A DNA stretch of 64,000 nucleotides from an uncultured virus (IMG/VR IMGVR_UViG_3300025120_000038) (lineage: Duplodnaviria > Heunggongvirae > Uroviricota > Caudoviricetes), in IMG/VR virus record IMGVR_UViG_3300025120_000038; one strand, written 5' to 3'. The first letter of the stretch is position 1. Each line of letters starts with the position of its first letter. The notes below the pieces were generated by a model. It was not told where the DNA came from, searched no databases, and worked only from the letters and a program-made list of their open reading frames with translations. The translations under genes were made by a program, and so were the position numbers. This document shows positions 1-64,000 of this stretch, piece after piece.

Positions 1-760
1 TTATCCACACTAAACCTGGAGAAAAATTTAAACCTGTAATTGATTGTGTTCCACCATTTCCGCTGTACAAAACAGTGTTAAAATGATTACTAGGAGCATC
101 GTTTTGAACTGTTATACTAAAAGATCTTGATGAACTAGTTTGATTTTCATCATCTGTAGCTGTAATGCTAAATGTTGTTGTTGTATCTGCTGAAACAGAT
201 CCTGCTGTCCCTGTTATAGCTCCTGTAGCTGTAGCTAAAGATAAACCTGTTGGTAAAGTACCTGTAGTTACTGCATACTCTATAGTATCACTACCTTCGG
301 TAGCTGTTACTTGAAAAGAAGCTGCCGCTCCTTCTATAACATTACCTAATGTACCTGCAGCTGTTGACCACACCGGTACGCCGCTATACTGTATGAAGTT
401 AGCTTGAGAAGCTGTACCTCCATTTGTATTTGTTACAGCAACTGCATATTGACCAGCTGCTTTTGCTGGCGTTGTTATTGTAATTTGCGTAGCAGAATTA
501 AAAGCTGTAACAGCTGACGTACCACCTACAGTACAAGTTATACCTGAAGCAAATAATGTACCATTAATAATAACACTTTGACCACCTGCAGGATCTGCTG
601 CTGTAGTGCTTCCTGGATAATCAATAGATGTTATCGTAGGATTAGTTATTGGACTATCCCAAGACATACCACCTGTACCATCAGTCTTTAAAAACTGACC
701 ATCTGTACCATTATTAGATACGCCGTAAAATTGTCCTGCTTTAGGTTTGGTTTGAGCCAT
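1..760 (-). CDS. Tail fibre/spike protein with IPT/Ig-like domains (3' end outside window)
   Basis: ATG at 760, open to window edge: MAQTKPKAGQFYG...PTITSIDYPG...GTLPTGLSLATATGAITGT (Ig-like)...FNTVLYSGNGG. Not in supplied track because it is truncated. Confidence 0.75.
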   Translation of the reverse strand, partial: MAQTKPKAGQFYGVSNNGTDGQFLKTDGTGGMSWDSPITNPTITSIDYPGSTTAADPAGGQSVIINGTLFASGITCTVGGTSAVTAFNSATQITITTPAKAAGQYAVAVTNTNGGTASQANFIQYSGVPVWSTAAGTLGNVIEGAAASFQVTATEGSDTIEYAVTTGTLPTGLSLATATGAITGTAGSVSADTTTTFSITATDDENQTSSSRSFSITVQNDAPSNHFNTVLYSGNGGTQSITGLNFSPGLVWI

Positions 761-1132
761 TTATTCTGTTATTAAATCCCACTCTTGATTTTCTTCATTC
801 CACGCATATCTTTCTCCATCATCTGGATAATCAACTGGTGCTTGCCATAAACATGATGTTTCATCTAGCGTCCAGCTAGCATATGGTTTGGGTGGAATAA
901 AAGCATCGCGAGCATAGTCATAAGTATATCCTATGCCTGCATAATTTTTTCTATATGGAGTACCATCGTCTGAGTGTACACCACCTTGTGTATTATAAGA
1001 AGTTCTTTTACAAACTTGTTTTCTTACATCTTGGTATTGTAATTCCCAGTTTGTATTTGTATCGCCTTCGTCTTTACCTACTATTACTTCGGTTACTACG
1101 TTAGCCATGTCTAAAAATGCGTAATGTGCCAT
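761..1132 (-). CDS. Conserved tail-associated hypothetical protein
   Basis: 123 aa, MAHYAFLD...RKNYAGIGYTYD...DAFIPPKPYASW; directly abuts the next gene; pattern common beside Gly-rich fibre genes. Confidence 0.7.
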   Translation of the reverse strand: MAHYAFLDMANVVTEVIVGKDEGDTNTNWELQYQDVRKQVCKRTSYNTQGGVHSDDGTPYRKNYAGIGYTYDYARDAFIPPKPYASWTLDETSCLWQAPVDYPDDGERYAWNEENQEWDLITE

Positions 1133-1136
1133 ATTA

Positions 1137-2360
1137 TTAGTTTAATTGTATATTTCCAGTACCTGCTGTAAAAGTAGTTACTTTATAATTGCCATCTGTT
1201 GCGGTAGATAATGTCAATCCTGTTCCAGGGTTGGTTAAAGTTTTAGTATTTGCATAGCGTAATATAATTATACCTGATCCTCCTGAAGGAGAAGATACAC
1301 CATCTCTAGACGCACCACCTCCAGCACCACCCCCAGTATTTACAGTTCCATTCTGAGCTGATGTAGGTGCAGGGGGATTTACTTCTTGGTGATATGGCAT
1401 ACCATTTCCACCGCCACCAGTACCGCCTGTTCCAAATGTTCCCGGGTTACCACCATCTTGGCTCCCACCACCTCCGCCGCCGGCATAGGTTACTGCGGAA
1501 CCAGTTATTGAATTTGAAGTGCCATTACCACCATTTCCACCAGTACCACCACTAGCACCACCTCCACCTGCAGAAGCTCCTCCACCGCCACCTCCAGAAT
1601 AACTTGAAGGCGGACCAGATGCACCTGAACCTCCACTACTACCTTGACTAGGTGTTGTTGATGGCGTATTCCCAGATCCACTAGAATCTCCATAATTTCC
1701 ACCACCACCAGATCCACCGCTGACACCTACTCCTATTCCGCCTCCTTCACAACCACCACCTCCGCCTCCAGCAGATGTAATAGTATTAAAAACTGAATCA
1801 CTTCCGTTCCCAGGTCTTGAAGCTGCTAATGTTGAACCAGTCCCTCCACCACCTAAAGTAACCAAATAATTTGTACCATCATTTAAAGTTACAGGGGTTC
1901 CACCAAAATTAGTTCTATAACCACCAGCGCCACCGCCTCCACCTCCAGAGCCTTTACCACCACCGCCTCCACCAGCGACAACTAAATATTCTACTGATGT
2001 TTCTAGTGGTACTAGACTTATATCTTGTCCTGTCCAACCTTTAGTTGCATCTTGATATACTATTGTAGCTGTAGCATTATTAGTTGTTAATTTACCATCA
2101 TTAGTCGCCCCTTGAATTTTTTCAGAACCATTACTTTTTATTATAGCTCTATTAGTTGCAAAAGTACCAGCATAGTCTTGAATAATAACTTCATTACCTA
2201 CAACACCCGCTGGTAACGTTATATATATTTCCCCAGCTGTAGTGTTAACAAAATAACCTTTTGCAGCTTCAGCTGTAAAATTACTTGTCTGGATTGTTGA
2301 TACCCATTCGGTACCAAATGTTCCGTCGATTAAGTTTTTTGTTAATTTTGTTAATGCCAT
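1137..2360 (-). CDS. Glycine-rich tail fibre protein
   Basis: 407 aa; YLVVAGGGGG...GGGGAGGYRT...GGSGIIILRY module; N-terminal ITLP...VYQDATKGW domain. Confidence 0.75.
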   Translation of the reverse strand: MALTKLTKNLIDGTFGTEWVSTIQTSNFTAEAAKGYFVNTTAGEIYITLPAGVVGNEVIIQDYAGTFATNRAIIKSNGSEKIQGATNDGKLTTNNATATIVYQDATKGWTGQDISLVPLETSVEYLVVAGGGGGGKGSGGGGGGAGGYRTNFGGTPVTLNDGTNYLVTLGGGGTGSTLAASRPGNGSDSVFNTITSAGGGGGGCEGGGIGVGVSGGSGGGGNYGDSSGSGNTPSTTPSQGSSGGSGASGPPSSYSGGGGGGASAGGGGASGGTGGNGGNGTSNSITGSAVTYAGGGGGGSQDGGNPGTFGTGGTGGGGNGMPYHQEVNPPAPTSAQNGTVNTGGGAGGGASRDGVSSPSGGSGIIILRYANTKTLTNPGTGLTLSTATDGNYKVTTFTAGTGNIQLN

Positions 2361-4885
2361 TAGTTAAACTGTATTGTGCCTGTACCGGCTGTAAATGTTA
2401 CTAGTGTATCAGATCCTGATGTAGCTGTTGTACTTGTTAATCCAGCCCCTATAGTTATAGTGCCGCTAGCTGTTGGATAACGCATTACTACAAGCCCAGA
2501 TCCTCCAGGTTGCCCTTGATTTACACTACTACTATTAGAGTTTCTTCCACCTCCACCCCCACCGGTGTTAGTTGTTCCTGCTACATTATAATCACCTCCA
2601 CCACCAGTACCACCAGTACCAGGGCCTGTTAGACTATCTTGATTAGCAATTAATCCACCTGAAGCTCCACCACCACCTCTAGTAACAGAGGTTCCAGTTA
2701 TAGCATTAGGTAATCCATTACCTCCATTTGAACAATCCTGATAAGTAGCAGTAGGCTGGGAACCAGCTCCACCTCCGCCTCCACCATACCATGTGGTACC
2801 ATTATTATATTGTCCCGATCCATTAAATCCTTGTACGGGTGAAGCTGTTCGAATTCCTTCTCCAGCAGCTCCAGATGAATAACCTGCTTGAGCTACCATT
2901 CCACCACCGGATCCACCTGGACCTCCATTAAAAACCCCAGCATTTCTGTATCCACCACGTCCACCACCTGTAGATGTTATATTACCTGTGCTATGCCCCA
3001 TCACTGAATCTGATCCTTGAGTACTACCCGCACCACCAGCCCCTACTGTTATAGTATAATTCGTTGCAAGTAATATTTCTTGAGACGATTCTGTAGAACC
3101 TCCACCACCAGTGGCTGTTCCATAAGATGTTCTATAACCTCCAGCGCCTCCACCTCCACCAGTAGCGTATTGACCAGCACCACCACCACCACCACCTGCT
3201 ATTACTAAATAGTCTGCGGTTAAACTAGGAGGAGGTGTACTAGTTAATCCAGAAATAACTAAATTTGTATTTAAGCTATTTGCATCTGGATAAACACCTG
3301 ATATAGTTATAGTTAAAATATTTGCAGGTGAATTATTATTATAAGCTTGTGTGAAACTTAATCCATTAGGTAAATTAGCAATTTGAGCTGCACCACTTAA
3401 TACATTATTACCATCGGTTATAGTAAATGTTGTAGATGGGAACAATGATCCTGCTTGAAGAGGACCTGTAGAACTAGGGCTAGGTAAAGTATAAGTAAAT
3501 CCTTGTCCAGTTGGTGTATTAAATGATACATAAACATCTATTAATGTATTAGATATTGTAAAATTATTAGGTGAATTAGTTACCACACTTATCCCAGTTC
3601 CACCAATTAAAGTTGCAGGTGCTAATGTACCACCTGAATTTAAAAACCCTACAGATCTTATTTCTATTATAACACCATTTGGCGGTGGCGTAGCAAAAGT
3701 AACCACATTGGCAGCTAATGTAAGTGTACCTACGTTTTGATATAAACCATTTAGGTATACTTCAATAGCATTTAAATCTACTGGTGTTATACCAAGAGTG
3801 TAATCAGTTTCTGTACCATCACCTGTGAAAGTGTCTGTGTATAAGGCATTAGTCGATGCTGATATAGCACCCAATACCATTACTTCTATATTATAACCAC
3901 TTTGAGGTGCCGTTACAAAAGTTAATGTAGTTCCTGATATGCTATACGTACTTTTATCTTGGTATATACCTTCTAAAAATACAAATGTCATATTCTCTTC
4001 GTTAACAGTTGTATTTAAAGTAAATGCTGTTTGAGAACCTGTACCTACAAAGTTATTCTTATTAAATCCACTTAAAGCTAAAGCTTTTACATGAACTATT
4101 TCTATATTAGCGCCATTTGGTGGTGCTGTTGTAAATGATACTACATTACCTGTAGTTTGATATGTTAACTTAGACTGATAAACACCACTTACAAATACTG
4201 TTGTTGCATCTTCATTAATTATGGAAAGTGATGTAGCAAAATTAGTTGTTGTGCCATCACCTACAAATTCATCAACCTCAATAACACCATTAACTGAAAC
4301 ATAATGCATTATTTCTATTTCAGTACCCGTTGGAGGTGCTGTGCCAAATGTTACTGTAACCCCTGTTGCTGTGAAAGTGTCTTTATCTTGATAAACACCG
4401 TCTAAGTAGATTTGTATATTATTTTCTGATGCTACAGTAGATGAAACACCATAAGCAACAGTTGAACCATCACCAGTATAGTTATTTCTTTGTATTGTTA
4501 CTGTACCACCACCTCCACCTCCCCCCGTAGAAGCAATTGTAAGCGTGTCTGTTGAAGCATCTGTGGTTAAAGTAATGTTATTACCAGCGGCTACAGTTAA
4601 AGTGTCTGTAGGGCCATCTGCCACAATACTTGATTGTCCTGAAACTGCAAATGTTTTGAATGCTTCTGTTACTGTTCCACTTCCACCGCCACCTATTGCA
4701 CCCCAAGCCGGAGTTGAGCCAAAATATCCTTCAAATTCAGCTGTAGTAGTATTGTATCTAAACATACCAACCGCAGGCGAACCTGGGCGCTGAGCCGTTG
4801 TACCATCTGGTACTTGGATCCAGTTCCCGCTTGATATTGATAGATAACCATCAATTTCTACTGAACTTTTAAACTTTGAAGCCAT
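2360..4885 (-). CDS. Tail fibre protein with four ~75-aa repeats and a glycine-rich C-terminal module
   Basis: 841 aa; repeats (F/Y)xGxGxxxx(F/Y)...GxYQ...F-x-T-(A/P)-P-x-x-G; C-terminal YLVIAGGGG module. Confidence 0.75.
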   Translation of the reverse strand: MASKFKSSVEIDGYLSISSGNWIQVPDGTTAQRPGSPAVGMFRYNTTTAEFEGYFGSTPAWGAIGGGGSGTVTEAFKTFAVSGQSSIVADGPTDTLTVAAGNNITLTTDASTDTLTIASTGGGGGGGTVTIQRNNYTGDGSTVAYGVSSTVASENNIQIYLDGVYQDKDTFTATGVTVTFGTAPPTGTEIEIMHYVSVNGVIEVDEFVGDGTTTNFATSLSIINEDATTVFVSGVYQSKLTYQTTGNVVSFTTAPPNGANIEIVHVKALALSGFNKNNFVGTGSQTAFTLNTTVNEENMTFVFLEGIYQDKSTYSISGTTLTFVTAPQSGYNIEVMVLGAISASTNALYTDTFTGDGTETDYTLGITPVDLNAIEVYLNGLYQNVGTLTLAANVVTFATPPPNGVIIEIRSVGFLNSGGTLAPATLIGGTGISVVTNSPNNFTISNTLIDVYVSFNTPTGQGFTYTLPSPSSTGPLQAGSLFPSTTFTITDGNNVLSGAAQIANLPNGLSFTQAYNNNSPANILTITISGVYPDANSLNTNLVISGLTSTPPPSLTADYLVIAGGGGGGAGQYATGGGGGAGGYRTSYGTATGGGGSTESSQEILLATNYTITVGAGGAGSTQGSDSVMGHSTGNITSTGGGRGGYRNAGVFNGGPGGSGGGMVAQAGYSSGAAGEGIRTASPVQGFNGSGQYNNGTTWYGGGGGGAGSQPTATYQDCSNGGNGLPNAITGTSVTRGGGGASGGLIANQDSLTGPGTGGTGGGGDYNVAGTTNTGGGGGGRNSNSSSVNQGQPGGSGLVVMRYPTASGTITIGAGLTSTTATSGSDTLVTFTAGTGTIQFN

Positions 4886-4888
4886 ATA

Positions 4889-6253
4889 TTAAATTTCTTG
4901 AATAAGTACTCTTATATCATTTGTAGTTGGTGCTGTTGTAAAGTTTACTGTAACAACATTAGCACTAGTTCTTACAACATCAGCATATACTGTGTCATAA
5001 GATGATAAGTCATAAAGTTGTACTATAACATCAAAACTATTTAAATTGTGTGTAATTGTATACGAGGTAGCTGAACCATTACCTATTGAAGCTGTAAATG
5101 TTTTATTTGAAAGTTGTACCCAACCAGTTGTATCTACAGTAAAATCTGCAGAATCATAACCTGATATACCTTTTATAGCCGCTCCAGCGGTTGCTGCTGC
5201 GGTAGCTATATCTATATTGCTTTGAACTACTGTCCAATTAGCTAATGCGCTACCTGCTCCTGCTGCTGTTGCTGTTTCTGCAATTAAAAAGTCACCTATT
5301 CTTACTTGTTCTGAAAAGAATAAGCCATCTGCAGTTACAGTATAAGTATCTCCTACAGCTATTGCTATATTCCCACCACTTACATTGTTACCCATATTTT
5401 GATGGTAGTAACAAATATAATTTAAACTTGGTGCACCCGCTTGTAACGTTACAGTAAGTCTTCTTTGAGTTGCTGCTGCAAATCCACTAATATAATTAGT
5501 GTATGTTACTGTTGATCCATCTAAAGTATAAGTTACCCCAGTACTATAAGCGCCTGCTGCAACAGCCGATGTACTTAATATTAATGGATGTGATGCATTA
5601 CTAGAATCATCTTGATTTATAGTGTATGCGGTACCTTCTATAAGAGTTAATGTTTGTTGCTGTATACCGTCTACATAAAATTTATTTGCACCTGAAGCAT
5701 TTGATACTGTTATGGTATATGTAGCTGCACTTGTTGATGAATCTAAATCAGGTGTGTTTGTTGCAGCATCATAACCACCTTTATAAGTTAAACCACCAAC
5801 TACAGCATTGTCAACATAAGCTTTTGTGGCTGCATCTTGTGCATTAGTAGGATCTGTAACGCTAATAATTTTATTACTACCCATATCAACATTAGCATTA
5901 GCCGCTGCTAATGAACTTATAGGTGTACCTATTACAAAGTCATATATTTGATCACCTGTAGCAAGTGCTGTACTGTTATTTGCAACTGTAGCTGTAACTA
6001 TAGCTAATTGCACTATAGGCCCAGCACCATTTGTTACAGTAAGCTGATTTGCTGTGGATGTTGTTATTTCTGTTATATCACCGGAAAATGATGTCCACGC
6101 AGTACCGTTGTAATAATATACATTATTATCCGAAGAGTCATAATATATCTGGCCAGATACAGGATTTGAAGGTGCAGTACCTAAAACCTGTATTACAGCA
6201 TTTTGTAGCTGATTCTTGTTTAAATCAAGATTGTTTAAAAAATTTATTGCCAT
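4889..6253 (-). CDS. Virion structural/tail protein with an inserted cupredoxin-like domain
   Basis: 454 aa; DPTNAQDAATKAYVD fibre motif, HPL...YICYYHQNMG, C-terminal ITHNLNS domain. Confidence 0.65.
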   Translation of the reverse strand: MAINFLNNLDLNKNQLQNAVIQVLGTAPSNPVSGQIYYDSSDNNVYYYNGTAWTSFSGDITEITTSTANQLTVTNGAGPIVQLAIVTATVANNSTALATGDQIYDFVIGTPISSLAAANANVDMGSNKIISVTDPTNAQDAATKAYVDNAVVGGLTYKGGYDAATNTPDLDSSTSAATYTITVSNASGANKFYVDGIQQQTLTLIEGTAYTINQDDSSNASHPLILSTSAVAAGAYSTGVTYTLDGSTVTYTNYISGFAAATQRRLTVTLQAGAPSLNYICYYHQNMGNNVSGGNIAIAVGDTYTVTADGLFFSEQVRIGDFLIAETATAAGAGSALANWTVVQSNIDIATAAATAGAAIKGISGYDSADFTVDTTGWVQLSNKTFTASIGNGSATSYTITHNLNSFDVIVQLYDLSSYDTVYADVVRTSANVVTVNFTTAPTTNDIRVLIQEI

Positions 6254-6260
6254 TTTTTGT

Positions 6261-6956
6261 TTAGTTTAAATATGCATTACCACTTGTTGCGGAATTGAAT
6301 ACTACTGTTATTTTATTTTCATTATCATATGTTACAGCGCCGGTAATTTCACTACCAGCTGAATCTACTGTAGTTATACTTGGAAATCTTCCTAAATTAT
6401 GTTCTATTACCCAAGTTGAGGCTGGAACTGGAAATTGCTCGTCATATTCATAGTCTTGTCCGCCAAAAGGCTGAATTGATATAACACTATTTCCTACTGT
6501 GCTTGATCCGCCTTTAAATGTAAACGTTAAAAGATATGCGGAACCATTGCTTAATGTGGTAGAACTTTTTACTTTGTATAACCCATATCCTAAACTTTCA
6601 GATGTGCCTATGTCTGTAATTTTAATTAATTGATTAACTAAAAAAGGAATCATAGGTGTTACATCTTCACCATTTTTATTATACCTGCTTATTGCAATGC
6701 CTGTTATATTTGCCCATCCATAAACACTAGGTGCTGACGGATCCACTTGGTATCTGTACTCACCGGTTGCAATAGTTTCATTTGTATATGTTCCAGCATA
6801 GTTATATTGAAATAAAGCATTACCAGTTTGTTCAAAATATTGAGCAAGTTCTTCTATCTGGTAATTTTTAGTAGCATTACCGTTTATATCTGTTCCAACT
6901 AATTTATCACCGCCTTGTATGGTTGTATCATTTGGATATAATTTTATTCTTGCCAT
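6261..6956 (-). CDS. Virion structural protein
   Basis: 231 aa; N-terminus (MARIKLYPND..GGDKLVGTD..TKNY) paralogous to 10353-12467; C-terminal WVIEHNLGRFPS domain. Confidence 0.65.
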   Translation of the reverse strand: MARIKLYPNDTTIQGGDKLVGTDINGNATKNYQIEELAQYFEQTGNALFQYNYAGTYTNETIATGEYRYQVDPSAPSVYGWANITGIAISRYNKNGEDVTPMIPFLVNQLIKITDIGTSESLGYGLYKVKSSTTLSNGSAYLLTFTFKGGSSTVGNSVISIQPFGGQDYEYDEQFPVPASTWVIEHNLGRFPSITTVDSAGSEITGAVTYDNENKITVVFNSATSGNAYLN

Positions 6957-6959
6957 ATT

Positions 6960-7886
6960 TTAAGGATAAATATAATTTGAAGGACCAATATCGGGTGTTA
7001 TATTATAGCACCCTCCATTTCCACTTAAACCAGTATCATAATAATAGTTTCTATAAGAAATTGATGAGGGTTGGTAGCCGCTAGAATCTGTAATTTCGTA
7101 TCTCCAAGTAAATGATTTATTAGATTGATTAGCTGCAGTAATATTATTTCCGCCAGCATAATAAAGAGAAGTTCCTGTAGGATTACTGAGCCCCATGGTG
7201 TTATTTTGATTACTTATTGTTGCTGCAAATCCAGTAGCACCTGTAGGTTGCGTTATAAAGTTATATGCTCCTACCCCTGTAGTACTTGAACTATTTGTAA
7301 TAGTACCTGTATTAAAAGTAAAATCATAAATAGTACCAGCAGCAAACCTTAAAGAACTACCTACAGTAACTGTTACTTTATTTATTTCAGTTGGAGTTGC
7401 AAAACTACCTGATGGGATTATAGTTTGAGTAGCATATGGTGAAGCATATTGTGTTGCGGATTGATTACCGGATCCTCCTGCGTCAGGATTAGGCCTACCA
7501 CCAAAAGGACTTGCTAATGTGGTATTTCCAGTAGGTGTTATTCCTAATGAAATAACCCTTTGAGCAGCATCACATGTTATATTACTAGAAACCCCATAAC
7601 CAAAACTTTCTGCTCCATCAACTGCTTTAACTAATCCAGATTGACCAATAGCTCCATTTGTTCCTACTAAATCAAATGTTGCACCTGCAGGCCCTGTAAT
7701 ACTGGTTGAAAAAACGCCTACTGCAGCTCCAGTATTTGGATAATTATATGTTCCATTTTGTCCTGTCCACGATGTTAACTCTGTTACATTAGGAAATATT
7801 TGTGAATTGCCAACATATGCAGCAGTCACGTTGTCGTTCCCTACCTTTAAGGCGGCTAATGCGTTTTCTGCTAAGTTTGTTGGCAT
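6960..7886 (-). CDS. Putative receptor-binding/fibre tip protein
   Basis: 308 aa, Ser/Thr/Gly-rich; N-terminal LKVGNDNVTAAYVGNSQIFP motif. Confidence 0.6.
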   Translation of the reverse strand: MPTNLAENALAALKVGNDNVTAAYVGNSQIFPNVTELTSWTGQNGTYNYPNTGAAVGVFSTSITGPAGATFDLVGTNGAIGQSGLVKAVDGAESFGYGVSSNITCDAAQRVISLGITPTGNTTLASPFGGRPNPDAGGSGNQSATQYASPYATQTIIPSGSFATPTEINKVTVTVGSSLRFAAGTIYDFTFNTGTITNSSSTTGVGAYNFITQPTGATGFAATISNQNNTMGLSNPTGTSLYYAGGNNITAANQSNKSFTWRYEITDSSGYQPSSISYRNYYYDTGLSGNGGCYNITPDIGPSNYIYP

Positions 7887-8042
7887 CTATGCTGTAATTA
7901 AATATAATGTATTTGGATCTTTAGTACCGATAGCATCGTATTGAGCTTGTGTACCTTTCCAAAAATCAAGTAATGATTTAGAATTACTATTAGCTGCGCT
8001 ATAGTACGGTTGACCACCTATTATGTTTGTTAAATTTGCCAT
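7887..8042 (-). CDS. Small tail adaptor-like protein (51 aa)
   Basis: Read by hand: MANLTNIIGG...WKGTQAQYDAIGTKDPNTLYLITA; paralogous to the C-terminus of 9803-10030. Confidence 0.75.
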   Translation of the reverse strand: MANLTNIIGGQPYYSAANSNSKSLLDFWKGTQAQYDAIGTKDPNTLYLITA

Positions 8043-8045
8043 TTT

Positions 8046-8201
8046 TTAATTTTTATATGGTATTTTTTTATTTAGCCATTCTTGACGTTCATCACACCCG
8101 CAATCATTACCAAAAACTTTTTTTACTACTGTTTTTATTCCTGTAGCTGATGTAAATCTTTCTACTGTATCGCCAAAGCCTTTATCTTTTATAGTAATCA
8201 T
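8046..8201 (-). CDS. Small CGC-motif protein (51 aa)
   Basis: Read by hand: MITIKDKGFGDTVERFTSATGIKTVVKKVFGNDCGCDERQEWLNKKIPYKN (alternative start at 8210). Confidence 0.75.
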   Translation of the reverse strand: MITIKDKGFGDTVERFTSATGIKTVVKKVFGNDCGCDERQEWLNKKIPYKN

Positions 8202-8412
8202 CTTGTGCATTTCTTACTAAGTTTAAAACTTTATTTATTACTTCAGGTCCTTGAAATGTTAAACCTTCATATTGTAAAGTTGGTACTTGTTCAGGTTTAA
8301 AACCTCTATATTCTTTGCTATCTATATTAAATACAGTCGTATGTATTTTTTTTGGTATATCTAATTGATCGCAAAAATTGCAATTGTCTTTTGTAAAAAT
8401 TTTTATTTCCAT
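8182..8412 (-). CDS. Glutaredoxin/NrdH-like protein
   Basis: 76 aa; IFTKDNCNFC active-site motif and VP cis-Pro motif (QVPTL). Confidence 0.75.
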   Translation of the reverse strand: MEIKIFTKDNCNFCDQLDIPKKIHTTVFNIDSKEYRGFKPEQVPTLQYEGLTFQGPEVINKVLNLVRNAQDDYYKR

Positions 8413-8441
8413 TTGATTTAATTTAATTTAATTATATTTTG

Positions 8442-9803
8442 TTAAGGACATGTCATTGATATCGATCCTAAATTTAAAGTATCAGTCGCCATACCAGTAT
8501 CATTTAAAGTCCAAACTCCACTAAATGTACAACTATCGCCAGTTGTAGGCATAGGTGATCCGGATCCCACAAGACCACAACCTATTGTGGATGTATGAGG
8601 CCCAACTGCTGATGAACTAAAAGGCCAATAAGGACTACCTGAATAAGTAGATCCTCCGATATTACAAGAACAAGAAGCGCCCGTCAGTGAAGAAGATCCA
8701 CCCCCTACTAATGTAGTTGTAACCATTTGTTTATATATACCTGTACTACCTTGACCAACACAATTTACACTTCCAGATGCTGTAGCAGTAAGTAATTCAT
8801 TATATCTAGCTGTAGTACTATAACCAGGTATTGGAGTTGTAACAGTTCCACCATCAGAACAAGTTGTTGTATCTACATATTGAAAACTACCATTATTTAA
8901 TTTATAAGATCCTGGAGCACAACTTCCAAAACATGCAAGTCTTGCAGATATTACAACTGTTCCAGATGTACCGGATGCACTACAAGAGTTACATGTAGGG
9001 CATGCACCATTATATGTTACTGGGTTAGTAACAATAGTTGCTCCCGCTGGGTTAGATGAAGGGGACCAAGTACAAGATCCTGTATAACTTGGATTAGATC
9101 CTGTTTGTGAAAAAGTAGTACTTCCAGAATTATATCCAGATTTGCTAGAAGTAAAAGTACTATTACAAGTTATACCACAACCATTACCATAAGGCCCACC
9201 AGCTAAGTAAGGCCTACTATAACTGTAGTATGTATAATTATTAGATGATCCCGCATTAAAAGTTCCTGATCCAGAAGTTCCACCAACACAATCAGCACTA
9301 TTACTAACGCTATAATTAACTGTACCAAGGGCTACAGAATCAGAAGAAGCGGTTAATGGAAAAGTTCCATTTTGAGTTACATTAAGATCTGGTAATTGTA
9401 ATTGTGTTGCACCATTTACTGTTAAAGTTACCGTAACGCCTGTAGCTGGATAAGTACCACTAACATTTAATGTTGCGGTTGTACTTCCTTGCCCACTTAT
9501 TGAAGCAGTAACATTACTGCCTGTATCACCTGATTCAGCCACACTAACGGTACCCTGAAATATTCTTCCAGAGTCTGTTGTTATAGTTCTTGTAAAGGAT
9601 GCAAAAGATGCACCGGGAGTTCCAGTTGATGAAAATTGAGTCGTATCCATAGTAGCACCAGAAATAGCATCTACAAAATTTATTATAATAGCATTTGTAT
9701 TTACATAAAACTGATCTGTTTGTTTATACCCATTCTCAATGTTCGTTGAACCTTTTTTAAGGTTACCACTGGAAACTTCGTTACTTCCTTTGTATACTGG
9801 CAT
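8442..9803 (-). CDS. Cysteine-rich putative fibre/receptor-binding protein
   Basis: 453 aa, Ser/Thr/Gly-rich, 16 Cys in the C-terminal ~280 aa. Confidence 0.65.
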   Translation of the reverse strand: MPVYKGSNEVSSGNLKKGSTNIENGYKQTDQFYVNTNAIIINFVDAISGATMDTTQFSSTGTPGASFASFTRTITTDSGRIFQGTVSVAESGDTGSNVTASISGQGSTTATLNVSGTYPATGVTVTLTVNGATQLQLPDLNVTQNGTFPLTASSDSVALGTVNYSVSNSADCVGGTSGSGTFNAGSSNNYTYYSYSRPYLAGGPYGNGCGITCNSTFTSSKSGYNSGSTTFSQTGSNPSYTGSCTWSPSSNPAGATIVTNPVTYNGACPTCNSCSASGTSGTVVISARLACFGSCAPGSYKLNNGSFQYVDTTTCSDGGTVTTPIPGYSTTARYNELLTATASGSVNCVGQGSTGIYKQMVTTTLVGGGSSSLTGASCSCNIGGSTYSGSPYWPFSSSAVGPHTSTIGCGLVGSGSPMPTTGDSCTFSGVWTLNDTGMATDTLNLGSISMTCP

Positions 9804-10030
9804 TATATTACGAAATAAAGTGTGTTTGCGTCTTTAGGACTTACGGCTGCATATTCCGCGGCTGTTCCTGTCCATACTAATGCGTTTGGTGTTTGATTTT
9901 GGTCATCTACAGAATTTCCTACCGTAGCAGTTGTTGCTGATGTTGCTGTTGTTGCGTTTACTGAATCTGTAGAATTATTTATTGGATTACCAGCTGTAGC
10001 ACCTGGATAAAATGATTTAACGTCTGGCAT
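9803..10030 (-). CDS. Small tail adaptor-like protein
   Basis: 75 aa ending WTGTAAEYAAVSPKDANTLYFVI. Confidence 0.7.
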   Translation of the reverse strand: MPDVKSFYPGATAGNPINNSTDSVNATTATSATTATVGNSVDDQNQTPNALVWTGTAAEYAAVSPKDANTLYFVI

Positions 10031-10033
10031 AGC

Positions 10034-10348
10034 TTAAGTTATTAACCAACCAAAAGTAGCATTGATATATACAAATCTTACTGCTTGGTTGTTAGTTATT
10101 GTTAGTGATTGATTAGTACCCTCGATAAGCGCCGCGGCTACTGTTACAGTTTGTGAACCTACTTTTTTTACAAGTACTTCGCCCCCATCAGCGGTTATTG
10201 TTGTTGGAAGTGTTATTGTAAAGTCTGGTGCTTGTTTACAAACATATATTTTATTAATACCCATTGTGGTATTAGCTGTTATTTCAAATGCTTGCGCGCC
10301 TGATATCCCTAGGAGTCCAGCGCTTGGTAAATCTATTGTTAGTCCCAT
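10034..10348 (-). CDS. Small tail structural protein
   Basis: 104 aa; TITLP...FVYINATFGW domain shared with the 704-aa C-terminus and the 407-aa N-terminus. Confidence 0.65.
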   Translation of the reverse strand: MGLTIDLPSAGLLGISGAQAFEITANTTMGINKIYVCKQAPDFTITLPTTITADGGEVLVKKVGSQTVTVAAALIEGTNQSLTITNNQAVRFVYINATFGWLIT

Positions 10349-10352
10349 ATTA

Positions 10353-12467
10353 TTAATTTATTACCCATCCGTTGGCTGCATCTGTATATATTAATTCAAA
10401 AGATTCAGTAGAAGCATCTAAAGTTAAGTTAGTTGCTCTCATTATTTTTTCTGAACCATTAGCTGCAATAGACCACGTATATGTAGGTTGTACATATGCG
10501 CCGGAAGCATCTAAAGATGACATATTAGTTATTTTTATACTGTTTCCCACAGTCCCTGCTGGTAAAGTTAAGATTTTATCAGCTGTTATATTACTCAATA
10601 TATAATGATTATAATCTGTAGCAGTTGCATTAGCTGTTAAAGCACCCCCATAAGTATAACCTTGTTTAAGTGTAACAACACCATTAGCTGGAGCTGAAAT
10701 TATAAAGTTATCGAAATCAATTGATACAACGGGTACATCAGTATTACCACCAAAATCATACGTAGCACCATTAGCTGATCCTAACACACTAAGTGGATTA
10801 TGAGATATAGCTTTTGTAGCTGTATCATAATACAAATAATTTGATTTAGCGGCTTGAGGTATAGTGTTTAATTTAACAGTTTCAGAATCAATATTAAATG
10901 TACTTGTTGAAACATTTAATGTGCCATAGCCTTGTCTACCAAATGTAACTATATAAGTACCAGTATCATAAGCAACAACTAAATATATATTAACCGAAGC
11001 ATCTAATATTTGTCCTCCTGCCGATGGAAATGCCGTAGTATATGTGCTATCAACAAAATACAAGCTTTGCCCTGTAGGTATAGCAGCAAATATAGCCCCA
11101 AAATCTGTTTGATTACCAGACGATATAGTTATTGAAGTTGTGTTTGCAGTAATTGCTTCACCTGTTGTTAAAGTTGCCGGTGAAGTTACAGCTTGAAATA
11201 AAGCTCCTGCTGCATTTTGAATACCATAAAATAAACGGCCTGTAGTTATATTTGTAGGTGGGCCAGCTAGAGTTTCGCTAAGCCCCGGTAAAGCTTCTGC
11301 TACACCTGATGATAATGCAGGAAGTTGAAACCAGTTATTATCTACTTTTATAGACGAAAGATAACCTTGATTTGTTAAACTTCCTTGGGGTGCATTACCT
11401 GATACTTGTTGTTGAGATAAAGCTACACCTGAAGAATTTTGTAGTTCAACACCTTGATTGGAAAGTACACCTCTGGTGCCGTCAGTGTTGATCGCTGTAA
11501 AAGTATTTTGACCCATAATGGTTCTACCATCGGTAGAAGTAGCATTAGTGTCTTTTATAATATTTTGTGTAAATCTAGTATCGTTTGTTACTAAATTTTT
11601 ACCCGTTCCCGTTCCAGAAACAGTAAGATCAGATCCATCTGTACTTAAAAGTACATTATTAGTGTCTCCGCCAAATTTTATTCGGCTTTCAGATGTAGGT
11701 AATTTAATATCACCATATACTGTTAAATTATGCGGATCTGTTAGCGGTGATGCTGTTCCAATTGTTACGTCTCCATCTGGTACTTCTATATTACGAGTAA
11801 CTTTTAAAGTACCAATTGCTTGTGTCTCAATTTGTGTTGCTCCTGTATCAAATTTAAAATCTGTAAAAGCAACCATACCACCCGTATAGACTTGACCCCC
11901 ATCTAAAGTTACATTAAACGCCCAGTCTGTATACTTAGTTGAGCCAGACCCCACATATTGGGTATCGTTAGCTGCTGGACTAGCATTTGAAAAGTTTGGA
12001 GCATTAAATGTTGTAACAGTTCCTGAATGTGCAACGCCACCGACTGTACCGGACCATGTAGCTGAATTAGCCGCAAAATCTGCTAAGTCATAATCAACCG
12101 CAAATTGTCCATTATTATAATCTCTTATAACTAAAAACACTTGACCTGAGCCAAGTGTATTTAAATATATGTCTGAGCCTGTATTTACTGTAGCACTTTT
12201 TAAAACAACATTATTAAGTGTAGAACCGGCTAAAGTTCTTACTAAAGCTCTTTCATATTCAGTTCCTTCTCTATTTACTGTTAATGCAAAACCAAGTGGT
12301 ATTGTATCAGTTATATTAGCAGGTGAACCGGTTTGAATATAAGCTTTTAAACTATCTATTGTATAATTTCTTGTAGCAAGTGCTGAAGTGGATGCAGAGT
12401 CAGTACCAAGTAACTTATCGTTACCTTCTATAGTAGAGTCTATTGTATATGTACTGATTTTTGCCAT
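10353..12467 (-). CDS. Tail fibre/structural protein
   Basis: 704 aa, Thr/Ser/Gly-rich; ends LTLP...LIYTDAANGW. Confidence 0.7.
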   Translation of the reverse strand: MAKISTYTIDSTIEGNDKLLGTDSASTSALATRNYTIDSLKAYIQTGSPANITDTIPLGFALTVNREGTEYERALVRTLAGSTLNNVVLKSATVNTGSDIYLNTLGSGQVFLVIRDYNNGQFAVDYDLADFAANSATWSGTVGGVAHSGTVTTFNAPNFSNASPAANDTQYVGSGSTKYTDWAFNVTLDGGQVYTGGMVAFTDFKFDTGATQIETQAIGTLKVTRNIEVPDGDVTIGTASPLTDPHNLTVYGDIKLPTSESRIKFGGDTNNVLLSTDGSDLTVSGTGTGKNLVTNDTRFTQNIIKDTNATSTDGRTIMGQNTFTAINTDGTRGVLSNQGVELQNSSGVALSQQQVSGNAPQGSLTNQGYLSSIKVDNNWFQLPALSSGVAEALPGLSETLAGPPTNITTGRLFYGIQNAAGALFQAVTSPATLTTGEAITANTTSITISSGNQTDFGAIFAAIPTGQSLYFVDSTYTTAFPSAGGQILDASVNIYLVVAYDTGTYIVTFGRQGYGTLNVSTSTFNIDSETVKLNTIPQAAKSNYLYYDTATKAISHNPLSVLGSANGATYDFGGNTDVPVVSIDFDNFIISAPANGVVTLKQGYTYGGALTANATATDYNHYILSNITADKILTLPAGTVGNSIKITNMSSLDASGAYVQPTYTWSIAANGSEKIMRATNLTLDASTESFELIYTDAANGWVIN

Positions 12468-12468
12468 C

Positions 12469-12612
12469 TTATCCTTTTAATTTAGTTCCAGCCGTACTCA
12501 TTTTAACTTTTGCAGTGATAGGCATAGATTGATTAGGGTTTTTTACCGGTGCTTGTTGTATATCTACACCTGGTAAATTGCTTTGCATTGTTAATTTTAA
12601 TCCTTTTTTCAT
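12469..12612 (-). CDS. Small basic hypothetical protein (47 aa)
   Basis: Read by hand: MKKGLKLTMQSNLPGVDIQQAPVKNPNQSMPITAKVKMSTAGTKLKG; fills the gap between neighbours. Confidence 0.6.
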   Translation of the reverse strand: MKKGLKLTMQSNLPGVDIQQAPVKNPNQSMPITAKVKMSTAGTKLKG

Positions 12613-12626
12613 TTTTTTTGTTTTTA

Positions 12627-13199
12627 TTATGCGTCAGTTATTAAAGCTTCTATAACACCATTTGCTGTTCCACTTGTTGCCCAAGCTTTTACTTCTTGTG
12701 CTAATATTCCTTCATTCCAAAGGATTAAATCTAAGCTATCCATTGTTATAATACCTTTTGTATTAGATGGATAAACAGGAACATCATAATTTAAATTTGC
12801 AGCTGTCGGATCATAATATGTATATGATATTGTTGCCACTTTATTTGTTCCTACAAAATCACCCGGGAAGGTTAGTGTATATCCGTCTATTATAAAGTTT
12901 ACTCCTTCAACCCAGTTTTCTTCTTCAACACCAGCACCTTGCTGAACTGTCATAGTTGCAGCTGGTCTTATATTTATATCTGTAATTGGTTCTGGGTTTG
13001 AGTTAGGTATATTAAATGTAGTTTGTGTTCCGTCTGGAACCGTTAATGCTAAATCTACCTGTCTTGTTTGGTAAGCACCTGCACACATTTTTTTTCTTAG
13101 TACAACTGCTTTTATAATATCCCCTGCTGTAACAGAGAATGTATTAATAGGTGCCCCTGTTTGAGCATTGACTGTTGTTGTCATTAATACTTTTGCCAT
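12627..13199 (-). CDS. Hypothetical structural protein
   Basis: 190 aa ORF in operon context. Confidence 0.6.
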   Translation of the reverse strand: MAKVLMTTTVNAQTGAPINTFSVTAGDIIKAVVLRKKMCAGAYQTRQVDLALTVPDGTQTTFNIPNSNPEPITDINIRPAATMTVQQGAGVEEENWVEGVNFIIDGYTLTFPGDFVGTNKVATISYTYYDPTAANLNYDVPVYPSNTKGIITMDSLDLILWNEGILAQEVKAWATSGTANGVIEALITDA

Positions 13200-13201
13200 T
13201 T

Positions 13202-13654
13202 TTATTCTTTTTTATGATTGTTAAATTTTTCTATTGCTTGGCTATAAACCTTATCTATATAAGTTTTACGTTTCATTATTGTATTTCTTTTAGCTGAAGA
13301 AGGTAAACTTTCTTCATCTATTAAAATACGATAAATTTTATTTATTAATAGTTTCCCTTTTTGTGAAACTTTATATTTATTATGATCCCCTTTTCTACCT
13401 TTACCTAAGTGTGATTTGTCAATCCAGTTGTTTTTTTGTAGTCTATAAAATCTTTCTTTATCCCATGAATAAAATAAAGTGCCTGTTTTAAAATCTTCTA
13501 CAGTAAAATAAACAATAGGATCTAAATAAAACAATAATTCTAAATCAGCTACAGATAAATTGTTATTTTTAGTCGCCCACCTAGATACCAGTCTGTAGTA
13601 TTTTAAAAAATCAACTTTAAGTTCTCCTCTTTGAACAAAGTTAAGCCGATCCAT
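13202..13654 (-). CDS. Putative winged-helix DNA-binding protein
   Basis: 150 aa; LSVADLELLFYL...RLQKNNWI...YKVSQKGKLLI resembles a MarR-type wHTH. Confidence 0.5.
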   Translation of the reverse strand: MDRLNFVQRGELKVDFLKYYRLVSRWATKNNNLSVADLELLFYLDPIVYFTVEDFKTGTLFYSWDKERFYRLQKNNWIDKSHLGKGRKGDHNKYKVSQKGKLLINKIYRILIDEESLPSSAKRNTIMKRKTYIDKVYSQAIEKFNNHKKE

Positions 13655-13908
13655 TATAAAATAGCTACAACGTCTCTCAGGCTAATAACTTTATAAACAT
13701 CTTCTCCGTATTCTGTTGGAAATCCCGCTACTCTATCAAATAATATTTTTTGGCCTTCTGATAATACATCAGGGCCTGAAGATATAATTGTAGCTTTTCT
13801 GTATCTTATATCTTCCCTATGTTTTTCTGCTAATTCTAAACCTCCCTCTGTTTTTTTAGAAGATTCAACAATTTCATCAATAACTAAATAATTACCTATT
13901 GCTTTCAT
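13654..13908 (-). CDS. groES: Co-chaperonin GroES
   Basis: MKAIGNYLVI...KTEGGLEL mobile loop...DVVAIL; coupled to groEL. Confidence 0.9.
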   Translation of the reverse strand: MKAIGNYLVIDEIVESSKKTEGGLELAEKHREDIRYRKATIISSGPDVLSEGQKILFDRVAGFPTEYGEDVYKVISLRDVVAIL

Positions 13909-15482
13909 TATTCTCTAACGTTTGAAATTACACAATCAGTAGATAAAATTGTAGTTGATACAGAAACAGCATTATTAAGTGCAGCTTTTGTTACCAGTAA
14001 TGGATCTACAATTCCTATGTCTACCATATTTTTTATACATCCACAAGTTACGTCTACACCTTTACCCCATTCTGGTAATGTAAAATTTTCGACTGATAAC
14101 CCCGCATTTTGTAATATTTTGGTAAATGGTGCTGCTAAAGCTTTTTGTAGTATTTCTAAACCTCTTAGCTCACCGGCATTTAATTCAAATTCCCAGTCTG
14201 AGTTTGCTGTAAATCCTAATGCAACCCCTCCGCCGGGCAAAATACCTTCTTTTCTTGCTGCTTTTACAGCATGTATAGCATCATCTACTCTGTCTTGCTT
14301 TTCTTTAAGTTCTACATCAGTATCAGCACCTACATATATAATTGATACACCCCCGCATAATAATGCCAGTCTATCATTTAAATGTTTTGTTAATACGTGA
14401 TGATCTTCTTTATCAAGAGCAGTTTTTAAATATTCAATACGTTCTAATGCTTCTTTAGATTTTTCTTTAATCACTAAAACGGTACCGTCTTTATCGGAAA
14501 TAGCTTTATCAGCTTCTCCTAACAGGTCGGGCGTAATTGAATCTATTGAGTCTCCTAAACTCTCATCAAATACTTTAGCCCCAACAAGCAATGCTAGATC
14601 CTCAAGAATATCCTTACGTTTTAGTCCAAAACTAGGGGGATCTATTACATTGACCTTTATATTGCCTTTAACCATATTCATCGCTAATGCCGTTAATGGT
14701 TGCGATTCAAGCGGCGCAATAATTAATATGCTTCTATTGGACTTGATAGCATATTCCAAGATGTCTTGTATTTTTCTTACATTTGCTATATCAGATGCAC
14801 TTATAAAAACAAGCGGCTTTTCTAATTCAGCAATTTCTTTTTCTTTATTAGTGTGGAAATGAGCAATTTTACTTGTAGAATTTAGTTTAGTACCTTCTAC
14901 AACTTCAACATACGTATCACTACTAGCTGAAGTTTCCATAGCCACAATTCCATTTTCACCCGCTTGTCTAAAAGCGTTAGCAATAATGCTGCCAATAACT
15001 TTATCATTATTAGCCGATATCGCTGAAACATCATCCAATTTCTTATCATCAATCTTAATAGATTTTTTTTCTAAAATAGATATAATATGTTCTTTGAATT
15101 TATTTATTCCGCTTTTAATATCTCGGAATGAAAACTCCTCACCTTTTAATTTATTATAACAGTGAATAATGGCCTGAGCCAGTACTATAGAGGTGGTGGT
15201 ACCATCTCCTGCCATATTCGCTGTCTGTTGTGCAGCTTGTTTAACCATTGAAACACCCAAGTTTTCAACGGGATCCATAAGCATTATTGAATTTGCGACT
15301 GTAACCCCATCTTTTGTAACATGGGGATTACCGAAGTCATCTTCAATAACTACTGTTCTACCACTAGCCCCTAAAGTTGAGCTAACAGCGTCTGCTATTT
15401 TATTTATTCCTTTTACTAATTTTTCTTTAGCTGTGTCAAAATGCAATGACTTGACAAGCTTCGGTCCTCCAAATTGTGCCAT
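13908..15482 (-). CDS. groEL: Chaperonin GroEL
   Basis: VTKDGVTVA, AGDGTTTS, DRVDDA, PGGGVAL motifs; no GGM tail. Confidence 0.97.
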   Translation of the reverse strand: MAQFGGPKLVKSLHFDTAKEKLVKGINKIADAVSSTLGASGRTVVIEDDFGNPHVTKDGVTVANSIMLMDPVENLGVSMVKQAAQQTANMAGDGTTTSIVLAQAIIHCYNKLKGEEFSFRDIKSGINKFKEHIISILEKKSIKIDDKKLDDVSAISANNDKVIGSIIANAFRQAGENGIVAMETSASSDTYVEVVEGTKLNSTSKIAHFHTNKEKEIAELEKPLVFISASDIANVRKIQDILEYAIKSNRSILIIAPLESQPLTALAMNMVKGNIKVNVIDPPSFGLKRKDILEDLALLVGAKVFDESLGDSIDSITPDLLGEADKAISDKDGTVLVIKEKSKEALERIEYLKTALDKEDHHVLTKHLNDRLALLCGGVSIIYVGADTDVELKEKQDRVDDAIHAVKAARKEGILPGGGVALGFTANSDWEFELNAGELRGLEILQKALAAPFTKILQNAGLSVENFTLPEWGKGVDVTCGCIKNMVDIGIVDPLLVTKAALNNAVSVSTTILSTDCVISNVRE

Positions 15483-15517
15483 TTAATTTAATTTAATTTA
15501 TATTATTTTTTTATTTT

Positions 15518-16276
15518 CTAGCCTTGCCCCATTGAAGCTGCTGTTTTAGCTATATCGCCTACAGCTGATGCTACTGATAATGCATTTTGTAAACCTTGTG
15601 CATTTTGTTCAGTTCTTTTATCAGCCATTTTAAGTGCAAGGGCAGCTTGAGATGGTGCCTCTTCCCTAAATTTAGATTGACCTTTAAAAGCCATTGGTGA
15701 TCCTTGATCTTTCATTTCTATAGATTCACCACCATAATTATCTTTCATAATAGAAGGTGCTGAACTTATTAGATCATTATCTTTTTGACTAAAGTTACCA
15801 TCTGAAAATCTTTCTTTTGAACCCATTTTCATTTTAAACCCACCCTCTGATGCCATAGGCGTCATATATTTAACAGGGCTATCATACATTTTCACAGGGC
15901 TATCTTCCGGCGCTGCTAATATTTGTTCTTTTAATTGATCGGGAAGTTGATCTTGATTTCCAACCAAAGCTTTGTTTAAAGGACTGTCTTTCATATCTTT
16001 TTTATTTAAAAAATAACCACTTTTACCAGATAAATTATAATCTGTAGGTTCAGTTTTACTTTTTTCTTTTCTGAATAATTCTCTTGCTTTTTTAGTAAGC
16101 TTTTCAGATTTTTCTATATTGCGATACATTTTTTTATCGGATGCAGGTGTAGAACCTGGCATATCCGCATGATATCCATCGCCTAATTCATAAGCTTTTT
16201 CTTCAGCGCCTTTTGCTCTTTTTTTAAGGTTATATACCTTTTTTAATATCGAATCTTTTGGGTTTTTACCGTTCAT
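15518..16276 (-). CDS. Hypothetical protein with multiple SP-hydrophobic motifs
   Basis: 252 aa; DSPLNK, DSPVKMYDSPVKY, GSPMAF. Confidence 0.7.
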   Translation of the reverse strand: MNGKNPKDSILKKVYNLKKRAKGAEEKAYELGDGYHADMPGSTPASDKKMYRNIEKSEKLTKKARELFRKEKSKTEPTDYNLSGKSGYFLNKKDMKDSPLNKALVGNQDQLPDQLKEQILAAPEDSPVKMYDSPVKYMTPMASEGGFKMKMGSKERFSDGNFSQKDNDLISSAPSIMKDNYGGESIEMKDQGSPMAFKGQSKFREEAPSQAALALKMADKRTEQNAQGLQNALSVASAVGDIAKTAASMGQG

Positions 16277-16382
16277 AATTATTATTTTATTAAATGCCAG
16301 AGAGATTTAATTGTCTACACAGTTTTTTGCTAAATAGCGTAACCGCTCGAATTTTGTAATCTTTACCCTGACTGTTATAGGT

Positions 16383-16601
16383 TTAACTATTGTGAACCCA
16401 GTGTTTTGATAAAAAGCTTTTATCGTGTTTTATATCTCCCGCTAATTTTGAAATATGTTTTTCATCTGCAGTTTGATTTTCATCTTTATACTTACCTTTA
16501 TATTTTTGGTCGTCAAGTACATCTCTTTTTAAATATGAAATATGAGCAGCATCATCTTTCATGGCTGCATCGGCGTTACCTTTTGTTATTTTTGTATTCA
16601 T
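16383..16601 (-). CDS. Hypothetical protein with an internal repeat
   Basis: 72 aa; DAAHISYLKRD and DEKHISKLAGD. Confidence 0.65.
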   Translation of the reverse strand: MNTKITKGNADAAMKDDAAHISYLKRDVLDDQKYKGKYKDENQTADEKHISKLAGDIKHDKSFLSKHWVHNS

Positions 16602-16616
16602 TTTTGTTTTTATTTA

Positions 16617-17036
16617 TTAATTACCTTCGCATTTACATTTATTTTGGCCACAGCTGCATGTTTTATTTTTATCATATACAGTATCAAATGCATTTGCACC
16701 TAAAAGAGTTAATTGATCAATCATATTAGTTTGAATTGTGATTAACATATTTTCTAACTCATCTTTTTGTGTGACTAAGTGCTCAACCTTTTGAGCTAGT
16801 CCTTCGTTTTGTTTTTTAAGTTCGTTGACTTCATCTGGATTTCTACCTATGATTGTCATTATAACCACTGATAAAGAACCCACTATCATTCCTATAATAG
16901 AAACTATAACGTCTTTATTGACGCTAGGTATCTCATTGAATGATAAAAATATTAATATTCCTATCACAAAAACAAATACACCAGCGGCCCCTACATAATT
17001 CCTTAGTTCTTTCGCTACTCCATTTGTAATTTTCAT
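16617..17036 (-). CDS. Membrane protein (2 TM, coiled coil, Cys-rich tail)
   Basis: Two hydrophobic segments, heptad region, CSCGQNKCKC. Confidence 0.7.
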   Translation of the reverse strand: MKITNGVAKELRNYVGAAGVFVFVIGILIFLSFNEIPSVNKDVIVSIIGMIVGSLSVVIMTIIGRNPDEVNELKKQNEGLAQKVEHLVTQKDELENMLITIQTNMIDQLTLLGANAFDTVYDKNKTCSCGQNKCKCEGN

Positions 17037-17039
17037 AAT

Positions 17040-17174
17040 TTATTTTTTAAATCTTCTACTTGTATGGCTGTTATCTGTTGTTACGCCACCACCGGGCCTT
17101 GTTATAGTTTTAACTTTTTCTATAACTACTTCTTTTTTTACCTCTTCTTTTTTTGATGTTTCTTTTTTTCCCAT
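17040..17174 (-). CDS. Small basic protein (44 aa)
   Basis: Read by hand: MGKKETSKKEEV...HTSRRFKK. Confidence 0.6.
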   Translation of the reverse strand: MGKKETSKKEEVKKEVVIEKVKTITRPGGGVTTDNSHTSRRFKK

Positions 17175-17187
17175 GATTTATTATTTA

Positions 17188-17814
17188 TTAATTGTTACGT
17201 TCTTTTTCACCCCACCCTTGTTTAAAGTATTTACCTCTTTTAGGTCTAAGCGTGTCTCTTACGGCGTTTGAGCCTTGATTGTAGTTGCTTATTCTTCTTT
17301 CTTTTGTATAAGCTGACTTTGGTGTAGCAGATTGAGTTTCTGAATCAGGTCCATATGAATCATCTAAAGAGACCATATACTGGCCTTTTTTGTCTTCCTT
17401 AATCCTACTTAAATTTTCTACATTATATTTATTACCAGGTAGTTTTTTATTGGTTGTAGTATATTTACCTTCTTCGTGATCAGTCTCATCTATATAAGAG
17501 CCAGTCTTATATTTTTTACCCTTTTTCCTAGGATCTGGATCACCATTAAATTTTATAGGTGACATACCATATGTAATTGGTGATTTTTTTTCTTCTTTAA
17601 GCTCTGGGTATTTTTTAAGTACATTTTTAACTATATTACCCGGATTTGCAGCAAAGTGTGAAAGCTTCATAGCTGACTTGGCTCTTTTAAGGGTATTTAT
17701 AGGATAGGTACCATTTGGTCCTGCAAAATCGTCAGATTTGACATTTTTATATTTCCCCGCATTAGATTTACCCGGCTCTTCTCTTATTTCTGAAATTGTT
17801 TTCTTTTTAGCCAT
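17188..17814 (-). CDS. Basic hypothetical protein, two domains joined by SP motifs
   Basis: 208 aa; FAGPNGTYPINT domain, then KSPITYGMSPIKF linker. Confidence 0.7.
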   Translation of the reverse strand: MAKKKTISEIREEPGKSNAGKYKNVKSDDFAGPNGTYPINTLKRAKSAMKLSHFAANPGNIVKNVLKKYPELKEEKKSPITYGMSPIKFNGDPDPRKKGKKYKTGSYIDETDHEEGKYTTTNKKLPGNKYNVENLSRIKEDKKGQYMVSLDDSYGPDSETQSATPKSAYTKERRISNYNQGSNAVRDTLRPKRGKYFKQGWGEKERNN

Positions 17815-18430
17815 TAGTTTCGTCTTTTAAATTTTGTCCGCTTATTGTTTTGGATTTTGAATTTTTATTTTTCCAATAATCTTTAGCTGCATTTGTAAAT
17901 GATTGTAAAGTAGGATATTTTTTCTTATCAGCATTTTTGTAGCCCTTCTCATAGGAAACTCCTGTGCCGCCTTGATCACTACCCTGAACAGTAAAAGTCA
18001 TTTCTTCTCTAGGCGTTTCTTTGTTATCATCTATGCCCCCTGTAGTTTCACTAAAATAATTGTTAGTTATATTAGTATTACCTTTTTGTTTACCATCAGG
18101 GTTTGATTCTGATTCAACAGGAGGTTTGTTGTCATTTCCAAATGCATCAGAAAAATCTAAGCTACCCGGTGTATATTTAACAGATGTATAAGGATCATCA
18201 TCTAAAGAGTACTTATAAGAGAGAGGTGAACCGTCGCTTGAAGAAGCTAACGGCTCATTACCCATGAAAGTAACAGGACTTGATCCTGGGGGTAGCATGT
18301 TTAGTGGGGTGTCGTCACAATAGCCCATCTTATCTACGTGGTGTTCCTCTCTAAAGCTCCCGGGTGTGTGTTTTTCTTTCGATCCAATACCGGGCATTTT
18401 GAATCCTTTGTTTTCTTGAAATTTTGGCAT
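17807..18430 (-). CDS. Hypothetical protein with SP motifs
   Basis: 207 aa; GFKMPG, SSPVTF, GSPLSY. Confidence 0.7.
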   Translation of the reverse strand: MPKFQENKGFKMPGIGSKEKHTPGSFREEHHVDKMGYCDDTPLNMLPPGSSPVTFMGNEPLASSSDGSPLSYKYSLDDDPYTSVKYTPGSLDFSDAFGNDNKPPVESESNPDGKQKGNTNITNNYFSETTGGIDDNKETPREEMTFTVQGSDQGGTGVSYEKGYKNADKKKYPTLQSFTNAAKDYWKNKNSKSKTISGQNLKDETNG

Positions 18431-18444
18431 AATTTTTTTTTATT

Positions 18445-18771
18445 TTAGCAGTTCCATTTATCTAGCGCCAACTTTTTTCTTGTAGGCTTACCATCTTTCA
18501 TCATAGCACCGGGCATACCGCCCATTCTTGCGCAAAATGATTTACGTCTATTAGCCGCTTTGCTTCCTTTCTTTAATTGGGAAGGTTTTGTAGTAACAGC
18601 TGTTTGAAGTTTAGATCCAGGGTTATCTCTTTTATACGATGCAACACCTTTTGCATTCAATCCCCCTTTTGGATCTTTACCTTCTTTTCTTGTCCAAGCA
18701 GCCGTTTTATTAAGTGGGCTATTACCACCTTTTTTATTTACTGTATTTGGATATCCACATGAGTATGCCAT
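18445..18771 (-). CDS. Basic viral protein (DUF6321-like)
   Basis: AAWTRKEGKDPKGGLNAKG...RRKSFCARM...ALDKWNC. Confidence 0.7.
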   Translation of the reverse strand: MAYSCGYPNTVNKKGGNSPLNKTAAWTRKEGKDPKGGLNAKGVASYKRDNPGSKLQTAVTTKPSQLKKGSKAANRRKSFCARMGGMPGAMMKDGKPTRKKLALDKWNC

Positions 18772-18782
18772 AATGTTGTTTT

Positions 18783-19043
18783 TTATTTTTTATATTTACT
18801 AACTCGGCCTTTAGTATTTTTTTCTCTTTTAGCTCTTGCTTTCTGAGCAGGCGTTAATTCACCCCAAGTTGCGGGTGTTTTGCTTGATACTTTTTTTGTA
18901 GGTCTAAAAGTGTTTTCTCCATCTTCGTAACCTTTCTTTCCTTTGGGTGTTCTCCAATCTTCCTTAAACCATCTTCTAAGTGCAGCACCTTTTGGCGTCT
19001 TACGTACTTTTTTAAGAGGTGAACCTTTCATTTGGAATCCCAT
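18783..19043 (-). CDS. Basic viral protein
   Basis: LRRWFKEDW...RPTKKVSSKTPATWGEL pattern. Confidence 0.7.
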   Translation of the reverse strand: MGFQMKGSPLKKVRKTPKGAALRRWFKEDWRTPKGKKGYEDGENTFRPTKKVSSKTPATWGELTPAQKARAKREKNTKGRVSKYKK

Positions 19044-19168
19044 TATTTTTTTTTCGGGGTATGATTGTACCCTAATTTTTTAAGACGGTTATGGTCAGCC
19101 ATAGTTTTAGCTGTTTTAACAGCACCGGTCTTGCTATACATTTTATGTACTTTAAACTTCTTTGCCAT
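19043..19168 (-). CDS. Small basic protein (41 aa)
   Basis: Read by hand: MAKKFKVHKMYSKTG...HNRLKKLGYNHTPKKK; TAA/ATG coupled to the next gene. Confidence 0.7.
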   Translation of the reverse strand: MAKKFKVHKMYSKTGAVKTAKTMADHNRLKKLGYNHTPKKK

Positions 19169-19174
19169 AACTGT

Positions 19175-19369
19175 TTATTTTTTAGAATTACCCCAATTGG
19201 CAGCCCCTACTTTTCTGCATTTAGCCATAGCCCCACTTCTATAAGCAGAATTCTTAGGCCCGTACCTACTAACTACTTTACTGTAGCATGCATCTTTTGC
19301 ATATAGTGGGCTATCACTCTCTTTTGCCATTTTGTTCATTGTATTGGGGTACCCACATGAATATGCCAT
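19175..19369 (-). CDS. Basic viral protein
   Basis: 64 aa; DACYSKV...SAYRSGAMAKCRKVG. Confidence 0.7.
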   Translation of the reverse strand: MAYSCGYPNTMNKMAKESDSPLYAKDACYSKVVSRYGPKNSAYRSGAMAKCRKVGAANWGNSKK

Positions 19370-19371
19370 AA

Positions 19372-19632
19372 TTATATTTTTTTTAGTTTCGCTCTATTTG
19401 TGTTTTTATCGTATTGGTAGTAGCTAGTGTACTTCCCCGATTTTTTTGCTGCTCTTTCTATTGCCCTTTCCTCGGCCGTCATCGCATCTCTTATCTTACC
19501 CGTAGGCGTTAATTTCGATGTTCCTCTAACCACATGACCCCTGTCGGCTAATATACTCAGTGCCTTTTTTTTGTCCCCCACCTGGTAAGATAGCCTGTCT
19601 ATTAGTTGCCCCCGGCCTGTGAATTTAGACAT
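19372..19632 (-). CDS. Basic hypothetical protein, first gene of the left arm
   Basis: 86 aa ORF, visibly GC-richer third positions. Confidence 0.65.
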   Translation of the reverse strand: MSKFTGRGQLIDRLSYQVGDKKKALSILADRGHVVRGTSKLTPTGKIRDAMTAEERAIERAAKKSGKYTSYYQYDKNTNRAKLKKI

Positions 19633-20050
19633 AGTGTTTTTTTAAATTAAAAGTGTTTTATATAAAGAGGTGTTGGGTCGTATATATGTTATTGATTGCC
19701 AGTCACTTAGGAAAGCCATTATTAAAAGTACCCCCATATTAGCAATTTTTACTAGTTTTGACTGCCATTTTAGCAGTAATTACTAGCATTTATTGCTATA
19801 TAGATGGTACGTTACAAACCTAACATGTTAAGCATCAGTGCATTGACATATTGACAGCAATATTAACAATGTATTGTCATATTAATAGTAATATCTAATA
19901 TATATTATCATATGTGCAGACAATTTCCTCTACACCTGTATATAACTCAATGAGACATTAATGTTTTATAGTATTTACTTATTACAATGTGAATTATTAT
20001 CATATTAGTAATAAACTTAAACTTTTATTGAATTATTAAAGTTATATATT

Positions 20051-20081
20051 ATATTATAGTGCAATATTTTCAAAAGGGGAC
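20051..20081 (-). promoter_or_regulatory. Class-2 motif GTCCC-N10-TATTGCACTATAATAT (leftward copy)
   Basis: Matches the copy at 25582-25612 in both boxes and in spacing. Confidence 0.6.
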
Positions 20082-20095
20082 ATTTTATATTATAT

Positions 20096-20127
20096 ACGTC
20101 ACAAAGTCTATAATAATGTGATAATAT
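20096..20127 (+). promoter_or_regulatory. Class-1 promoter copy 1 (ACGTCACAA-N13-GTGATAATAT)
   Basis: One of 7 copies with a fixed 13-nt spacer upstream of start codons. Confidence 0.8.
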
Positions 20128-20151
20128 AAGTGTAATTAAAAAATATAAATT

Positions 20152-20316
20152 ATGTATATATCATTTAACAACATTGACAAATTAGAAAAAGCAATTAATA
20201 GTATTGTATTAGCAAACTTAGATATTGACTCTCATAAAGATTTAAGAGAAAATGAAAAAGAATATTTTAGAAATTCAATAGTAAGTACAATAGATGCAAT
20301 AATGAAAATGGATTAG
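20152..20316 (+). CDS. Early hypothetical protein (54 aa)
   Basis: Read by hand: MYISFNNIDKLEKAINSIVL...; follows promoter copy 1. Confidence 0.65.
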   Translation: MYISFNNIDKLEKAINSIVLANLDIDSHKDLRENEKEYFRNSIVSTIDAIMKMD

Positions 20317-20318
20317 TT

Positions 20319-20350
20319 ACGTTACAAGTAATGACAAAATGTGATAATAT
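20319..20350 (+). promoter_or_regulatory. Class-1 promoter copy 2
   Basis: ACGTTACAA-gtaatgacaaaat-GTGATAATAT. Confidence 0.85.
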
Positions 20351-20364
20351 AATAAATAAAAAAT

Positions 20365-20535
20365 ATGAAAACAATAAAATTAAAAAGTTTAAAAACAAAT
20401 AAAATAACTGAATTTAAACCTTATCAAATAGGCCAATTACCAAAAGGTTTTGACAATGTATTACACTTACACTTTAATAAAAAAGGCTTAACATACATTG
20501 AAAAACAAGACTCTGTTTGGGATTTAATAAAATAA
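20365..20535 (+). CDS. Early hypothetical protein (56 aa)
   Basis: Read by hand: MKTIKLKSLKTNKITEFKPYQIGQLPKGF... Confidence 0.65.
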   Translation: MKTIKLKSLKTNKITEFKPYQIGQLPKGFDNVLHLHFNKKGLTYIEKQDSVWDLIK

Positions 20536-20548
20536 AATAAATAAAAAT

Positions 20549-20659
20549 ATGAATGAATTAGTATCAAATTGTTGTGGGGCTAGTCCTTGGATGGGAATGG
20601 TAGAATATGAAAGATGTGGGGATTGTAAAGAAAATTGTGAATTTGAAGAAATAAAATAA
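20549..20659 (+). CDS. Small Zn-finger-like early protein (36 aa)
   Basis: MNELVSNCCGASPWMGMVEYERCGDCKENCEFEEIK. Confidence 0.7.
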   Translation: MNELVSNCCGASPWMGMVEYERCGDCKENCEFEEIK

Positions 20660-20677
20660 ATAAAAAAACTAGAAATT

Positions 20678-20989
20678 ATGGCTAAAGAAAATAAAAAATT
20701 AGTATCTTTGTTAGAAGACTGGCAAGAATGTGTATGGATAGATTTTCACAATGGAAATGTAAATAGTGAGGAAGATTTTAATGAAAATTATAACTCTTAT
20801 ATAAATGACAAAGCAATATATGATTATGACTGTAAAGAAATACTTGAAAATAATTTAGATTATTGTTTTCATCCACAGGCAAATGATGTAAGATCGGCCG
20901 CAATAGAGTGCTTATATGATTATTTTGCAAAAGAATCTGGCAAAGATGAAATGTGGGCTGAAATGATGGAAGTATTAAATGAGGCTTAA
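20678..20989 (+). CDS. Acidic Ocr-like (DNA mimic) antirestriction candidate
   Basis: 103 aa, ~24 D/E vs ~8 K/R; spacing of motifs recalls T7 gp0.3. Confidence 0.55.
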   Translation: MAKENKKLVSLLEDWQECVWIDFHNGNVNSEEDFNENYNSYINDKAIYDYDCKEILENNLDYCFHPQANDVRSAAIECLYDYFAKESGKDEMWAEMMEVLNEA

Positions 20990-20991
20990 AC

Positions 20992-21023
20992 ACGTTACAA
21001 ACAAAATAAATAAGTGATAATAT
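20992..21023 (+). promoter_or_regulatory. Class-1 promoter copy 3
   Basis: ACGTTACAA-acaaaataaataa-GTGATAATAT. Confidence 0.85.
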
Positions 21024-21037
21024 AATAAATAAAGAAT

Positions 21038-21274
21038 ATGAACACAAATGACTTTAAAATAAAATTAGCAAATAGTAGCCTAGTAGGCACGTCAATGGGC
21101 TGCGCAAGTAGTATTAACTCAAGACTTGAATCTGCTATAGTATGCATAGAAGGTATAGAAAAAGAAAATGATGCTTGCTTTGATATTGAAAAAAAGTATT
21201 TGCTAATACATATAAAAAATGCTATGAAAATGGCCGACGAAATAAAAGAAAATTTAAATAAAATAGAATATTAA
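21038..21274 (+). CDS. Early hypothetical protein
   Basis: 78 aa ORF after promoter. Confidence 0.65.
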   Translation: MNTNDFKIKLANSSLVGTSMGCASSINSRLESAIVCIEGIEKENDACFDIEKKYLLIHIKNAMKMADEIKENLNKIEY

Positions 21275-21275
21275 T

Positions 21276-21515
21276 ATGAAAACATTTGATAGATATAAAA
21301 TAAATTTAAGACAAATAGGTAATGACATATGGTCATATGACACACAGGTGGCCGAGATAATAGGTGAGTATTTATACAAACTTAAATGGAATGTAAGAGG
21401 CATGACCTCAAGCCCAACAACAAGCAAGCATATTAATTATGTTGCAAATGAATTAGGGTTGACAGTAATTGAAAATGGTCAGTGGAAAGATGAATATTGG
21501 CCCCAAAATAAATAA
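21276..21515 (+). CDS. Conserved phage early protein
   Basis: WSYDTQVAEI...SPTTSKHINY motif. Confidence 0.7.
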   Translation: MKTFDRYKINLRQIGNDIWSYDTQVAEIIGEYLYKLKWNVRGMTSSPTTSKHINYVANELGLTVIENGQWKDEYWPQNK

Positions 21516-21516
21516 T

Positions 21517-21651
21517 ATGGATAGTATACAACAAACAATAGATTTAATAGAAAAAGAAATGGCTAAAGGTACAATGACTTTTGACCAAGAACAAGGAGCT
21601 TATCAAGCTTGGTTAGATTTAAAAAAAGAATTACGTTACAAAGATAATTAA
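21517..21651 (+). CDS. Early hypothetical protein
   Basis: Likely start MDSIQQTID (track extends it to 21469). Confidence 0.55.
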   Translation: MDSIQQTIDLIEKEMAKGTMTFDQEQGAYQAWLDLKKELRYKDN

Positions 21652-21664
21652 AACGTGATAATAT
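21633..21664 (+). promoter_or_regulatory. Class-1 promoter copy 4
   Basis: ACGTTACAA-agataattaaaac-GTGATAATAT. Confidence 0.85.
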
Positions 21665-21677
21665 AATAAATGAAAAT

Positions 21678-21929
21678 ATGAAAGTAGATAATACAAATTA
21701 TAGTAGTAAAACATTAAAACAAATGCAAGATAAACTTGCGCAATGTTTAACTCACGAACAAAAATACGGTAAATCAACTAGGACTACAGCTATGATTAAA
21801 TGGTGCACTAATGAACAATACAGAAAAAATGTTAGCGCATTTAACACTGCAACAGCTAATACTATGAAAGCTATGGGCCCTTATAAATGGGCAGAGGTTG
21901 TAAGCAAAAAAGGTGATTATATACTTTAG
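21678..21929 (+). CDS. Early hypothetical protein
   Basis: 83 aa ORF after promoter. Confidence 0.65.
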   Translation: MKVDNTNYSSKTLKQMQDKLAQCLTHEQKYGKSTRTTAMIKWCTNEQYRKNVSAFNTATANTMKAMGPYKWAEVVSKKGDYIL

Positions 21930-21932
21930 TCA

Positions 21933-21993
21933 TGGGACCAACAAGCCTGAGTACCTCTTGCAAGGGTGAACGAAAAGCAATGGTGAGGTCCCA
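21933..21993 (+). ncRNA. Putative small structured RNA immediately 5' of the tRNA
   Basis: TGGGACC...GGTCCCA closing stem, internal ACC-TCTTGCAAG-GGT hairpin, GC-rich island in an AT-rich region. Confidence 0.4.
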
Positions 21994-22001
21994 AATTATA
22001 T

Positions 22002-22074
22002 AGCGTGGTAGAGCAGTGGCCAGCTCGTCGGGCTCATAACCCGAAGGTCGGAGGTTCGAATCCTTCCCACGCAA
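22002..22074 (+). tRNA. tRNA-Met(CAT), initiator type; CCA not encoded
   Basis: Acceptor GCGTGG/CCACGC with 1:72 mismatch, TCGGG/CCCGA anticodon stem (3 G-C pairs), CAT at 22035-22037, GTTCGAATC T-loop. Confidence 0.95.
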
Positions 22075-22095
22075 CTAACTTTAAAATAAATAAAT

Positions 22096-22329
22096 ATGAG
22101 CAATATGAGCTATTGTAGGTTTGAAAACACCTCAAGAGATTTACAAGACTGTATAGATGCAGTCGAAATAATGTTAAACCATAAAGGTAAAAATGAATAC
22201 GGCGAAGCATTATATGGCCCTGAAAAAAAGGCTTTTGAAGAAATGATCGAATTGTGTGATAACTTTTCAAATTATGCAAATACTGTATTAGAAGAATTTG
22301 GAGATGAAATGTATGAAAATGGCAGGTAA
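22096..22329 (+). CDS. Conserved acidic phage protein
   Basis: MSNMSYCRFENTSRDLQDC motif. Confidence 0.7.
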   Translation: MSNMSYCRFENTSRDLQDCIDAVEIMLNHKGKNEYGEALYGPEKKAFEEMIELCDNFSNYANTVLEEFGDEMYENGR

Positions 22330-22462
22330 TAAACACAACACAGAGTTTACAAGACTAAATGTTAAAAGAATAGAAATGAGATACAAAGGTTTGTATGGTG
22401 ATTCTACACTTTTTCAAGGTGATATTAAAGAAGCGATAAAACATTTATTAGAGCTACTATAA
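22313..22462 (+). CDS. Small hypothetical protein
   Basis: Read by hand: MKMAGNKHNTEFTRLNVKRIEMRYKG... Confidence 0.5.
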   Translation: MKMAGNKHNTEFTRLNVKRIEMRYKGLYGDSTLFQGDIKEAIKHLLELL

Positions 22463-22465
22463 TAT

Positions 22466-22497
22466 ACGTTGCAAACAAAAAATAAAAGTGATAATAT
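22466..22497 (+). promoter_or_regulatory. Class-1 promoter copy 5
   Basis: ACGTTGCAA-acaaaaaataaaa-GTGATAATAT. Confidence 0.85.
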
Positions 22498-22517
22498 AAT
22501 AAATTAAATAAAATAAT

Positions 22518-22952
22518 ATGAACAATAAAGAATTTGATTACAGAAAAACAGTATTAGATTACTACGATATAACAATAACTGAAGATGACTATAGAGCTGA
22601 TTTATCAGTATATTCAAACTATACGGCTGACCAATACGATGTATGGCTAATCAACTTTGATGGGTCAATTACAGACCACAGAAATATTGATTGGGAAAAC
22701 GAAATATTCATGTATAATGACAATTTGCACGAGCATTTATTAGAAGAGCTTAAAAATAACACAAGAAAAGGTGAGACTTGGTACATACAAGATGAAGAAG
22801 ATATACTACAAGATTGGTGGTGGGAAGAAGTTTATGAAGAACTTTGCAAAGAAGGAGAATTAATACATCATCTTGAAGAAAAAGAAACCGACGATAGAAG
22901 TAATGTAGAAATATTACAAAGCATTTCAAATTACAATAGATATGATGGTTAA
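22518..22952 (+). CDS. Highly acidic early protein
   Basis: 144 aa, about 38 D/E vs 12 K/R. Confidence 0.7.
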   Translation: MNNKEFDYRKTVLDYYDITITEDDYRADLSVYSNYTADQYDVWLINFDGSITDHRNIDWENEIFMYNDNLHEHLLEELKNNTRKGETWYIQDEEDILQDWWWEEVYEELCKEGELIHHLEEKETDDRSNVEILQSISNYNRYDG

Positions 22953-23202
22953 AACAGACAAAGAAGCATTAAATAATTTAATGGATATTAAAGATTTTGA
23001 ATCTATACATAATAAAGCTGTAGCTTATATTGCTTCAAGACAATGGGGTATATATAAAAACATCGAAAAATGGCAAGCTATGAGTCCCACTTTTGGTATT
23101 GACCAACAACAAATAGATCAAGTAATTGAAGGCCAAAAAAAACATAGTGAAATGTTTGATTATATGTATAATGTAATAATAAATGATAAATATGACTCCT
23201 GA
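22942..23202 (+). CDS. Hypothetical protein
   Basis: 86 aa ORF in operon. Confidence 0.6.
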   Translation: MMVKTDKEALNNLMDIKDFESIHNKAVAYIASRQWGIYKNIEKWQAMSPTFGIDQQQIDQVIEGQKKHSEMFDYMYNVIINDKYDS

Positions 23203-23503
23203 CCAATTAGATTTATTAAGCGATATGATTGCAAATAAATTATATGCAAGAATTGAAGAATTATTAAAAAATAATAATCAAGCTTATACAATTGCATTTG
23301 AACCTATGAAAACCGAAGAGTTTTTGCATAAAGATGTAGATGCATTCGGCAATATGAAAATGTCTCAAAAAGATATATTAGCAGCTCAAATGAGTAAACT
23401 GCTAATAACAAAAGAGAAGCTTCTTAAAGAAGAAAAATACGAGCTGTTACAAGAGCTTGAAGAAATATATGCAAAATTAAGAAATGAATACGATAACTTA
23501 TAA
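23183..23503 (+). CDS. Hypothetical protein with a UVR-like C-terminal helix pair
   Basis: KEKLLKEEKYELLQEL. Confidence 0.6.
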   Translation: MINMTPDQLDLLSDMIANKLYARIEELLKNNNQAYTIAFEPMKTEEFLHKDVDAFGNMKMSQKDILAAQMSKLLITKEKLLKEEKYELLQELEEIYAKLRNEYDNL

Positions 23504-23514
23504 AATTAAATATT

Positions 23515-23733
23515 ATGAACAAAATAAATTATGAACACGCAGATGTTAACTCTTTGGCTATCAAAAGCTTAAGATATTTTACAAAACCAAAATTATTAAT
23601 GATTAAATTTAATAACGATACAAATTATGGATATAAAAATGTATCTTGGGATACTTATATATCTTTAAAATATGCTGATTCAATTGGTAAGTTTTTTAAT
23701 AGTAAAATAAAAAACAATTATGAATTGGCTTAA
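23515..23733 (+). CDS. KTSC-domain protein
   Basis: LMIKFNNDTNYGYKNVSWDTYISLKYADSIGKFFNSKIK. Confidence 0.85.
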   Translation: MNKINYEHADVNSLAIKSLRYFTKPKLLMIKFNNDTNYGYKNVSWDTYISLKYADSIGKFFNSKIKNNYELA

Positions 23734-24010
23734 ACTAATGGGTTTATTGTTCATATTCTCAAGTTGTGGAGGCAGTCAACTCTTTATTGAGGCGACTGCA
23801 ACTGCAACACATTTTGACCGGCCAATGCCACGAGTGGGAGCACCTGATACATTTACTTTTGATGGTGTTACAGAATATCTTACGCATTGGGATGATTACG
23901 GAATATCAATACAACCTGCCGTTAGATTAACTTATAGACAATATATATTTGATGGCAAACGAGGACAAATAAAAAGAACATTTAAACGTACGTTACAAAA
24001 AAATAATTAA
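23720..24010 (+). CDS. Predicted lipoprotein
   Basis: MNWLKLMGLLFIFSS-CGG signal peptide II/lipobox. Confidence 0.65.
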   Translation: MNWLKLMGLLFIFSSCGGSQLFIEATATATHFDRPMPRVGAPDTFTFDGVTEYLTHWDDYGISIQPAVRLTYRQYIFDGKRGQIKRTFKRTLQKNN

Positions 24011-24021
24011 CGTGATATTAT
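23990..24021 (+). promoter_or_regulatory. Class-1 promoter copy 6
   Basis: ACGTTACAA-aaaaataattaac-GTGATATTAT. Confidence 0.8.
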
Positions 24022-24031
24022 AATAAAAATT

Positions 24032-24523
24032 ATGAATATATTTTATCTCTCACACGACCCTAAAAAAGCTGCTGCTTATCATTACAATAAACACGTAGTT
24101 AAAATGCCCTTAGAAGCTGCTCAAATGCTCTGCACGGCGCATCACGCATTAGGTGAACAACACGATTATGATACTTCATATGTACCATATAAAAAAGCAC
24201 ACTTAAATCATCCATCAACTATATGGGTAAGATCTGATGCTTTACATTATTATTGGACTTATGATTATATGATGGCTTTAGGTAAATTATATACTCAAAA
24301 ATATAATAAATATCATTTAACTATAGAAAAATGTCATGATGTATTAGCTACTTTACCAGTAGGTATACAAGATTCGGGTAAGTGGAATGACCCTCCACAA
24401 TGTATGCCTAATGAATATAAACACAATGATGCACGAGTGGCTTATTGGAATTATTATATAAGTGAAAAAAGAAATGTAGTAACTAAAACCGAAATACCAT
24501 ATGAGTGCCAACAAGATTTATAA
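24032..24523 (+). CDS. Pyrimidine-dimer DNA glycosylase/DenV-related family protein
   Basis: MNIFYL..DP...KHVVKMPLEAAQML...HLNHPSTIWVR. Confidence 0.7.
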   Translation: MNIFYLSHDPKKAAAYHYNKHVVKMPLEAAQMLCTAHHALGEQHDYDTSYVPYKKAHLNHPSTIWVRSDALHYYWTYDYMMALGKLYTQKYNKYHLTIEKCHDVLATLPVGIQDSGKWNDPPQCMPNEYKHNDARVAYWNYYISEKRNVVTKTEIPYECQQDL

Positions 24524-24591
24524 ACACTATATACTAACAAATGTTTTTGGAATAAGAGATAAAATAAAAGCATTACAAAAATCAGATCGTT

Positions 24592-24807
24592 ATGTTAATA
24601 AAAATAGGAAACGTAAGAATTGATACAGAATCTAGAACTTCCAAACATAGGAGTTATTTATTTACACAAATAACAGGCTTACATCAAGAAATAATAGATA
24701 TAGTTATGGAGGGAGAAGCTCGTAATAAAATACCAATAAAAGAATTAAAATTAAAAGCAAAATTATTAAAAAAATATAGAAGAAGACTTAAATTGTTAAA
24801 TATATGA
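24592..24807 (+). CDS. Hypothetical protein
   Basis: 71 aa, ATGA-coupled to the sigma gene. Confidence 0.6.
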   Translation: MLIKIGNVRIDTESRTSKHRSYLFTQITGLHQEIIDIVMEGEARNKIPIKELKLKAKLLKKYRRRLKLLNI

Positions 24808-25580
24808 AAAACTTTAACAAAAAAATTTATGCATTAAATTTACAGTCTATAAAATATATTGATAGCCCTATACCTTCTGAATATTGGAAATTAGCATTTA
24901 ATATTGCTAATAGTTTTTCAAAAGAATATGCGGCAATTGGCGTACAAAACATTAATGATCTTACGCAAGAAGGATATTTAGCTTTATTTAAAACTTGGAA
25001 AAAAATAGATTGGAAATATATTGATTCATTAGAAAATCAAATAGATAAAAATAAAGCTATTAATAAGTATTTATCTATTAGTATTAAAGGTTTAATCGGA
25101 GATGAAATAAAAAAAAATGCAGATGGAACAGCAACACCTATTAAAGGCGTGTGGAACAATGAAGATAAGAAACGTCATACTTCCGGATTTGGATTTGTAT
25201 CAATTCTATTTCCACATTGGTTTGATTCCAATGTACTAGCTGTAATTGAAGATGAAGTTTATGATTACGATTACGAGAAATTAGGCGATTACTTATTAGG
25301 ATGGTTAAATAAATATATACCTAAATATTCAGGTATGATGCAAATGTTTTTCGGCTTAGACGATGTATACTCTAAACCTAAAAAAATGTCTTATATTGCT
25401 AAATTTTATAGTAGCAATGTGGGCAGTGTTAAAAAACAAAAACAAAGATTATTAATTAAATTAAGAAGAAATGACTTAGCTTTAGATGAATTATCACATT
25501 TTGTAGTAACAAACGGAATAAAAAGTTCTTCTAAAGTTTATGACTACGCAGAAATAAAATTAAAAATTTATAAGGATTAA
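24804..25580 (+). CDS. Phage-encoded sigma70-family sigma factor
   Basis: Region-2-like NDLTQEGYLALFK...YLSISIKGLIGDEI; region-4-like MFFGLD...MSYIAKFYSSNVGSVKKQKQRLLIKLR. Confidence 0.75.
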   Translation: MKNFNKKIYALNLQSIKYIDSPIPSEYWKLAFNIANSFSKEYAAIGVQNINDLTQEGYLALFKTWKKIDWKYIDSLENQIDKNKAINKYLSISIKGLIGDEIKKNADGTATPIKGVWNNEDKKRHTSGFGFVSILFPHWFDSNVLAVIEDEVYDYDYEKLGDYLLGWLNKYIPKYSGMMQMFFGLDDVYSKPKKMSYIAKFYSSNVGSVKKQKQRLLIKLRRNDLALDELSHFVVTNGIKSSSKVYDYAEIKLKIYKD

Positions 25581-25581
25581 G

Positions 25582-25612
25582 GTCCCTTTAATGAAATATT
25601 GCACTATAATAT
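25582..25612 (+). promoter_or_regulatory. Class-2 motif GTCCC-N10-TATTGCACTATAATAT (rightward copy)
   Basis: Directly after the sigma stop codon; twin of 20051-20081. Confidence 0.6.
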
Positions 25613-25613
25613 T

Positions 25614-25964
25614 ATGAACACATTTAAAACTAAATATAAAAGTTGTTCCACAACTATTGATGAATTACAATATGTTTCACAGGGGGATTCAACACCTAAT
25701 AGTTATACAGATAATGCACCTAAAGAAAAAAAAGCTAATTACAATGTAAACAATATAAAAGCTGTATCAGGAGGCAAGCAAATTTACTTGCAACAAGATC
25801 AATTATCTGGTCAGGGTGTTTCTATTAACAAAAAAATATATAATGTTAGCATGGAATTAACTAACGGATACGTAGATGCAGGATCACCCTTTGGGCAGAT
25901 TAAAAACTACGGTAAAAGAAGATTATTTAAAAAGAATAATACTATTTATGATTTAATATCCTAA
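25614..25964 (+). CDS. Hypothetical protein
   Basis: ATG at 25614 (track uses TTG at 25599). Confidence 0.6.
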   Translation: MNTFKTKYKSCSTTIDELQYVSQGDSTPNSYTDNAPKEKKANYNVNNIKAVSGGKQIYLQQDQLSGQGVSINKKIYNVSMELTNGYVDAGSPFGQIKNYGKRRLFKKNNTIYDLIS

Positions 25965-26066
25965 TTATGGAAGGCTATATCAAAGATGAATCCTATATAA
26001 TTGGAGACGGTATTATAACATACTATAAAAATGGAATATATACTAATTACGAAATAACAAAATTAA

Positions 26067-26654
26067 ATGAAATTAACAGAAAAATTAAGCAAAATACAAT
26101 TTGAATTTAAAGCAAAAAAGTCTAGGTTTAACAACTTTGGAAAATATAACTTTAGATCAGCAGAAGATATATTAGAGGCATTAAAACCTTTTAATAATAA
26201 ATATAATGTACATTTTATAGTAAAAGAAAACTTAACATTAGGTGATTTTCCTATTATGCACACTACAGCTTCTGTTATTGATAATGAATCTAAAGAAGAA
26301 ATATTTGCTACAGCATTAGTTGGAGTTGATTTAGATCAAAAAGGTATGCAAATGCCACAAAAGTTTGGTAGTGCATCATCTTACGGTAAAAAATATGCAT
26401 TAGGTAATCTTTTATTGATAGATGATACTGCAGACGCAGATGCAACAAATACTCACGGTAAAGAACCACAAAGACAAACTTTAAAAGCTAAAGTTAATGC
26501 TTTAGAAAATAAAGTTATGGCAACTAAAAAACCTATAGTAAATATGGATAATATAGATCAAGCTAAAAAGTTTCTTTCTAATGGTGGATTAATGAAAACA
26601 TTAGAAGAAAAATATACAATTACTAAAGAAGCTTTAACAGCTCTAAATGGATAA
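26067..26654 (+). CDS. ERF-family ssDNA annealing protein
   Basis: NNFGKYNFRSAEDILEALKP...QKFGSASSYGKKYAL...DDTADAD. Confidence 0.9.
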   Translation: MKLTEKLSKIQFEFKAKKSRFNNFGKYNFRSAEDILEALKPFNNKYNVHFIVKENLTLGDFPIMHTTASVIDNESKEEIFATALVGVDLDQKGMQMPQKFGSASSYGKKYALGNLLLIDDTADADATNTHGKEPQRQTLKAKVNALENKVMATKKPIVNMDNIDQAKKFLSNGGLMKTLEEKYTITKEALTALNG

Positions 26655-27378
26655 AAAAGAAATAATTGAAAGGTTAAAAAATGATGAAGATTATTATGGC
26701 AATTTTGGAAAACAATATCTTAGCAATAGCGATATATCTTCATTATTAAATAACCCTCTTGAATTTAAAAAGCCATCCCCTCCAAACCCAGCATTTGTGA
26801 TCGGTGGTTACTTTCATACTTGTATTTTAGAACCTCAAAAATTAGATAAATACAAAATAATAAAAGCTAACACTAGAAATACAAAAGCTTATAAAGAAAT
26901 TGCTGGAGAAGATATTTGCTTATTACAACATGAAGCAGATAAAATAGAAAAAATGAGAGAAACTGTACTTGAAAATGAATTATTTAAAGACATGATAGTT
27001 GATGGAGCTGTAGAATACGAAGTTCCCGGTATCAAAAAATTAAATGGTTTAATGTGGAAAGGTAAAGCGGATATTATTAATCACTCTCATCAATTAGTTG
27101 TTGATTTAAAAACAACTAATAATATAAATGCATTTGCAAATTCAGCTTATAAATATAATTATGATAGTCAGGCTTATATTTATTCAGAAATGTTTGGATA
27201 TGAATTAGTATTTATAGTTATAGATAAAAAAACTTTACAAATGGGATTATTTGATTGTAGCGATAAATTTTTGCAATCTGGATCAAACAAGGTTGCATTA
27301 GCAGTACAAGCATATAACGAATTTTTTGTAAATGGCGACGGAGATTTTAGCCAATATTATATCTCCAAAACACTTTAA
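26647..27378 (+). CDS. RecE/exonuclease VIII-like PD-(D/E)XK nuclease
   Basis: LSNSDI...GGYFHTCILEP...KGKADI...DLKTT...YDSQAYIY. Confidence 0.85.
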   Translation: MDKKEIIERLKNDEDYYGNFGKQYLSNSDISSLLNNPLEFKKPSPPNPAFVIGGYFHTCILEPQKLDKYKIIKANTRNTKAYKEIAGEDICLLQHEADKIEKMRETVLENELFKDMIVDGAVEYEVPGIKKLNGLMWKGKADIINHSHQLVVDLKTTNNINAFANSAYKYNYDSQAYIYSEMFGYELVFIVIDKKTLQMGLFDCSDKFLQSGSNKVALAVQAYNEFFVNGDGDFSQYYISKTL

Positions 27379-27396
27379 TTAATTAAATTTTATATT

Positions 27397-27564
27397 ATGG
27401 CAAGAACTAAAAAAAGAACTTGTGACGTAACAGGAGTCACTACAAGCGAAAAAAACTTCTATAGTAATCAATCTCATGTAAAAGCAGTTGATAACTTAAG
27501 AAGAGTATCTGGAGCATCTAAGCCTCAGATGAAAAGAATGTTTAATACTTTAACTGCATACTAA
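27397..27564 (+). CDS. Small basic protein (55 aa)
   Basis: Read by hand: MARTKKRTCDVTG...; TAATG-coupled to the SSB gene. Confidence 0.65.
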   Translation: MARTKKRTCDVTGVTTSEKNFYSNQSHVKAVDNLRRVSGASKPQMKRMFNTLTAY

Positions 27565-27869
27565 TGGCAAGTATTATATCATCTAGTATAGACTTAACTA
27601 AAATTGATAAGTCTAAAATTTATGAAGGTAAAAAAGGTAAATACTACCCTATTACAATCGTATTAAATGATGAAGTTGGTCAATATGGTGATTCAGGTTA
27701 TATTCAAACTGAACAAACCAAAGATGAAAGAGATGCTAAACAACCTAAAACATTTTTAGGCAATGCTAAAGTGGTTTGGACTAATGGAGATAACGTAAAT
27801 GTAGCTCCAAGAGAAGATCAACCACAGGCTGCACCAGTAGTAGAAGCTGAACCAGATTTACCATTTTAA
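27564..27869 (+). CDS. Single-stranded DNA-binding protein (putative)
   Basis: GKKGKY motif, acidic tail ending EPDLPF. Confidence 0.7.
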   Translation: MASIISSSIDLTKIDKSKIYEGKKGKYYPITIVLNDEVGQYGDSGYIQTEQTKDERDAKQPKTFLGNAKVVWTNGDNVNVAPREDQPQAAPVVEAEPDLPF

Positions 27870-27870
27870 T

Positions 27871-29583
27871 ATGAATATAACAGAGATCAACGGTTTTACT
27901 ATTGATCAGTTCAATCAGTATGATTTATCAGTGGGAAAAAAAGAGGGTGTTTGCCCTCTTTGCTCTCACGATAGAAAACCTGAGAATCGTAAAGCTAAAT
28001 GCGCTATGTACGATTGGGAACGTGGTCTCGGAACTTGTATGAATTGTGATGAAGTATTTCAATTACATACATTTAAACGCAAAGGTGGTGATGCACATAA
28101 AGTGTATACTAAACCTGAGTGGAAAAATATGGTATTATTAAGTGATAATGCTGTAAAATGGTTTGAGAGCAGAGGTATATCTCAAAAAACTTTAATAAAG
28201 GCTAAAATAACTGAGGGTCTTGAATGGATGCCTCAAGAAAGCAAAGAAGTAAATACTATTCAATTTAATTATTTCATTAATAATGAATTAATAAATATAA
28301 AATATAGAGATGGTAGAAAAAACTTTAAATTGGTTAAAGGTGCAGAAAAAGTATTCTATAATATTGATAGCACTGTGGGCCATGAGTATATTGTTATTGT
28401 GGAAGGTGAGATGGACGCTTTATCTTTTATGGATGCTAAGGTCGATTCTGTGGTCAGTGTTCCAAACGGAGCTACTCTTAATCGCCTTAACCTTGATTAC
28501 CTTGACAACTGCATTGAGTATTTTGATGACAAATCCAAAATTATACTCGCAGTCGATTCAGATGAAGCCGGTCAAAACCTTCAGCAAGAACTTATACGTA
28601 GATTTGGAGCGGAAATATGCTATACAATTGACTTTAAAGGCGCTAAGGATGCTAACGAGTATCTTAATAGTTATGGGCCTTCTATGCTCAAGCGTCTTGT
28701 TGATCAAGCTGTTCCTGTTCCTCTTGAAAACGTAGTAACATTAAATGATATAGATGAAGAATTACAAGAATTTATTCATGAAGGGTTTAAGCCTGGTTAT
28801 CAAGTCGGTCTTAATAACTTTGATGACATCTTTAGTACTTACACAGGGCAGTTTATTACAGTTACAGGAGTACCTAGTAGTGGTAAGTCTGATTTTGTGG
28901 ATAGAATGGTTGTGGGGTACCAATTAAAATATGGATGGAAAACAGCATTTGCATCGCCGGAAAATAAACCTACATTTTTACATGCACATAAACTAATAAG
29001 AAAATTAGGTGATTGGATGCCAAGTAAAGTTGATATTGGCACAGAAAAATGGAATCAAGTAACTGAATTAGTTAATGATAATTTTTATTTTATTGAAAAT
29101 GAAAGATATGATTTAGATTCAGTCCTTTTAAAAGGTGCGGAACTTGTAAAAAGAAAAGGCATAAAATGTTTAGTTATAGATCCATATAATAAAGTAAAAA
29201 TGCATGGAGCTGAAAAAATGAGCATACCAGATGCAACAATGGAGTACTTAACGAGAATTGAAGCGTTTGCTAAAAAATATGATGTTCTTGTTATAGTTGT
29301 TGCACATCCCACTAAAATGTATAAAAAAGAAAATGGAGAAATTGAAGAGCCTAATATGTATAGTATTAAAGGAGGTGGTGAATGGTATGATGCTAGCTAT
29401 CACGGTTTACTTGTTCATCGCGATTATACTAATAAAACAGTTAAGGTTAAAGTTCTTAAAGTTAAATTTCAAAATTTAGGTGAAAATCAAGCTGAAGCAC
29501 ATTTTAGATGGGATCATATAAGCGGTGATTATAAACCTATAGAAAACAATAACCAAAATAGTTTACCATGGGAAGTGGATTAA
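27871..29583 (+). CDS. T7 gp4/Twinkle-like primase-helicase
   Basis: CPLC..C..C Zn ribbon, TOPRIM VEGEMD and DSDEAG, Walker A GVPSSGKS, VIDPYN, VAHP. Confidence 0.93.
   Translation: MNITEINGFTIDQFNQYDLSVGKKEGVCPLCSHDRKPENRKAKCAMYDWERGLGTCMNCDEVFQLHTFKRKGGDAHKVYTKPEWKNMVLLSDNAVKWFESRGISQKTLIKAKITEGLEWMPQESKEVNTIQFNYFINNELINIKYRDGRKNFKLVKGAEKVFYNIDSTVGHEYIVIVEGEMDALSFMDAKVDSVVSVPNGATLNRLNLDYLDNCIEYFDDKSKIILAVDSDEAGQNLQQELIRRFGAEICYTIDFKGAKDANEYLNSYGPSMLKRLVDQAVPVPLENVVTLNDIDEELQEFIHEGFKPGYQVGLNNFDDIFSTYTGQFITVTGVPSSGKSDFVDRMVVGYQLKYGWKTAFASPENKPTFLHAHKLIRKLGDWMPSKVDIGTEKWNQVTELVNDNFYFIENERYDLDSVLLKGAELVKRKGIKCLVIDPYNKVKMHGAEKMSIPDATMEYLTRIEAFAKKYDVLVIVVAHPTKMYKKENGEIEEPNMYSIKGGGEWYDASYHGLLVHRDYTNKTVKVKVLKVKFQNLGENQAEAHFRWDHISGDYKPIENNNQNSLPWEVD
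28310..28735 (+). CDS. Candidate overprinted (+1 frame) multi-pass membrane protein inside the primase
   Basis: 141 codons open; host gene switches from TTA to CTT/CTC Leu codons here. Confidence 0.55.
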   Translation: MVEKTLNWLKVQKKYSIILIALWAMSILLLWKVRWTLYLLWMLRSILWSVFQTELLLIALTLITLTTALSILMTNPKLYSQSIQMKPVKTFSKNLYVDLERKYAIQLTLKALRMLTSILIVMGLLCSSVLLIKLFLFLLKT

Positions 29584-29903
29584 GAAAAAAAAGTAATCAT
29601 AAAGGATTAAATTATGCTTATAATAATTGTTATACTCCTCATAAAGATTATATAAAATGGGATACATATTGTATTAATAATAATATAAGAATTAGCCCTG
29701 TACCTACAGAAAGAGGGCCTAGACCGGAAGAATGGAGAATTGAAGTTCGTTTAGGTCCTTATAAAAAGGGTGAAAAAGGTTATTTATCGCCAAACGTTTA
29801 TGATTGTCATTCAATACTTATTGAATTAGAAAGAATGAAAAGATATTATTATGATAAAAATACGTTACAAAATAATAATAAAAGTGATAATAATATAGGA
29901 TGA
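29568..29903 (+). CDS. Hypothetical protein
   Basis: 111 aa ORF in operon. Confidence 0.65.
   Translation: MGSGLRKKSNHKGLNYAYNNCYTPHKDYIKWDTYCINNNIRISPVPTERGPRPEEWRIEVRLGPYKKGEKGYLSPNVYDCHSILIELERMKRYYYDKNTLQNNNKSDNNIG
29862..29893 (+). promoter_or_regulatory. Class-1 promoter copy 7 (upstream of the TS gene)
   Basis: ACGTTACAA-aataataataaaa-GTGATAATAA. Confidence 0.8.
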
Positions 29904-30721
29904 TAAATATAGAAGAAGAATATTTAGGATTAATGGCTGGCATATTATATGGCGGTAAACCTAAAAAAGATAGAACTAAAACAGGAACTTTAAGTGTATT
30001 TGGAAGAATGATTCATCACGATATGGCTTTAGGGTTTCCTTTATTAACAACTAAAAAAATATTTTTTAATCATGCGCTTACGGAATTATTATGGATTAGC
30101 AATGGTCGTACCGATATTAATTATCTCCGTGATAACGGGGTTACTTACTGGGATGGCGACTACAAAAGATCTGGGAGAAAAGATGGAACACTGGGCCCTA
30201 TATATGGCCATCAGTGGCGTTATTTTGGTGGTGTCGATCAGTTGGCTGACCTTGTCAGAGGCATTAAAGCTGAACCGACCTCACGTAGATTACTGGTTAT
30301 GGCGTGGAATCCTGCTGATAATGGGGATATGGTACTTCCTCCATGCCACTATGGTTTTCAAGTATATTGTAATGCTACACACGTAGATTTAATGTGGCAA
30401 CAAAGATCAGCAGATGTATTTTTAGGTTTACCTTATGATATAGCTATGTACGGATTACTTTTAGAGCTATTAGCTAAAGGTGCGGGATTAAAACCCGGCA
30501 AACTTATTGGTAGCTTAGGTGATTGTCATTTATATAATAATCATTTAGACCAAGCTAAAACACAATTATCAAGAAATATGAAATCTTTGCCTAAATTAGA
30601 ATTAAATAAAGGTATAAAAATAATAAATGATGAATTAATTATTCCTGAACATAAAGATATTAAGATTAATAATTATTATTCACACCCCTCAATAAAAGCT
30701 GAATTATCAGTAGGAACTTAA
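29900..30721 (+). CDS. thyA: Thymidylate synthase-family enzyme with Asn-to-Asp specificity change (possible dCMP-modifying enzyme)
   Basis: DRTKTGT, FPLLTTKK, GPIYG, SRR, LPPCH, QRSAD, CHLY; GLPYDI in place of GLPFNI. Confidence 0.85.
   Translation: MINIEEEYLGLMAGILYGGKPKKDRTKTGTLSVFGRMIHHDMALGFPLLTTKKIFFNHALTELLWISNGRTDINYLRDNGVTYWDGDYKRSGRKDGTLGPIYGHQWRYFGGVDQLADLVRGIKAEPTSRRLLVMAWNPADNGDMVLPPCHYGFQVYCNATHVDLMWQQRSADVFLGLPYDIAMYGLLLELLAKGAGLKPGKLIGSLGDCHLYNNHLDQAKTQLSRNMKSLPKLELNKGIKIINDELIIPEHKDIKINNYYSHPSIKAELSVGT
30072..30386 (+). CDS. Candidate overprinted (+1 frame) 3-TM membrane protein inside the TS gene
   Basis: 104 codons open, three hydrophobic segments with polar loops, GC-shifted codons. 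Confidence 0.55.
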   Translation: MRLRNYYGLAMVVPILIISVITGLLTGMATTKDLGEKMEHWALYMAISGVILVVSISWLTLSEALKLNRPHVDYWLWRGILLIMGIWYFLHATMVFKYIVMLHT

Positions 30722-30731
30722 ATTATATAAT

Positions 30732-31508
30732 ATGGCAATAAAATTAAAAACAGGTAAATATAAAATATATCATATACCCGGCCAAAAAGTTGGCTGTACT
30801 ACTAATATAGAAAAACGCGTTATAAAAGAACAAGGCTTTAAAAGAAGTGAATTTGAAATTATATTTGAAACAGATAATATTAAAGAAGCGGCTGAAGCTG
30901 AAAGAACATTACAAAAAGATTTGGGGTATAAGGTAGATATAAAACCTTATGATAAATTATTTGTATCAGCAGACGGCGTTAAAGTAAATGTTACTGATCA
31001 AACAACAACATTTCCTGTACCTTATAACGAAATAAATGCATTGCATATAGCTGATTTACAATGGGAAACACAATATGGTAAAGTAACTATTGATGCTAGT
31101 GATAAAATAGATTGGATATTAGATAATATAAAAAAGTCAATGTTCTCTAAAGATAGAAGCTATATATATAATAAAGCTCTTTATGAAGCAGGACCATTTC
31201 AAAAACATATGAATACAATAACATTTAAGGATATACGCCAGTGGGCAGAAACGAGAGGTATCACCGCAAATGGTGATAGTAAAACACAGTATGTTAAACT
31301 AATGGAAGAGGCGGGCGAATTAGCTGAAGCATTATTAAAAAAAGATAAAAAAGAAATTAAAGATGCTATAGGCGATATGGTTGTAGTATTAACTAATTTA
31401 TCTTCTTTAGAAGGATTTAAAATAGAAGATTGTATAGATCATGCATACAATGAAATAGTAAACAGAACAGGTAAAATGATTAATGGAACATTTGTAAAAG
31501 ATGAGTAA
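30732..31508 (+). CDS. mazG: GIY-YIG-like N-terminus fused to a MazG-like NTP pyrophosphohydrolase
   Basis: KIYHI...KVGCTTNIEKR; C-terminal KLMEEAGELAEA...DAIGD...AYNEI. Confidence 0.75.
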   Translation: MAIKLKTGKYKIYHIPGQKVGCTTNIEKRVIKEQGFKRSEFEIIFETDNIKEAAEAERTLQKDLGYKVDIKPYDKLFVSADGVKVNVTDQTTTFPVPYNEINALHIADLQWETQYGKVTIDASDKIDWILDNIKKSMFSKDRSYIYNKALYEAGPFQKHMNTITFKDIRQWAETRGITANGDSKTQYVKLMEEAGELAEALLKKDKKEIKDAIGDMVVVLTNLSSLEGFKIEDCIDHAYNEIVNRTGKMINGTFVKDE

Positions 31509-31824
31509 ACACAGAGACCCAATTATAGAAAAAGTAATTAATAAATTTTCTGAACGCAGTAATGTAGGTTATAAAAAATACGGTGTAACTTTACATGATG
31601 ATGAACCTAATTTACATAAATGGCTAAATCATATACAAGAAGAATTAATGGATGCTGTTAATTATATTGAAAAGCTTAAGATGGAAACAACTGATGCTTT
31701 ACAAGAAAAAATATTAAAAGATTATAATGAAAGTATTAATGATATTGAAGTTATAGATCCAGAAACTTTATCTGCATATCCTGAACCGGATTATGGAAAT
31801 AGATGGACACAAACCACCACATGA
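31501..31824 (+). CDS. Conserved phage protein, probable all-alpha NTP-PPase-like fold
   Basis: RSNVGYKKYGVTL...WLNHIQEELMDAVNY. Confidence 0.55.
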   Translation: MSKHRDPIIEKVINKFSERSNVGYKKYGVTLHDDEPNLHKWLNHIQEELMDAVNYIEKLKMETTDALQEKILKDYNESINDIEVIDPETLSAYPEPDYGNRWTQTTT

Positions 31825-32276
31825 AAAAAATTAAAAGAAAGAAAGGGCCTGTTCAATCTAAAAAAATAACTTATGATGGAATTAAATTTGCATCTGGATT
31901 AGAACGGTATACATATATGGCTTTAAAAAAAGCTAAATTATACGAAGGATATGAAAATGAAGTTTTCCAGCTTATCGAAAGTTTTAATTTTAACAATATT
32001 GCTATCGAAAAACAAGCAAACGGAAAAGGTGACTATACTAACAGAGGGCAAAAAAAAATACTGGGAATTAAGTATACACCTGACTTTGTTGGAAAAGACT
32101 ATATAATAGAATGTAAAGGAAGAGCAAATGAATCTTTTCCTATACGCTGGAAATTATTTAAATTATGGCTTACGAACAACAAAATTGGAAAGACGCTTTA
32201 CAAGCCGCAAAATCAGAAGGAAGTAGACCTGACGATAACGCTGATCAAAGAAAGCAGAAGAAGCAATCAAGGTTAA
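31803..32276 (+). CDS. T7 endonuclease I-like nuclease
   Basis: FASGLE...YTPDF...IIECKG. Confidence 0.8.
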   Translation: MDTNHHMKKIKRKKGPVQSKKITYDGIKFASGLERYTYMALKKAKLYEGYENEVFQLIESFNFNNIAIEKQANGKGDYTNRGQKKILGIKYTPDFVGKDYIIECKGRANESFPIRWKLFKLWLTNNKIGKTLYKPQNQKEVDLTITLIKESRRSNQG

Positions 32277-32389
32277 TGTATACCAAGCGTGTGCTTCAAA
32301 AAGAAATTAAACAATTATTAACACAAAAAGTAATAAAATTTACAGAAATTGAGCGAATCCATAACAAACACGGAATTCACATTACCTGA
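32165..32389 (+). CDS. Hypothetical protein (may start near 32276)
   Basis: 74 aa; 5' half overlaps the endonuclease gene in the +2 frame. Confidence 0.45.
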   Translation: MAYEQQNWKDALQAAKSEGSRPDDNADQRKQKKQSRLMYTKRVLQKEIKQLLTQKVIKFTEIERIHNKHGIHIT

Positions 32390-32442
32390 ACATTACAGAG
32401 AAAGAATAGCATTTCATATTAAAATGCTTAAATATTATTTAG

Positions 32443-32595
32443 ATGAAGAACAAAAATATGACAGGCTGGGAGCTTAGCTTTGGCCTATATCCAGGAGTAG
32501 TAATTGGTATTAGGAGTTATCCTGAACCAACATTTGTAGAACATGTGTTCTACTTACCATTTGTAGAAATGTGTATAACAATATATTATGGATAA
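32443..32595 (+). CDS. Small hypothetical protein
   Basis: Read by hand: MKNKNMTGWELSFGLYPGVVIGIRSY...HVFYLPFV. Confidence 0.6.
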   Translation: MKNKNMTGWELSFGLYPGVVIGIRSYPEPTFVEHVFYLPFVEMCITIYYG

Positions 32596-32737
32596 ATTAG
32601 AAGAATATATTTTAAAAAATTATCCTAGAAGATTTAAAGACAAACCTATTTTAATTAAAGAATTTAAAAGTCATTATGAAATTAATCATCATAAAGATGC
32701 AAGCCCTTTAATATTAGGCAAAAATGTAATAAAATGA
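32588..32737 (+). CDS. Small hypothetical protein
   Basis: Read by hand: MDKLEEYILKNYP...HKDASPLILGK; ATGA-coupled to the next gene. Confidence 0.6.
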   Translation: MDKLEEYILKNYPRRFKDKPILIKEFKSHYEINHHKDASPLILGKNVIK

Positions 32738-32943
32738 AAGAATCAAAATTAGTTCAAATGCAAAATAAGCTAGAAGCTTTAGGTGCTGCTATGAACAGAG
32801 TAATACAAGAGCTAGCAAATTTAAAAGATTTATCAATTGGTACCATGGAATTAGTTAAAAACTTTTCTGATTATGAAAGTGCTCTTGAAAAATTAAAAAA
32901 AGATGTTACAGAAAACCAAGAAAAAACACAAAAAGAAAAATAA
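32734..32943 (+). CDS. Coiled-coil hypothetical protein
   Basis: 69 aa, abuts nrdB. Confidence 0.65.
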   Translation: MKESKLVQMQNKLEALGAAMNRVIQELANLKDLSIGTMELVKNFSDYESALEKLKKDVTENQEKTQKEK

Positions 32944-33912
32944 ATGGGATTATTTACAGAAAGAATACCTTACAAACCATTTGAATATCCGGAATATTAT
33001 ACAGATGGTTGGCTTAAACAAGCTCAAGCTTTTTGGCTTCATACGGAGATTCCGATGTCAGGTGATGTTAAGGACTGGAACGAGAAACTCACCGACGGGG
33101 AAAGGAACCTCGTTGGAAATATACTTTTGGGATTTGCGCAAACTGAATGTGCGGTATCTGATTATTGGACGCAAAAGGTGGTTTCATGGTTTCCTAAACA
33201 TGAGATAAGACAAATGGCCATGATTTTTGGGTCACAAGAAACTATACATGCAGTAGCATATTCTTATTTAAATGAAACATTAGGTCTTGAAAATTTTGAA
33301 GCATTTTTACAAGACGAGGCAACAATGAAACGCTTCGATAATTTAATTAGTTATGACGGAAATAACCATACCGGAATTGCAAGAAGCCTTGCGATCTTTA
33401 GCGCCTTTGCTGAAGGCGTTAGCCTTTATTCTGCTTTTGCTGTGTTATATAGTTTTCAACTCAGAAACCTATTAAAAGGTATAGGGCAACAAATGAAATG
33501 GAGTGTAAGAGATGAATCTTTACATTCTAAAATGGGATGTCAGCTTTTTAGGCATATGTGCCAAGAAGATCCTTCTTTACTTAAAGAATGTGAAAAAGAC
33601 ATTTTGTATTCAGCGCAAGCTATGCTTGATGCAGAAGAAAAATATATTGATAAAATGTTTGAGAAAGGCGACATAGCTAATTTAAAAGCATATGATCTAA
33701 AACAATTTATAAGAAAACGTTTAAATGAAAAAATTGCAGAACTCGGGTACAGGGACCACGGGGAATACTTTAAATATGATAGAGACGGAGCAGAACAGCT
33801 TGATTGGTTTTACCATCTTACTGGTGGTCATACTCATACCGATTTTTTTGCTATACGGCCAACGGATTACTCAAAAGCTAACGAAGGCGAAGATTTCAAA
33901 GATATTTGGTAA
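32944..33912 (+). CDS. nrdB: Class I ribonucleotide reductase beta subunit
   Basis: YKPFEYP, ETIHAVAY, AEGVSL, RDESLH, DFF...Y tail. Confidence 0.95.
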   Translation: MGLFTERIPYKPFEYPEYYTDGWLKQAQAFWLHTEIPMSGDVKDWNEKLTDGERNLVGNILLGFAQTECAVSDYWTQKVVSWFPKHEIRQMAMIFGSQETIHAVAYSYLNETLGLENFEAFLQDEATMKRFDNLISYDGNNHTGIARSLAIFSAFAEGVSLYSAFAVLYSFQLRNLLKGIGQQMKWSVRDESLHSKMGCQLFRHMCQEDPSLLKECEKDILYSAQAMLDAEEKYIDKMFEKGDIANLKAYDLKQFIRKRLNEKIAELGYRDHGEYFKYDRDGAEQLDWFYHLTGGHTHTDFFAIRPTDYSKANEGEDFKDIW

Positions 33913-34166
33913 TGAAAAAATTTCTTGAAAGCTTAGTAAAAAGTAGAAAATTATCAGCTAAAGAAAGACTAGCTAATAGGCTAGGATATTTTGGAACAGC
34001 TTTTATAATGATTAGCCCTTATTTATTAGCATATGGCAATGTAGGGGCTATCACATATATTATAGGTGGTATAGTGTGCACGCCACAGGTATGGATTGCT
34101 AAACAATGGAATTTAGTAGCGGTTAATGTTAATGTAACTATAGGTTATTTAATTTATTTATTATGA
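33906..34166 (+). CDS. Small 3-TM membrane protein
   Basis: Three hydrophobic segments; lies between nrdB and nrdA. Confidence 0.65.
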   Translation: MVMKKFLESLVKSRKLSAKERLANRLGYFGTAFIMISPYLLAYGNVGAITYIIGGIVCTPQVWIAKQWNLVAVNVNVTIGYLIYLL

Positions 34167-35911
34167 GTTGGAATACAAAATGGGTAAGAGGTAAAGATTA
34201 TCCTTATTGGGGAGATACAGAAGTGTATAAAAAAACTATATCAGGAGGATATCTTGTTAATGGAGAATCACCTAAAGATGCTTATAGAAGAGTTGCTAAA
34301 ACTGTTGCAAAAAGATTATACAAACCAGAATTAGAAAATAGGTTTTTTGATTATATATGGAAAGGATGGTTATGTTTAGCTTCACCTGTTTTATCAAATA
34401 CTGGAACAGATAGAGGATTACCTATTAGTTGTTTTGGTATTGATGTAGCAGATAGTATAATGGATATAGGTAATAAAAATTTAGAAATGATGTTACTCGC
34501 AAAGCACGGCGGCGGAGTAGGCATTGGTATAAACATGATAAGACCCGCCGGCGCTAATATAACAGGTAATGGAACATCAGATGGAGTTGTCCCTTTTTGC
34601 AAAATCTATGACTCAACTATACTCGCAACCAATCAAGGGTCAGTACGTAGAGGGGCTGCATCCGTTAATATTAATATTGAACACCCTGACTTCGATGAAT
34701 GGCTGGAAATCAGAGAGCCTAAAGGCGACGTCAACAGGCAATCTCTTAACTTACATCAGTGTGCTGTCGTTGGCGATAAGTTTATGCGAAAACTCGAAGC
34801 TGGATCTACAGATGCACGGGATAAATGGGGAAGATTACTCCAAAAACGAAAAGCTACTGGAGAGCCATACATCCTCTTTAAAGGAAATACAAACAAAGCT
34901 AATCCAGATGCTTACAAGTCGAACAGTTTAAAAGTTCACATGACTAACATCTGTAGTGAAATAACACTTCATACAGATGAATCGCATAGCTTTGTATGTT
35001 GTTTATCTAGTTTAAATTTAGGTAAATATAATGAATGGAAGAATACTAATTTAGTATATGAGGCCACATGGTTTTTAGACGGTGTAATGGAAGAATTTAT
35101 ACAACGTGCTAAAAATATGAAAGGATTTGACAACGCGGTTAGATCTGCTCAAAAAGGTAGAGCTATAGGGCTAGGCGTTTTAGGATGGCATAGTTTATTA
35201 CAAAAAAGCGGAATTGCTTTTGAGGGGCTTTTAGCTCAGTTTAAAACAAGAGAAATATTTTCTAAGATTAAAATAGAGACTGAGAGAGCTTCTAGGGCAC
35301 TTGCGGAGACATATGGTGAACCTTTATGGTGTGTTAATACTGGAATGCGAAATACGCATTTAAGAGCGGTAGCGCCCACCGTATCAAATAGTAAATTAGC
35401 AGGTAATTTATCACCTGGGATAGAGCCTTGGGCAGCAAACGTGTTTACTGATCAATCGGCTAAAGGAACTTTTATACGTAAAAATGAAGAACTTAAAAAA
35501 GTATTTAAAAAAATTGGTATTGATACTAAGGAAATTTGGAATAAAATTTTGGAGGATGGTGGATCCGTTCAAGGAATTAAACAACTTGACGGATGGCATT
35601 ACGATCACGGAGGACGACTTACCCAAGATGGGGAAGGGGAATCAGTGAAAAATGTATTTAAAACATTTAAAGAAATAAACCAATTAGAATTAGTAGGACA
35701 AGCAGGAATAAGACAAGATTATATTGATCAATCAGTATCACTTAATTTAGCTTTTCCCGCTGAGGCAGAGCCAAGATGGATTAATAAAGTTCATTTTGAA
35801 GCTTGGAAACGTGGTATAAAAACTTTATACTATATGAGAACGGAATCAGTTTTAAGAGGTGATATAGCGGCCAACGCTATGGACCCAAACTGTATATCCT
35901 GTGATGGATAA
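34163..35911 (+). CDS. nrdA: Class I ribonucleotide reductase alpha subunit (no ATP cone)
   Basis: ISCF, GGGVG, TNICSEI, APTVSNS, KTLYY, C-terminal CISC. Confidence 0.95.
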   Translation: MSWNTKWVRGKDYPYWGDTEVYKKTISGGYLVNGESPKDAYRRVAKTVAKRLYKPELENRFFDYIWKGWLCLASPVLSNTGTDRGLPISCFGIDVADSIMDIGNKNLEMMLLAKHGGGVGIGINMIRPAGANITGNGTSDGVVPFCKIYDSTILATNQGSVRRGAASVNINIEHPDFDEWLEIREPKGDVNRQSLNLHQCAVVGDKFMRKLEAGSTDARDKWGRLLQKRKATGEPYILFKGNTNKANPDAYKSNSLKVHMTNICSEITLHTDESHSFVCCLSSLNLGKYNEWKNTNLVYEATWFLDGVMEEFIQRAKNMKGFDNAVRSAQKGRAIGLGVLGWHSLLQKSGIAFEGLLAQFKTREIFSKIKIETERASRALAETYGEPLWCVNTGMRNTHLRAVAPTVSNSKLAGNLSPGIEPWAANVFTDQSAKGTFIRKNEELKKVFKKIGIDTKEIWNKILEDGGSVQGIKQLDGWHYDHGGRLTQDGEGESVKNVFKTFKEINQLELVGQAGIRQDYIDQSVSLNLAFPAEAEPRWINKVHFEAWKRGIKTLYYMRTESVLRGDIAANAMDPNCISCDG

Positions 35912-35929
35912 TTAACTAAATAAATATAT

Positions 35930-36142
35930 ATGGCACAAAAAAGATTTACATTTGCGGACGCTAAAAAGCGTATTAAAGATTTAGAACAACAATTAATTGA
36001 TTCTAAAGAAAAAGCAGGAAATTTAATTTTAGATACTTCTGATAATGTTTTTACAGGTAAGGAACTAAAAAAAATTAGATTTTTAGAATTGTGGGCAGTA
36101 TTAGGCCCAATTGCTGGATTAATAATTGGATTATTATTCTAA
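35930..36142 (+). CDS. Small protein with a C-terminal TM helix
   Basis: Coiled coil, then LWAVLGPIAGLIIGLLF. Confidence 0.65.
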   Translation: MAQKRFTFADAKKRIKDLEQQLIDSKEKAGNLILDTSDNVFTGKELKKIRFLELWAVLGPIAGLIIGLLF

Positions 36143-36188
36143 AAAAAAAATAAAGGGATAGCCGTTAATTTGGTTATCCCTTTTTTTA
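36141..36188. terminator. Bidirectional rho-independent terminator
   Basis: A-run, AAAGGGATAGCC-loop-GGTTATCCCTTT, T-run; between convergent modules. Confidence 0.9.
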
Positions 36189-36197
36189 TTTCTATAT

Positions 36198-36425
36198 TTA
36201 AGCCTTATCTTTTTTGTCTTTTGTATAAGGTGGATATAAATACGCATTTAGTTGGCTATTGTCATTAGGTGGAGAAACTTGCTGATAAATACTTTTTGCA
36301 TTAGCAATTAAAGCATCTTCATTAACAGCTTGTTGTTCTTCTAATGCTTGTTTAACCGCAGTAGACCCGATAGGTGATTTTCTTTCTCTGCCTTCGGTAT
36401 TTTTAAAATATTTATTTTCACTCAT
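36198..36425 (-). CDS. Hypothetical protein with an SP motif
   Basis: 75 aa; RKSPIGS. Confidence 0.6.
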   Translation of the reverse strand: MSENKYFKNTEGRERKSPIGSTAVKQALEEQQAVNEDALIANAKSIYQQVSPPNDNSQLNAYLYPPYTKDKKDKA

Positions 36426-36428
36426 TTG

Positions 36429-39400
36429 TTAAGCATTTTTTCGTTTATAATTGTGTGCAAATTTTTCCCATGGCAATGAATGATCACCTTCTGTTTTCCA
36501 TTTGCCACCATGTGCTATTTGGCCGTTTTTACGTTCAAATTTTTTCTTACCATAATATACATAGTTATCGTCATAATCTAATTTACCAGACTTCATTTCT
36601 TGTTGATGTCTTTTTTCATGCTCAATAACTTCTTTTCTTTTAACGGGCGATAAACCTTCCGCAACTTCAATAGAGCCGTCTCGGTTAGCTTTACCTAAAA
36701 CTCCTTTTTCTAAATCTTTAATAGGGCTTTTCTTTTTATTTTCTTTTTCTTCTTCTTTTTTACGTTTTTTAACAGCCCTACTAATAGATTTGTTTAAAGC
36801 TTTAAATGAATCACTTAAAGCTTTTGATTCATCTTGTTTTCTGGCTTGTATACCTAACTCCCATTCACCCCATCCCATCATTAAAGCAACTCTTTGCCAT
36901 ATTTCATTTCTACTATCAGTAGATTCAACAATATGATTAAGTTTTCTTAATACTCTATCTGCTGGAATATTACTAAAAGCTGAAATTACTTTTAATGCAG
37001 CATCAAGAGCGGGATTATTTAAAGCAAGCCCTCTAGTTTTAACCTTTTCAAGTTCTTGTTTATATGTAAACGTTCTACCCGCAGATTGTACTTTTTGAAA
37101 TTTAGATTGAAGAGGCGGAGATAACGAAAACATTTTATCTGCTACCGCTGTATAATCACTTCTAGATGGCTTATCAAATTGCCTTTTAGCTTCTAAAGCC
37201 ATATTTTTAAACATAGCTATAAAAGCACCCATTACACCAGATCCCCTTAAAAACATATCCGCAGTACTATTTACAATATTAAATCTAGTTTTAGATTTTT
37301 GATCGTCCCTAAATTCCTTTTCTTTAGGCCCTAACTCTTCTAAGTCATCATCACTTGTAAACAATATTCCAAACATTGCTTGTTGTAAAGCTGTAAATAT
37401 TATATTTTGAGCAACACCATAATAAACTATTTTAGAAACATTTGTTTTCCAATCACCACGACCGTTTGCAAGATCCTGCATGGCTCTTTTTGTTAATCTA
37501 GTATATTGTATAGGTGTATTTGCAAAAGCTAATATAACACGCCCTAATGGACTTGCTTGTTCCATACTAATTCTAGATGGATCAGAAGATTGTTGAGATT
37601 CATTGGCTAAAGTTCTAAAGTCATTATATGCTTGTTGTTCAGCTTCAGTTTTACTTAATCCTTTTTTTTGTAATGCTTTTATTCTGTTTCTATAGAATGT
37701 AGAACCACCAGAAGCAATAGCAAAGCTATCAGCAAATTGAGTAGGTAAAAATCCTTTTTTAAGTAAAAATGAAATACCAGCTCTTACCTTGTTAGTAGAA
37801 GCTGCCGCTGCTGCTGCAATTTCGTCTGCATTTACATCAGTTTTTAAACCAGATCTTCTTTGTTTTAAAAAGTCTGAATTAAATAATGTTGCAAAATCAT
37901 TCCAATATTGTTTTTGATTTGCAAAAGCTTTTGCTGCTTTAGCTGGGTTATTATCTGACCAATTTATAAAGTTTACAGAAGATATGGTTTGCAATAAAGC
38001 AGAACGCATATTAAAAAACATAATAGTACCTACTGAATCATTTAGCCAGTTTAACCAATTATTGGTTTGTCTATTAGCTCCACTAGGCCTGTTACGACCT
38101 GTTTTCATTCTGTATAAAGTATCTTTTAAAGCTTCTACATATCTATTACCATACTGAGCTTTTAATTTATTAATGTTATCAGGTGTAAAAATAGCATCCA
38201 CAGCTTCAAAATAAGGCTCTAAATACTGATTTCTTGTTTCATTATTTACAAAATTAACTAAATCTGTAGTTATTGTACCTGAAACCCAGTTTTGTGTGGG
38301 TGCAGGATAACCTAAAGGATTTAATTTTTGTAATTGATCAGCGAATGTTTTTAAAGTAGGATTACTATTAACATGATTAACTAAAGCACTTACATCTTTA
38401 CCTGCTAAATCTTTACTGTCTGGCAATATATTTTGCTCATTCCATAAATAAACTCTTACTGCATCCTGATTGCTAAAACCTCTTACGGCTTCTTTATTTA
38501 AATCAGCAGGGGTGTTTTCAATTTTATTTTGAATTTGTTTCCATTCAAGCATGGCGGCTTGTTTTGCTGTTTCAAAAGCTGCCATACCATCGTTGTAAGG
38601 AGTCATTAAATTATCCTTCCACCATTGTAAATCTTTATTGCCTTGCTCCCCTTTGCTTAATGTAGGATATATTAAACCTAATAAATCTTCTGCAGAATAA
38701 GGTACAAAAGCTTGAAAGCCTTTACTGTCACCCAATTTTTGAGCTCTAGTATTAGAATATATTGCCTCAGCTTTAACACCTTTAGTTCTTTCAATCATTT
38801 TATTGAATTCTTCACTAAGAGTGCCTTTAAAAACATTTTGCTGATTACCTTCTAATAATACTTTTTGGTCACTTAAATTTAATTGATCTTTTATAGCATC
38901 ATATCTAGCGGTCCAGCTATCATTAAATAAATTCCAACCAGAAGGCATAGTAAATTTAGTTAAATCTATACCCTTTAATAAAGCATCAGAAATACCTATT
39001 TGTTTATAATTTGCTTTTAAAGCAGTTATTACTTCATCAAAAGTTTTACCTTTAAATCTAGAAGGGTTAAACAAAGCATCAGATATAACCTGAGCAGCAT
39101 ATTTAACAGGTACTGCATGTTCCCAAGTAATTGGGCCTTTAGAAATATCATAAGAATATATTTGAGCACCATTACCTAAAAATCCACTTCTTTCTGCTAT
39201 AGCGTTGCCTAATATATAATTTATAGTAGTATCTAAATCTGAAATATGCCCTTTTTTACCTTTTAAAGCATTATTTTCTTCAGTTGCTTTCTTAAAAAGA
39301 TTTAATACATCATCAAATACTTTATTCCCTTTATAGTTAAAATCAGCAACTATTTTTTTAATATTTTTTTGATCAATATTTTCAGTTGTATTACCTATAG

Positions 39401-42400
39401 CCGCACTAGCTTTTGTTTTACCAATTTTTTTACCAACACCACTTAAAAAATTAATTTTTTCACTTTCATAAAGTGAATTCATTCTATCCCTAAATGCTGT
39501 TAATATTTTTTCATTACCCTTTTTATTTTTTGTAGGTAATGTATTTATAGTACTTTTCATCAAAGAACCTTTTTGATAATAAGGCCTAGTAGTTAAAAAT
39601 TTTATTCCTTTTATAAGTTTTTTGGTACCTGTTTTATTTATTTTACCTGTGCTAGTTATAAGATTATAATCATAATTAGAGTTTAAAGGCTTACTTGCTA
39701 ATACAATACCGGTTTCTTCTTGAAATTCATCAGCTAGCTTAGGATCAGAAACTTTTAAATCTTTTATAGATTGTTTCATAATTTCTGATGATATAACATC
39801 TGTTAAAGCTCTATTCCTTCTATCTGATCTTGTATTGCTTTTAACATTAGGATCATTAAAGTATCCTGTTACAGATTCTTTAGTAATGTTACCATCTTTC
39901 CATCCTTGTAATAATTCCTTAGTTTTAGCATCACGTATTTTGTTAATGTTTTTGTCTTTAACAAAAGCTTCCGCTACAGCTTTATAGTTTTTAGATATAT
40001 AATCATTAGCTGCGTCAACACCTAAATTCCTAATTAATCCTTTTATTTCATTACCAGCAGCTCTATTCATAACTTGCGTAAATGCTTTATCACGCATGGT
40101 TATTTTTTGTTTTTGAGTTGCATTAGGACTTTTACTAATATCACTTTTAGCTTTTGCTGCAGCTAATGTTGCAGCTTCAGCACCTGCTTCTTGTAATTCT
40201 TTAGGCAGAGCTAGCGCTTTAGTTGTTGGCTTATCTAACGTAATTTCTGGAGCTGGTTTATCAGCCACTTGCTGTGACTCTTTAGTTTCTACCGTTTGCG
40301 CAGCTGTAGTTCTTTGTTTACCAATTCTTACATCTGCAATTCTTTTAGCTCTTTGAGTTCCAATGTCTTTTAACCAACCACCCAATGATTTACCTTCTGG
40401 ATTATTAGGATCGTATTGTTTAGCTATTTCCATTAAGCTGTTTGTACCACCTATTTCTTTAGGATCACCAAACGTTATGTCATCAACAAAGTCATTTTGT
40501 GTATAACCTTGTTCTTTAAATTCAGGATAATTTCTGTATATACCTTTTGCTATTGTTTGAGCTAATGGTTCATAAGCATAAGCTACTTGAACAGCAAAGT
40601 CATCAGTCATTTCGCCTTTCTTAATATCTTTAACCTGCGTATTTATCTCTTCACTAGTTAAAGGTTGAGAAGCTAATGTTGGCCTTTCAGTCTTTTTAAT
40701 TTCTGTAGGAGCACTAATAGGTGTAATTACCGTTCCTTTATCAAAATTATTAAATCTTTTAATAAATTGTAAAGCATTAGTACCATCCATATTACCAAAG
40801 TCTATAACTCCAGGCTCGGTTGTATTTATAGCATTAGTAAATAAATTACCAATTTTTTGTAGTATATTAACATCTTCTAGTGCAATATCATTTATTTCAA
40901 TATCCATCATTGAGTCAGACAATGCTGTAAAAAACTCTTGAGCTAAAGCAGTTCTCCCTCCTTTTTGTTTACCTAAACCAGCATAACCCTTAAGTCTTTC
41001 ATTTACTTGCTCATAAGCTTTTTTCATTTTAGGATCAGTACTATTTTTTAATTCTCCTATAACAGATTTTTTTAAATTATTTAAATCTGTATATGAAATA
41101 CCATCCATTAAAATATGGGCAACTTCATGGTTTACTGCATTAGCAGCAGCAGCATCACCTAATACTTTTATATTGTCTCTTACATTTTCATTAACAATAT
41201 AAGCATCATTTTCTATTTTTATAGCATTATTAAATATACCTTTTTCATCTCCTTCAAGTAATTTTATAACATTATCTTTTTTAAGTGCTTCTTTACCATA
41301 TTTTTTTACAATAGCATTTTTTGCTTGCTCTTTAGTATCAAATTTAGTAACTGTTTTTCCTTTTAAATTACCTTCATTAGATTTATTAATAACTTCTATA
41401 AGCGCCTCTCCCTGTTGTTCAGTTAAGCTTAAAGCTCTTTGAAGTTTAACCTCATTATTTAAATCAGATTGAGTTTTTTCTAAATTAAGTTTAGTAGCTA
41501 ATAATTCATTACTAACAACACCTCCGGCATCTTCAATTGCTTTAATTTCTGCATTTACTTCATTCAATTGTTTTTGAATAGGTACAGCTGCCGCTATTGA
41601 CTCATATGCAATTTCAGCTTGTTCACCTTTCAGATCTTTTAATTTAGTACTTTGAATAAAAGCATTAGCAGCTTCTATTCTATCATAAGTTGATTCTAAA
41701 TTATTATCTAATTTATCTAATTCAACTCTTTTTAATGTTGGAGATAAATTACTGTTACTAATTTCAGTAGATAAAGTTTTATATTGATTTTCAGCGTTAT
41801 TAATTGCTAATTGTAATCCCTCGGGACTTGTTCTTAATAAATTTAAAGTTGAGGCAGTTACTTTACCACCACCAATCATAGGCCCGGTAGATATAAAAGC
41901 TTGTGTTCCGGCTTCTAAATATTGTTTTTGGGCTTCTGGCGATATTAATTTACTCATAACATCTTGGCCAGTAGCAGAAGCAACACCACCAACATTTATA
42001 ATTTCTTGCCCTACCTCAGTACCACTTTCCGTTACTGAAGCATAAACTAAATTTTGTAATTGTGGACTTAAATATTTATTAGCTGCTTTATCATATCTTC
42101 CTCTAAGTACAGCTTTTAGAAATCCTTTTGGTATAGCTTTAGTTGCGGCCCCAAGACCAATAAAATTACCAACTAAATCTAATCCTGCATTTGCAACACC
42201 TATCATTAATGCAGTATCTAAATCTGCTTCACCTTCGGCTAAAGCAGTTTTAAGCGCTTCAATTTTTGCATTATTTTCAAGAGCATTAAACTGCTCAATA
42301 CTTATACCTAAATTAGAAGCGGCTTTTTGTGCTAAGATTTCATCTAGTGCACCTCCAGCTTCTTGAACTAAAGTACTTCCACCTAAGGTTAATATTGCTC

Positions 42401-44147
42401 CTAACATTTGAACACTTTGTGTACCTAATATTTTACCAAAATCCTCTACAGTTAAACCATCTTCATCAAAAACTTCAGGGTTTTCAAAATTAACAATATC
42501 TTGTTGATACTCTTGACTTTTTACAATTGATTCCCCTGCATCTTCAGCATATTCATCAATTTTATCTCTTTTAGATTTAATAGCTTCTTCAATACTTTGA
42601 TATATTTCAGACCCTCCTCCCGGGTTTACATATTGTACTCTACCATCTTTTAATGTATTTATTCTTCCTTCTTCAATTTTTTTAATATCTTTTTGGAGTC
42701 TTTTTATATTTCTACCAGACATTAAAGTTTGAAAATCTTCAAAACTCTTTGGTAAATTAGCTAAAGTTAATTCATAAAACCCATCGCCAAAAGACCCAGA
42801 TCCTTTATATCTTTTTGATCTTGCATCAACTTCACTTTGTATTCTATCTTTTACTGTATTATTTATACCATTTAAAATTTCCTGTACAACAGGATTTTCA
42901 TCTTCAGCTTTTGATATTAAATCAGCTGTAAAAGCATTATATTCTTCATCTGCTTTTTTAACAGCTTCAACATACTTTTCATCATTTTGAAACACAGCTT
43001 GCGCTCTTTTATCTATTTCATCATTAAGTTTATTTAAGTATTCTTTTTCTCTTTGCTGAAACTGAGGGGAATTAGTATCAATGTTAGACGGTAATACTAA
43101 TTTACCATCTTGCATTATAAAAGGAATACCAGATTCTTTTAAAAACTTGTTTTTTAATTTTTGTATTTCAGGGCTATTGTTAATATCATCATAAACCTCT
43201 TGTTGATAATTTAGTAATCCACCATAAATGTCATTTTGTGTTTGTGTTACCTCCTCTTTATTATTCTCTAAAACCAGCTTAGGGAAGTTTTTTAAAAATT
43301 CATTACTTTCTAAAGTTTCATTAATAACATTAGGCACTTTATTTAAAAGATCTTTCTCTCTTTGCAAAGCTTCTGTATCAATACCAGCTTGATTATATAA
43401 ATTAGATAAAGTTTTAAAAAATAGTCCTTGATTAGTGCTATTGGTAAGCATTTTCATCAATTCCTTCCCTGAGGGTTTTAAGGGACCCAAAGCATCCGAA
43501 ACTTGTTGTTCAAGGGAATCAAGACCTGCTTGTTGTCTTCTTGTTAATCTTTTTTCCTTTTCAGTTTGTACTTGAGCAGGATCTCTACCTTCATATTCTT
43601 CACCTTCTACAACAACAACTTCATCTAATTGTTGTACATCTGGTTCTTTATTTCTTTTTAAAATAGCTTCCCTGCTATTATCTAAAGGTAAACCTAGCTC
43701 TTTTCTTTTTCTATCTAATTCCAACTGAGTTGGCACCGTAGGTTGGGTTCTAATCCATTCTTCAAATTCTACTGAAGAATCTGGTGCATCTTTATCTTCT
43801 TTAATAACAGTACCATCTGTAGATACCTCTGATACAACAGGATTTTTGGGTGTAGGAATACATTTTTGTTCATCTTCGCTATAACTATAGCCTTGTGGAC
43901 ATTCTGTATTTTCTATTTGCTTTAGGGGACTTTTACTATTATTATGGCCACATTCGTGACATGTGTATAAATCGTTTCCTCCATCAGCTACTTTCCAACT
44001 ATGGTCACATTTTTCGCAGTTTATTTTACTACTATTTTTTTTATTTTTTGAATCTTTTACTTGTTTGAAAGTTTTTATAACCATTGCAATATTAGATTCT
44101 GGCTCATTTGCCGATATCATATTATTTACAATTGTTTCTAAATTCAT
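36429..44147 (-). CDS. Giant internal virion/ejection (polyvalent-type) protein
   Basis: 2572 aa; CEKC/CHEC Zn ribbon, hydrophobic Gly/Ala stretch, two HExxH motifs (HEVAH, HEKRH). Confidence 0.75.
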   Translation of the reverse strand: MNLETIVNNMISANEPESNIAMVIKTFKQVKDSKNKKNSSKINCEKCDHSWKVADGGNDLYTCHECGHNNSKSPLKQIENTECPQGYSYSEDEQKCIPTPKNPVVSEVSTDGTVIKEDKDAPDSSVEFEEWIRTQPTVPTQLELDRKRKELGLPLDNSREAILKRNKEPDVQQLDEVVVVEGEEYEGRDPAQVQTEKEKRLTRRQQAGLDSLEQQVSDALGPLKPSGKELMKMLTNSTNQGLFFKTLSNLYNQAGIDTEALQREKDLLNKVPNVINETLESNEFLKNFPKLVLENNKEEVTQTQNDIYGGLLNYQQEVYDDINNSPEIQKLKNKFLKESGIPFIMQDGKLVLPSNIDTNSPQFQQREKEYLNKLNDEIDKRAQAVFQNDEKYVEAVKKADEEYNAFTADLISKAEDENPVVQEILNGINNTVKDRIQSEVDARSKRYKGSGSFGDGFYELTLANLPKSFEDFQTLMSGRNIKRLQKDIKKIEEGRINTLKDGRVQYVNPGGGSEIYQSIEEAIKSKRDKIDEYAEDAGESIVKSQEYQQDIVNFENPEVFDEDGLTVEDFGKILGTQSVQMLGAILTLGGSTLVQEAGGALDEILAQKAASNLGISIEQFNALENNAKIEALKTALAEGEADLDTALMIGVANAGLDLVGNFIGLGAATKAIPKGFLKAVLRGRYDKAANKYLSPQLQNLVYASVTESGTEVGQEIINVGGVASATGQDVMSKLISPEAQKQYLEAGTQAFISTGPMIGGGKVTASTLNLLRTSPEGLQLAINNAENQYKTLSTEISNSNLSPTLKRVELDKLDNNLESTYDRIEAANAFIQSTKLKDLKGEQAEIAYESIAAAVPIQKQLNEVNAEIKAIEDAGGVVSNELLATKLNLEKTQSDLNNEVKLQRALSLTEQQGEALIEVINKSNEGNLKGKTVTKFDTKEQAKNAIVKKYGKEALKKDNVIKLLEGDEKGIFNNAIKIENDAYIVNENVRDNIKVLGDAAAANAVNHEVAHILMDGISYTDLNNLKKSVIGELKNSTDPKMKKAYEQVNERLKGYAGLGKQKGGRTALAQEFFTALSDSMMDIEINDIALEDVNILQKIGNLFTNAINTTEPGVIDFGNMDGTNALQFIKRFNNFDKGTVITPISAPTEIKKTERPTLASQPLTSEEINTQVKDIKKGEMTDDFAVQVAYAYEPLAQTIAKGIYRNYPEFKEQGYTQNDFVDDITFGDPKEIGGTNSLMEIAKQYDPNNPEGKSLGGWLKDIGTQRAKRIADVRIGKQRTTAAQTVETKESQQVADKPAPEITLDKPTTKALALPKELQEAGAEAATLAAAKAKSDISKSPNATQKQKITMRDKAFTQVMNRAAGNEIKGLIRNLGVDAANDYISKNYKAVAEAFVKDKNINKIRDAKTKELLQGWKDGNITKESVTGYFNDPNVKSNTRSDRRNRALTDVISSEIMKQSIKDLKVSDPKLADEFQEETGIVLASKPLNSNYDYNLITSTGKINKTGTKKLIKGIKFLTTRPYYQKGSLMKSTINTLPTKNKKGNEKILTAFRDRMNSLYESEKINFLSGVGKKIGKTKASAAIGNTTENIDQKNIKKIVADFNYKGNKVFDDVLNLFKKATEENNALKGKKGHISDLDTTINYILGNAIAERSGFLGNGAQIYSYDISKGPITWEHAVPVKYAAQVISDALFNPSRFKGKTFDEVITALKANYKQIGISDALLKGIDLTKFTMPSGWNLFNDSWTARYDAIKDQLNLSDQKVLLEGNQQNVFKGTLSEEFNKMIERTKGVKAEAIYSNTRAQKLGDSKGFQAFVPYSAEDLLGLIYPTLSKGEQGNKDLQWWKDNLMTPYNDGMAAFETAKQAAMLEWKQIQNKIENTPADLNKEAVRGFSNQDAVRVYLWNEQNILPDSKDLAGKDVSALVNHVNSNPTLKTFADQLQKLNPLGYPAPTQNWVSGTITTDLVNFVNNETRNQYLEPYFEAVDAIFTPDNINKLKAQYGNRYVEALKDTLYRMKTGRNRPSGANRQTNNWLNWLNDSVGTIMFFNMRSALLQTISSVNFINWSDNNPAKAAKAFANQKQYWNDFATLFNSDFLKQRRSGLKTDVNADEIAAAAAASTNKVRAGISFLLKKGFLPTQFADSFAIASGGSTFYRNRIKALQKKGLSKTEAEQQAYNDFRTLANESQQSSDPSRISMEQASPLGRVILAFANTPIQYTRLTKRAMQDLANGRGDWKTNVSKIVYYGVAQNIIFTALQQAMFGILFTSDDDLEELGPKEKEFRDDQKSKTRFNIVNSTADMFLRGSGVMGAFIAMFKNMALEAKRQFDKPSRSDYTAVADKMFSLSPPLQSKFQKVQSAGRTFTYKQELEKVKTRGLALNNPALDAALKVISAFSNIPADRVLRKLNHIVESTDSRNEIWQRVALMMGWGEWELGIQARKQDESKALSDSFKALNKSISRAVKKRKKEEEKENKKKSPIKDLEKGVLGKANRDGSIEVAEGLSPVKRKEVIEHEKRHQQEMKSGKLDYDDNYVYYGKKKFERKNGQIAHGGKWKTEGDHSLPWEKFAHNYKRKNA

Positions 44148-45298
44148 GCAGAGTATTTTTTAATTAATTCGAGTGCTTTATTCTTTTTACCTTTTGTTTT
44201 ATAACTAAAAGGACTTTCTGTTACAGCTTCAGCTGTTATTCCAACTGAAGTAGGAGTAACTACTTCTTGTTCAGCGGCCATCATAACAGGTTGCTGAGGA
44301 GCACCCATAGTTACCGTATCCTTGTGTAAAGGTACATTTTTCTTTGCAGCTATTTGAGACGCTTGATTAGTTGTCATTGCAGCTAAAGTATCTGGATGTG
44401 GCTTACGTTGTCTTTGATATTTATTACCAATGTATTCATTTAAGCTTTGATAAACTTTTTGAGTTCCCTCATCATCCCAATTATTTTCCCCATCATTATA
44501 ATTAATGTTTTCCATTAATCTTTTTATTTCTGAATTAGGTAAATTCATATGGTCACCTAAATAAGATCTAACTCCTGATGGGCCTACTGTTTCTAATGCA
44601 TCTTGTACAAATTCCAAAGTGGGTTGCTTGTGCTCTGAGAAATCCCCTGTATCATATATAGGTCTACCTTGTTCATCAAGTCTTGTTATAGGCTGTCCGT
44701 TTGCATCCAAACCAAGTGATTTAACAAAAGGATCTAAAGATAAATTAATAGGTCTAATTCTATTAACTGGAGCAGGTACATTTATAAAATCGTAAATATT
44801 TACATCAAATTCTCCGGTAACTGGGTTAGTGGCTTTCCCTTCCATTTTAACTTTTCCTTCGTCATCGATAGCTAATGCAACATCACCATTTATTAATGAT
44901 TTTAAAACAGCTTCGTCGTTTTGGTCCATACCATAAGATAATGTGCCGTTTCTAAGTGCAGTCTTATATGCTTGTATATTAGCTTCACCTGTTTTAGCAA
45001 ATTGCCCTAATCTACTAACCATTTGATCAATAGATGCCATTTCAGCTGCATACTTTGAATTATCTAATTCACCTTTCTTTTTTTTGTTAGTTAAATCACT
45101 AGCTTTGCTTACTATTTCTCTTGCAATACCTTGAACCTGTGTTTTAAATATTCCAATAGGGGTAGGATGTTCTTGATTTAATCTATCTTCTGATGTTCTT
45201 TTAAATTGCTTTTCATATTCAAGATTTCTAGCATCTTTAATAATCTTTTGTTCAGGACTATTTTTTTGAAAAGCTAAACCTGGATTATAATCTTTCAT
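44144..45298 (-). CDS. Putative internal virion protein
   Basis: 384 aa; lies between pilot-like and giant proteins. Confidence 0.6.
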   Translation of the reverse strand: MKDYNPGLAFQKNSPEQKIIKDARNLEYEKQFKRTSEDRLNQEHPTPIGIFKTQVQGIAREIVSKASDLTNKKKKGELDNSKYAAEMASIDQMVSRLGQFAKTGEANIQAYKTALRNGTLSYGMDQNDEAVLKSLINGDVALAIDDEGKVKMEGKATNPVTGEFDVNIYDFINVPAPVNRIRPINLSLDPFVKSLGLDANGQPITRLDEQGRPIYDTGDFSEHKQPTLEFVQDALETVGPSGVRSYLGDHMNLPNSEIKRLMENINYNDGENNWDDEGTQKVYQSLNEYIGNKYQRQRKPHPDTLAAMTTNQASQIAAKKNVPLHKDTVTMGAPQQPVMMAAEQEVVTPTSVGITAEAVTESPFSYKTKGKKNKALELIKKYSA

Positions 45299-45302
45299 AT
45301 TG

Positions 45303-46709
45303 TTAAGTTAATGATTTAAATTCTACATCTAATAAATCGTAATCAACCCAATCAAAACCGCTGGAATGACGCATTACTGCATGGGAAGGAATTTCATCAG
45401 ACATAACACCTTGAAAAACACCTTGGCCTAATAATTTATTTATATATTCAAATAAATATATATTTATACCGCTATTAGATTTACCAATGAGCTTTATATT
45501 TTTCTTTAACCTTCTATCACTAAAAGTTTTTTTAGACATTCTACCTAAATCTATTACAGCTTGATTTTCAGCTTCTTTGGCATCTATTTCACTTAAAGTA
45601 TTAGTAGATATATCCATTAGGTTGGCTTGAACATCATATTGATTGCTTTGAGCTTGCGTTTGACCAGCAGCTTGCGATAAATCAAAGTTAGTTTGATTAG
45701 AAGCATTTTGTGCTAAAGCATTATTTATAGTAGCAGCATTTGTTGCGTCTGCTTGAGTAGCGGCATTATACGCGGCCATTCTTTCAGCATTACTTTGAGA
45801 TGCGTTAAATTGATTAGCTTGATTTTGTGCACCAAATACAGATTGAGTAGCTGCATTATTTTGGCCAGCATTAAATTGGCTCATTGCATTATCAGCTCCA
45901 AATTGTGATAAAGCAAATTGATTTGCAGCACCTGCCCCAAATTGTGCAGCTTGATTTGCTGCTCCTGCTGTAAATTGATTAGCTTGATTTCTGGCATTTG
46001 CTCCAAATTGTGCAGCTTGATTTTGTGCACCTACGTTAAACTGTTGTTGTCCTAAATCAAATTGAGATGCTAAATTACCCTGTGATAATAAATCTCTTTG
46101 TAAAGATTGCTCGCCTTGAGCTCTCATTGCTTCATTGGCTTTAACTTGTCTATCTATATCAGCAGAAATCCCCGCTTTAGATTTTGCAGCTGCAGCAGCT
46201 AACGCGGTAGCACCCCCACCCCCGGTTTGTGCAACTAAATCTTGAGACGCTGCTAATGATTGATCAGCCTCTCTAGCGGCTAAATCCGATCCAGCTGTAG
46301 ATACTTGAAGATTATTAAATACATTACTAAGACCGGTATCGGCACCTCTAGCTAAAGGCCCTACATTTGTTCCAGCTGCAGTATAGCCCTCTCCTGTATA
46401 TCCTTGAGAGGCATAACCTTGAGCGGAACCTAATCGACCTACTTGTCCTTGTTGAATTGCTCCCATTTGTGCAACTCCAGCTTGAGCAGCGTTACCTTGA
46501 AATTGTCTAGGATCAATTGAAGCTAAAGCATTCATATCAATGTTAGTTGCCCCTAAATCCGCGTAAAAATCGCTTACTTCAAAATCTCTCAGACCTTGTA
46601 AGTCCGCATCATATTGATCTTGAGCCACAGTTTGGTCCGCTAGTATTTGACTTTGATTTTCTGATGCTATAGCAGCAGCTTGTCTATTTCTTTTTTTCTT
46701 TCCTCCCAT
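45303..46709 (-). CDS. Ala/Gln/Asn-rich pilot/ejection-like protein with a C-terminal S74 intramolecular chaperone domain
   Basis: QFN(A/V)GAxNQAA 11-aa repeats; FSDRRLKKNIK...GVMSDEI...VDY. Confidence 0.7.
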   Translation of the reverse strand: MGGKKKRNRQAAAIASENQSQILADQTVAQDQYDADLQGLRDFEVSDFYADLGATNIDMNALASIDPRQFQGNAAQAGVAQMGAIQQGQVGRLGSAQGYASQGYTGEGYTAAGTNVGPLARGADTGLSNVFNNLQVSTAGSDLAAREADQSLAASQDLVAQTGGGGATALAAAAAKSKAGISADIDRQVKANEAMRAQGEQSLQRDLLSQGNLASQFDLGQQQFNVGAQNQAAQFGANARNQANQFTAGAANQAAQFGAGAANQFALSQFGADNAMSQFNAGQNNAATQSVFGAQNQANQFNASQSNAERMAAYNAATQADATNAATINNALAQNASNQTNFDLSQAAGQTQAQSNQYDVQANLMDISTNTLSEIDAKEAENQAVIDLGRMSKKTFSDRRLKKNIKLIGKSNSGINIYLFEYINKLLGQGVFQGVMSDEIPSHAVMRHSSGFDWVDYDLLDVEFKSLT

Positions 46710-47159
46710 TTATAATTTTTTTATGAGTTCATAAGATGGTTTATCCCATTTTTCGTATCCTGCTTTAAGATAATAGTCTAACATATAACCCTCTTGGGCC
46801 CACCCAAAAGTATATTTATATCCTAAATCTTTAGCAAAGTCTGTTACAAAAGTAACTAAAAGTTGAATTGCTTCGTTTCTATCTTTATCTCTATAAGTTG
46901 GATCTGAAATTGCAGCAGTTGGTAAAGCACAGTTTGAATTTGTCATACCTAACCACATTGCGGCAATAGGATCATCATTTTTACAAACCATAAAACCACC
47001 TAAACCAGCACGTTTTTTTTCGTATTGGCCTACTTGAAAGGCTCCTGGTAGTATTTCTCTAAAATCTTCCGTATAAATCCACGGCTCTTGATTATAAGCA
47101 TCCCACCATTTTGGCAGAAACTTCCAATCGGTTTCTAGTAATTTTCTTACTCTTAACAT
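46710..47159 (-). CDS. GNAT-fold-like tail/core assembly protein
   Basis: FAKDLGYK...YLKAGY pattern; position after the tail nozzle gene, as in podoviruses. Confidence 0.5.
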   Translation of the reverse strand: MLRVRKLLETDWKFLPKWWDAYNQEPWIYTEDFREILPGAFQVGQYEKKRAGLGGFMVCKNDDPIAAMWLGMTNSNCALPTAAISDPTYRDKDRNEAIQLLVTFVTDFAKDLGYKYTFGWAQEGYMLDYYLKAGYEKWDKPSYELIKKL

Positions 47160-47180
47160 ATAATATAATTAAATTTAATT

Positions 47181-47420
47181 TTAAGTTGATGAATAAACTG
47201 CTTCTGCGTTTAAAGCAAACAGTTCTTTTTTTGTTGATGCATTTACTATAGGTAAAGTAAACTTTATTTTAGCAAATGCACCTTTAATACCTGACACTAA
47301 TTGTGTCGAATCTGTAACTATAATTCCGCCTGAAACTTTATAAGTTGATTCTTGTGAAACTATAGGTGCAAAAAACTTGCCTTCTTTTTTTTGAAAAGGA
47401 AAATCTATTAATGTACTCAT
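47181..47420 (-). CDS. Small protein resembling a detached C-terminus of the tail stabilisation protein
   Basis: FQKKEGKFF...SGIKGAFAKIK...ELFALNAEAVYSS. Confidence 0.6.
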   Translation of the reverse strand: MSTLIDFPFQKKEGKFFAPIVSQESTYKVSGGIIVTDSTQLVSGIKGAFAKIKFTLPIVNASTKKELFALNAEAVYSST

Positions 47421-47421
47421 A

Positions 47422-50400
47422 TTATGCTTGAGTTATTGTTATTGTTTTAGGGGCTAAAGGTGAAGAACCTCCTTGAATTCTAGTGTTAAGGCAAACAATA
47501 TTAGCGTCTACTGTTCTTAAAGATCCTGTACCGTTAGCATCAGCACTAATTGTAAAACTATCTCCTGGTTCTATAACAGCTGTTCCGTTAGCACCATTAA
47601 ATTTAATCCAATTAGTTCCAAAGCCCCCATTATCAGCAGGGGTTACGGAAATTTGAACGTTCCATGTATTTGAAATTGTAATTGCTGTACCAGCTGTAAT
47701 TAAATTTGCTGTTGTAGGTATACTTCCTAATGTTGCTGTTGCTGGTGTATAAGTTCCTAAAGTAGCTGTAGCCACTGTGTCTACTGTTAAGTTAGGTAAT
47801 TGCACGCTAAAAGTTAAAATTCCATTATTACTACTTAAAGCCGGAGTAATTGTTACACCTCCTACATTATAAGATACAGTTTGTGATGATGTAGTTAATA
47901 CCTGCGTATCAGTACAAGTATACACAATTGTAGCTAATCTTAAATTAGCATTATCAAAAGGCGAAATGTAATATGCTACTCCCGCAGATGTACCCGCAGG
48001 CGTATTTAAACTTCCCGGATCAGCACCAAATGTAATAGGGGTCCATATTAATGTTGGTTTTAAAGTTGCCGCCCCGGTAACTGTTATAGTTCCTGCGGTT
48101 GCTGTTGCCGGAACTGTAATTGGAATTTCATATTCAATATTATCTCCATTTTGAACTGCAACTGTTGTTCCAACATTTGTACTGGCAGGCATACCACTGG
48201 TATTAATTACAATATTATTATTGTCAATATAATAATTAGAAAAAGCCGATGCTACAAACTCCACTTTATTACCACCTACTGTATTAAATATTTGAGAAGC
48301 CGGAGTTATTGCTGAATTAGAAATAGTATCTATTGTGTTTACAGTTAACAAAGCAACAGTAAAAGCTAAATCAGCTCCGGTACCACTAATATCTAATGTT
48401 TGTATAGAATTAGAAGAACCAACTACATGGGACACTTGAAAAACCAATTGCCCATCTGTAACTGCTACAGGTGATGTTATATTTAAATTACTTCCAGCTG
48501 CTTGCGTTAAAATAATTTCAGGTGGAGAAGGAATAGGGTCAGTAAATTTAAATTGTGAATTTAATGGAGAAACAAATATGGCCCAAAAAATTTGATCTCC
48601 TTGTTTATTTATGCTCGTATTAGCCCCACTAAATATAGAATTAGCTGCTGAACCTGATAATTGTAATGAAGTATTAAAAGTATCTGCTGTTGTAGGTATA
48701 GTTCCAATATTACCAATATCTGTTTCTATATATTCTAACTCCCACCCCTCAGTACCTTCATAAGCTAAAGTGTTAAATTGTTTTACTAAAGATGGTGCGT
48801 CATTAAAAATAGGTATTACGTAAGATTCTTGAGTCGTAGAATTATAAAAATTGTTTCTAGTAACATTAGGACTATGATGCTGCCACAAGCTTCCTCCACT
48901 AAATGTATAATAAGTATTATTTAATGATAAACCTCCTTCTTGTTTAAACCCTCTAAATGAGGTCCATCCGCCAGATCTATCATCAAAACATATTGTTAGA
49001 TATCCTTGTGAGGCAGTAGCCGCATTTGTGTCACTATTTCCATCAAAACCAGAGCCTATTAAAGTTAATTCATATAGTCTACTATATTCGTCGTAGGATC
49101 CTATAATTTGTGTAGAAGCTTTTAATGCATCTCTAAAAAAATCACCACAGCCAATTGTTGATATTTCTTGCAATTGACCTTGTACTAATCTTAGTACAAC
49201 ACCCCTATTACTATCCGTAAAATATTGTGAAAAGCCATAAGTTGCCCAAGATTGTGGGTTTTTAGCTATACCAAATTGACCGGCTAATGGTGCTATTGTA
49301 CCTAAAAATTGTGTATTACTAGTAACTGGAACAGCTCCACCTTCTGCAGAATATATAAAATCTTTATCAATTGGTGATCTAGAAACTTTATCTTCTTGAA
49401 ATATATTTATAGCAGTATCATCTGTAAATAACTTTTGTACAGAACCATCTTGAGGGTCTAAAGATATAGTTAAACCACCTTCCGATTCATTAAATTGATT
49501 TATATAATTTATACCAGTTCTTGAATTTAAAAATCCACTAGAATGTATTAATGTATTACCTCTTCTTTCTTCAGTAAAATTTTCTTGTACCACATAAGCT
49601 CTTACACCTACATCAAAAAATGGTTGATTAAAGCCTGCTTTAATTCTATTAATTTCTATATGATAACCTGCTGTAAAAGTAAGTAATATACAATTAAAAA
49701 ATTCTATATCAATTGCCGTTGCGGTTAGCTCAGATACTAATCCTCCAGTAGATGTTTCAAAAAATATATCTAATTCAGAACTAACAGGTTCTGTTTCATA
49801 TACAGCTAAACCTGAACTAACTGCAGCTCCGCTATTATTAATTGTGGTAACTAAAGCATCTCCTGATGGATTTGCAATAGACTGTACAGACGTTAATGCA
49901 CCTGCAGTTGGCGAATAAACATTACTACCATCTACATACTTAGGATAAACAGATACGTTACAAGGAGATATTGTTGCAGAAGTACTTGGTGGTATTGCTG
50001 CTGTTTGATCTCTAGGAATTTTATTTATACTATCTCCTAATCTTTCAATGTTATTAGCACTTGTAATTACAGATATCCAATTATAATATTCTTGTTCTCT
50101 TTGCTTTACAACAACTCTATACGAATAAGCCCACTCAGGTATTTGCGTTAGATCAGCAAAAGCAATTCTTAATGCATTAAAAGCTGAAGTTGAACTAGCG
50201 TCTCCTGTGTTTGGTTCTACAAATACGGTATCTACTCCTGAGCTCGATAATATTACAGGAGATTGTCTTCCAAATTTATCTGCTAAAACAATACCAACTT
50301 GATATGTACGTCTTGATTTTACAGATTGATTTTCTAAATTGGATGATAATCTAGCAGATGTTTCTCCTGTTCTTGAAACAGTAAAAGCTATTTGTGGAAT

Positions 50401-51429
50401 ATCAAAATTTTGTAAAAAATTACCATAAACTAACCTACCTCCAGCTACATCTTGAGCTTTAGCTTTTAATGGAACCGCATCATATACTCTTGTTAATTGA
50501 TCAGGTGGTAATGTTCTAAAAGGGTCAGTTGATGAATAAGTAAAATTAACAAAAGGCTCAGTAGTAACCTCAGAATCATTAACCACATACAATGTGCCCG
50601 AAATAGTATCTTTATAAATTAGCTCCACATTTTTAATACCATAACCTGTTGGAGTTGGTATTTGTAATTGTACTTGATTGATTGCATTAACAAATGTTTC
50701 TATTTCTCCAAAATTACCAATTGAAGTACTAATAGTATCAGGTTCATTTATTCTAGAAAACAATATTGGGCTAAAAGGTGCTAAAGTACTATATTCATTA
50801 TCTTCAAATTGCCATCTATATGAAAATCTTATTAGCTTGTCCTGCATAAAAGTTGAAGATATGCTTGATTCTTTTGTTGCAGCAACTAAAGTTGGTGCTT
50901 CATATGGAGCAAATTTACATACTGATATTAAATTATCAATATTAGAAGCAGAGGTATAATATGACACATTATTTCTAGCCGTAACTACATTAATTTTTCT
51001 TGGGTAATTTCTATTATCTGTCCAAAACAATAAATCATCTACAATATTAATTCCAGTAATAGGATAATTTTGATGTAAATTTAATTGTTGAGAAACTATT
51101 AATGCTGTAGTTTGTTTAGTTTTTTGATCGTACTCAAAAAGCCCATGCTGCCCGGAATTTATTTCATTATAAGTACTATTATTAGTAACAAAAAAATATA
51201 TTTTTTCAGTTCTACTATCACTAACCACTCCAATGCTTTTAGCATTAGCAATATTACAATTTGCTACTAATTCATTACCTAATAAATTTTCAATAGAACC
51301 TACATCAGACGCTTCTGATTGCCCAATATTAACATTGAATGCCTCTCGGTAATCACCCGCAGGTATTATTCTATCATCTAAATCACGGTTCATTTTACCG
51401 CCATTAAATATTCTTTTTATTTCTGGCAT
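47422..51429 (-). CDS. Tail stabilisation/nozzle protein with a C-terminal Ig-like extension
   Basis: GKMNRDLDDRI, LLFWTDNRNYPRKIN, RFSYRW, YGN, YFTD, GWTSF; last ~430 aa Thr/Ala-rich. Confidence 0.75.
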   Translation of the reverse strand: MPEIKRIFNGGKMNRDLDDRIIPAGDYREAFNVNIGQSEASDVGSIENLLGNELVANCNIANAKSIGVVSDSRTEKIYFFVTNNSTYNEINSGQHGLFEYDQKTKQTTALIVSQQLNLHQNYPITGINIVDDLLFWTDNRNYPRKINVVTARNNVSYYTSASNIDNLISVCKFAPYEAPTLVAATKESSISSTFMQDKLIRFSYRWQFEDNEYSTLAPFSPILFSRINEPDTISTSIGNFGEIETFVNAINQVQLQIPTPTGYGIKNVELIYKDTISGTLYVVNDSEVTTEPFVNFTYSSTDPFRTLPPDQLTRVYDAVPLKAKAQDVAGGRLVYGNFLQNFDIPQIAFTVSRTGETSARLSSNLENQSVKSRRTYQVGIVLADKFGRQSPVILSSSGVDTVFVEPNTGDASSTSAFNALRIAFADLTQIPEWAYSYRVVVKQREQEYYNWISVITSANNIERLGDSINKIPRDQTAAIPPSTSATISPCNVSVYPKYVDGSNVYSPTAGALTSVQSIANPSGDALVTTINNSGAAVSSGLAVYETEPVSSELDIFFETSTGGLVSELTATAIDIEFFNCILLTFTAGYHIEINRIKAGFNQPFFDVGVRAYVVQENFTEERRGNTLIHSSGFLNSRTGINYINQFNESEGGLTISLDPQDGSVQKLFTDDTAINIFQEDKVSRSPIDKDFIYSAEGGAVPVTSNTQFLGTIAPLAGQFGIAKNPQSWATYGFSQYFTDSNRGVVLRLVQGQLQEISTIGCGDFFRDALKASTQIIGSYDEYSRLYELTLIGSGFDGNSDTNAATASQGYLTICFDDRSGGWTSFRGFKQEGGLSLNNTYYTFSGGSLWQHHSPNVTRNNFYNSTTQESYVIPIFNDAPSLVKQFNTLAYEGTEGWELEYIETDIGNIGTIPTTADTFNTSLQLSGSAANSIFSGANTSINKQGDQIFWAIFVSPLNSQFKFTDPIPSPPEIILTQAAGSNLNITSPVAVTDGQLVFQVSHVVGSSNSIQTLDISGTGADLAFTVALLTVNTIDTISNSAITPASQIFNTVGGNKVEFVASAFSNYYIDNNNIVINTSGMPASTNVGTTVAVQNGDNIEYEIPITVPATATAGTITVTGAATLKPTLIWTPITFGADPGSLNTPAGTSAGVAYYISPFDNANLRLATIVYTCTDTQVLTTSSQTVSYNVGGVTITPALSSNNGILTFSVQLPNLTVDTVATATLGTYTPATATLGSIPTTANLITAGTAITISNTWNVQISVTPADNGGFGTNWIKFNGANGTAVIEPGDSFTISADANGTGSLRTVDANIVCLNTRIQGGSSPLAPKTITITQA

Positions 51430-51438
51430 AAAATTATA

Positions 51439-52362
51439 TTAATGTTTTATCCACTTAGCTTTATTTCTGAAAATATTAGTCATTTCATTAAGCTTCATAT
51501 TTGCAATTCTTATTTTTGCATTTTGCATTTTAGCATAGGCTTCTTTTTTGTAAAGAGGAGCCGCAGGCATTGATGCTTGTCTTACTTTTGCTAAATTATA
51601 CAACATATTTGCATATACTGCATCTTCTGCCATTTTAGGTACATATACATTATCAAAATTACCATTATTTCCTAATCCATCTGATATATAAGTTAATGTA
51701 ACATAAGTATCTTGTGCAAAATCTGAACTAAAATATATTTGTCCTGCACTTAAATCTAATACAAAAGATCCGTTTATATTTTGATATTCAGGTGTTGAGC
51801 CATATCTAGCACCGTAATAACTAAAGTTATCACCGTAGTAATAACCATTATAGTATTCCATTGTATCTTGTACAGTAACTAAATTATTAGTTGTTTGAAA
51901 TCTTTTTAATGTTTCAGACTCTTCAGCGTATAATATATTTCCCTCTTGATCGTACAAATATTTATATTCTTCATCTTGAGCAACCCCTTGATTAGCTTTA
52001 GTTAAGCCACTTGGTAATATAGGTCTTTGTACTCCTGCATTATCAGTGTAAGTTAAACTTATGTAATTAACATAATCTGAGGGCAATGACATTTGTAACG
52101 TAGAACTTAATTGTATTTCAATTGATTTTTCAGAATGAAATACATCATAATTAAATTCTTGAACAGCTCTTTGTCCCCAAAAGGCTACTTCATATCTTGG
52201 AACTTTAGGCAGTGTTTTGCCATCTCCAACATAACCTATAATAAAATTATTTATTACATCATTAAGGTTTGTTCTTCTATAGTATCCAGGTACTGCTAAT
52301 CCAGTCCCTCCATCTAAAGCTGAGTAATTGTCTACGTCTAAAGGTCTTCTTGATATTGCCAT
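51439..52362 (-). CDS. Tail tubular/ring protein
   Basis: LPSDYVNY motif; position in morphogenesis module. Confidence 0.6.
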   Translation of the reverse strand: MAISRRPLDVDNYSALDGGTGLAVPGYYRRTNLNDVINNFIIGYVGDGKTLPKVPRYEVAFWGQRAVQEFNYDVFHSEKSIEIQLSSTLQMSLPSDYVNYISLTYTDNAGVQRPILPSGLTKANQGVAQDEEYKYLYDQEGNILYAEESETLKRFQTTNNLVTVQDTMEYYNGYYYGDNFSYYGARYGSTPEYQNINGSFVLDLSAGQIYFSSDFAQDTYVTLTYISDGLGNNGNFDNVYVPKMAEDAVYANMLYNLAKVRQASMPAAPLYKKEAYAKMQNAKIRIANMKLNEMTNIFRNKAKWIKH

Positions 52363-53105
52363 TATTGTTCAGTTGCTTGAAATTCTTGTTCTTTTGATTG
52401 TGCAAATCCCACCACATCAGCTTGTTTTATAACTACTCCTGCATATGCTAATATTGTAACTACTAACTCTTGAAATTCAGAAGGATGCAATTCGAAGTTG
52501 TATGATTTAGCTGGTGTGTCATAACTGTCATTTGCTGGATCAAAAACTGTTGGATCATAAATAGGTTCATTTGGTACACCCGCCGCTATTTGTGCGGCCG
52601 TAGGCATTAAATAACCCCACTTAGGTCTAACAGGATTTTTTAAATAATCAATACTTACTCCGGTAGTTACAGAACTTGGATATACTTTTATTCCATTTGA
52701 ATTTAAAGTATAAACAGGTTGAGTAGCTACAGGATAAGTAAGAGGTGATAAGTTAATATACTTAATATCCGAATGTGATGCTTTATCAGCAACAACATCA
52801 TTAACGCTTACAACACCTAAAGATCGTAAGTCATCTGGGTATACATGAATACCATTAGTTTCTGTTAAAATAGCATCTTTATAGAACACATTAATTTTTT
52901 CTGATACATTTAAAGTAGGATCAGAGAAATCACTTGTTAATGCAGAACTACCTTCATAAGCCGCTTCTCTATTAAAATAAGATTCAAATATTTCATTTTG
53001 AGATTGATCGGCTAGTCTATTAAACTCTGCAGGTGTGATGTATCCTCTATTGTCTTTGTTAGCTATTACAAGAACTGTTTGGTATACATTATTTATATTA
53101 ACCAT
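52362..53105 (-). CDS. Head-tail adaptor/ring protein
   Basis: NKDNRGYITPAEFN...YPDD...DYLKNPVRPKW. Confidence 0.6.
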   Translation of the reverse strand: MVNINNVYQTVLVIANKDNRGYITPAEFNRLADQSQNEIFESYFNREAAYEGSSALTSDFSDPTLNVSEKINVFYKDAILTETNGIHVYPDDLRSLGVVSVNDVVADKASHSDIKYINLSPLTYPVATQPVYTLNSNGIKVYPSSVTTGVSIDYLKNPVRPKWGYLMPTAAQIAAGVPNEPIYDPTVFDPANDSYDTPAKSYNFELHPSEFQELVVTILAYAGVVIKQADVVGFAQSKEQEFQATEQ

Positions 53106-53130
53106 TTATTATTGTTTATTATTAATTTGT

Positions 53131-53161
53131 TGATATAGGATTAATTTCTTATCCTATATCA
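53131..53161. other. Intergenic perfect 11-bp inverted repeat
   Basis: TGATATAGGAT-N9-ATCCTATATCA. Confidence 0.7.
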
Positions 53162-53168
53162 GGTAAGC

Positions 53169-53948
53169 TTATGTAAGCTTTTTCATAAGAGATTTCATTA
53201 AATCAACTCCATCATCTGTTTTAAAATATTGTGCTAATGCACCATATGGGTGTTGATCAAATGGTACAGTAAGTATTTTTTTACCATTTGCAAATTTAAA
53301 TACTGTATTATCATCAGTTAACATTATTATACCTTGTTCAGTAGCCCTATTAGCTAAATTACGTAGTTTAATATCTTCATCTTCTGATAGCTCTATAAAT
53401 AATGCAGGATTTTTTCTAGCAAATTTATATGCGTCTCTTTTTAATTCTTTTGAAGTCATACTTGAAACAGAAGAACCTAATTCGGTTCTCATGATAGCTT
53501 CTAAATGATTAATGTCTAAAGATTTTACTAAAGCTAATGCTTCTAATTCAAATTCTAAAACATCAATTTCGTCTGCTGCCATTTTCCCTAAATCAATTTC
53601 TCTCCAAAGTTTACCATTCCAAGGATGATATACAGATAATAACTTTTGTAAATTAGTTTCAGATCTTGGTACATATAGTGAACCATCTTGAAATAAAATA
53701 TGAGTTAAAGTTACATATCCATCTTGTTCATCTACGAATAGTGATCTTTGATTTGTTGCAAGTCTTATTTCTCTATTTATTTTTAACCCTTCGTCCCAAT
53801 ATAATAAAGGTTTACGAGGAGTATGTTTTGCTTGTATCGTATAAGATACTGGCGAGTTTTCGCCTAAAAGAACATAAGTTCTATCTTTATATTCCCAATT
53901 ATCATCAACAGCTATAGTGCTGCTAATTTTTTGTGTTTTTGTTGTCAT
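53169..53948 (-). CDS. Conserved hypothetical protein downstream of the MCP
   Basis: 259 aa ORF. Confidence 0.7.
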   Translation of the reverse strand: MTTKTQKISSTIAVDDNWEYKDRTYVLLGENSPVSYTIQAKHTPRKPLLYWDEGLKINREIRLATNQRSLFVDEQDGYVTLTHILFQDGSLYVPRSETNLQKLLSVYHPWNGKLWREIDLGKMAADEIDVLEFELEALALVKSLDINHLEAIMRTELGSSVSSMTSKELKRDAYKFARKNPALFIELSEDEDIKLRNLANRATEQGIIMLTDDNTVFKFANGKKILTVPFDQHPYGALAQYFKTDDGVDLMKSLMKKLT

Positions 53949-53967
53949 AATAAAATAATATATAATA

Positions 53968-53998
53968 AGAATACTGGGCCCCGAAGGACCCGTATCCT
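53968..53998 (-). terminator. UUCG-capped hairpin after the MCP gene (terminator/attenuator or stabiliser)
   Basis: AGGATAC-GGGTCC-TTCG-GGGCCC-A-GTATTCT followed by an AT-rich tract. Confidence 0.7.
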
Positions 53999-54010
53999 AT
54001 AGTTAAAAAA

Positions 54011-55606
54011 TTAAGCTTTAAATAATACGAAATTATTAGCAGCTTGTGTGATAAGACATCTTTCACTTAAGTAATTGATGTTCATCTCATCGATATCAGA
54101 AGTAGGTGAACCAGTTCCAACAGATCCTGTAATCCAAGACTTGTTTTTTCTGTTTTCCGTTTCTGATGCTCTATACCTAATGTGCAAGAATGGTCTTTTA
54201 ATGTTTTGACCTAATTGTTGGTCATAAACTGTAGAAGTACCAGCAGGTACTAATACACCTTCAACATCTCCAAAACCACCTCTTGTTGACCAATCATTTA
54301 AATATTTCCAGTCAGTTTTATAGAAGTCATAAGAACCTCTTCTGTATCCTGTAAATCCTAAATTAAGGGCCATGTCAGAGCTGTTGTTAAATACACCATA
54401 AGATGTACCATGCGAGTGGTTAGCTGTTCCAGCATAATTACCATTTTGCATTGCAAGAATGTCATCAATTTCTAAAGATAGTTCTCTATTTAAGAATAAC
54501 ATATTTTCTTCAATTGCTCCTTGCTTATCTAGTTGTTTAAGAACGTTGTCAAAGTCAGTTAATGCACCACCACCTGCTTGCGCAGCTGCTTGTCCACCAA
54601 ATCCTGAATAAACATTTCCTCTTGCCTCTAGAGCTTCAAAGAAACCTTCAGTACCTCTTGCCCCTTGTGCGGCTAAGCTACCTCCAAAAGTTCCAAGTGT
54701 AATTGCAGCACCACCGGCTACTTTTTTCACACCTTCGACCATTGACATTTCCATGTGGTCTTCCCATCTAAGTCTTACTTCATGCTCAGATTTAATATAC
54801 CATAAATATCCACTTGCTCCATTCTCAGAAGTAACTTCAATCCAACCAATCTGAGCAGTGTCAGATCCATTAATTGAATAGTTTTCTTTTAAGATAATAG
54901 GCGCATTAGTAAACGTAGCATATCCTGGATCTAAGCTTTCAGTAAAGTTTCCAGTACCTTTAGCAAATTCAGACCCATAAGCAATAGCAGTTACTCTATC
55001 TGCAGCACCAATAGCGCCGTGAGGAGCATATGCTTGAATTTGGAACATTTGTCCACCTGTAGTTGCACCAGCACCTGCACCAACGTTAGTACAAACTCCT
55101 TTTATTACAGCACCAGTTCCACCAACAGCAGAAGTTGCAGTTGTTTGAATCTGAACCATTACAGTTTGGCCGATTTTAAAGTTTACTTGTGATGTTTGTG
55201 TAGCAGGACTAACCCCTAAACTTGAGGGTTGTGCAGCGGGTACTTCAAAATTAAGTACCGCACCAGATGCAGCGCCAGCTCCAATAGCTGCTTGTCCACC
55301 TCCAGCGGCAGGCATTACGCCCGCGTTACCTCTTGGTATTACGTTTGCGTATCTAGTATGTAATCTTCCTTGCTCAGTCCAGATAATTTGATCTGAAGTG
55401 GAAGGCATCTCAGCAGAAACCATACGAAGGAAAGAACCAATAGATCTGTTTCCATATCTTTCGACTTCTTTTTCGTATACGTCTGGTAAAAATTGTTGTG
55501 TCCATTGATCAAAAGCCGCAGCTGTGAAATCAATGTAGTTCCCAGAGTAAAGTGTTTTAGTCTGGGTTGGTTGTAAAGCGGCGGGTACGCCAGCAGTAAA
55601 AGCCAT
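54011..55606 (-). CDS. Major capsid protein
   Basis: 531 aa after portal and scaffold; high-expression codon style; WTEQGRLH, FTNAPIILK...INGSD. Confidence 0.85.
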   Translation of the reverse strand: MAFTAGVPAALQPTQTKTLYSGNYIDFTAAAFDQWTQQFLPDVYEKEVERYGNRSIGSFLRMVSAEMPSTSDQIIWTEQGRLHTRYANVIPRGNAGVMPAAGGGQAAIGAGAASGAVLNFEVPAAQPSSLGVSPATQTSQVNFKIGQTVMVQIQTTATSAVGGTGAVIKGVCTNVGAGAGATTGGQMFQIQAYAPHGAIGAADRVTAIAYGSEFAKGTGNFTESLDPGYATFTNAPIILKENYSINGSDTAQIGWIEVTSENGASGYLWYIKSEHEVRLRWEDHMEMSMVEGVKKVAGGAAITLGTFGGSLAAQGARGTEGFFEALEARGNVYSGFGGQAAAQAGGGALTDFDNVLKQLDKQGAIEENMLFLNRELSLEIDDILAMQNGNYAGTANHSHGTSYGVFNNSSDMALNLGFTGYRRGSYDFYKTDWKYLNDWSTRGGFGDVEGVLVPAGTSTVYDQQLGQNIKRPFLHIRYRASETENRKNKSWITGSVGTGSPTSDIDEMNINYLSERCLITQAANNFVLFKA

Positions 55607-55626
55607 AGTGTTTTGATTTTAAGTTG

Positions 55627-56949
55627 TTATTTATTCCATTTAATGCGCAACTTGTCGGAAGAATTCCCAGATACTACTCTAATCGTATCACCTGAATTTG
55701 TAGTTACAGATGAACCATCAGCTCTTGGATCCATATTAATATTTTTAGCTTTCTTTGCGGATTGTTTTATAGCGTCGGCACGGCCTTGCTCATAAAAGTG
55801 ATTCGCAATTTTATCTGCATTCTGTGCAGTAAATAAAGCTTTATGATATTTATTTAAATCTGTTAAGTTACCTTTGTTATCAGAGTATTGATTTAAAAAA
55901 TTATTAATATCTGATTGAAACTCTTTTGTTTTTTTAGGATTTTCTATTTTAAATCTATATTTGTTTTCTCCAACCTTAAAATCAAAACCTTTGAAATCAT
56001 TGTTAAAAACATCGTTAGTTTTATTTAAAAAATTTTCCTTTAATTTAGTTTCTTCTTTCGATAATTGCTGTTGATTATTATAATACTCTAAAGCTTTTGC
56101 GTATTTTGGATCAATATCTTTTTCTTTTCTTAACTTAAGATCAGTATAATATTGGTCTTTTACTTTTTTAAAAGTTTTTTGAGCATTAAATAATTCTTCT
56201 TTAAAAGCTAATTGCTTAGCTTTAATATCGGACGGATCGTCCAATTCTTTATCGTAAGCAAAGTTTTTATCCATTAAAAAAGTAATATCTTCTTTGTCTA
56301 GATGAGGTTTAGTAAATTCATAATATTCTTTTAATAAAGTAATATTATCAATTTTGTCTAAGTCTCTATTAAGTTTTGCATAGTCTTCTACAGTTCCCCC
56401 TGTGTCTTCTATAAACTTAATTAATTTACCTACGTCTTCAGGTAGCTCTTGTGTTTTTGCTTCCTGTAATATTTTTTCAGGTTCCGGTGCGGGCTCGGCA
56501 CTTTTAGTGCTTGGTTCCACTCCCACCTTGTTAGTTGTATCTTCTTCATCATTTACTAATTCTAAAGGAGATTCAGTGGTTTCTTTATTTTCTTCTAAAG
56601 TTATTTCTTGCTTAACTTCTTCAGCGTTTTCGGGGGTTTCCCGTACTTCTGATCCCACGCTTGACAATCCCACTTCGGATCGTTCATCGCGTAACACTTC
56701 CTCCTTTGTTTCTGGCTCTTGAACGGCATCTGTTTTTTCTTGTTTAAGTTCTTCTGTTTTTTGTTCTTTAACAGGGGGTTTGTCTAAATTAACTTTATAG
56801 ACTCCATCTTCTTGGAGTCCATACTCTTTAGCAACCTCGCCTTTTTCAACTGCCTGTTCTAAAACTGCAGCTTCTTTTTCTTGAGGTGATTTAGGAGTTT
56901 CAGTATCAACTGATCTTACTTCCACTTTTTCTTCAACTTGGTTTTCCAT
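55627..56949 (-). CDS. Capsid scaffolding protein (putative)
   Basis: Acidic N-half, helical C-half, directly upstream of the MCP. Confidence 0.7.
   Translation of the reverse strand: MENQVEEKVEVRSVDTETPKSPQEKEAAVLEQAVEKGEVAKEYGLQEDGVYKVNLDKPPVKEQKTEELKQEKTDAVQEPETKEEVLRDERSEVGLSSVGSEVRETPENAEEVKQEITLEENKETTESPLELVNDEEDTTNKVGVEPSTKSAEPAPEPEKILQEAKTQELPEDVGKLIKFIEDTGGTVEDYAKLNRDLDKIDNITLLKEYYEFTKPHLDKEDITFLMDKNFAYDKELDDPSDIKAKQLAFKEELFNAQKTFKKVKDQYYTDLKLRKEKDIDPKYAKALEYYNNQQQLSKEETKLKENFLNKTNDVFNNDFKGFDFKVGENKYRFKIENPKKTKEFQSDINNFLNQYSDNKGNLTDLNKYHKALFTAQNADKIANHFYEQGRADAIKQSAKKAKNINMDPRADGSSVTTNSGDTIRVVSGNSSDKLRIKWNK
56430..56552 (-). CDS. Nested +1-frame small basic protein in the scaffold gene
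   Basis: MMKKIQLTRWEWNQALKVPSPHRNLKKYYRKQKHKSYLKT; coincides with a GC-rich patch. Confidence 0.65.
   Translation of the reverse strand: MMKKIQLTRWEWNQALKVPSPHRNLKKYYRKQKHKSYLKT
56601..56729 (-). CDS. Nested +1-frame MPFKS-type small basic protein in the scaffold gene
   Basis: MPFKSQKQRRKCYAMNDPKWDCQAWDQKYGKPPKTLKKLSKK; coincides with a GC-rich patch. Confidence 0.7.
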   Translation of the reverse strand: MPFKSQKQRRKCYAMNDPKWDCQAWDQKYGKPPKTLKKLSKK

Positions 56950-56980
56950 AATTTTATATAATATAATAGTTGTTTAATAT

Positions 56981-59425
56981 TTATGATGATTCGAATCTGC
57001 CCATGTCAAATCCACCTAAAGTATCATTACCTTTAGATTCAAAATCTTTTACAGGTTTATCTGTATTAGGTGCTCCACTTATTTTCCCTGAAGGTACTTT
57101 AGTTTCTTCCCTGATTTCTTCTCGCTGGAGCATTGATGCGTTATTAGTTTGTGCTAACTCCATTCTAGATTTTAACTCTAGTTCTTTTAATTGTACATTT
57201 AAATTAAATTCGTATTGCATGAGCTCTTTTTTAGCTCTAGTTTCTAATTCCATCTTCTTTATTTCCATTTCATTTTCCGCTGTGGATAATTGAATTTTAG
57301 AAGTTGTTTTTATTTGTTCAGCATCAGCTTTTGCAGATTCCATTGCAATTTGTGCTTCTCCTTGTGCCTTAGCTTGGGCTGCACTTGCTGCCTGTGCCTG
57401 CGCTTGATCTGATTGTTGTTTAGCTAATCTTCTAAATTTAAGTAATTGATTAGCTAGTTTTATATTTTTAACTTCTCTAATATCAATCGCATCTTCTAAA
57501 AATATATTTTCTTTTGATAAAGCCATTTGTATATTACTTTCTAATATAGCTTTTTCATCTGCATCAGGTTCAAGTTCTAAAAATATACCAAAATCATGCA
57601 AATTAAGATTTTTAACTTCCTCTAATGACCCTACTGAAAATTGTCCTAGTGCATCTATCAGAGCTTCTTTAGTTGGATGAAATTCTAACACATCTTTAAA
57701 CCTTAAAGAAATAGCTTCAGCTAAACTAGTAGTAATAAACATACTACTATATAATATATGTCTTGTAGCAACATTACTATTTGCAGCTGCTAATTTTTGC
57801 ACACCCACTAATGAATTTGGATCAGGATCAGAACCATCTCTAGCTTCATTTAGTCCAGTTACATCTCTAATCATTTGAATATATTGATTGTATGCACCAA
57901 CTAATACTTGTATTTGTTGACCACCACTTCCTGGTAATTCAGTAATTGGGACTTTACCTGGATTAGGATCTCCTTCTACATTTAGCGATCTACCTATAAT
58001 AGATCCCGTCTGGAAGTACATATTTAATGCTTCTTGAGGGTTATAATTATTTCCGTTACCTAAATCTATTTCAGCTAAGCCATCAGCATCTAAATAAACA
58101 CCTGAGGGTGTCATTCTTTGTATAGCTTGTTGTAATTTTAAATGTGTTAATTGAATTAGATCTGCATAAGGAGTCATTTTAGCAACAAGAGAATTAATAC
58201 TCCCTTTATATATTCTTGGAGCGCTTGCAATATAATTCATCATTACTTTATTTATATTTGCGCTAGGCCTAACCATGTTATCAGCTTTTTTCCACTTTAA
58301 TAATTCCTGTGTACCTAAAACTAATACTCCCTCATATACAACTTCTCTCGTTTGTTTTACTTTTTCAAATCTTGTATTTTCATCTACAGGTGGATCAAAA
58401 GTGTCGTCTTTTTCAATTGCTTTTTTAGCACCTGTTGATACTTCTTTTATTTTATATACGTCATGTTCCCATGTTTTCCAATTAAAATATAACAACGTAA
58501 CCGTATTGTTTTGGGATAATGAATCATTTAAATAATAATCTTGAGGATTATAAGTATTATATACATTCCAATTAGAACCTTTTTTAGTCATAGATTCTAT
58601 TTGTTCATTTGTTAAATTAGGGAATTCTTTTTTTAACTCGTTAATATTTATATTTTTAACTTCTCCAAAATAATAACAATCTGTAAAATTAGGGTCTTCT
58701 GTATAGGACCATACTAAGTTAGCAGGATCAACATATTCTACGGTTACACCATCAGTATTATTAAACCCATGCTTAGCACACCCAATACCAATTGTAGCTA
58801 AGTCGTAATCAATACGCTTTTTAGCGTCGTCGTATTTATTACATTTAAAAATATTTTCAATTGCTTGTTCTTCCGCTTGTTCTATACCTTGCTTGTAATT
58901 AAGTTGCATATATAATTCAAGCTCTTCTGTGTTTGCTGGCAAATCATTAACAGCAAAATTTCTAGCTGAAACTCCTAACTTTTTTTCAATATTTAAAAGC
59001 AAATCTGCTGTGTTTAAATCTTGCTGAACATCATTAACAAACTTAGTTCTTTTACCTGTTGATATGTTATCTTGACCAACAGCTTTTATTGTAAAAGTTC
59101 TATCTTGCATTCCGTTTACTACAATATCAATAAATTTTGGTATTATAGGTACAGGTTTCCAGTCTAAATTTAAATAAGATAAATCACCATTAATTGCAAA
59201 TTCATCTTTATATTTACGAATAGATTGTTCTCCCCTTGCATATAATCTTAATCGGTGACATTCTTGACGAGAATTATAAAACTTTCCGACACCATTATTG
59301 TCTTTGTTAAACCACTCTTGCTCAATTGCTTTAGCTACAGATAATCCATATTCTACTGTGATTTTAATGGAATCTGAAACTGCCTGTGTAGGAAAGGCGT
59401 AACTTTGCATTTTATTTTTTGCCAT
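56981..59425 (-). CDS. Portal protein
   Basis: 814 aa directly after TerL; PIIPKFIDIVV, IRDVTGLNEARDG, C-terminal coiled coil. Confidence 0.85.
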   Translation of the reverse strand: MAKNKMQSYAFPTQAVSDSIKITVEYGLSVAKAIEQEWFNKDNNGVGKFYNSRQECHRLRLYARGEQSIRKYKDEFAINGDLSYLNLDWKPVPIIPKFIDIVVNGMQDRTFTIKAVGQDNISTGKRTKFVNDVQQDLNTADLLLNIEKKLGVSARNFAVNDLPANTEELELYMQLNYKQGIEQAEEQAIENIFKCNKYDDAKKRIDYDLATIGIGCAKHGFNNTDGVTVEYVDPANLVWSYTEDPNFTDCYYFGEVKNININELKKEFPNLTNEQIESMTKKGSNWNVYNTYNPQDYYLNDSLSQNNTVTLLYFNWKTWEHDVYKIKEVSTGAKKAIEKDDTFDPPVDENTRFEKVKQTREVVYEGVLVLGTQELLKWKKADNMVRPSANINKVMMNYIASAPRIYKGSINSLVAKMTPYADLIQLTHLKLQQAIQRMTPSGVYLDADGLAEIDLGNGNNYNPQEALNMYFQTGSIIGRSLNVEGDPNPGKVPITELPGSGGQQIQVLVGAYNQYIQMIRDVTGLNEARDGSDPDPNSLVGVQKLAAANSNVATRHILYSSMFITTSLAEAISLRFKDVLEFHPTKEALIDALGQFSVGSLEEVKNLNLHDFGIFLELEPDADEKAILESNIQMALSKENIFLEDAIDIREVKNIKLANQLLKFRRLAKQQSDQAQAQAASAAQAKAQGEAQIAMESAKADAEQIKTTSKIQLSTAENEMEIKKMELETRAKKELMQYEFNLNVQLKELELKSRMELAQTNNASMLQREEIREETKVPSGKISGAPNTDKPVKDFESKGNDTLGGFDMGRFESS

Positions 59426-59427
59426 AT

Positions 59428-61662
59428 TTATTTTATTATCTCACTTCTTGATCCTTCGTTTCTATATTTTGATAGTTGAAAAGGAACTTTTGTAACTGTT
59501 TTTTCCGCTCTAGGACGGTATAAATGTTTTCGACAAGCCATTATAGCTAGGCCGCTGCTTATTGAAGCATCATGGGCTGTTCTACGAGATATATCAAAAC
59601 GTGCCCAATCTTCAAGGGTTCTTTGGAAAAACATGTTTCCATTGTTTTCACCAATTTTACCCACATATTCTTCAATATAAGATTCAATAGCAGAGGCATG
59701 GGCTTGCTTAATGTCTTCTGAAGAGTTAGGTATACCTCCTAATTCTAATTCTGTTTTAGATAAGTTACCAACTAATTTATCAGGTCTATTCATAGAATAA
59801 CCTCTATACCCTCTTCTTTTAAAATGATATAGTAATCTTGGTTTGTTATTTTCCGCTAATAAAGGCATTCCATAAAATATACAAGCCATTAATACATCTT
59901 CAAAAAATATTTCAGCTGTTTGTGGCCTTGCTATATATTCTAAAAAAAACTTACTATTTGGTACATCACTAACCATTGAAAATGTAGTTAACCCGTGTAA
60001 AGAACCATTTGATCCTCTACCACCTACTGTACCTGATATATCGTAAGGATCACAGCCAAATGCACCCAACCCGTTATTAGCCGGATATTTTAATGTGTTT
60101 TTTATAACAATACTATTTTGCATAAGTGTTGGAGGAATCCACGATATTCTAAATCTACCATTAGCATTAGGTGTCCATATAACTTTTGTATCTTTAATGC
60201 CGTTTGCCCATCCAAAAGAGCCTTTTGATATATGCCCTTTCATTACCATTTCTTCATTAAAATCTATTTGCTCATAAATTTTAGTTAAGTTAAATAATGA
60301 ATTTAAAGTTTCATCTCTGAAAGCGTGTTTTTCAGATCTTGGAAATTGTCTATAATATTCATTTAAAGCATCAGAATCTTTTTTTAATCCTTCAACTTCA
60401 TTTTCCCAGTGTTCAATGACCCCCGTATAGATGAGTTCACCATCAATTCCCTCAGCCGGTTTTGGTGGTGTATCGAATACAGGGTACCCATACTTATCGA
60501 TAAATCCTTCGAAGCCCCATTCCATAGGAAGGAACAAAGCATATAATCCACTTGTAGTCTGGCCATTGCGATTTCTATTTTCGACATTTGAATTATTATA
60601 TAATTTTTTAAAGTTATCTCCTCCTTTTGCTAATGCATTAGAAGTAGATCCCATCATACATTTGCCTACTATTTTTGAACCGAGCCTGAGACACGTTTTT
60701 GTGACCCTCCAGTTGTTGAGGATGTTGTCGGGCCTTTCCCATTTGCCCGATTCATCATGGACGAGGAGTTGTAACTTTTCCCCATCATATGAATTGTCCC
60801 CGGTATTCTTCCAGTCGATTGTTGTATCGAGCCCCTTTGCCATTCCTTCATCTTCCGTTTGTGTTTCTCGAATGGAATTTCTGGTAAGTCTTCTTGAGGG
60901 TATCTTATAGGAGAGCTCGGTTTTGGGGCGCTCCATACCGTCTTGAATTGGCTTGAAGAAGAATGGGTAGTTGATGGAGATTGGTACCACCTTGTCTGTA
61001 AACATCTTCTTCGCATCTGCTCCAGTCTTTGATAATATCCCAAACCTAGAGTCTTTTGAAGTTGTAGCCTGGTTGACGCACTCGGATGATGCCATAAAAC
61101 TAAATCCAGACCTCCTGTTTTTAAGGTAGCACATTCCATAAGACCTGGAATCTGCCTTGCAAGCCTCCCAGAAGTAGTAAAATATTCTATTTGCTTGTCT
61201 AAAGTCGGGTGACCCCACGTCGATCTTAGTCCAGTTGAGGTATATATAGTGTGATCCTGTAATGTAACACGGGGTACCGTTGCACATGAACCAGTAACCA
61301 TCATTACGATAATTAAATTCATCGTCAATGTATTGGTAATATTCCTCTTTATTTTTTTCTGGATGCTTAGTGAAATCATATATGCTTTTTATTTTGTTTA
61401 GTGAATTAGGCTTTAATCTTTTTTTAAAATATTGATTTTCTTTTTTAAGGTCTTGACCTTCAATTATTTGAGGAATTTTAGGTAAACCTACCTTGAGACC
61501 TTGAATTTCATATATTTCTCCTAATGTACCATCTTTACTTATAATAACACAATCTAATTCTTTATTGTAACCATATTTAAATTTTTTATGCTTATTAAAG
61601 TTTTTAACTGATCTATCATTAAGATGCTCATCGTATATATGATATAAATTTTGTTTATACAT
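59428..61662 (-). CDS. terL: Terminase large subunit
   Basis: Walker A-like KNRRSGFS, Walker B LLVHDESGK, motif III GST, nuclease FGCDPY and ENN. Confidence 0.9.
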   Translation of the reverse strand: MYKQNLYHIYDEHLNDRSVKNFNKHKKFKYGYNKELDCVIISKDGTLGEIYEIQGLKVGLPKIPQIIEGQDLKKENQYFKKRLKPNSLNKIKSIYDFTKHPEKNKEEYYQYIDDEFNYRNDGYWFMCNGTPCYITGSHYIYLNWTKIDVGSPDFRQANRIFYYFWEACKADSRSYGMCYLKNRRSGFSFMASSECVNQATTSKDSRFGILSKTGADAKKMFTDKVVPISINYPFFFKPIQDGMERPKTELSYKIPSRRLTRNSIRETQTEDEGMAKGLDTTIDWKNTGDNSYDGEKLQLLVHDESGKWERPDNILNNWRVTKTCLRLGSKIVGKCMMGSTSNALAKGGDNFKKLYNNSNVENRNRNGQTTSGLYALFLPMEWGFEGFIDKYGYPVFDTPPKPAEGIDGELIYTGVIEHWENEVEGLKKDSDALNEYYRQFPRSEKHAFRDETLNSLFNLTKIYEQIDFNEEMVMKGHISKGSFGWANGIKDTKVIWTPNANGRFRISWIPPTLMQNSIVIKNTLKYPANNGLGAFGCDPYDISGTVGGRGSNGSLHGLTTFSMVSDVPNSKFFLEYIARPQTAEIFFEDVLMACIFYGMPLLAENNKPRLLYHFKRRGYRGYSMNRPDKLVGNLSKTELELGGIPNSSEDIKQAHASAIESYIEEYVGKIGENNGNMFFQRTLEDWARFDISRRTAHDASISSGLAIMACRKHLYRPRAEKTVTKVPFQLSKYRNEGSRSEIIK
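60669..61379 (-). CDS. Candidate overprinted (+1 frame) lipoprotein inside terL
   Basis: 236 codons open; KKIKR-hydrophobic-TGS/C lipobox; GC-shifted terL codons. Confidence 0.6.
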   Translation of the reverse strand: MISLSIQKKIKRNITNTLTMNLIIVMMVTGSCATVPRVTLQDHTIYTSTGLRSTWGHPTLDKQIEYFTTSGRLARQIPGLMECATLKTGGLDLVLWHHPSASTRLQLQKTLGLGYYQRLEQMRRRCLQTRWYQSPSTTHSSSSQFKTVWSAPKPSSPIRYPQEDLPEIPFEKHKRKMKEWQRGSIQQSTGRIPGTIHMMGKSYNSSSMMNRANGKGPTTSSTTGGSQKRVSGSVQK

Positions 61663-61907
61663 TATTTTATACGATTTTCAACACCTAGAAAAGTTTTCTT
61701 TTCTTTGTTATTATTTTTTTTTTCAGAAAGTTCTTCAATTTTTTCTATTATTTTTAAAGAATCTTCTATAGCAACCCATTTTGCTTGTGCTGCCATCTTA
61801 GCTTTTTCAGGATCAAGTTCAACTAAATCTATAGTTTGTCTAATTACTTTGTCTAATTCAACTAATGCTTTTTCAGCTGCTGAAATTACTCTTTTCCTTC
61901 GGTCCAT
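61662..61907 (-). CDS. Small helical protein upstream of TerL (possible terminase small subunit)
   Basis: 81 aa, TAATG-coupled to terL. Confidence 0.5.
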   Translation of the reverse strand: MDRRKRVISAAEKALVELDKVIRQTIDLVELDPEKAKMAAQAKWVAIEDSLKIIEKIEELSEKKNNNKEKKTFLGVENRIK

Positions 61908-62460
61908 AGTTGATTGTTATTTGATTTGATAAAATACGATATAATTTTTGACCTTCAATATTAAATTCATATTCAGAATTAGGCGTAAACCCCACCACAT
62001 TGCCTTTAGATACTCCTAAACGCGTTAATTCTTCATTTGAGTATATTAGCTCCCCATAAAGATTTATGTCCGTATAAAGGCTCCATTCATCATTTCTAAA
62101 TACTGGCTTTACAAAACAATATCCCGGTAATGCTTTCCATTCATTTTCTTTTTTGTATCCAAATATTTGATCAGATGATACTATAAATTTATTTTCATCT
62201 ATAAAACCGGCGGAATTTCTTTCATTGTTTCCTTGATCAAGCCATTTTCTAAATACATTATGATGTACAATAACTTGATCTCCTTCTTTTATAGTGGTTT
62301 TTTGGTTAGCTGGTGTTTTAATTACCGTGCCAATACGATTTACATAATGATAATCTCTTTCGGTAATTTCTGTATTAACAATTAATTCTTTATTGTTTAT
62401 ATTAATTTTATTGTTATAACGATTTTCAGTAGATATGATATAGTCAAATAATGATTGCAT
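61873..62460 (-). CDS. Tandem GroES-like (double Cpn10 domain) protein
   Basis: GTVIKTP...IKEGDQVIVHH and FVKP...GVSKGNVVGF...EFNIEGQKLYRI. Confidence 0.65.
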   Translation of the reverse strand: MQSLFDYIISTENRYNNKININNKELIVNTEITERDYHYVNRIGTVIKTPANQKTTIKEGDQVIVHHNVFRKWLDQGNNERNSAGFIDENKFIVSSDQIFGYKKENEWKALPGYCFVKPVFRNDEWSLYTDINLYGELIYSNEELTRLGVSKGNVVGFTPNSEYEFNIEGQKLYRILSNQITINYGPKEKSNFSS

Positions 62461-62682
62461 TTAATAGTCGAGATTGTATTCAATTGAGATAGCCATGTTA
62501 GCATTAAAATGCTTCCAGGGTAATATTTCTTTGTTTTTGGTTATAAATATTTTATATGTTCCTTTTTCTTCAATTATGTCTGAAATAGTATGCCCCCCAT
62601 AAACCTCCTGGCCTATTGAGTAATGCATAGCTTCATTTTTATAATCAGTACCAATACTGATTTTCCTTATTGCTTTTGCCAT
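62461..62682 (-). CDS. Conserved hypothetical protein
   Basis: IRKISIGTDYK..AMHY..GQ. Confidence 0.7.
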   Translation of the reverse strand: MAKAIRKISIGTDYKNEAMHYSIGQEVYGGHTISDIIEEKGTYKIFITKNKEILPWKHFNANMAISIEYNLDY

Positions 62683-62692
62683 TTAATTTAAT

Positions 62693-63037
62693 TTAGTATG
62701 TCCATATTGTTACAGGAGGTGCATCGGGATAACCAACACCCACATGTACAAAATTCTTTTTTCTACTTATACCTATTCTTGTAAAACCCACATCTATTGC
62801 AGCTTTAACTAATTTATAAGTTGCCTTTCCCCCTGAACAAGCTATATCAACTGCGGCTCCATATGCATGTTCCCCTGGTTTAGATTTTTTAGCTTCAATA
62901 GGATGATCGGGCGATCTATATGTAGATGTTAATTTAATTGGATAGCCATACGCTTCTCTTAAGTCATCTAACATGCTTAAAAGATTTTCATCCATCATTT
63001 CAAAATTATTAAATTCAGATTCAGTAAAGTATTTCAT
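62693..63037 (-). CDS. Endolysin, peptidase M15 family
   Basis: STYRSPDH...GEHAYGAAVDI...FVHV Zn-binding pattern. Confidence 0.85.
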   Translation of the reverse strand: MKYFTESEFNNFEMMDENLLSMLDDLREAYGYPIKLTSTYRSPDHPIEAKKSKPGEHAYGAAVDIACSGGKATYKLVKAAIDVGFTRIGISRKKNFVHVGVGYPDAPPVTIWTY

Positions 63038-63040
63038 TTT

Positions 63041-63187
63041 TTATTCTTTTGCTTTCTTTATTATCATTAAAACTGTATATACTATTGTAAGTATTAATAC
63101 AATTGTCTGTAATACAGGATTTAAGTTTGGCATAACTGAAACTAAAAGTGCTCCTATATTTAATCCGAATATTTTTAATTCGTCCAT
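63041..63187 (-). CDS. Small 2-TM holin-like protein
   Basis: Likely start MDELKIFGLN; two hydrophobic segments and a basic tail. Confidence 0.6.
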   Translation of the reverse strand: MDELKIFGLNIGALLVSVMPNLNPVLQTIVLILTIVYTVLMIIKKAKE

Positions 63188-63191
63188 TTTT

Positions 63192-63608
63192 TTATTTATG
63201 TTTGTTGTTTCCAAAAACTTTTTCGACACCTCTAGATCCGAAATAGCCCCCAATCACGATTGTTAATAATGAAGTTATTGAGTCTAAAGGATATCCCATA
63301 TACCAACCTACTACATAACTTACTGTTAAAAATACTAATACTAAAGGGCGAACATTAGATGCAAGAAATGATCCAGATCTTGCATCAGCCACCCAACGTC
63401 TTGTTGTGCCGTCAATTTCAGCACGCTCTAATTCTAATTTTTTTAAAGCAATATCTTTATCGGATTCTGACATATCACTTCCGCCTATAATTGCTTTAAT
63501 AACCGATCCAACCGGGGTATCTCCCGCTATTGCACCAACGATGTTAGGAATTTTGTCTAATAAAAATTTCCCTACACCGGTATCTTTAAATTTTTTTTTA
63601 TCACTCAT
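63192..63608 (-). CDS. Holin-like membrane protein (3TM family)
   Basis: RWVAD...NVRPLVL...GGYFGSRGVEK. Confidence 0.7.
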   Translation of the reverse strand: MSDKKKFKDTGVGKFLLDKIPNIVGAIAGDTPVGSVIKAIIGGSDMSESDKDIALKKLELERAEIDGTTRRWVADARSGSFLASNVRPLVLVFLTVSYVVGWYMGYPLDSITSLLTIVIGGYFGSRGVEKVFGNNKHK

Positions 63609-63622
63609 TGTAATGTTATGCT

Positions 63623-64000
63623 TTATACTGTATATGTGCCGGAGCCATGAAATCTTAATATTGTATACCCAGGAACAGAGGTCGTGTCTGCTGTATATGT
63701 TCCTTGCGCATTTCCGCTAAAATTAGCATTTAAAATTTTTAATATTACTACCCCAGAGCCTCCGCTACCTCCATAAGATTGATTACCCCAGTAAGAACTA
63801 GCACCAGCACCACCCCCGGTTCCAGTATTAGCATTACCACTATTTCCGTAATATTGAGAAATAGTTCCACTAGAATGTGGATAAAATCCATTTCCTCCTG
63901 AAGCCCCTGTGTTTCCTCCATAGCCATATCCACTTCCTCCACCAGGAGAGTATACAATAGCATTTCCTGTTATTGAATTACTAATACCATCACCTCCGTC
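63623..64000 (-). CDS. Glycine-rich tail fibre protein (5' end outside window)
   Basis: Read by hand: ..GGDGISNSITG...ANTGTGGG...GGSGVVILK...FHGSGTYTV*. Confidence 0.75.
   Translation of the reverse strand, partial: DGGDGISNSITGNAIVYSPGGGSGYGYGGNTGASGGNGFYPHSSGTISQYYGNSGNANTGTGGGAGASSYWGNQSYGGSGGSGVVILKILNANFSGNAQGTYTADTTSVPGYTILRFHGSGTYTV

Follow-up and report, generated by a model that had tools for sequence, protein, structure and literature searches.

Second-frame ORFs in five core genes

Are the long open reading frames (ORFs) that run through the +1 frame of several core genes of an uncultured phage overlapping genes in their own right, or accidents of codon usage? The window (the whole 64,000-nt stretch analysed, from IMG/VR record IMGVR_UViG_3300025120_000038) comes from an uncultured marine lineage of podovirus-like phages that is matched best, within GenBank, by phages infecting Flavobacteriia; comparison with GenBank phages found no cultured relative, the best match reaching 41% amino acid identity for the primase-helicase and 66% nucleotide identity for the large terminase gene (terL). 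An initial annotation had proposed that accessory genes are embedded genome-wide in the +1 frame of essential genes. We conclude that seven such ORFs in five core genes are probably real, unannotated overlapping genes, and, judging from comparisons among sequences, we think it fairly likely that the lineage carries at least seven overprinted genes, in the +1 frame of the primase-helicase gene (two), a ThyA-like gene, the 3′ end of nrdB, nrdA and terL (two).

All of the same-strand +1 ORFs listed in the initial annotation are present in the sequence. On the plus strand, the DNA primase-helicase gene (27871..29583, 570 aa; phrog_239 DNA primase/helicase, E 2e-81) contains primhel-A (28310..28735, 141 aa) and, starting six codons past the primhel-A stop cluster and with several stops between the two, the hydrophobic 57-aa primhel-B (28754..28927), which was absent from that list. 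The gene for a ThyA-like (thymidylate-synthase-family) enzyme (29900..30721, 273 aa; phrog_160, E 7e-98), whose motif PYDIA has Asp where ThyA has Asn, contains TS-alt (30072..30386, 104 aa). Of the ribonucleotide reductase genes on the same strand, nrdB (small subunit, 32944..33912; phrog_86, E 6e-69) is overlapped over its final 188 nt by nrdB-C (33725..33928, 67 aa), which terminates 16 nt beyond the nrdB stop, and nrdA (large subunit, 34163..35911; phrog_84, E 1.5e-144) contains nrdA-alt (34569..34931, 120 aa). On the minus strand, terL (59428..61662, 744 aa; phrog_6681, E 1e-169) contains terL-A (60669..61379, 236 aa) and terL-B (60384..60587; 67 aa counted from its ATG, and about 78 codons between flanking stops).

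These seven same-strand ORFs exceed chance by far. When synonymous codons were shuffled 1000 times within each of the 49 genes encoding 100 aa or more, only four genes (primase-helicase, ThyA-like, nrdA and terL) had a longest +1 ORF that beat every shuffle (P ≤ 0.001); nrdB followed at P = 0.004 and three further genes at P = 0.018–0.035, and for the +2 frame the same test gave P < 0.05 in none of the 49. The region that the initial annotation had offered as an internal control free of long nested ORFs (36429-51429) proved to be so, its longest +1 and +2 ORFs being 49 and 21 aa.

Conservation of the open frames in relatives

Relatives with host-protein identities of 64–91% were taken from IMG/VR, and each relative's expectation came from its own shuffle, so that the test is non-circular; they are non-independent samples, some rows being near-identical. 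Counted in this way, primhel-A is stop-free in 21 of 21 relatives (77–87% amino acid identity; 0.0 expected), primhel-B in 23 of 25 (0.8 expected), TS-alt in 51 of 80 (0.1), nrdB-C in 75 of 80 (1.5), nrdA-alt in 50 of 80 (0.0), terL-A in 31 of 77 (0.0, with 37 having at most one stop) and terL-B in 49 of 78 (0.6), where 2.7 to 12.5 stops per relative were expected across the seven ORFs. The other 29 relatives have 4–12 stops in the TS-alt interval and the remainder for nrdA-alt have 3–10; in general, ORF-less lineages carry 3–17 stops across the same interval while encoding the same amino acid sequence. The open frames are not simply inherited, because pairwise distances at 4-fold sites within the ORFs amount to 0.28–0.77. 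The overprinting reading is upheld for these seven, which are open far beyond expectation, begin and end at conserved positions and show a corresponding shift in codon choice, as would be expected of genuine overprinted genes; selection has kept the seven frames stop-free in relatives that have diverged.

A similar picture emerged when 31 conserved genes (10,308 codons) were scanned in five alternative frames and up to 10 related genomes. The longest runs open in every ortholog were in primase-helicase (141 codons), terL (130) and nrdA (122), whereas background runs did not exceed 37 in sense +1 or 59 in any frame, and the first 130 codons of terL-A were open in all nine related genomes having an ortholog. 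On trees, changes between ORF-bearing and ORF-less states number five for nrdA, two for TS and five for terL, vs. about 22–24 with shuffled labels, nrdA-alt showing one gain and four losses. The seven ORFs arose later than their host genes and have at times been lost; since the trees show several such losses, the ORFs are dispensable.

The probable overprinting is a cluster rather than a genome-wide layer. Only five of the 31 testable genes host such frames, those standing out in the scan being primase-helicase, nrdA, terL, nrdB at its 3′ end and, for some of the lineage only, the ThyA-like gene. The initial annotation had itself cautioned that ORFs of 40–55 codons can arise by chance; at least six of the short ORFs it listed are unconserved. 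The longest, nrdB-N (32903..33208, plus strand, 101 aa), is open in just 6 of 80 relatives, with 2–5 stops in relatives at 87% identity, and was rejected as a conserved gene; it is likely a chance ORF or a very young one. Also rejected, as unconserved in relatives, were a 54-aa ORF in nrdB (33512-33676), a 54-aa ORF in nrdA (35484-35648) and a 60-aa ORF in primase-helicase (29297-29479). The scaffold pair (42 aa, 56601-56729; 40 aa, 56430-56552) was set aside because it lies in a stretch so rich in Glu and Lys that it leaves room for few +1 stops. In relatives, several of the short ORFs do no better than chance, and the remaining short frames listed, among them a 40-aa ORF in nrdB (33353-33475), look like chance. 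The overprinting interpretation therefore survives for the seven ORFs selected to stay open and fails for the several unconserved short ones and in its genome-wide extent; the weak residue constraint described below also counts against it.

Start codons and constraint

The ATG start is found in 22 of 22 sequences for primhel-A, 18 of 22 for primhel-B and 71 of 81 for nrdB-C. Comparing ORF-bearing with ORF-less relatives, it is present in 43 of 52 vs. 0 of 29 for TS-alt, 51 of 51 vs. 23 of 30 for nrdA-alt and 29 of 30 vs. 7 of 37 for terL-A; the terL-B start codon shows no clear selection (23 of 30 vs. 19 of 37). Scored against 926 internal ATGs, the start contexts of three of four ORFs fell at the 100th, 94th and 92nd percentiles, with primhel-A at the very top, and that of nrdA-alt was ordinary (58th percentile). 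For lack of RNA structure at the start, six of the seven regions ranked at or above the 92nd percentile among 913 internal ATGs, and the nrdB-C start region is unstructured. The conserved ATG starts are located in A-rich, unstructured islands, which would be compatible with the suggestion that initiation independent of Shine-Dalgarno pairing eases overprinting.

Synonymous-site constraint is modest, and was detected in nrdA, primase-helicase, the terL-A N-terminus and terL-B. The inside/outside ratio of 4-fold-site p-distance for nrdA-alt is 0.53–0.80 vs. 0.62–1.04 in ORF-less lineages, the synonymous-site ratio for primase-helicase is 0.77–0.81, and that for the terL-A N-terminus and terL-B is 0.61–0.80 vs. 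about 1.0, synonymous diversity in the terL-B interval dipping to 0.61–0.70 in ORF-bearing lineages vs. about 1.0 in others. The ratio of uncorrected synonymous diversity inside to that outside comes to about 1 in primase-helicase and in TS, and to 1.11 in terL, where no clear 4-fold-site constraint was seen relative to control. An OLGenie-like +1 dNN/dNS was no lower within the ORFs (0.61–0.86) than in control regions or lineages (0.58–1.15). Residue constraint on the hidden proteins is weak. Their residues would be loosely constrained, as is usual with young overprinted proteins.

Strong selection against stops combined with weak residue constraint would also arise if the +1 frames were translated and had to stay open for the sake of regulation or ribosome traffic, the peptides being irrelevant, or if frameshifting into them yielded host fusion products; primhel-A ends where the primase and helicase domains meet (stops at codons 284–293, helicase match from about 272–290) and terL-A near codon 330, both in keeping with this. 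We regard it as unlikely, given that the ATG starts are conserved and particular to certain lineages, some having been created through amino acid changes in the host frame (terL Phe94 to Tyr; TS Ala-Ala to His-Ala), and that starts lie 3–9 codons past a +1 stop in initiation-like contexts, the 21 nt upstream containing neither a long homopolymer nor any other evident slippery sequence. Product architectures are moreover specific and uniform (lipobox, fixed synonymous codons, a composition shift to S/T/P/A), and 100–236 codons would be needlessly long for a coupling device.

Codon choice and base composition

Host codons had been reported to become GC-richer within the intervals, and this was borne out: GC3 is 0.30–0.49 in five long ORFs vs. 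0.14–0.25 in the remainder of each host gene, terL-A forming a GC3 island (0.49 vs. 0.19). With GC3 up within all intervals, terL third-position C up in every context and a 159-aa antisense ORF also present in the GC-rich patch of terL, the open frames might be a by-product of composition with no second reading at all, whether from GC3-rich patches exchanged with phages of higher GC, from biased gene conversion or from optimised codon use in conserved enzyme cores. The hosts are conserved genes and likely recombination substrates, and ORF-bearing and ORF-less states are intermixed in the trees, suggesting allele exchange. Nonetheless this seems to us quite improbable, because stop loss is restricted to the sense +1 frame: across terL codons 93–310 it is the sole stop-free frame in 46 relatives, the other four alternative frames keeping stops. 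Codon choice points the same way in relatives selected as stop-free, the source of these counts, where NTA remains at 0.39–0.54 of NTN codons before C or T and is absent before A or G, and NTG precedes G (0.19) but never A. The GC3 contrast is slight among relatives for primase-helicase (0.24–0.34 vs. 0.18–0.29), yet 21 of 21 are open; borders, ATG and stop fall at identical codons across the lineage, and synonymous sites have largely turned over. In the stop-free relatives, the third base varies in 76 NTN columns followed by A or G (24, 13, 15 and 24 per gene) and is A in none of them, A being present in 40 of the 45 varying columns followed by C or T.

That the seven are chance ORFs inherited by close kin too similar to have gained stops, an idea that draws on the non-independence of the relatives and probably does explain nrdB-N, is scarcely credible and is already contradicted by these 76 columns, the 4-fold distances given above, the distinct alternative peptides (22 of 22 in primase-helicase, 50 of 51 in nrdA, 42 of 52 in TS), the 21–75 open relatives observed vs. 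0.0–1.5 expected, and the 7–11 stops held by sister lineages that lost the ORF.

Candidate products

As overlapping genes, the seven ORFs would be read by ribosomes starting independently at internal AUGs, in A-rich islands where the host mRNA lacks structure, a mode that would suit hosts not relying on Shine-Dalgarno pairing, and the products would be small accessory proteins. No Pfam or PHROG family match was found for any nested-ORF peptide. The initial annotation had foreseen small membrane proteins, a lipoprotein and small basic proteins; three to four predicted products do appear membrane-like and one, terL-A, lipoprotein-like, the others (nrdA-alt and terL-B) being apparently hydrophilic. 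Among the putatively hydrophobic, membrane-like products of primhel-A, primhel-B, TS-alt and nrdB-C, primhel-A has 3–4 hydrophobic, TM-like segments, TS-alt about three (median of three TM-like peaks vs. one in pseudo-peptides of ORF-less lineages) and nrdB-C one. A +1 frame laid over T-ending codons gives a hydrophobic product by default. Hydropathy profiles are uniform and differ from those of pseudo-peptides of ORF-less lineages. The AF2 models of primhel-A (helices only, pLDDT 72.5, pTM 0.29) and nrdA-alt (helices, pLDDT 61.6, pTM 0.49) are predictions of low to middling confidence, and unconvincing.

The terL-A product may be a disordered, basic protein that is secreted and resembles a lipoprotein. 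Its K-rich N-terminus is followed by a hydrophobic stretch and an invariant G-S-C-A-T, resembling a lipoprotein signal, and then by a basic, hydrophilic chain rich in S/T/P/R. The G-S-C-A-T is encoded via fixed, non-preferred codons and Met125 of the host frame, the terL synonymous choices at the motif being TTC and TGC in 30 of 30 and AAC in 27 of 30; a lipobox-like pattern occurs in 40 of 46 terL-A peptides vs. 2 of 95 six-frame ORFs of the window. Our guess would be envelope-directed roles for the hidden proteins, in lysis timing, outer-membrane disruption or superinfection exclusion.

Comparison with known overprinted genes

In lambda (Rz1 within Rz) and in T7 (18.7 within 18.5), the i-spanin gene carries an o-spanin lipoprotein gene in its +1 frame. 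PMC8365609 describes T7 18.5/18.7 as homologous to Rz/Rz1. Like Rz1 and 18.7, terL-A is a same-strand ORF fully nested in the +1 frame, has a lipoprotein-type signal (K-rich N-terminus, hydrophobic stretch, G-S-C; a likeness by architecture) and lies in the late region with a holin and an endolysin nearby: the lysis genes (62693..63608, minus strand; holin 63192-63608, phrog_3427; endolysin 62693-63037, phrog_894) are upstream of terL on its strand, and terL-A is about 1.3 kb downstream of them in the same late transcription direction. We did not assign it as a spanin, because its host is the large terminase rather than an i-spanin gene, no i-spanin-like neighbour (N-terminal TM segment plus coiled coil) was seen near it, and its mature part, a basic, S/T-rich chain of about 200 aa, is not a short Pro-rich peptide.

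In T7, moreover, gene 19 (large terminase) contains the putative genes 19.2/19.3, and gene 4 (primase-helicase) contains 4.1/4.2. Small out-of-frame ORFs thus sit in the same two classes of host gene, a likeness by host class, although the phage family here is unrelated and its ORFs are longer (up to 236 aa); the T7 genes are putative, whereas conservation here was measured across relatives at 64–91% host-protein identity. The products of overprinted genes are often small membrane proteins, loosely constrained in sequence and narrow in phylogenetic range, as PMC8227390 and PMC6195259 relate. Like E in D, K and B in A of phiX174 and L of MS2, the seven ORFs would have originated de novo, each in an alternative frame of a gene older than itself. 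Those cases belong to genomes of 3–6 kb under strong size limits, whereas the seven ORFs occur in a dsDNA genome of about 60–70 kb with ample space for small genes, and all of them sit in enzyme or packaging genes.

Host genes and relatives

The window is an AT-rich phage genome segment (~32% GC) with two divergent gene blocks. PHROG matches place a primase-helicase, a ThyA-like gene, MazG, nrdB and nrdA on the + strand, and the major structural genes, portal, terL, endolysin and holin on the minus strand. The nearest GenBank phages have Flavobacterium, Tenacibaculum, Maribacter and Cellulophaga as hosts; no close relative was found among them (terL at most 66–73% nucleotide identity over parts, primase-helicase at most 41% amino acid identity), nor any cultured relative, so the nested ORFs treated here have no annotated or experimental counterpart. 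Marine Flavobacteriia are the probable hosts of such phages. Relatives were taken from IMG/VR, as metagenomic contigs whose rows are phylogenetically related to one another: terL, nrdB and nrdA had at least 600 matches each and the ThyA-like gene 204, the best 80 being analysed per gene, and the primase-helicase had 31.

The ThyA-like protein (29900–30721, +) contains LGLPYDIAMY, in which the Asp of PYDIA falls at the position of Asn in canonical ThyA (E. coli N177), and a MazG-like pyrophosphatase gene follows at 30732–31508. The name 'thymidylate synthase' (TS, kept below as a gene label) may be a misnomer for this host gene.

Long +1 frames nested in host genes

The initial annotation had described same-strand +1-frame ORFs inside essential genes. 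All those it listed exist, and we found one more (28754–28927). Its report that the host genes become GC-richer inside these intervals was also borne out (GC3 0.30–0.49 in five long ORFs vs. 0.14–0.25 outside), as was its internal control, 36429–51429, where the longest same-strand nested ORF is 49 aa. Synonymous codons were shuffled within each of 49 genes (1000 shuffles per gene), a procedure that keeps gene-wide rather than local codon usage. The longest +1 ORF exceeded all shuffles in the primase-helicase (141 aa vs. a shuffle mean of 49), the ThyA-like gene (104 vs. 27), nrdA (120 vs. 43) and terL (236 vs. 60), with P = 0.004 for nrdB and P = 0.018–0.035 for three further genes; the same test in the +2 frame gave no P below 0.08 for any of the 49 genes.

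Seven ORFs carry the argument below, each sharing the strand of a host gene with a strong family match and lying in its +1 frame: primhel-A (141 aa, 28310–28735, +) and primhel-B (57 aa, 28754–28927, +) in the primase-helicase; TS-alt (104 aa, 30072–30386, +) in the ThyA-like gene; nrdB-C (67 aa, 33725–33928, +), which extends 16 nt beyond the nrdB stop; nrdA-alt (120 aa, 34569–34931, +); and terL-A (236 aa, 60669–61379, −) and terL-B (67 aa, 60384–60587, −) in terL.

Conservation of open frames in relatives

Relatives were codon-aligned per host gene, and +1 stops in each interval were compared with those in each relative's own synonymous shuffle. For the seven ORFs, open counts far exceeded expectation: primhel-A was open in 21/21 relatives (expected 0.0), primhel-B in 23/25 (0.8), TS-alt in 51 of the best 80 of 204 (0.1) and, among the best 80 of at least 600 matches, nrdB-C in 75/80 (1.5), nrdA-alt in 50/80 (0.0), terL-A in 31/77 (0.0; 37 had at most one stop) and terL-B in 49/78 (0.6). 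Six of the ORFs listed in the initial annotation are held open in this way, while four others that it listed are not conserved: nrdB-N (101 aa, 32903–33208, +; open in 6/80, expected 0.2) and a 54-aa nrdB ORF (5/80, expected 3.5), both in the best 80 of at least 600; a 54-aa nrdA ORF (2/55 among the best 80 of at least 600, expected 0.2); and a 60-aa primase-helicase ORF (2/29, expected 0.4). The primase-helicase 46-aa ORF (14/25, expected 6.4) and the nrdB 40-aa ORF (54 of the best 80 of at least 600, expected 8.0) are ambiguous. Conservation was absent for a 46-aa ORF in terL (open in 3/68 among the best 80 of at least 600) and a 64-aa ORF in the capsid gene (3/10), and the scaffold ORFs had 2 and 4 alignable relatives over a stretch that permits few stops (expected 0.4–0.8).

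The simplest account is that the seven are real overprinted genes, probably translated from internal starts into small membrane or secreted accessory proteins that can be dispensed with.

Predicted initiation sites

ATG occupied the same codon as the ORF start in 22/22 rows for primhel-A, 18/22 for primhel-B and 43/52 for TS-alt (from the best 80 of 204) and, in rows from the best 80 of at least 600, 51/51 for nrdA-alt, 29/30 for terL-A and 71/81 for nrdB-C; the start of terL-B was not distinctive. In ORF-less lineages (rows from the best 80 relatives) this ATG was present in 23/30 for nrdA, 7/37 for terL and 0/29 for TS; in ORF-bearing rows of terL and TS the ATG arises from a changed residue of the host protein at that site. 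Start contexts were scored with a matrix derived from 67 annotated starts; relative to 926 internal out-of-frame ATGs, the starts of primhel-A, terL-A and TS-alt ranked at the 100th, 94th and 92nd percentiles, and that of nrdA-alt was ordinary (58th). Predicted folding of 60-nt start windows gave −3.3 to 0.0 kcal/mol for six of the seven ORFs, values near those of true starts (median −2.7) and ranking no lower than the 92nd percentile among 913 internal ATGs, whose median is −7.5; the nrdA-alt start folds at −4.8 (78th percentile).

These conserved ATGs argue for independent initiation over entry by frameshifting, and the 21-nt upstream consensus of the starts contained no long homopolymer. 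Read-through linking the paired ORFs was ruled out because three to five separate stops intervene; the only tRNA is a tRNA-Met (22002–22075).

Predicted products and residue constraint

Membrane and lipoprotein calls here rest on hydropathy and on a PROSITE-like lipobox pattern. The initial suggestion of small membrane proteins and a lipoprotein suits TS-alt (median of three TM-like peaks vs. one in ORF-less lineages), the hydrophobic primhel-A and primhel-B, nrdB-C (one TM-like segment) and terL-A; nrdA-alt is hydrophilic. The N-terminus of terL-A is first K-rich and then hydrophobic, and leads into an invariant G-S-C-A-T (G-S-C in 30/30); the lipobox-like pattern occurs in 40/46 terL-A peptides vs. 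2/95 six-frame ORFs of the window. Contrary to genome preference, the host codons over this motif are fixed as TTC and TGC (30/30) and nearly so as AAC (27/30), and the host residue Met125 is present in 30/30 vs. Tyr, Met or Ile elsewhere. The fixed codons argue for local constraint on terL-A. Its remainder is uniformly hydrophilic, basic and S/T/P-rich, a composition that explains the rise in third-position C.

Pfam and PHROGs searches with the alternative peptides gave nothing below E = 0.004 and none above curated cut-offs, and the best ESM Atlas score for terL-A (0.78) was under the level that counts. AF2 models built with relatives' alignments contained only helices (pLDDT 61.6 and pTM 0.49 for nrdA-alt; 72.5 and 0.29 for primhel-A); we find these models unconvincing and take them as evidence neither way.

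Residues are only weakly constrained. Uncorrected synonymous diversity inside/outside the intervals was 0.99/1.0 for the primase-helicase, 1.02/0.99 for TS, 0.90/1.03 for nrdA and 1.11/0.94 for terL, with local dips at the terL-A N-terminus (0.70–0.80) and terL-B (0.61–0.70) and none elsewhere. Ratios of p-distance at 4-fold sites, by divergence bin, were 0.53/0.56/0.80 with the ORF vs. 0.62/1.04/0.96 without for nrdA, 1.06/1.13/0.99 vs. 1.98/1.34/1.00 for TS, 0.97/0.83/0.86 vs. 0.55/0.82/1.04 for terL, and 0.77/0.81 with the ORF for the primase-helicase, which has no control; the reduction is modest in nrdA and the primase-helicase and local in terL. An OLGenie-like dNN/dNS ratio for the +1 frame was no lower in the ORFs than in controls. 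In these alignments, openness, ends, starts and composition are under selection, and most single residues only loosely so. Such weak residue constraint would match translation without a functional product, or a frameshift fusion, but either fits less well than overprinted genes, being at odds with the conserved lineage-specific ATGs and the lipobox.

Stop avoidance and frame specificity

Long +1 frames might instead be by-products of composition or recombination, which would match the GC3 rise. Codon choice was counted in relatives picked as stop-free, the primase-helicase rows being unselected. In these relatives, NTN codons had third-base A in a fraction of 0.39–0.54 before a pyrimidine and never before a purine, and NTG was present before G (0.19) and absent before A. 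As lack of stops was itself the basis for picking these relatives, the telling comparison lies in columns varying in the third base: none of the NTN codons before a purine (24, 13, 15 and 24 columns) had A, vs. 9/10, 9/9, 8/9 and 14/17 of those before a pyrimidine. Outside the ORFs and in ORF-less lineages, purine and pyrimidine contexts were alike. This context-specificity rules out a plain composition shift.

Stop avoidance is also specific to frame. In 46 terL relatives of at least 73% identity, codons 93–310 were stop-free in sense +1 only, the remaining four frames holding 0.2–5 stops per 31 codons. We then scanned five alternative frames of 31 conserved genes (10,308 codons) across ten near-complete related genomes, in most of which most of the seven ORFs are present. 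The longest runs open in every ortholog were all +1: primase-helicase (141 codons), terL (130), nrdA (122), and then terL (78), nrdB (62) and scaffold (57), against a remaining sense +1 background of 37 and maxima of 38, 43, 30 and 59 in the other frames. By-products of composition or recombination fit less well than overprinting with stop avoidance of this kind. Conserved frames were hosted by 5 of the 31 testable genes, so they form a cluster and not the genome-wide layer first envisaged.

The GC3-rich part of terL also holds a 159-aa antisense ORF (60431–60910, +); the antisense frames have stops in relatives, with a shared run of only 52 codons, and the GC-rich patch itself seems to have given rise to this ORF as a side effect.

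Gains and losses

Relatives were bimodal, with zero to one stop or many (4–12 in TS, 3–10 in nrdA, up to 17 in terL). Nested ORFs were absent from primase-helicase relatives at 32–40% identity and from terL relatives at 62–69% identity (4–17 stops); the ORFs are narrower in phylogenetic range than their host genes, as would be expected of the younger frames. That they are chance ORFs kept by inheritance fails, being contradicted by the measured divergence of the relatives. The nrdA tree has a well-supported 62-row clade of 51 ORF-bearing rows and four nested ORF-less groups (11 rows), and an outgroup of 19 rows with nrdA-alt in none, a pattern that gives one gain and four losses. TS required 2 changes on its tree and terL 5, vs. 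about 22–24 with shuffled labels. Among the ten related genomes, terL-A is open over its first 130 codons in all and decayed over its distal half in four.

Two nrdA sisters (L273 and L274) lie about 0.09 amino acid substitutions per site apart; one retains nrdA-alt (interval GC3 0.30), and its sister has an interval with 8 stops (GC3 0.09), a contrast that suggests allele replacement via recombination rather than slow decay. In a related record (G005, L384–L387), terL (C1:29276–31508) is split near residue 273–278, and the C-terminal piece lies in a 662-codon open frame that reaches back through that of terL-A. With an indel at this point, the terL-A start would be joined to the TerL C-terminus; the split may instead reflect misassembly, in a record that CheckV puts at 63% completeness.

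Comparison with known nested genes

terL-A follows the genes for holin and endolysin on their downstream side and resembles Rz1 in that position and in its lipoprotein-like signal; unlike Rz1, its host gene is terL and not an i-spanin gene. An i-spanin has an N-terminal TM segment and a periplasmic coiled coil. By eye, neither the 73-aa nor the 195-aa protein encoded between the endolysin gene and terL has an N-terminal TM segment, and terL-A was not filed as an o-spanin because it has no i-spanin partner. In T7, gene 19 contains the nested genes 19.2/19.3 and gene 4 the nested genes 4.1/4.2, a likeness to the terL and primase-helicase ORFs by position alone. Full-text literature searches yielded general overlapping-gene work and a note on T7, with no account of nested ORFs for the terL, nrdA, thyA or primase of marine phages.

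More broadly, overprinting of core enzyme and packaging genes might be a regular source of envelope-directed accessory proteins in abundant marine dsDNA phages, a reading that, with all its steps, we hold to be speculative and rather doubtful. Nesting in an essential gene would shield an accessory gene against deletion and keep the two together in recombination, and SD-independent initiation in Bacteroidota hosts would ease such births. On this reading, an entire class of phage proteins would escape routine annotation, among them a lipoprotein embedded in the terminase gene that may work with the neighbouring holin and endolysin. Gene callers disallow long same-strand overlaps, and for that reason current annotations lack the seven ORFs as well as their counterparts in hundreds of IMG/VR contigs. 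If the ORFs are translated, a common ocean phage group has hidden membrane and secreted proteins, born de novo inside supposed single-purpose markers (terL, nrdA, nrdB, thyA); the odd GC3 islands of these markers are explained, their dS, codon usage and recombination scans need correction, and the gains and losses offer a natural series for studying the birth of new proteins.

Other features of the window

A GroEL-like chaperonin gene (13654–15482, −; 524 aa, phrog_5725, E = 1.6e–125) has a GroES-like gene immediately upstream, with a second GroES-like match at 61873–62460. GC and AT skew change sign at the junction of the divergent gene blocks (19000–22100), a possible site of an origin or of early promoters. 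A giant 2572-aa ORF without a PHROG match (36429–44147, −) has no ortholog of at least 70% coverage in the ten related genomes; its +1 stops number 241 vs. 253 in shuffles (P = 0.015), with no long alternative ORF. Finally, a 92-aa TTG-start ORF (61651–61929, +) lies on the opposite strand, where 210 bp separate terL from the gene for the 195-aa protein; it has translated matches of 63–71% in four of the ten related genomes, and may represent either a small antisense gene or an intergenic element that is conserved.
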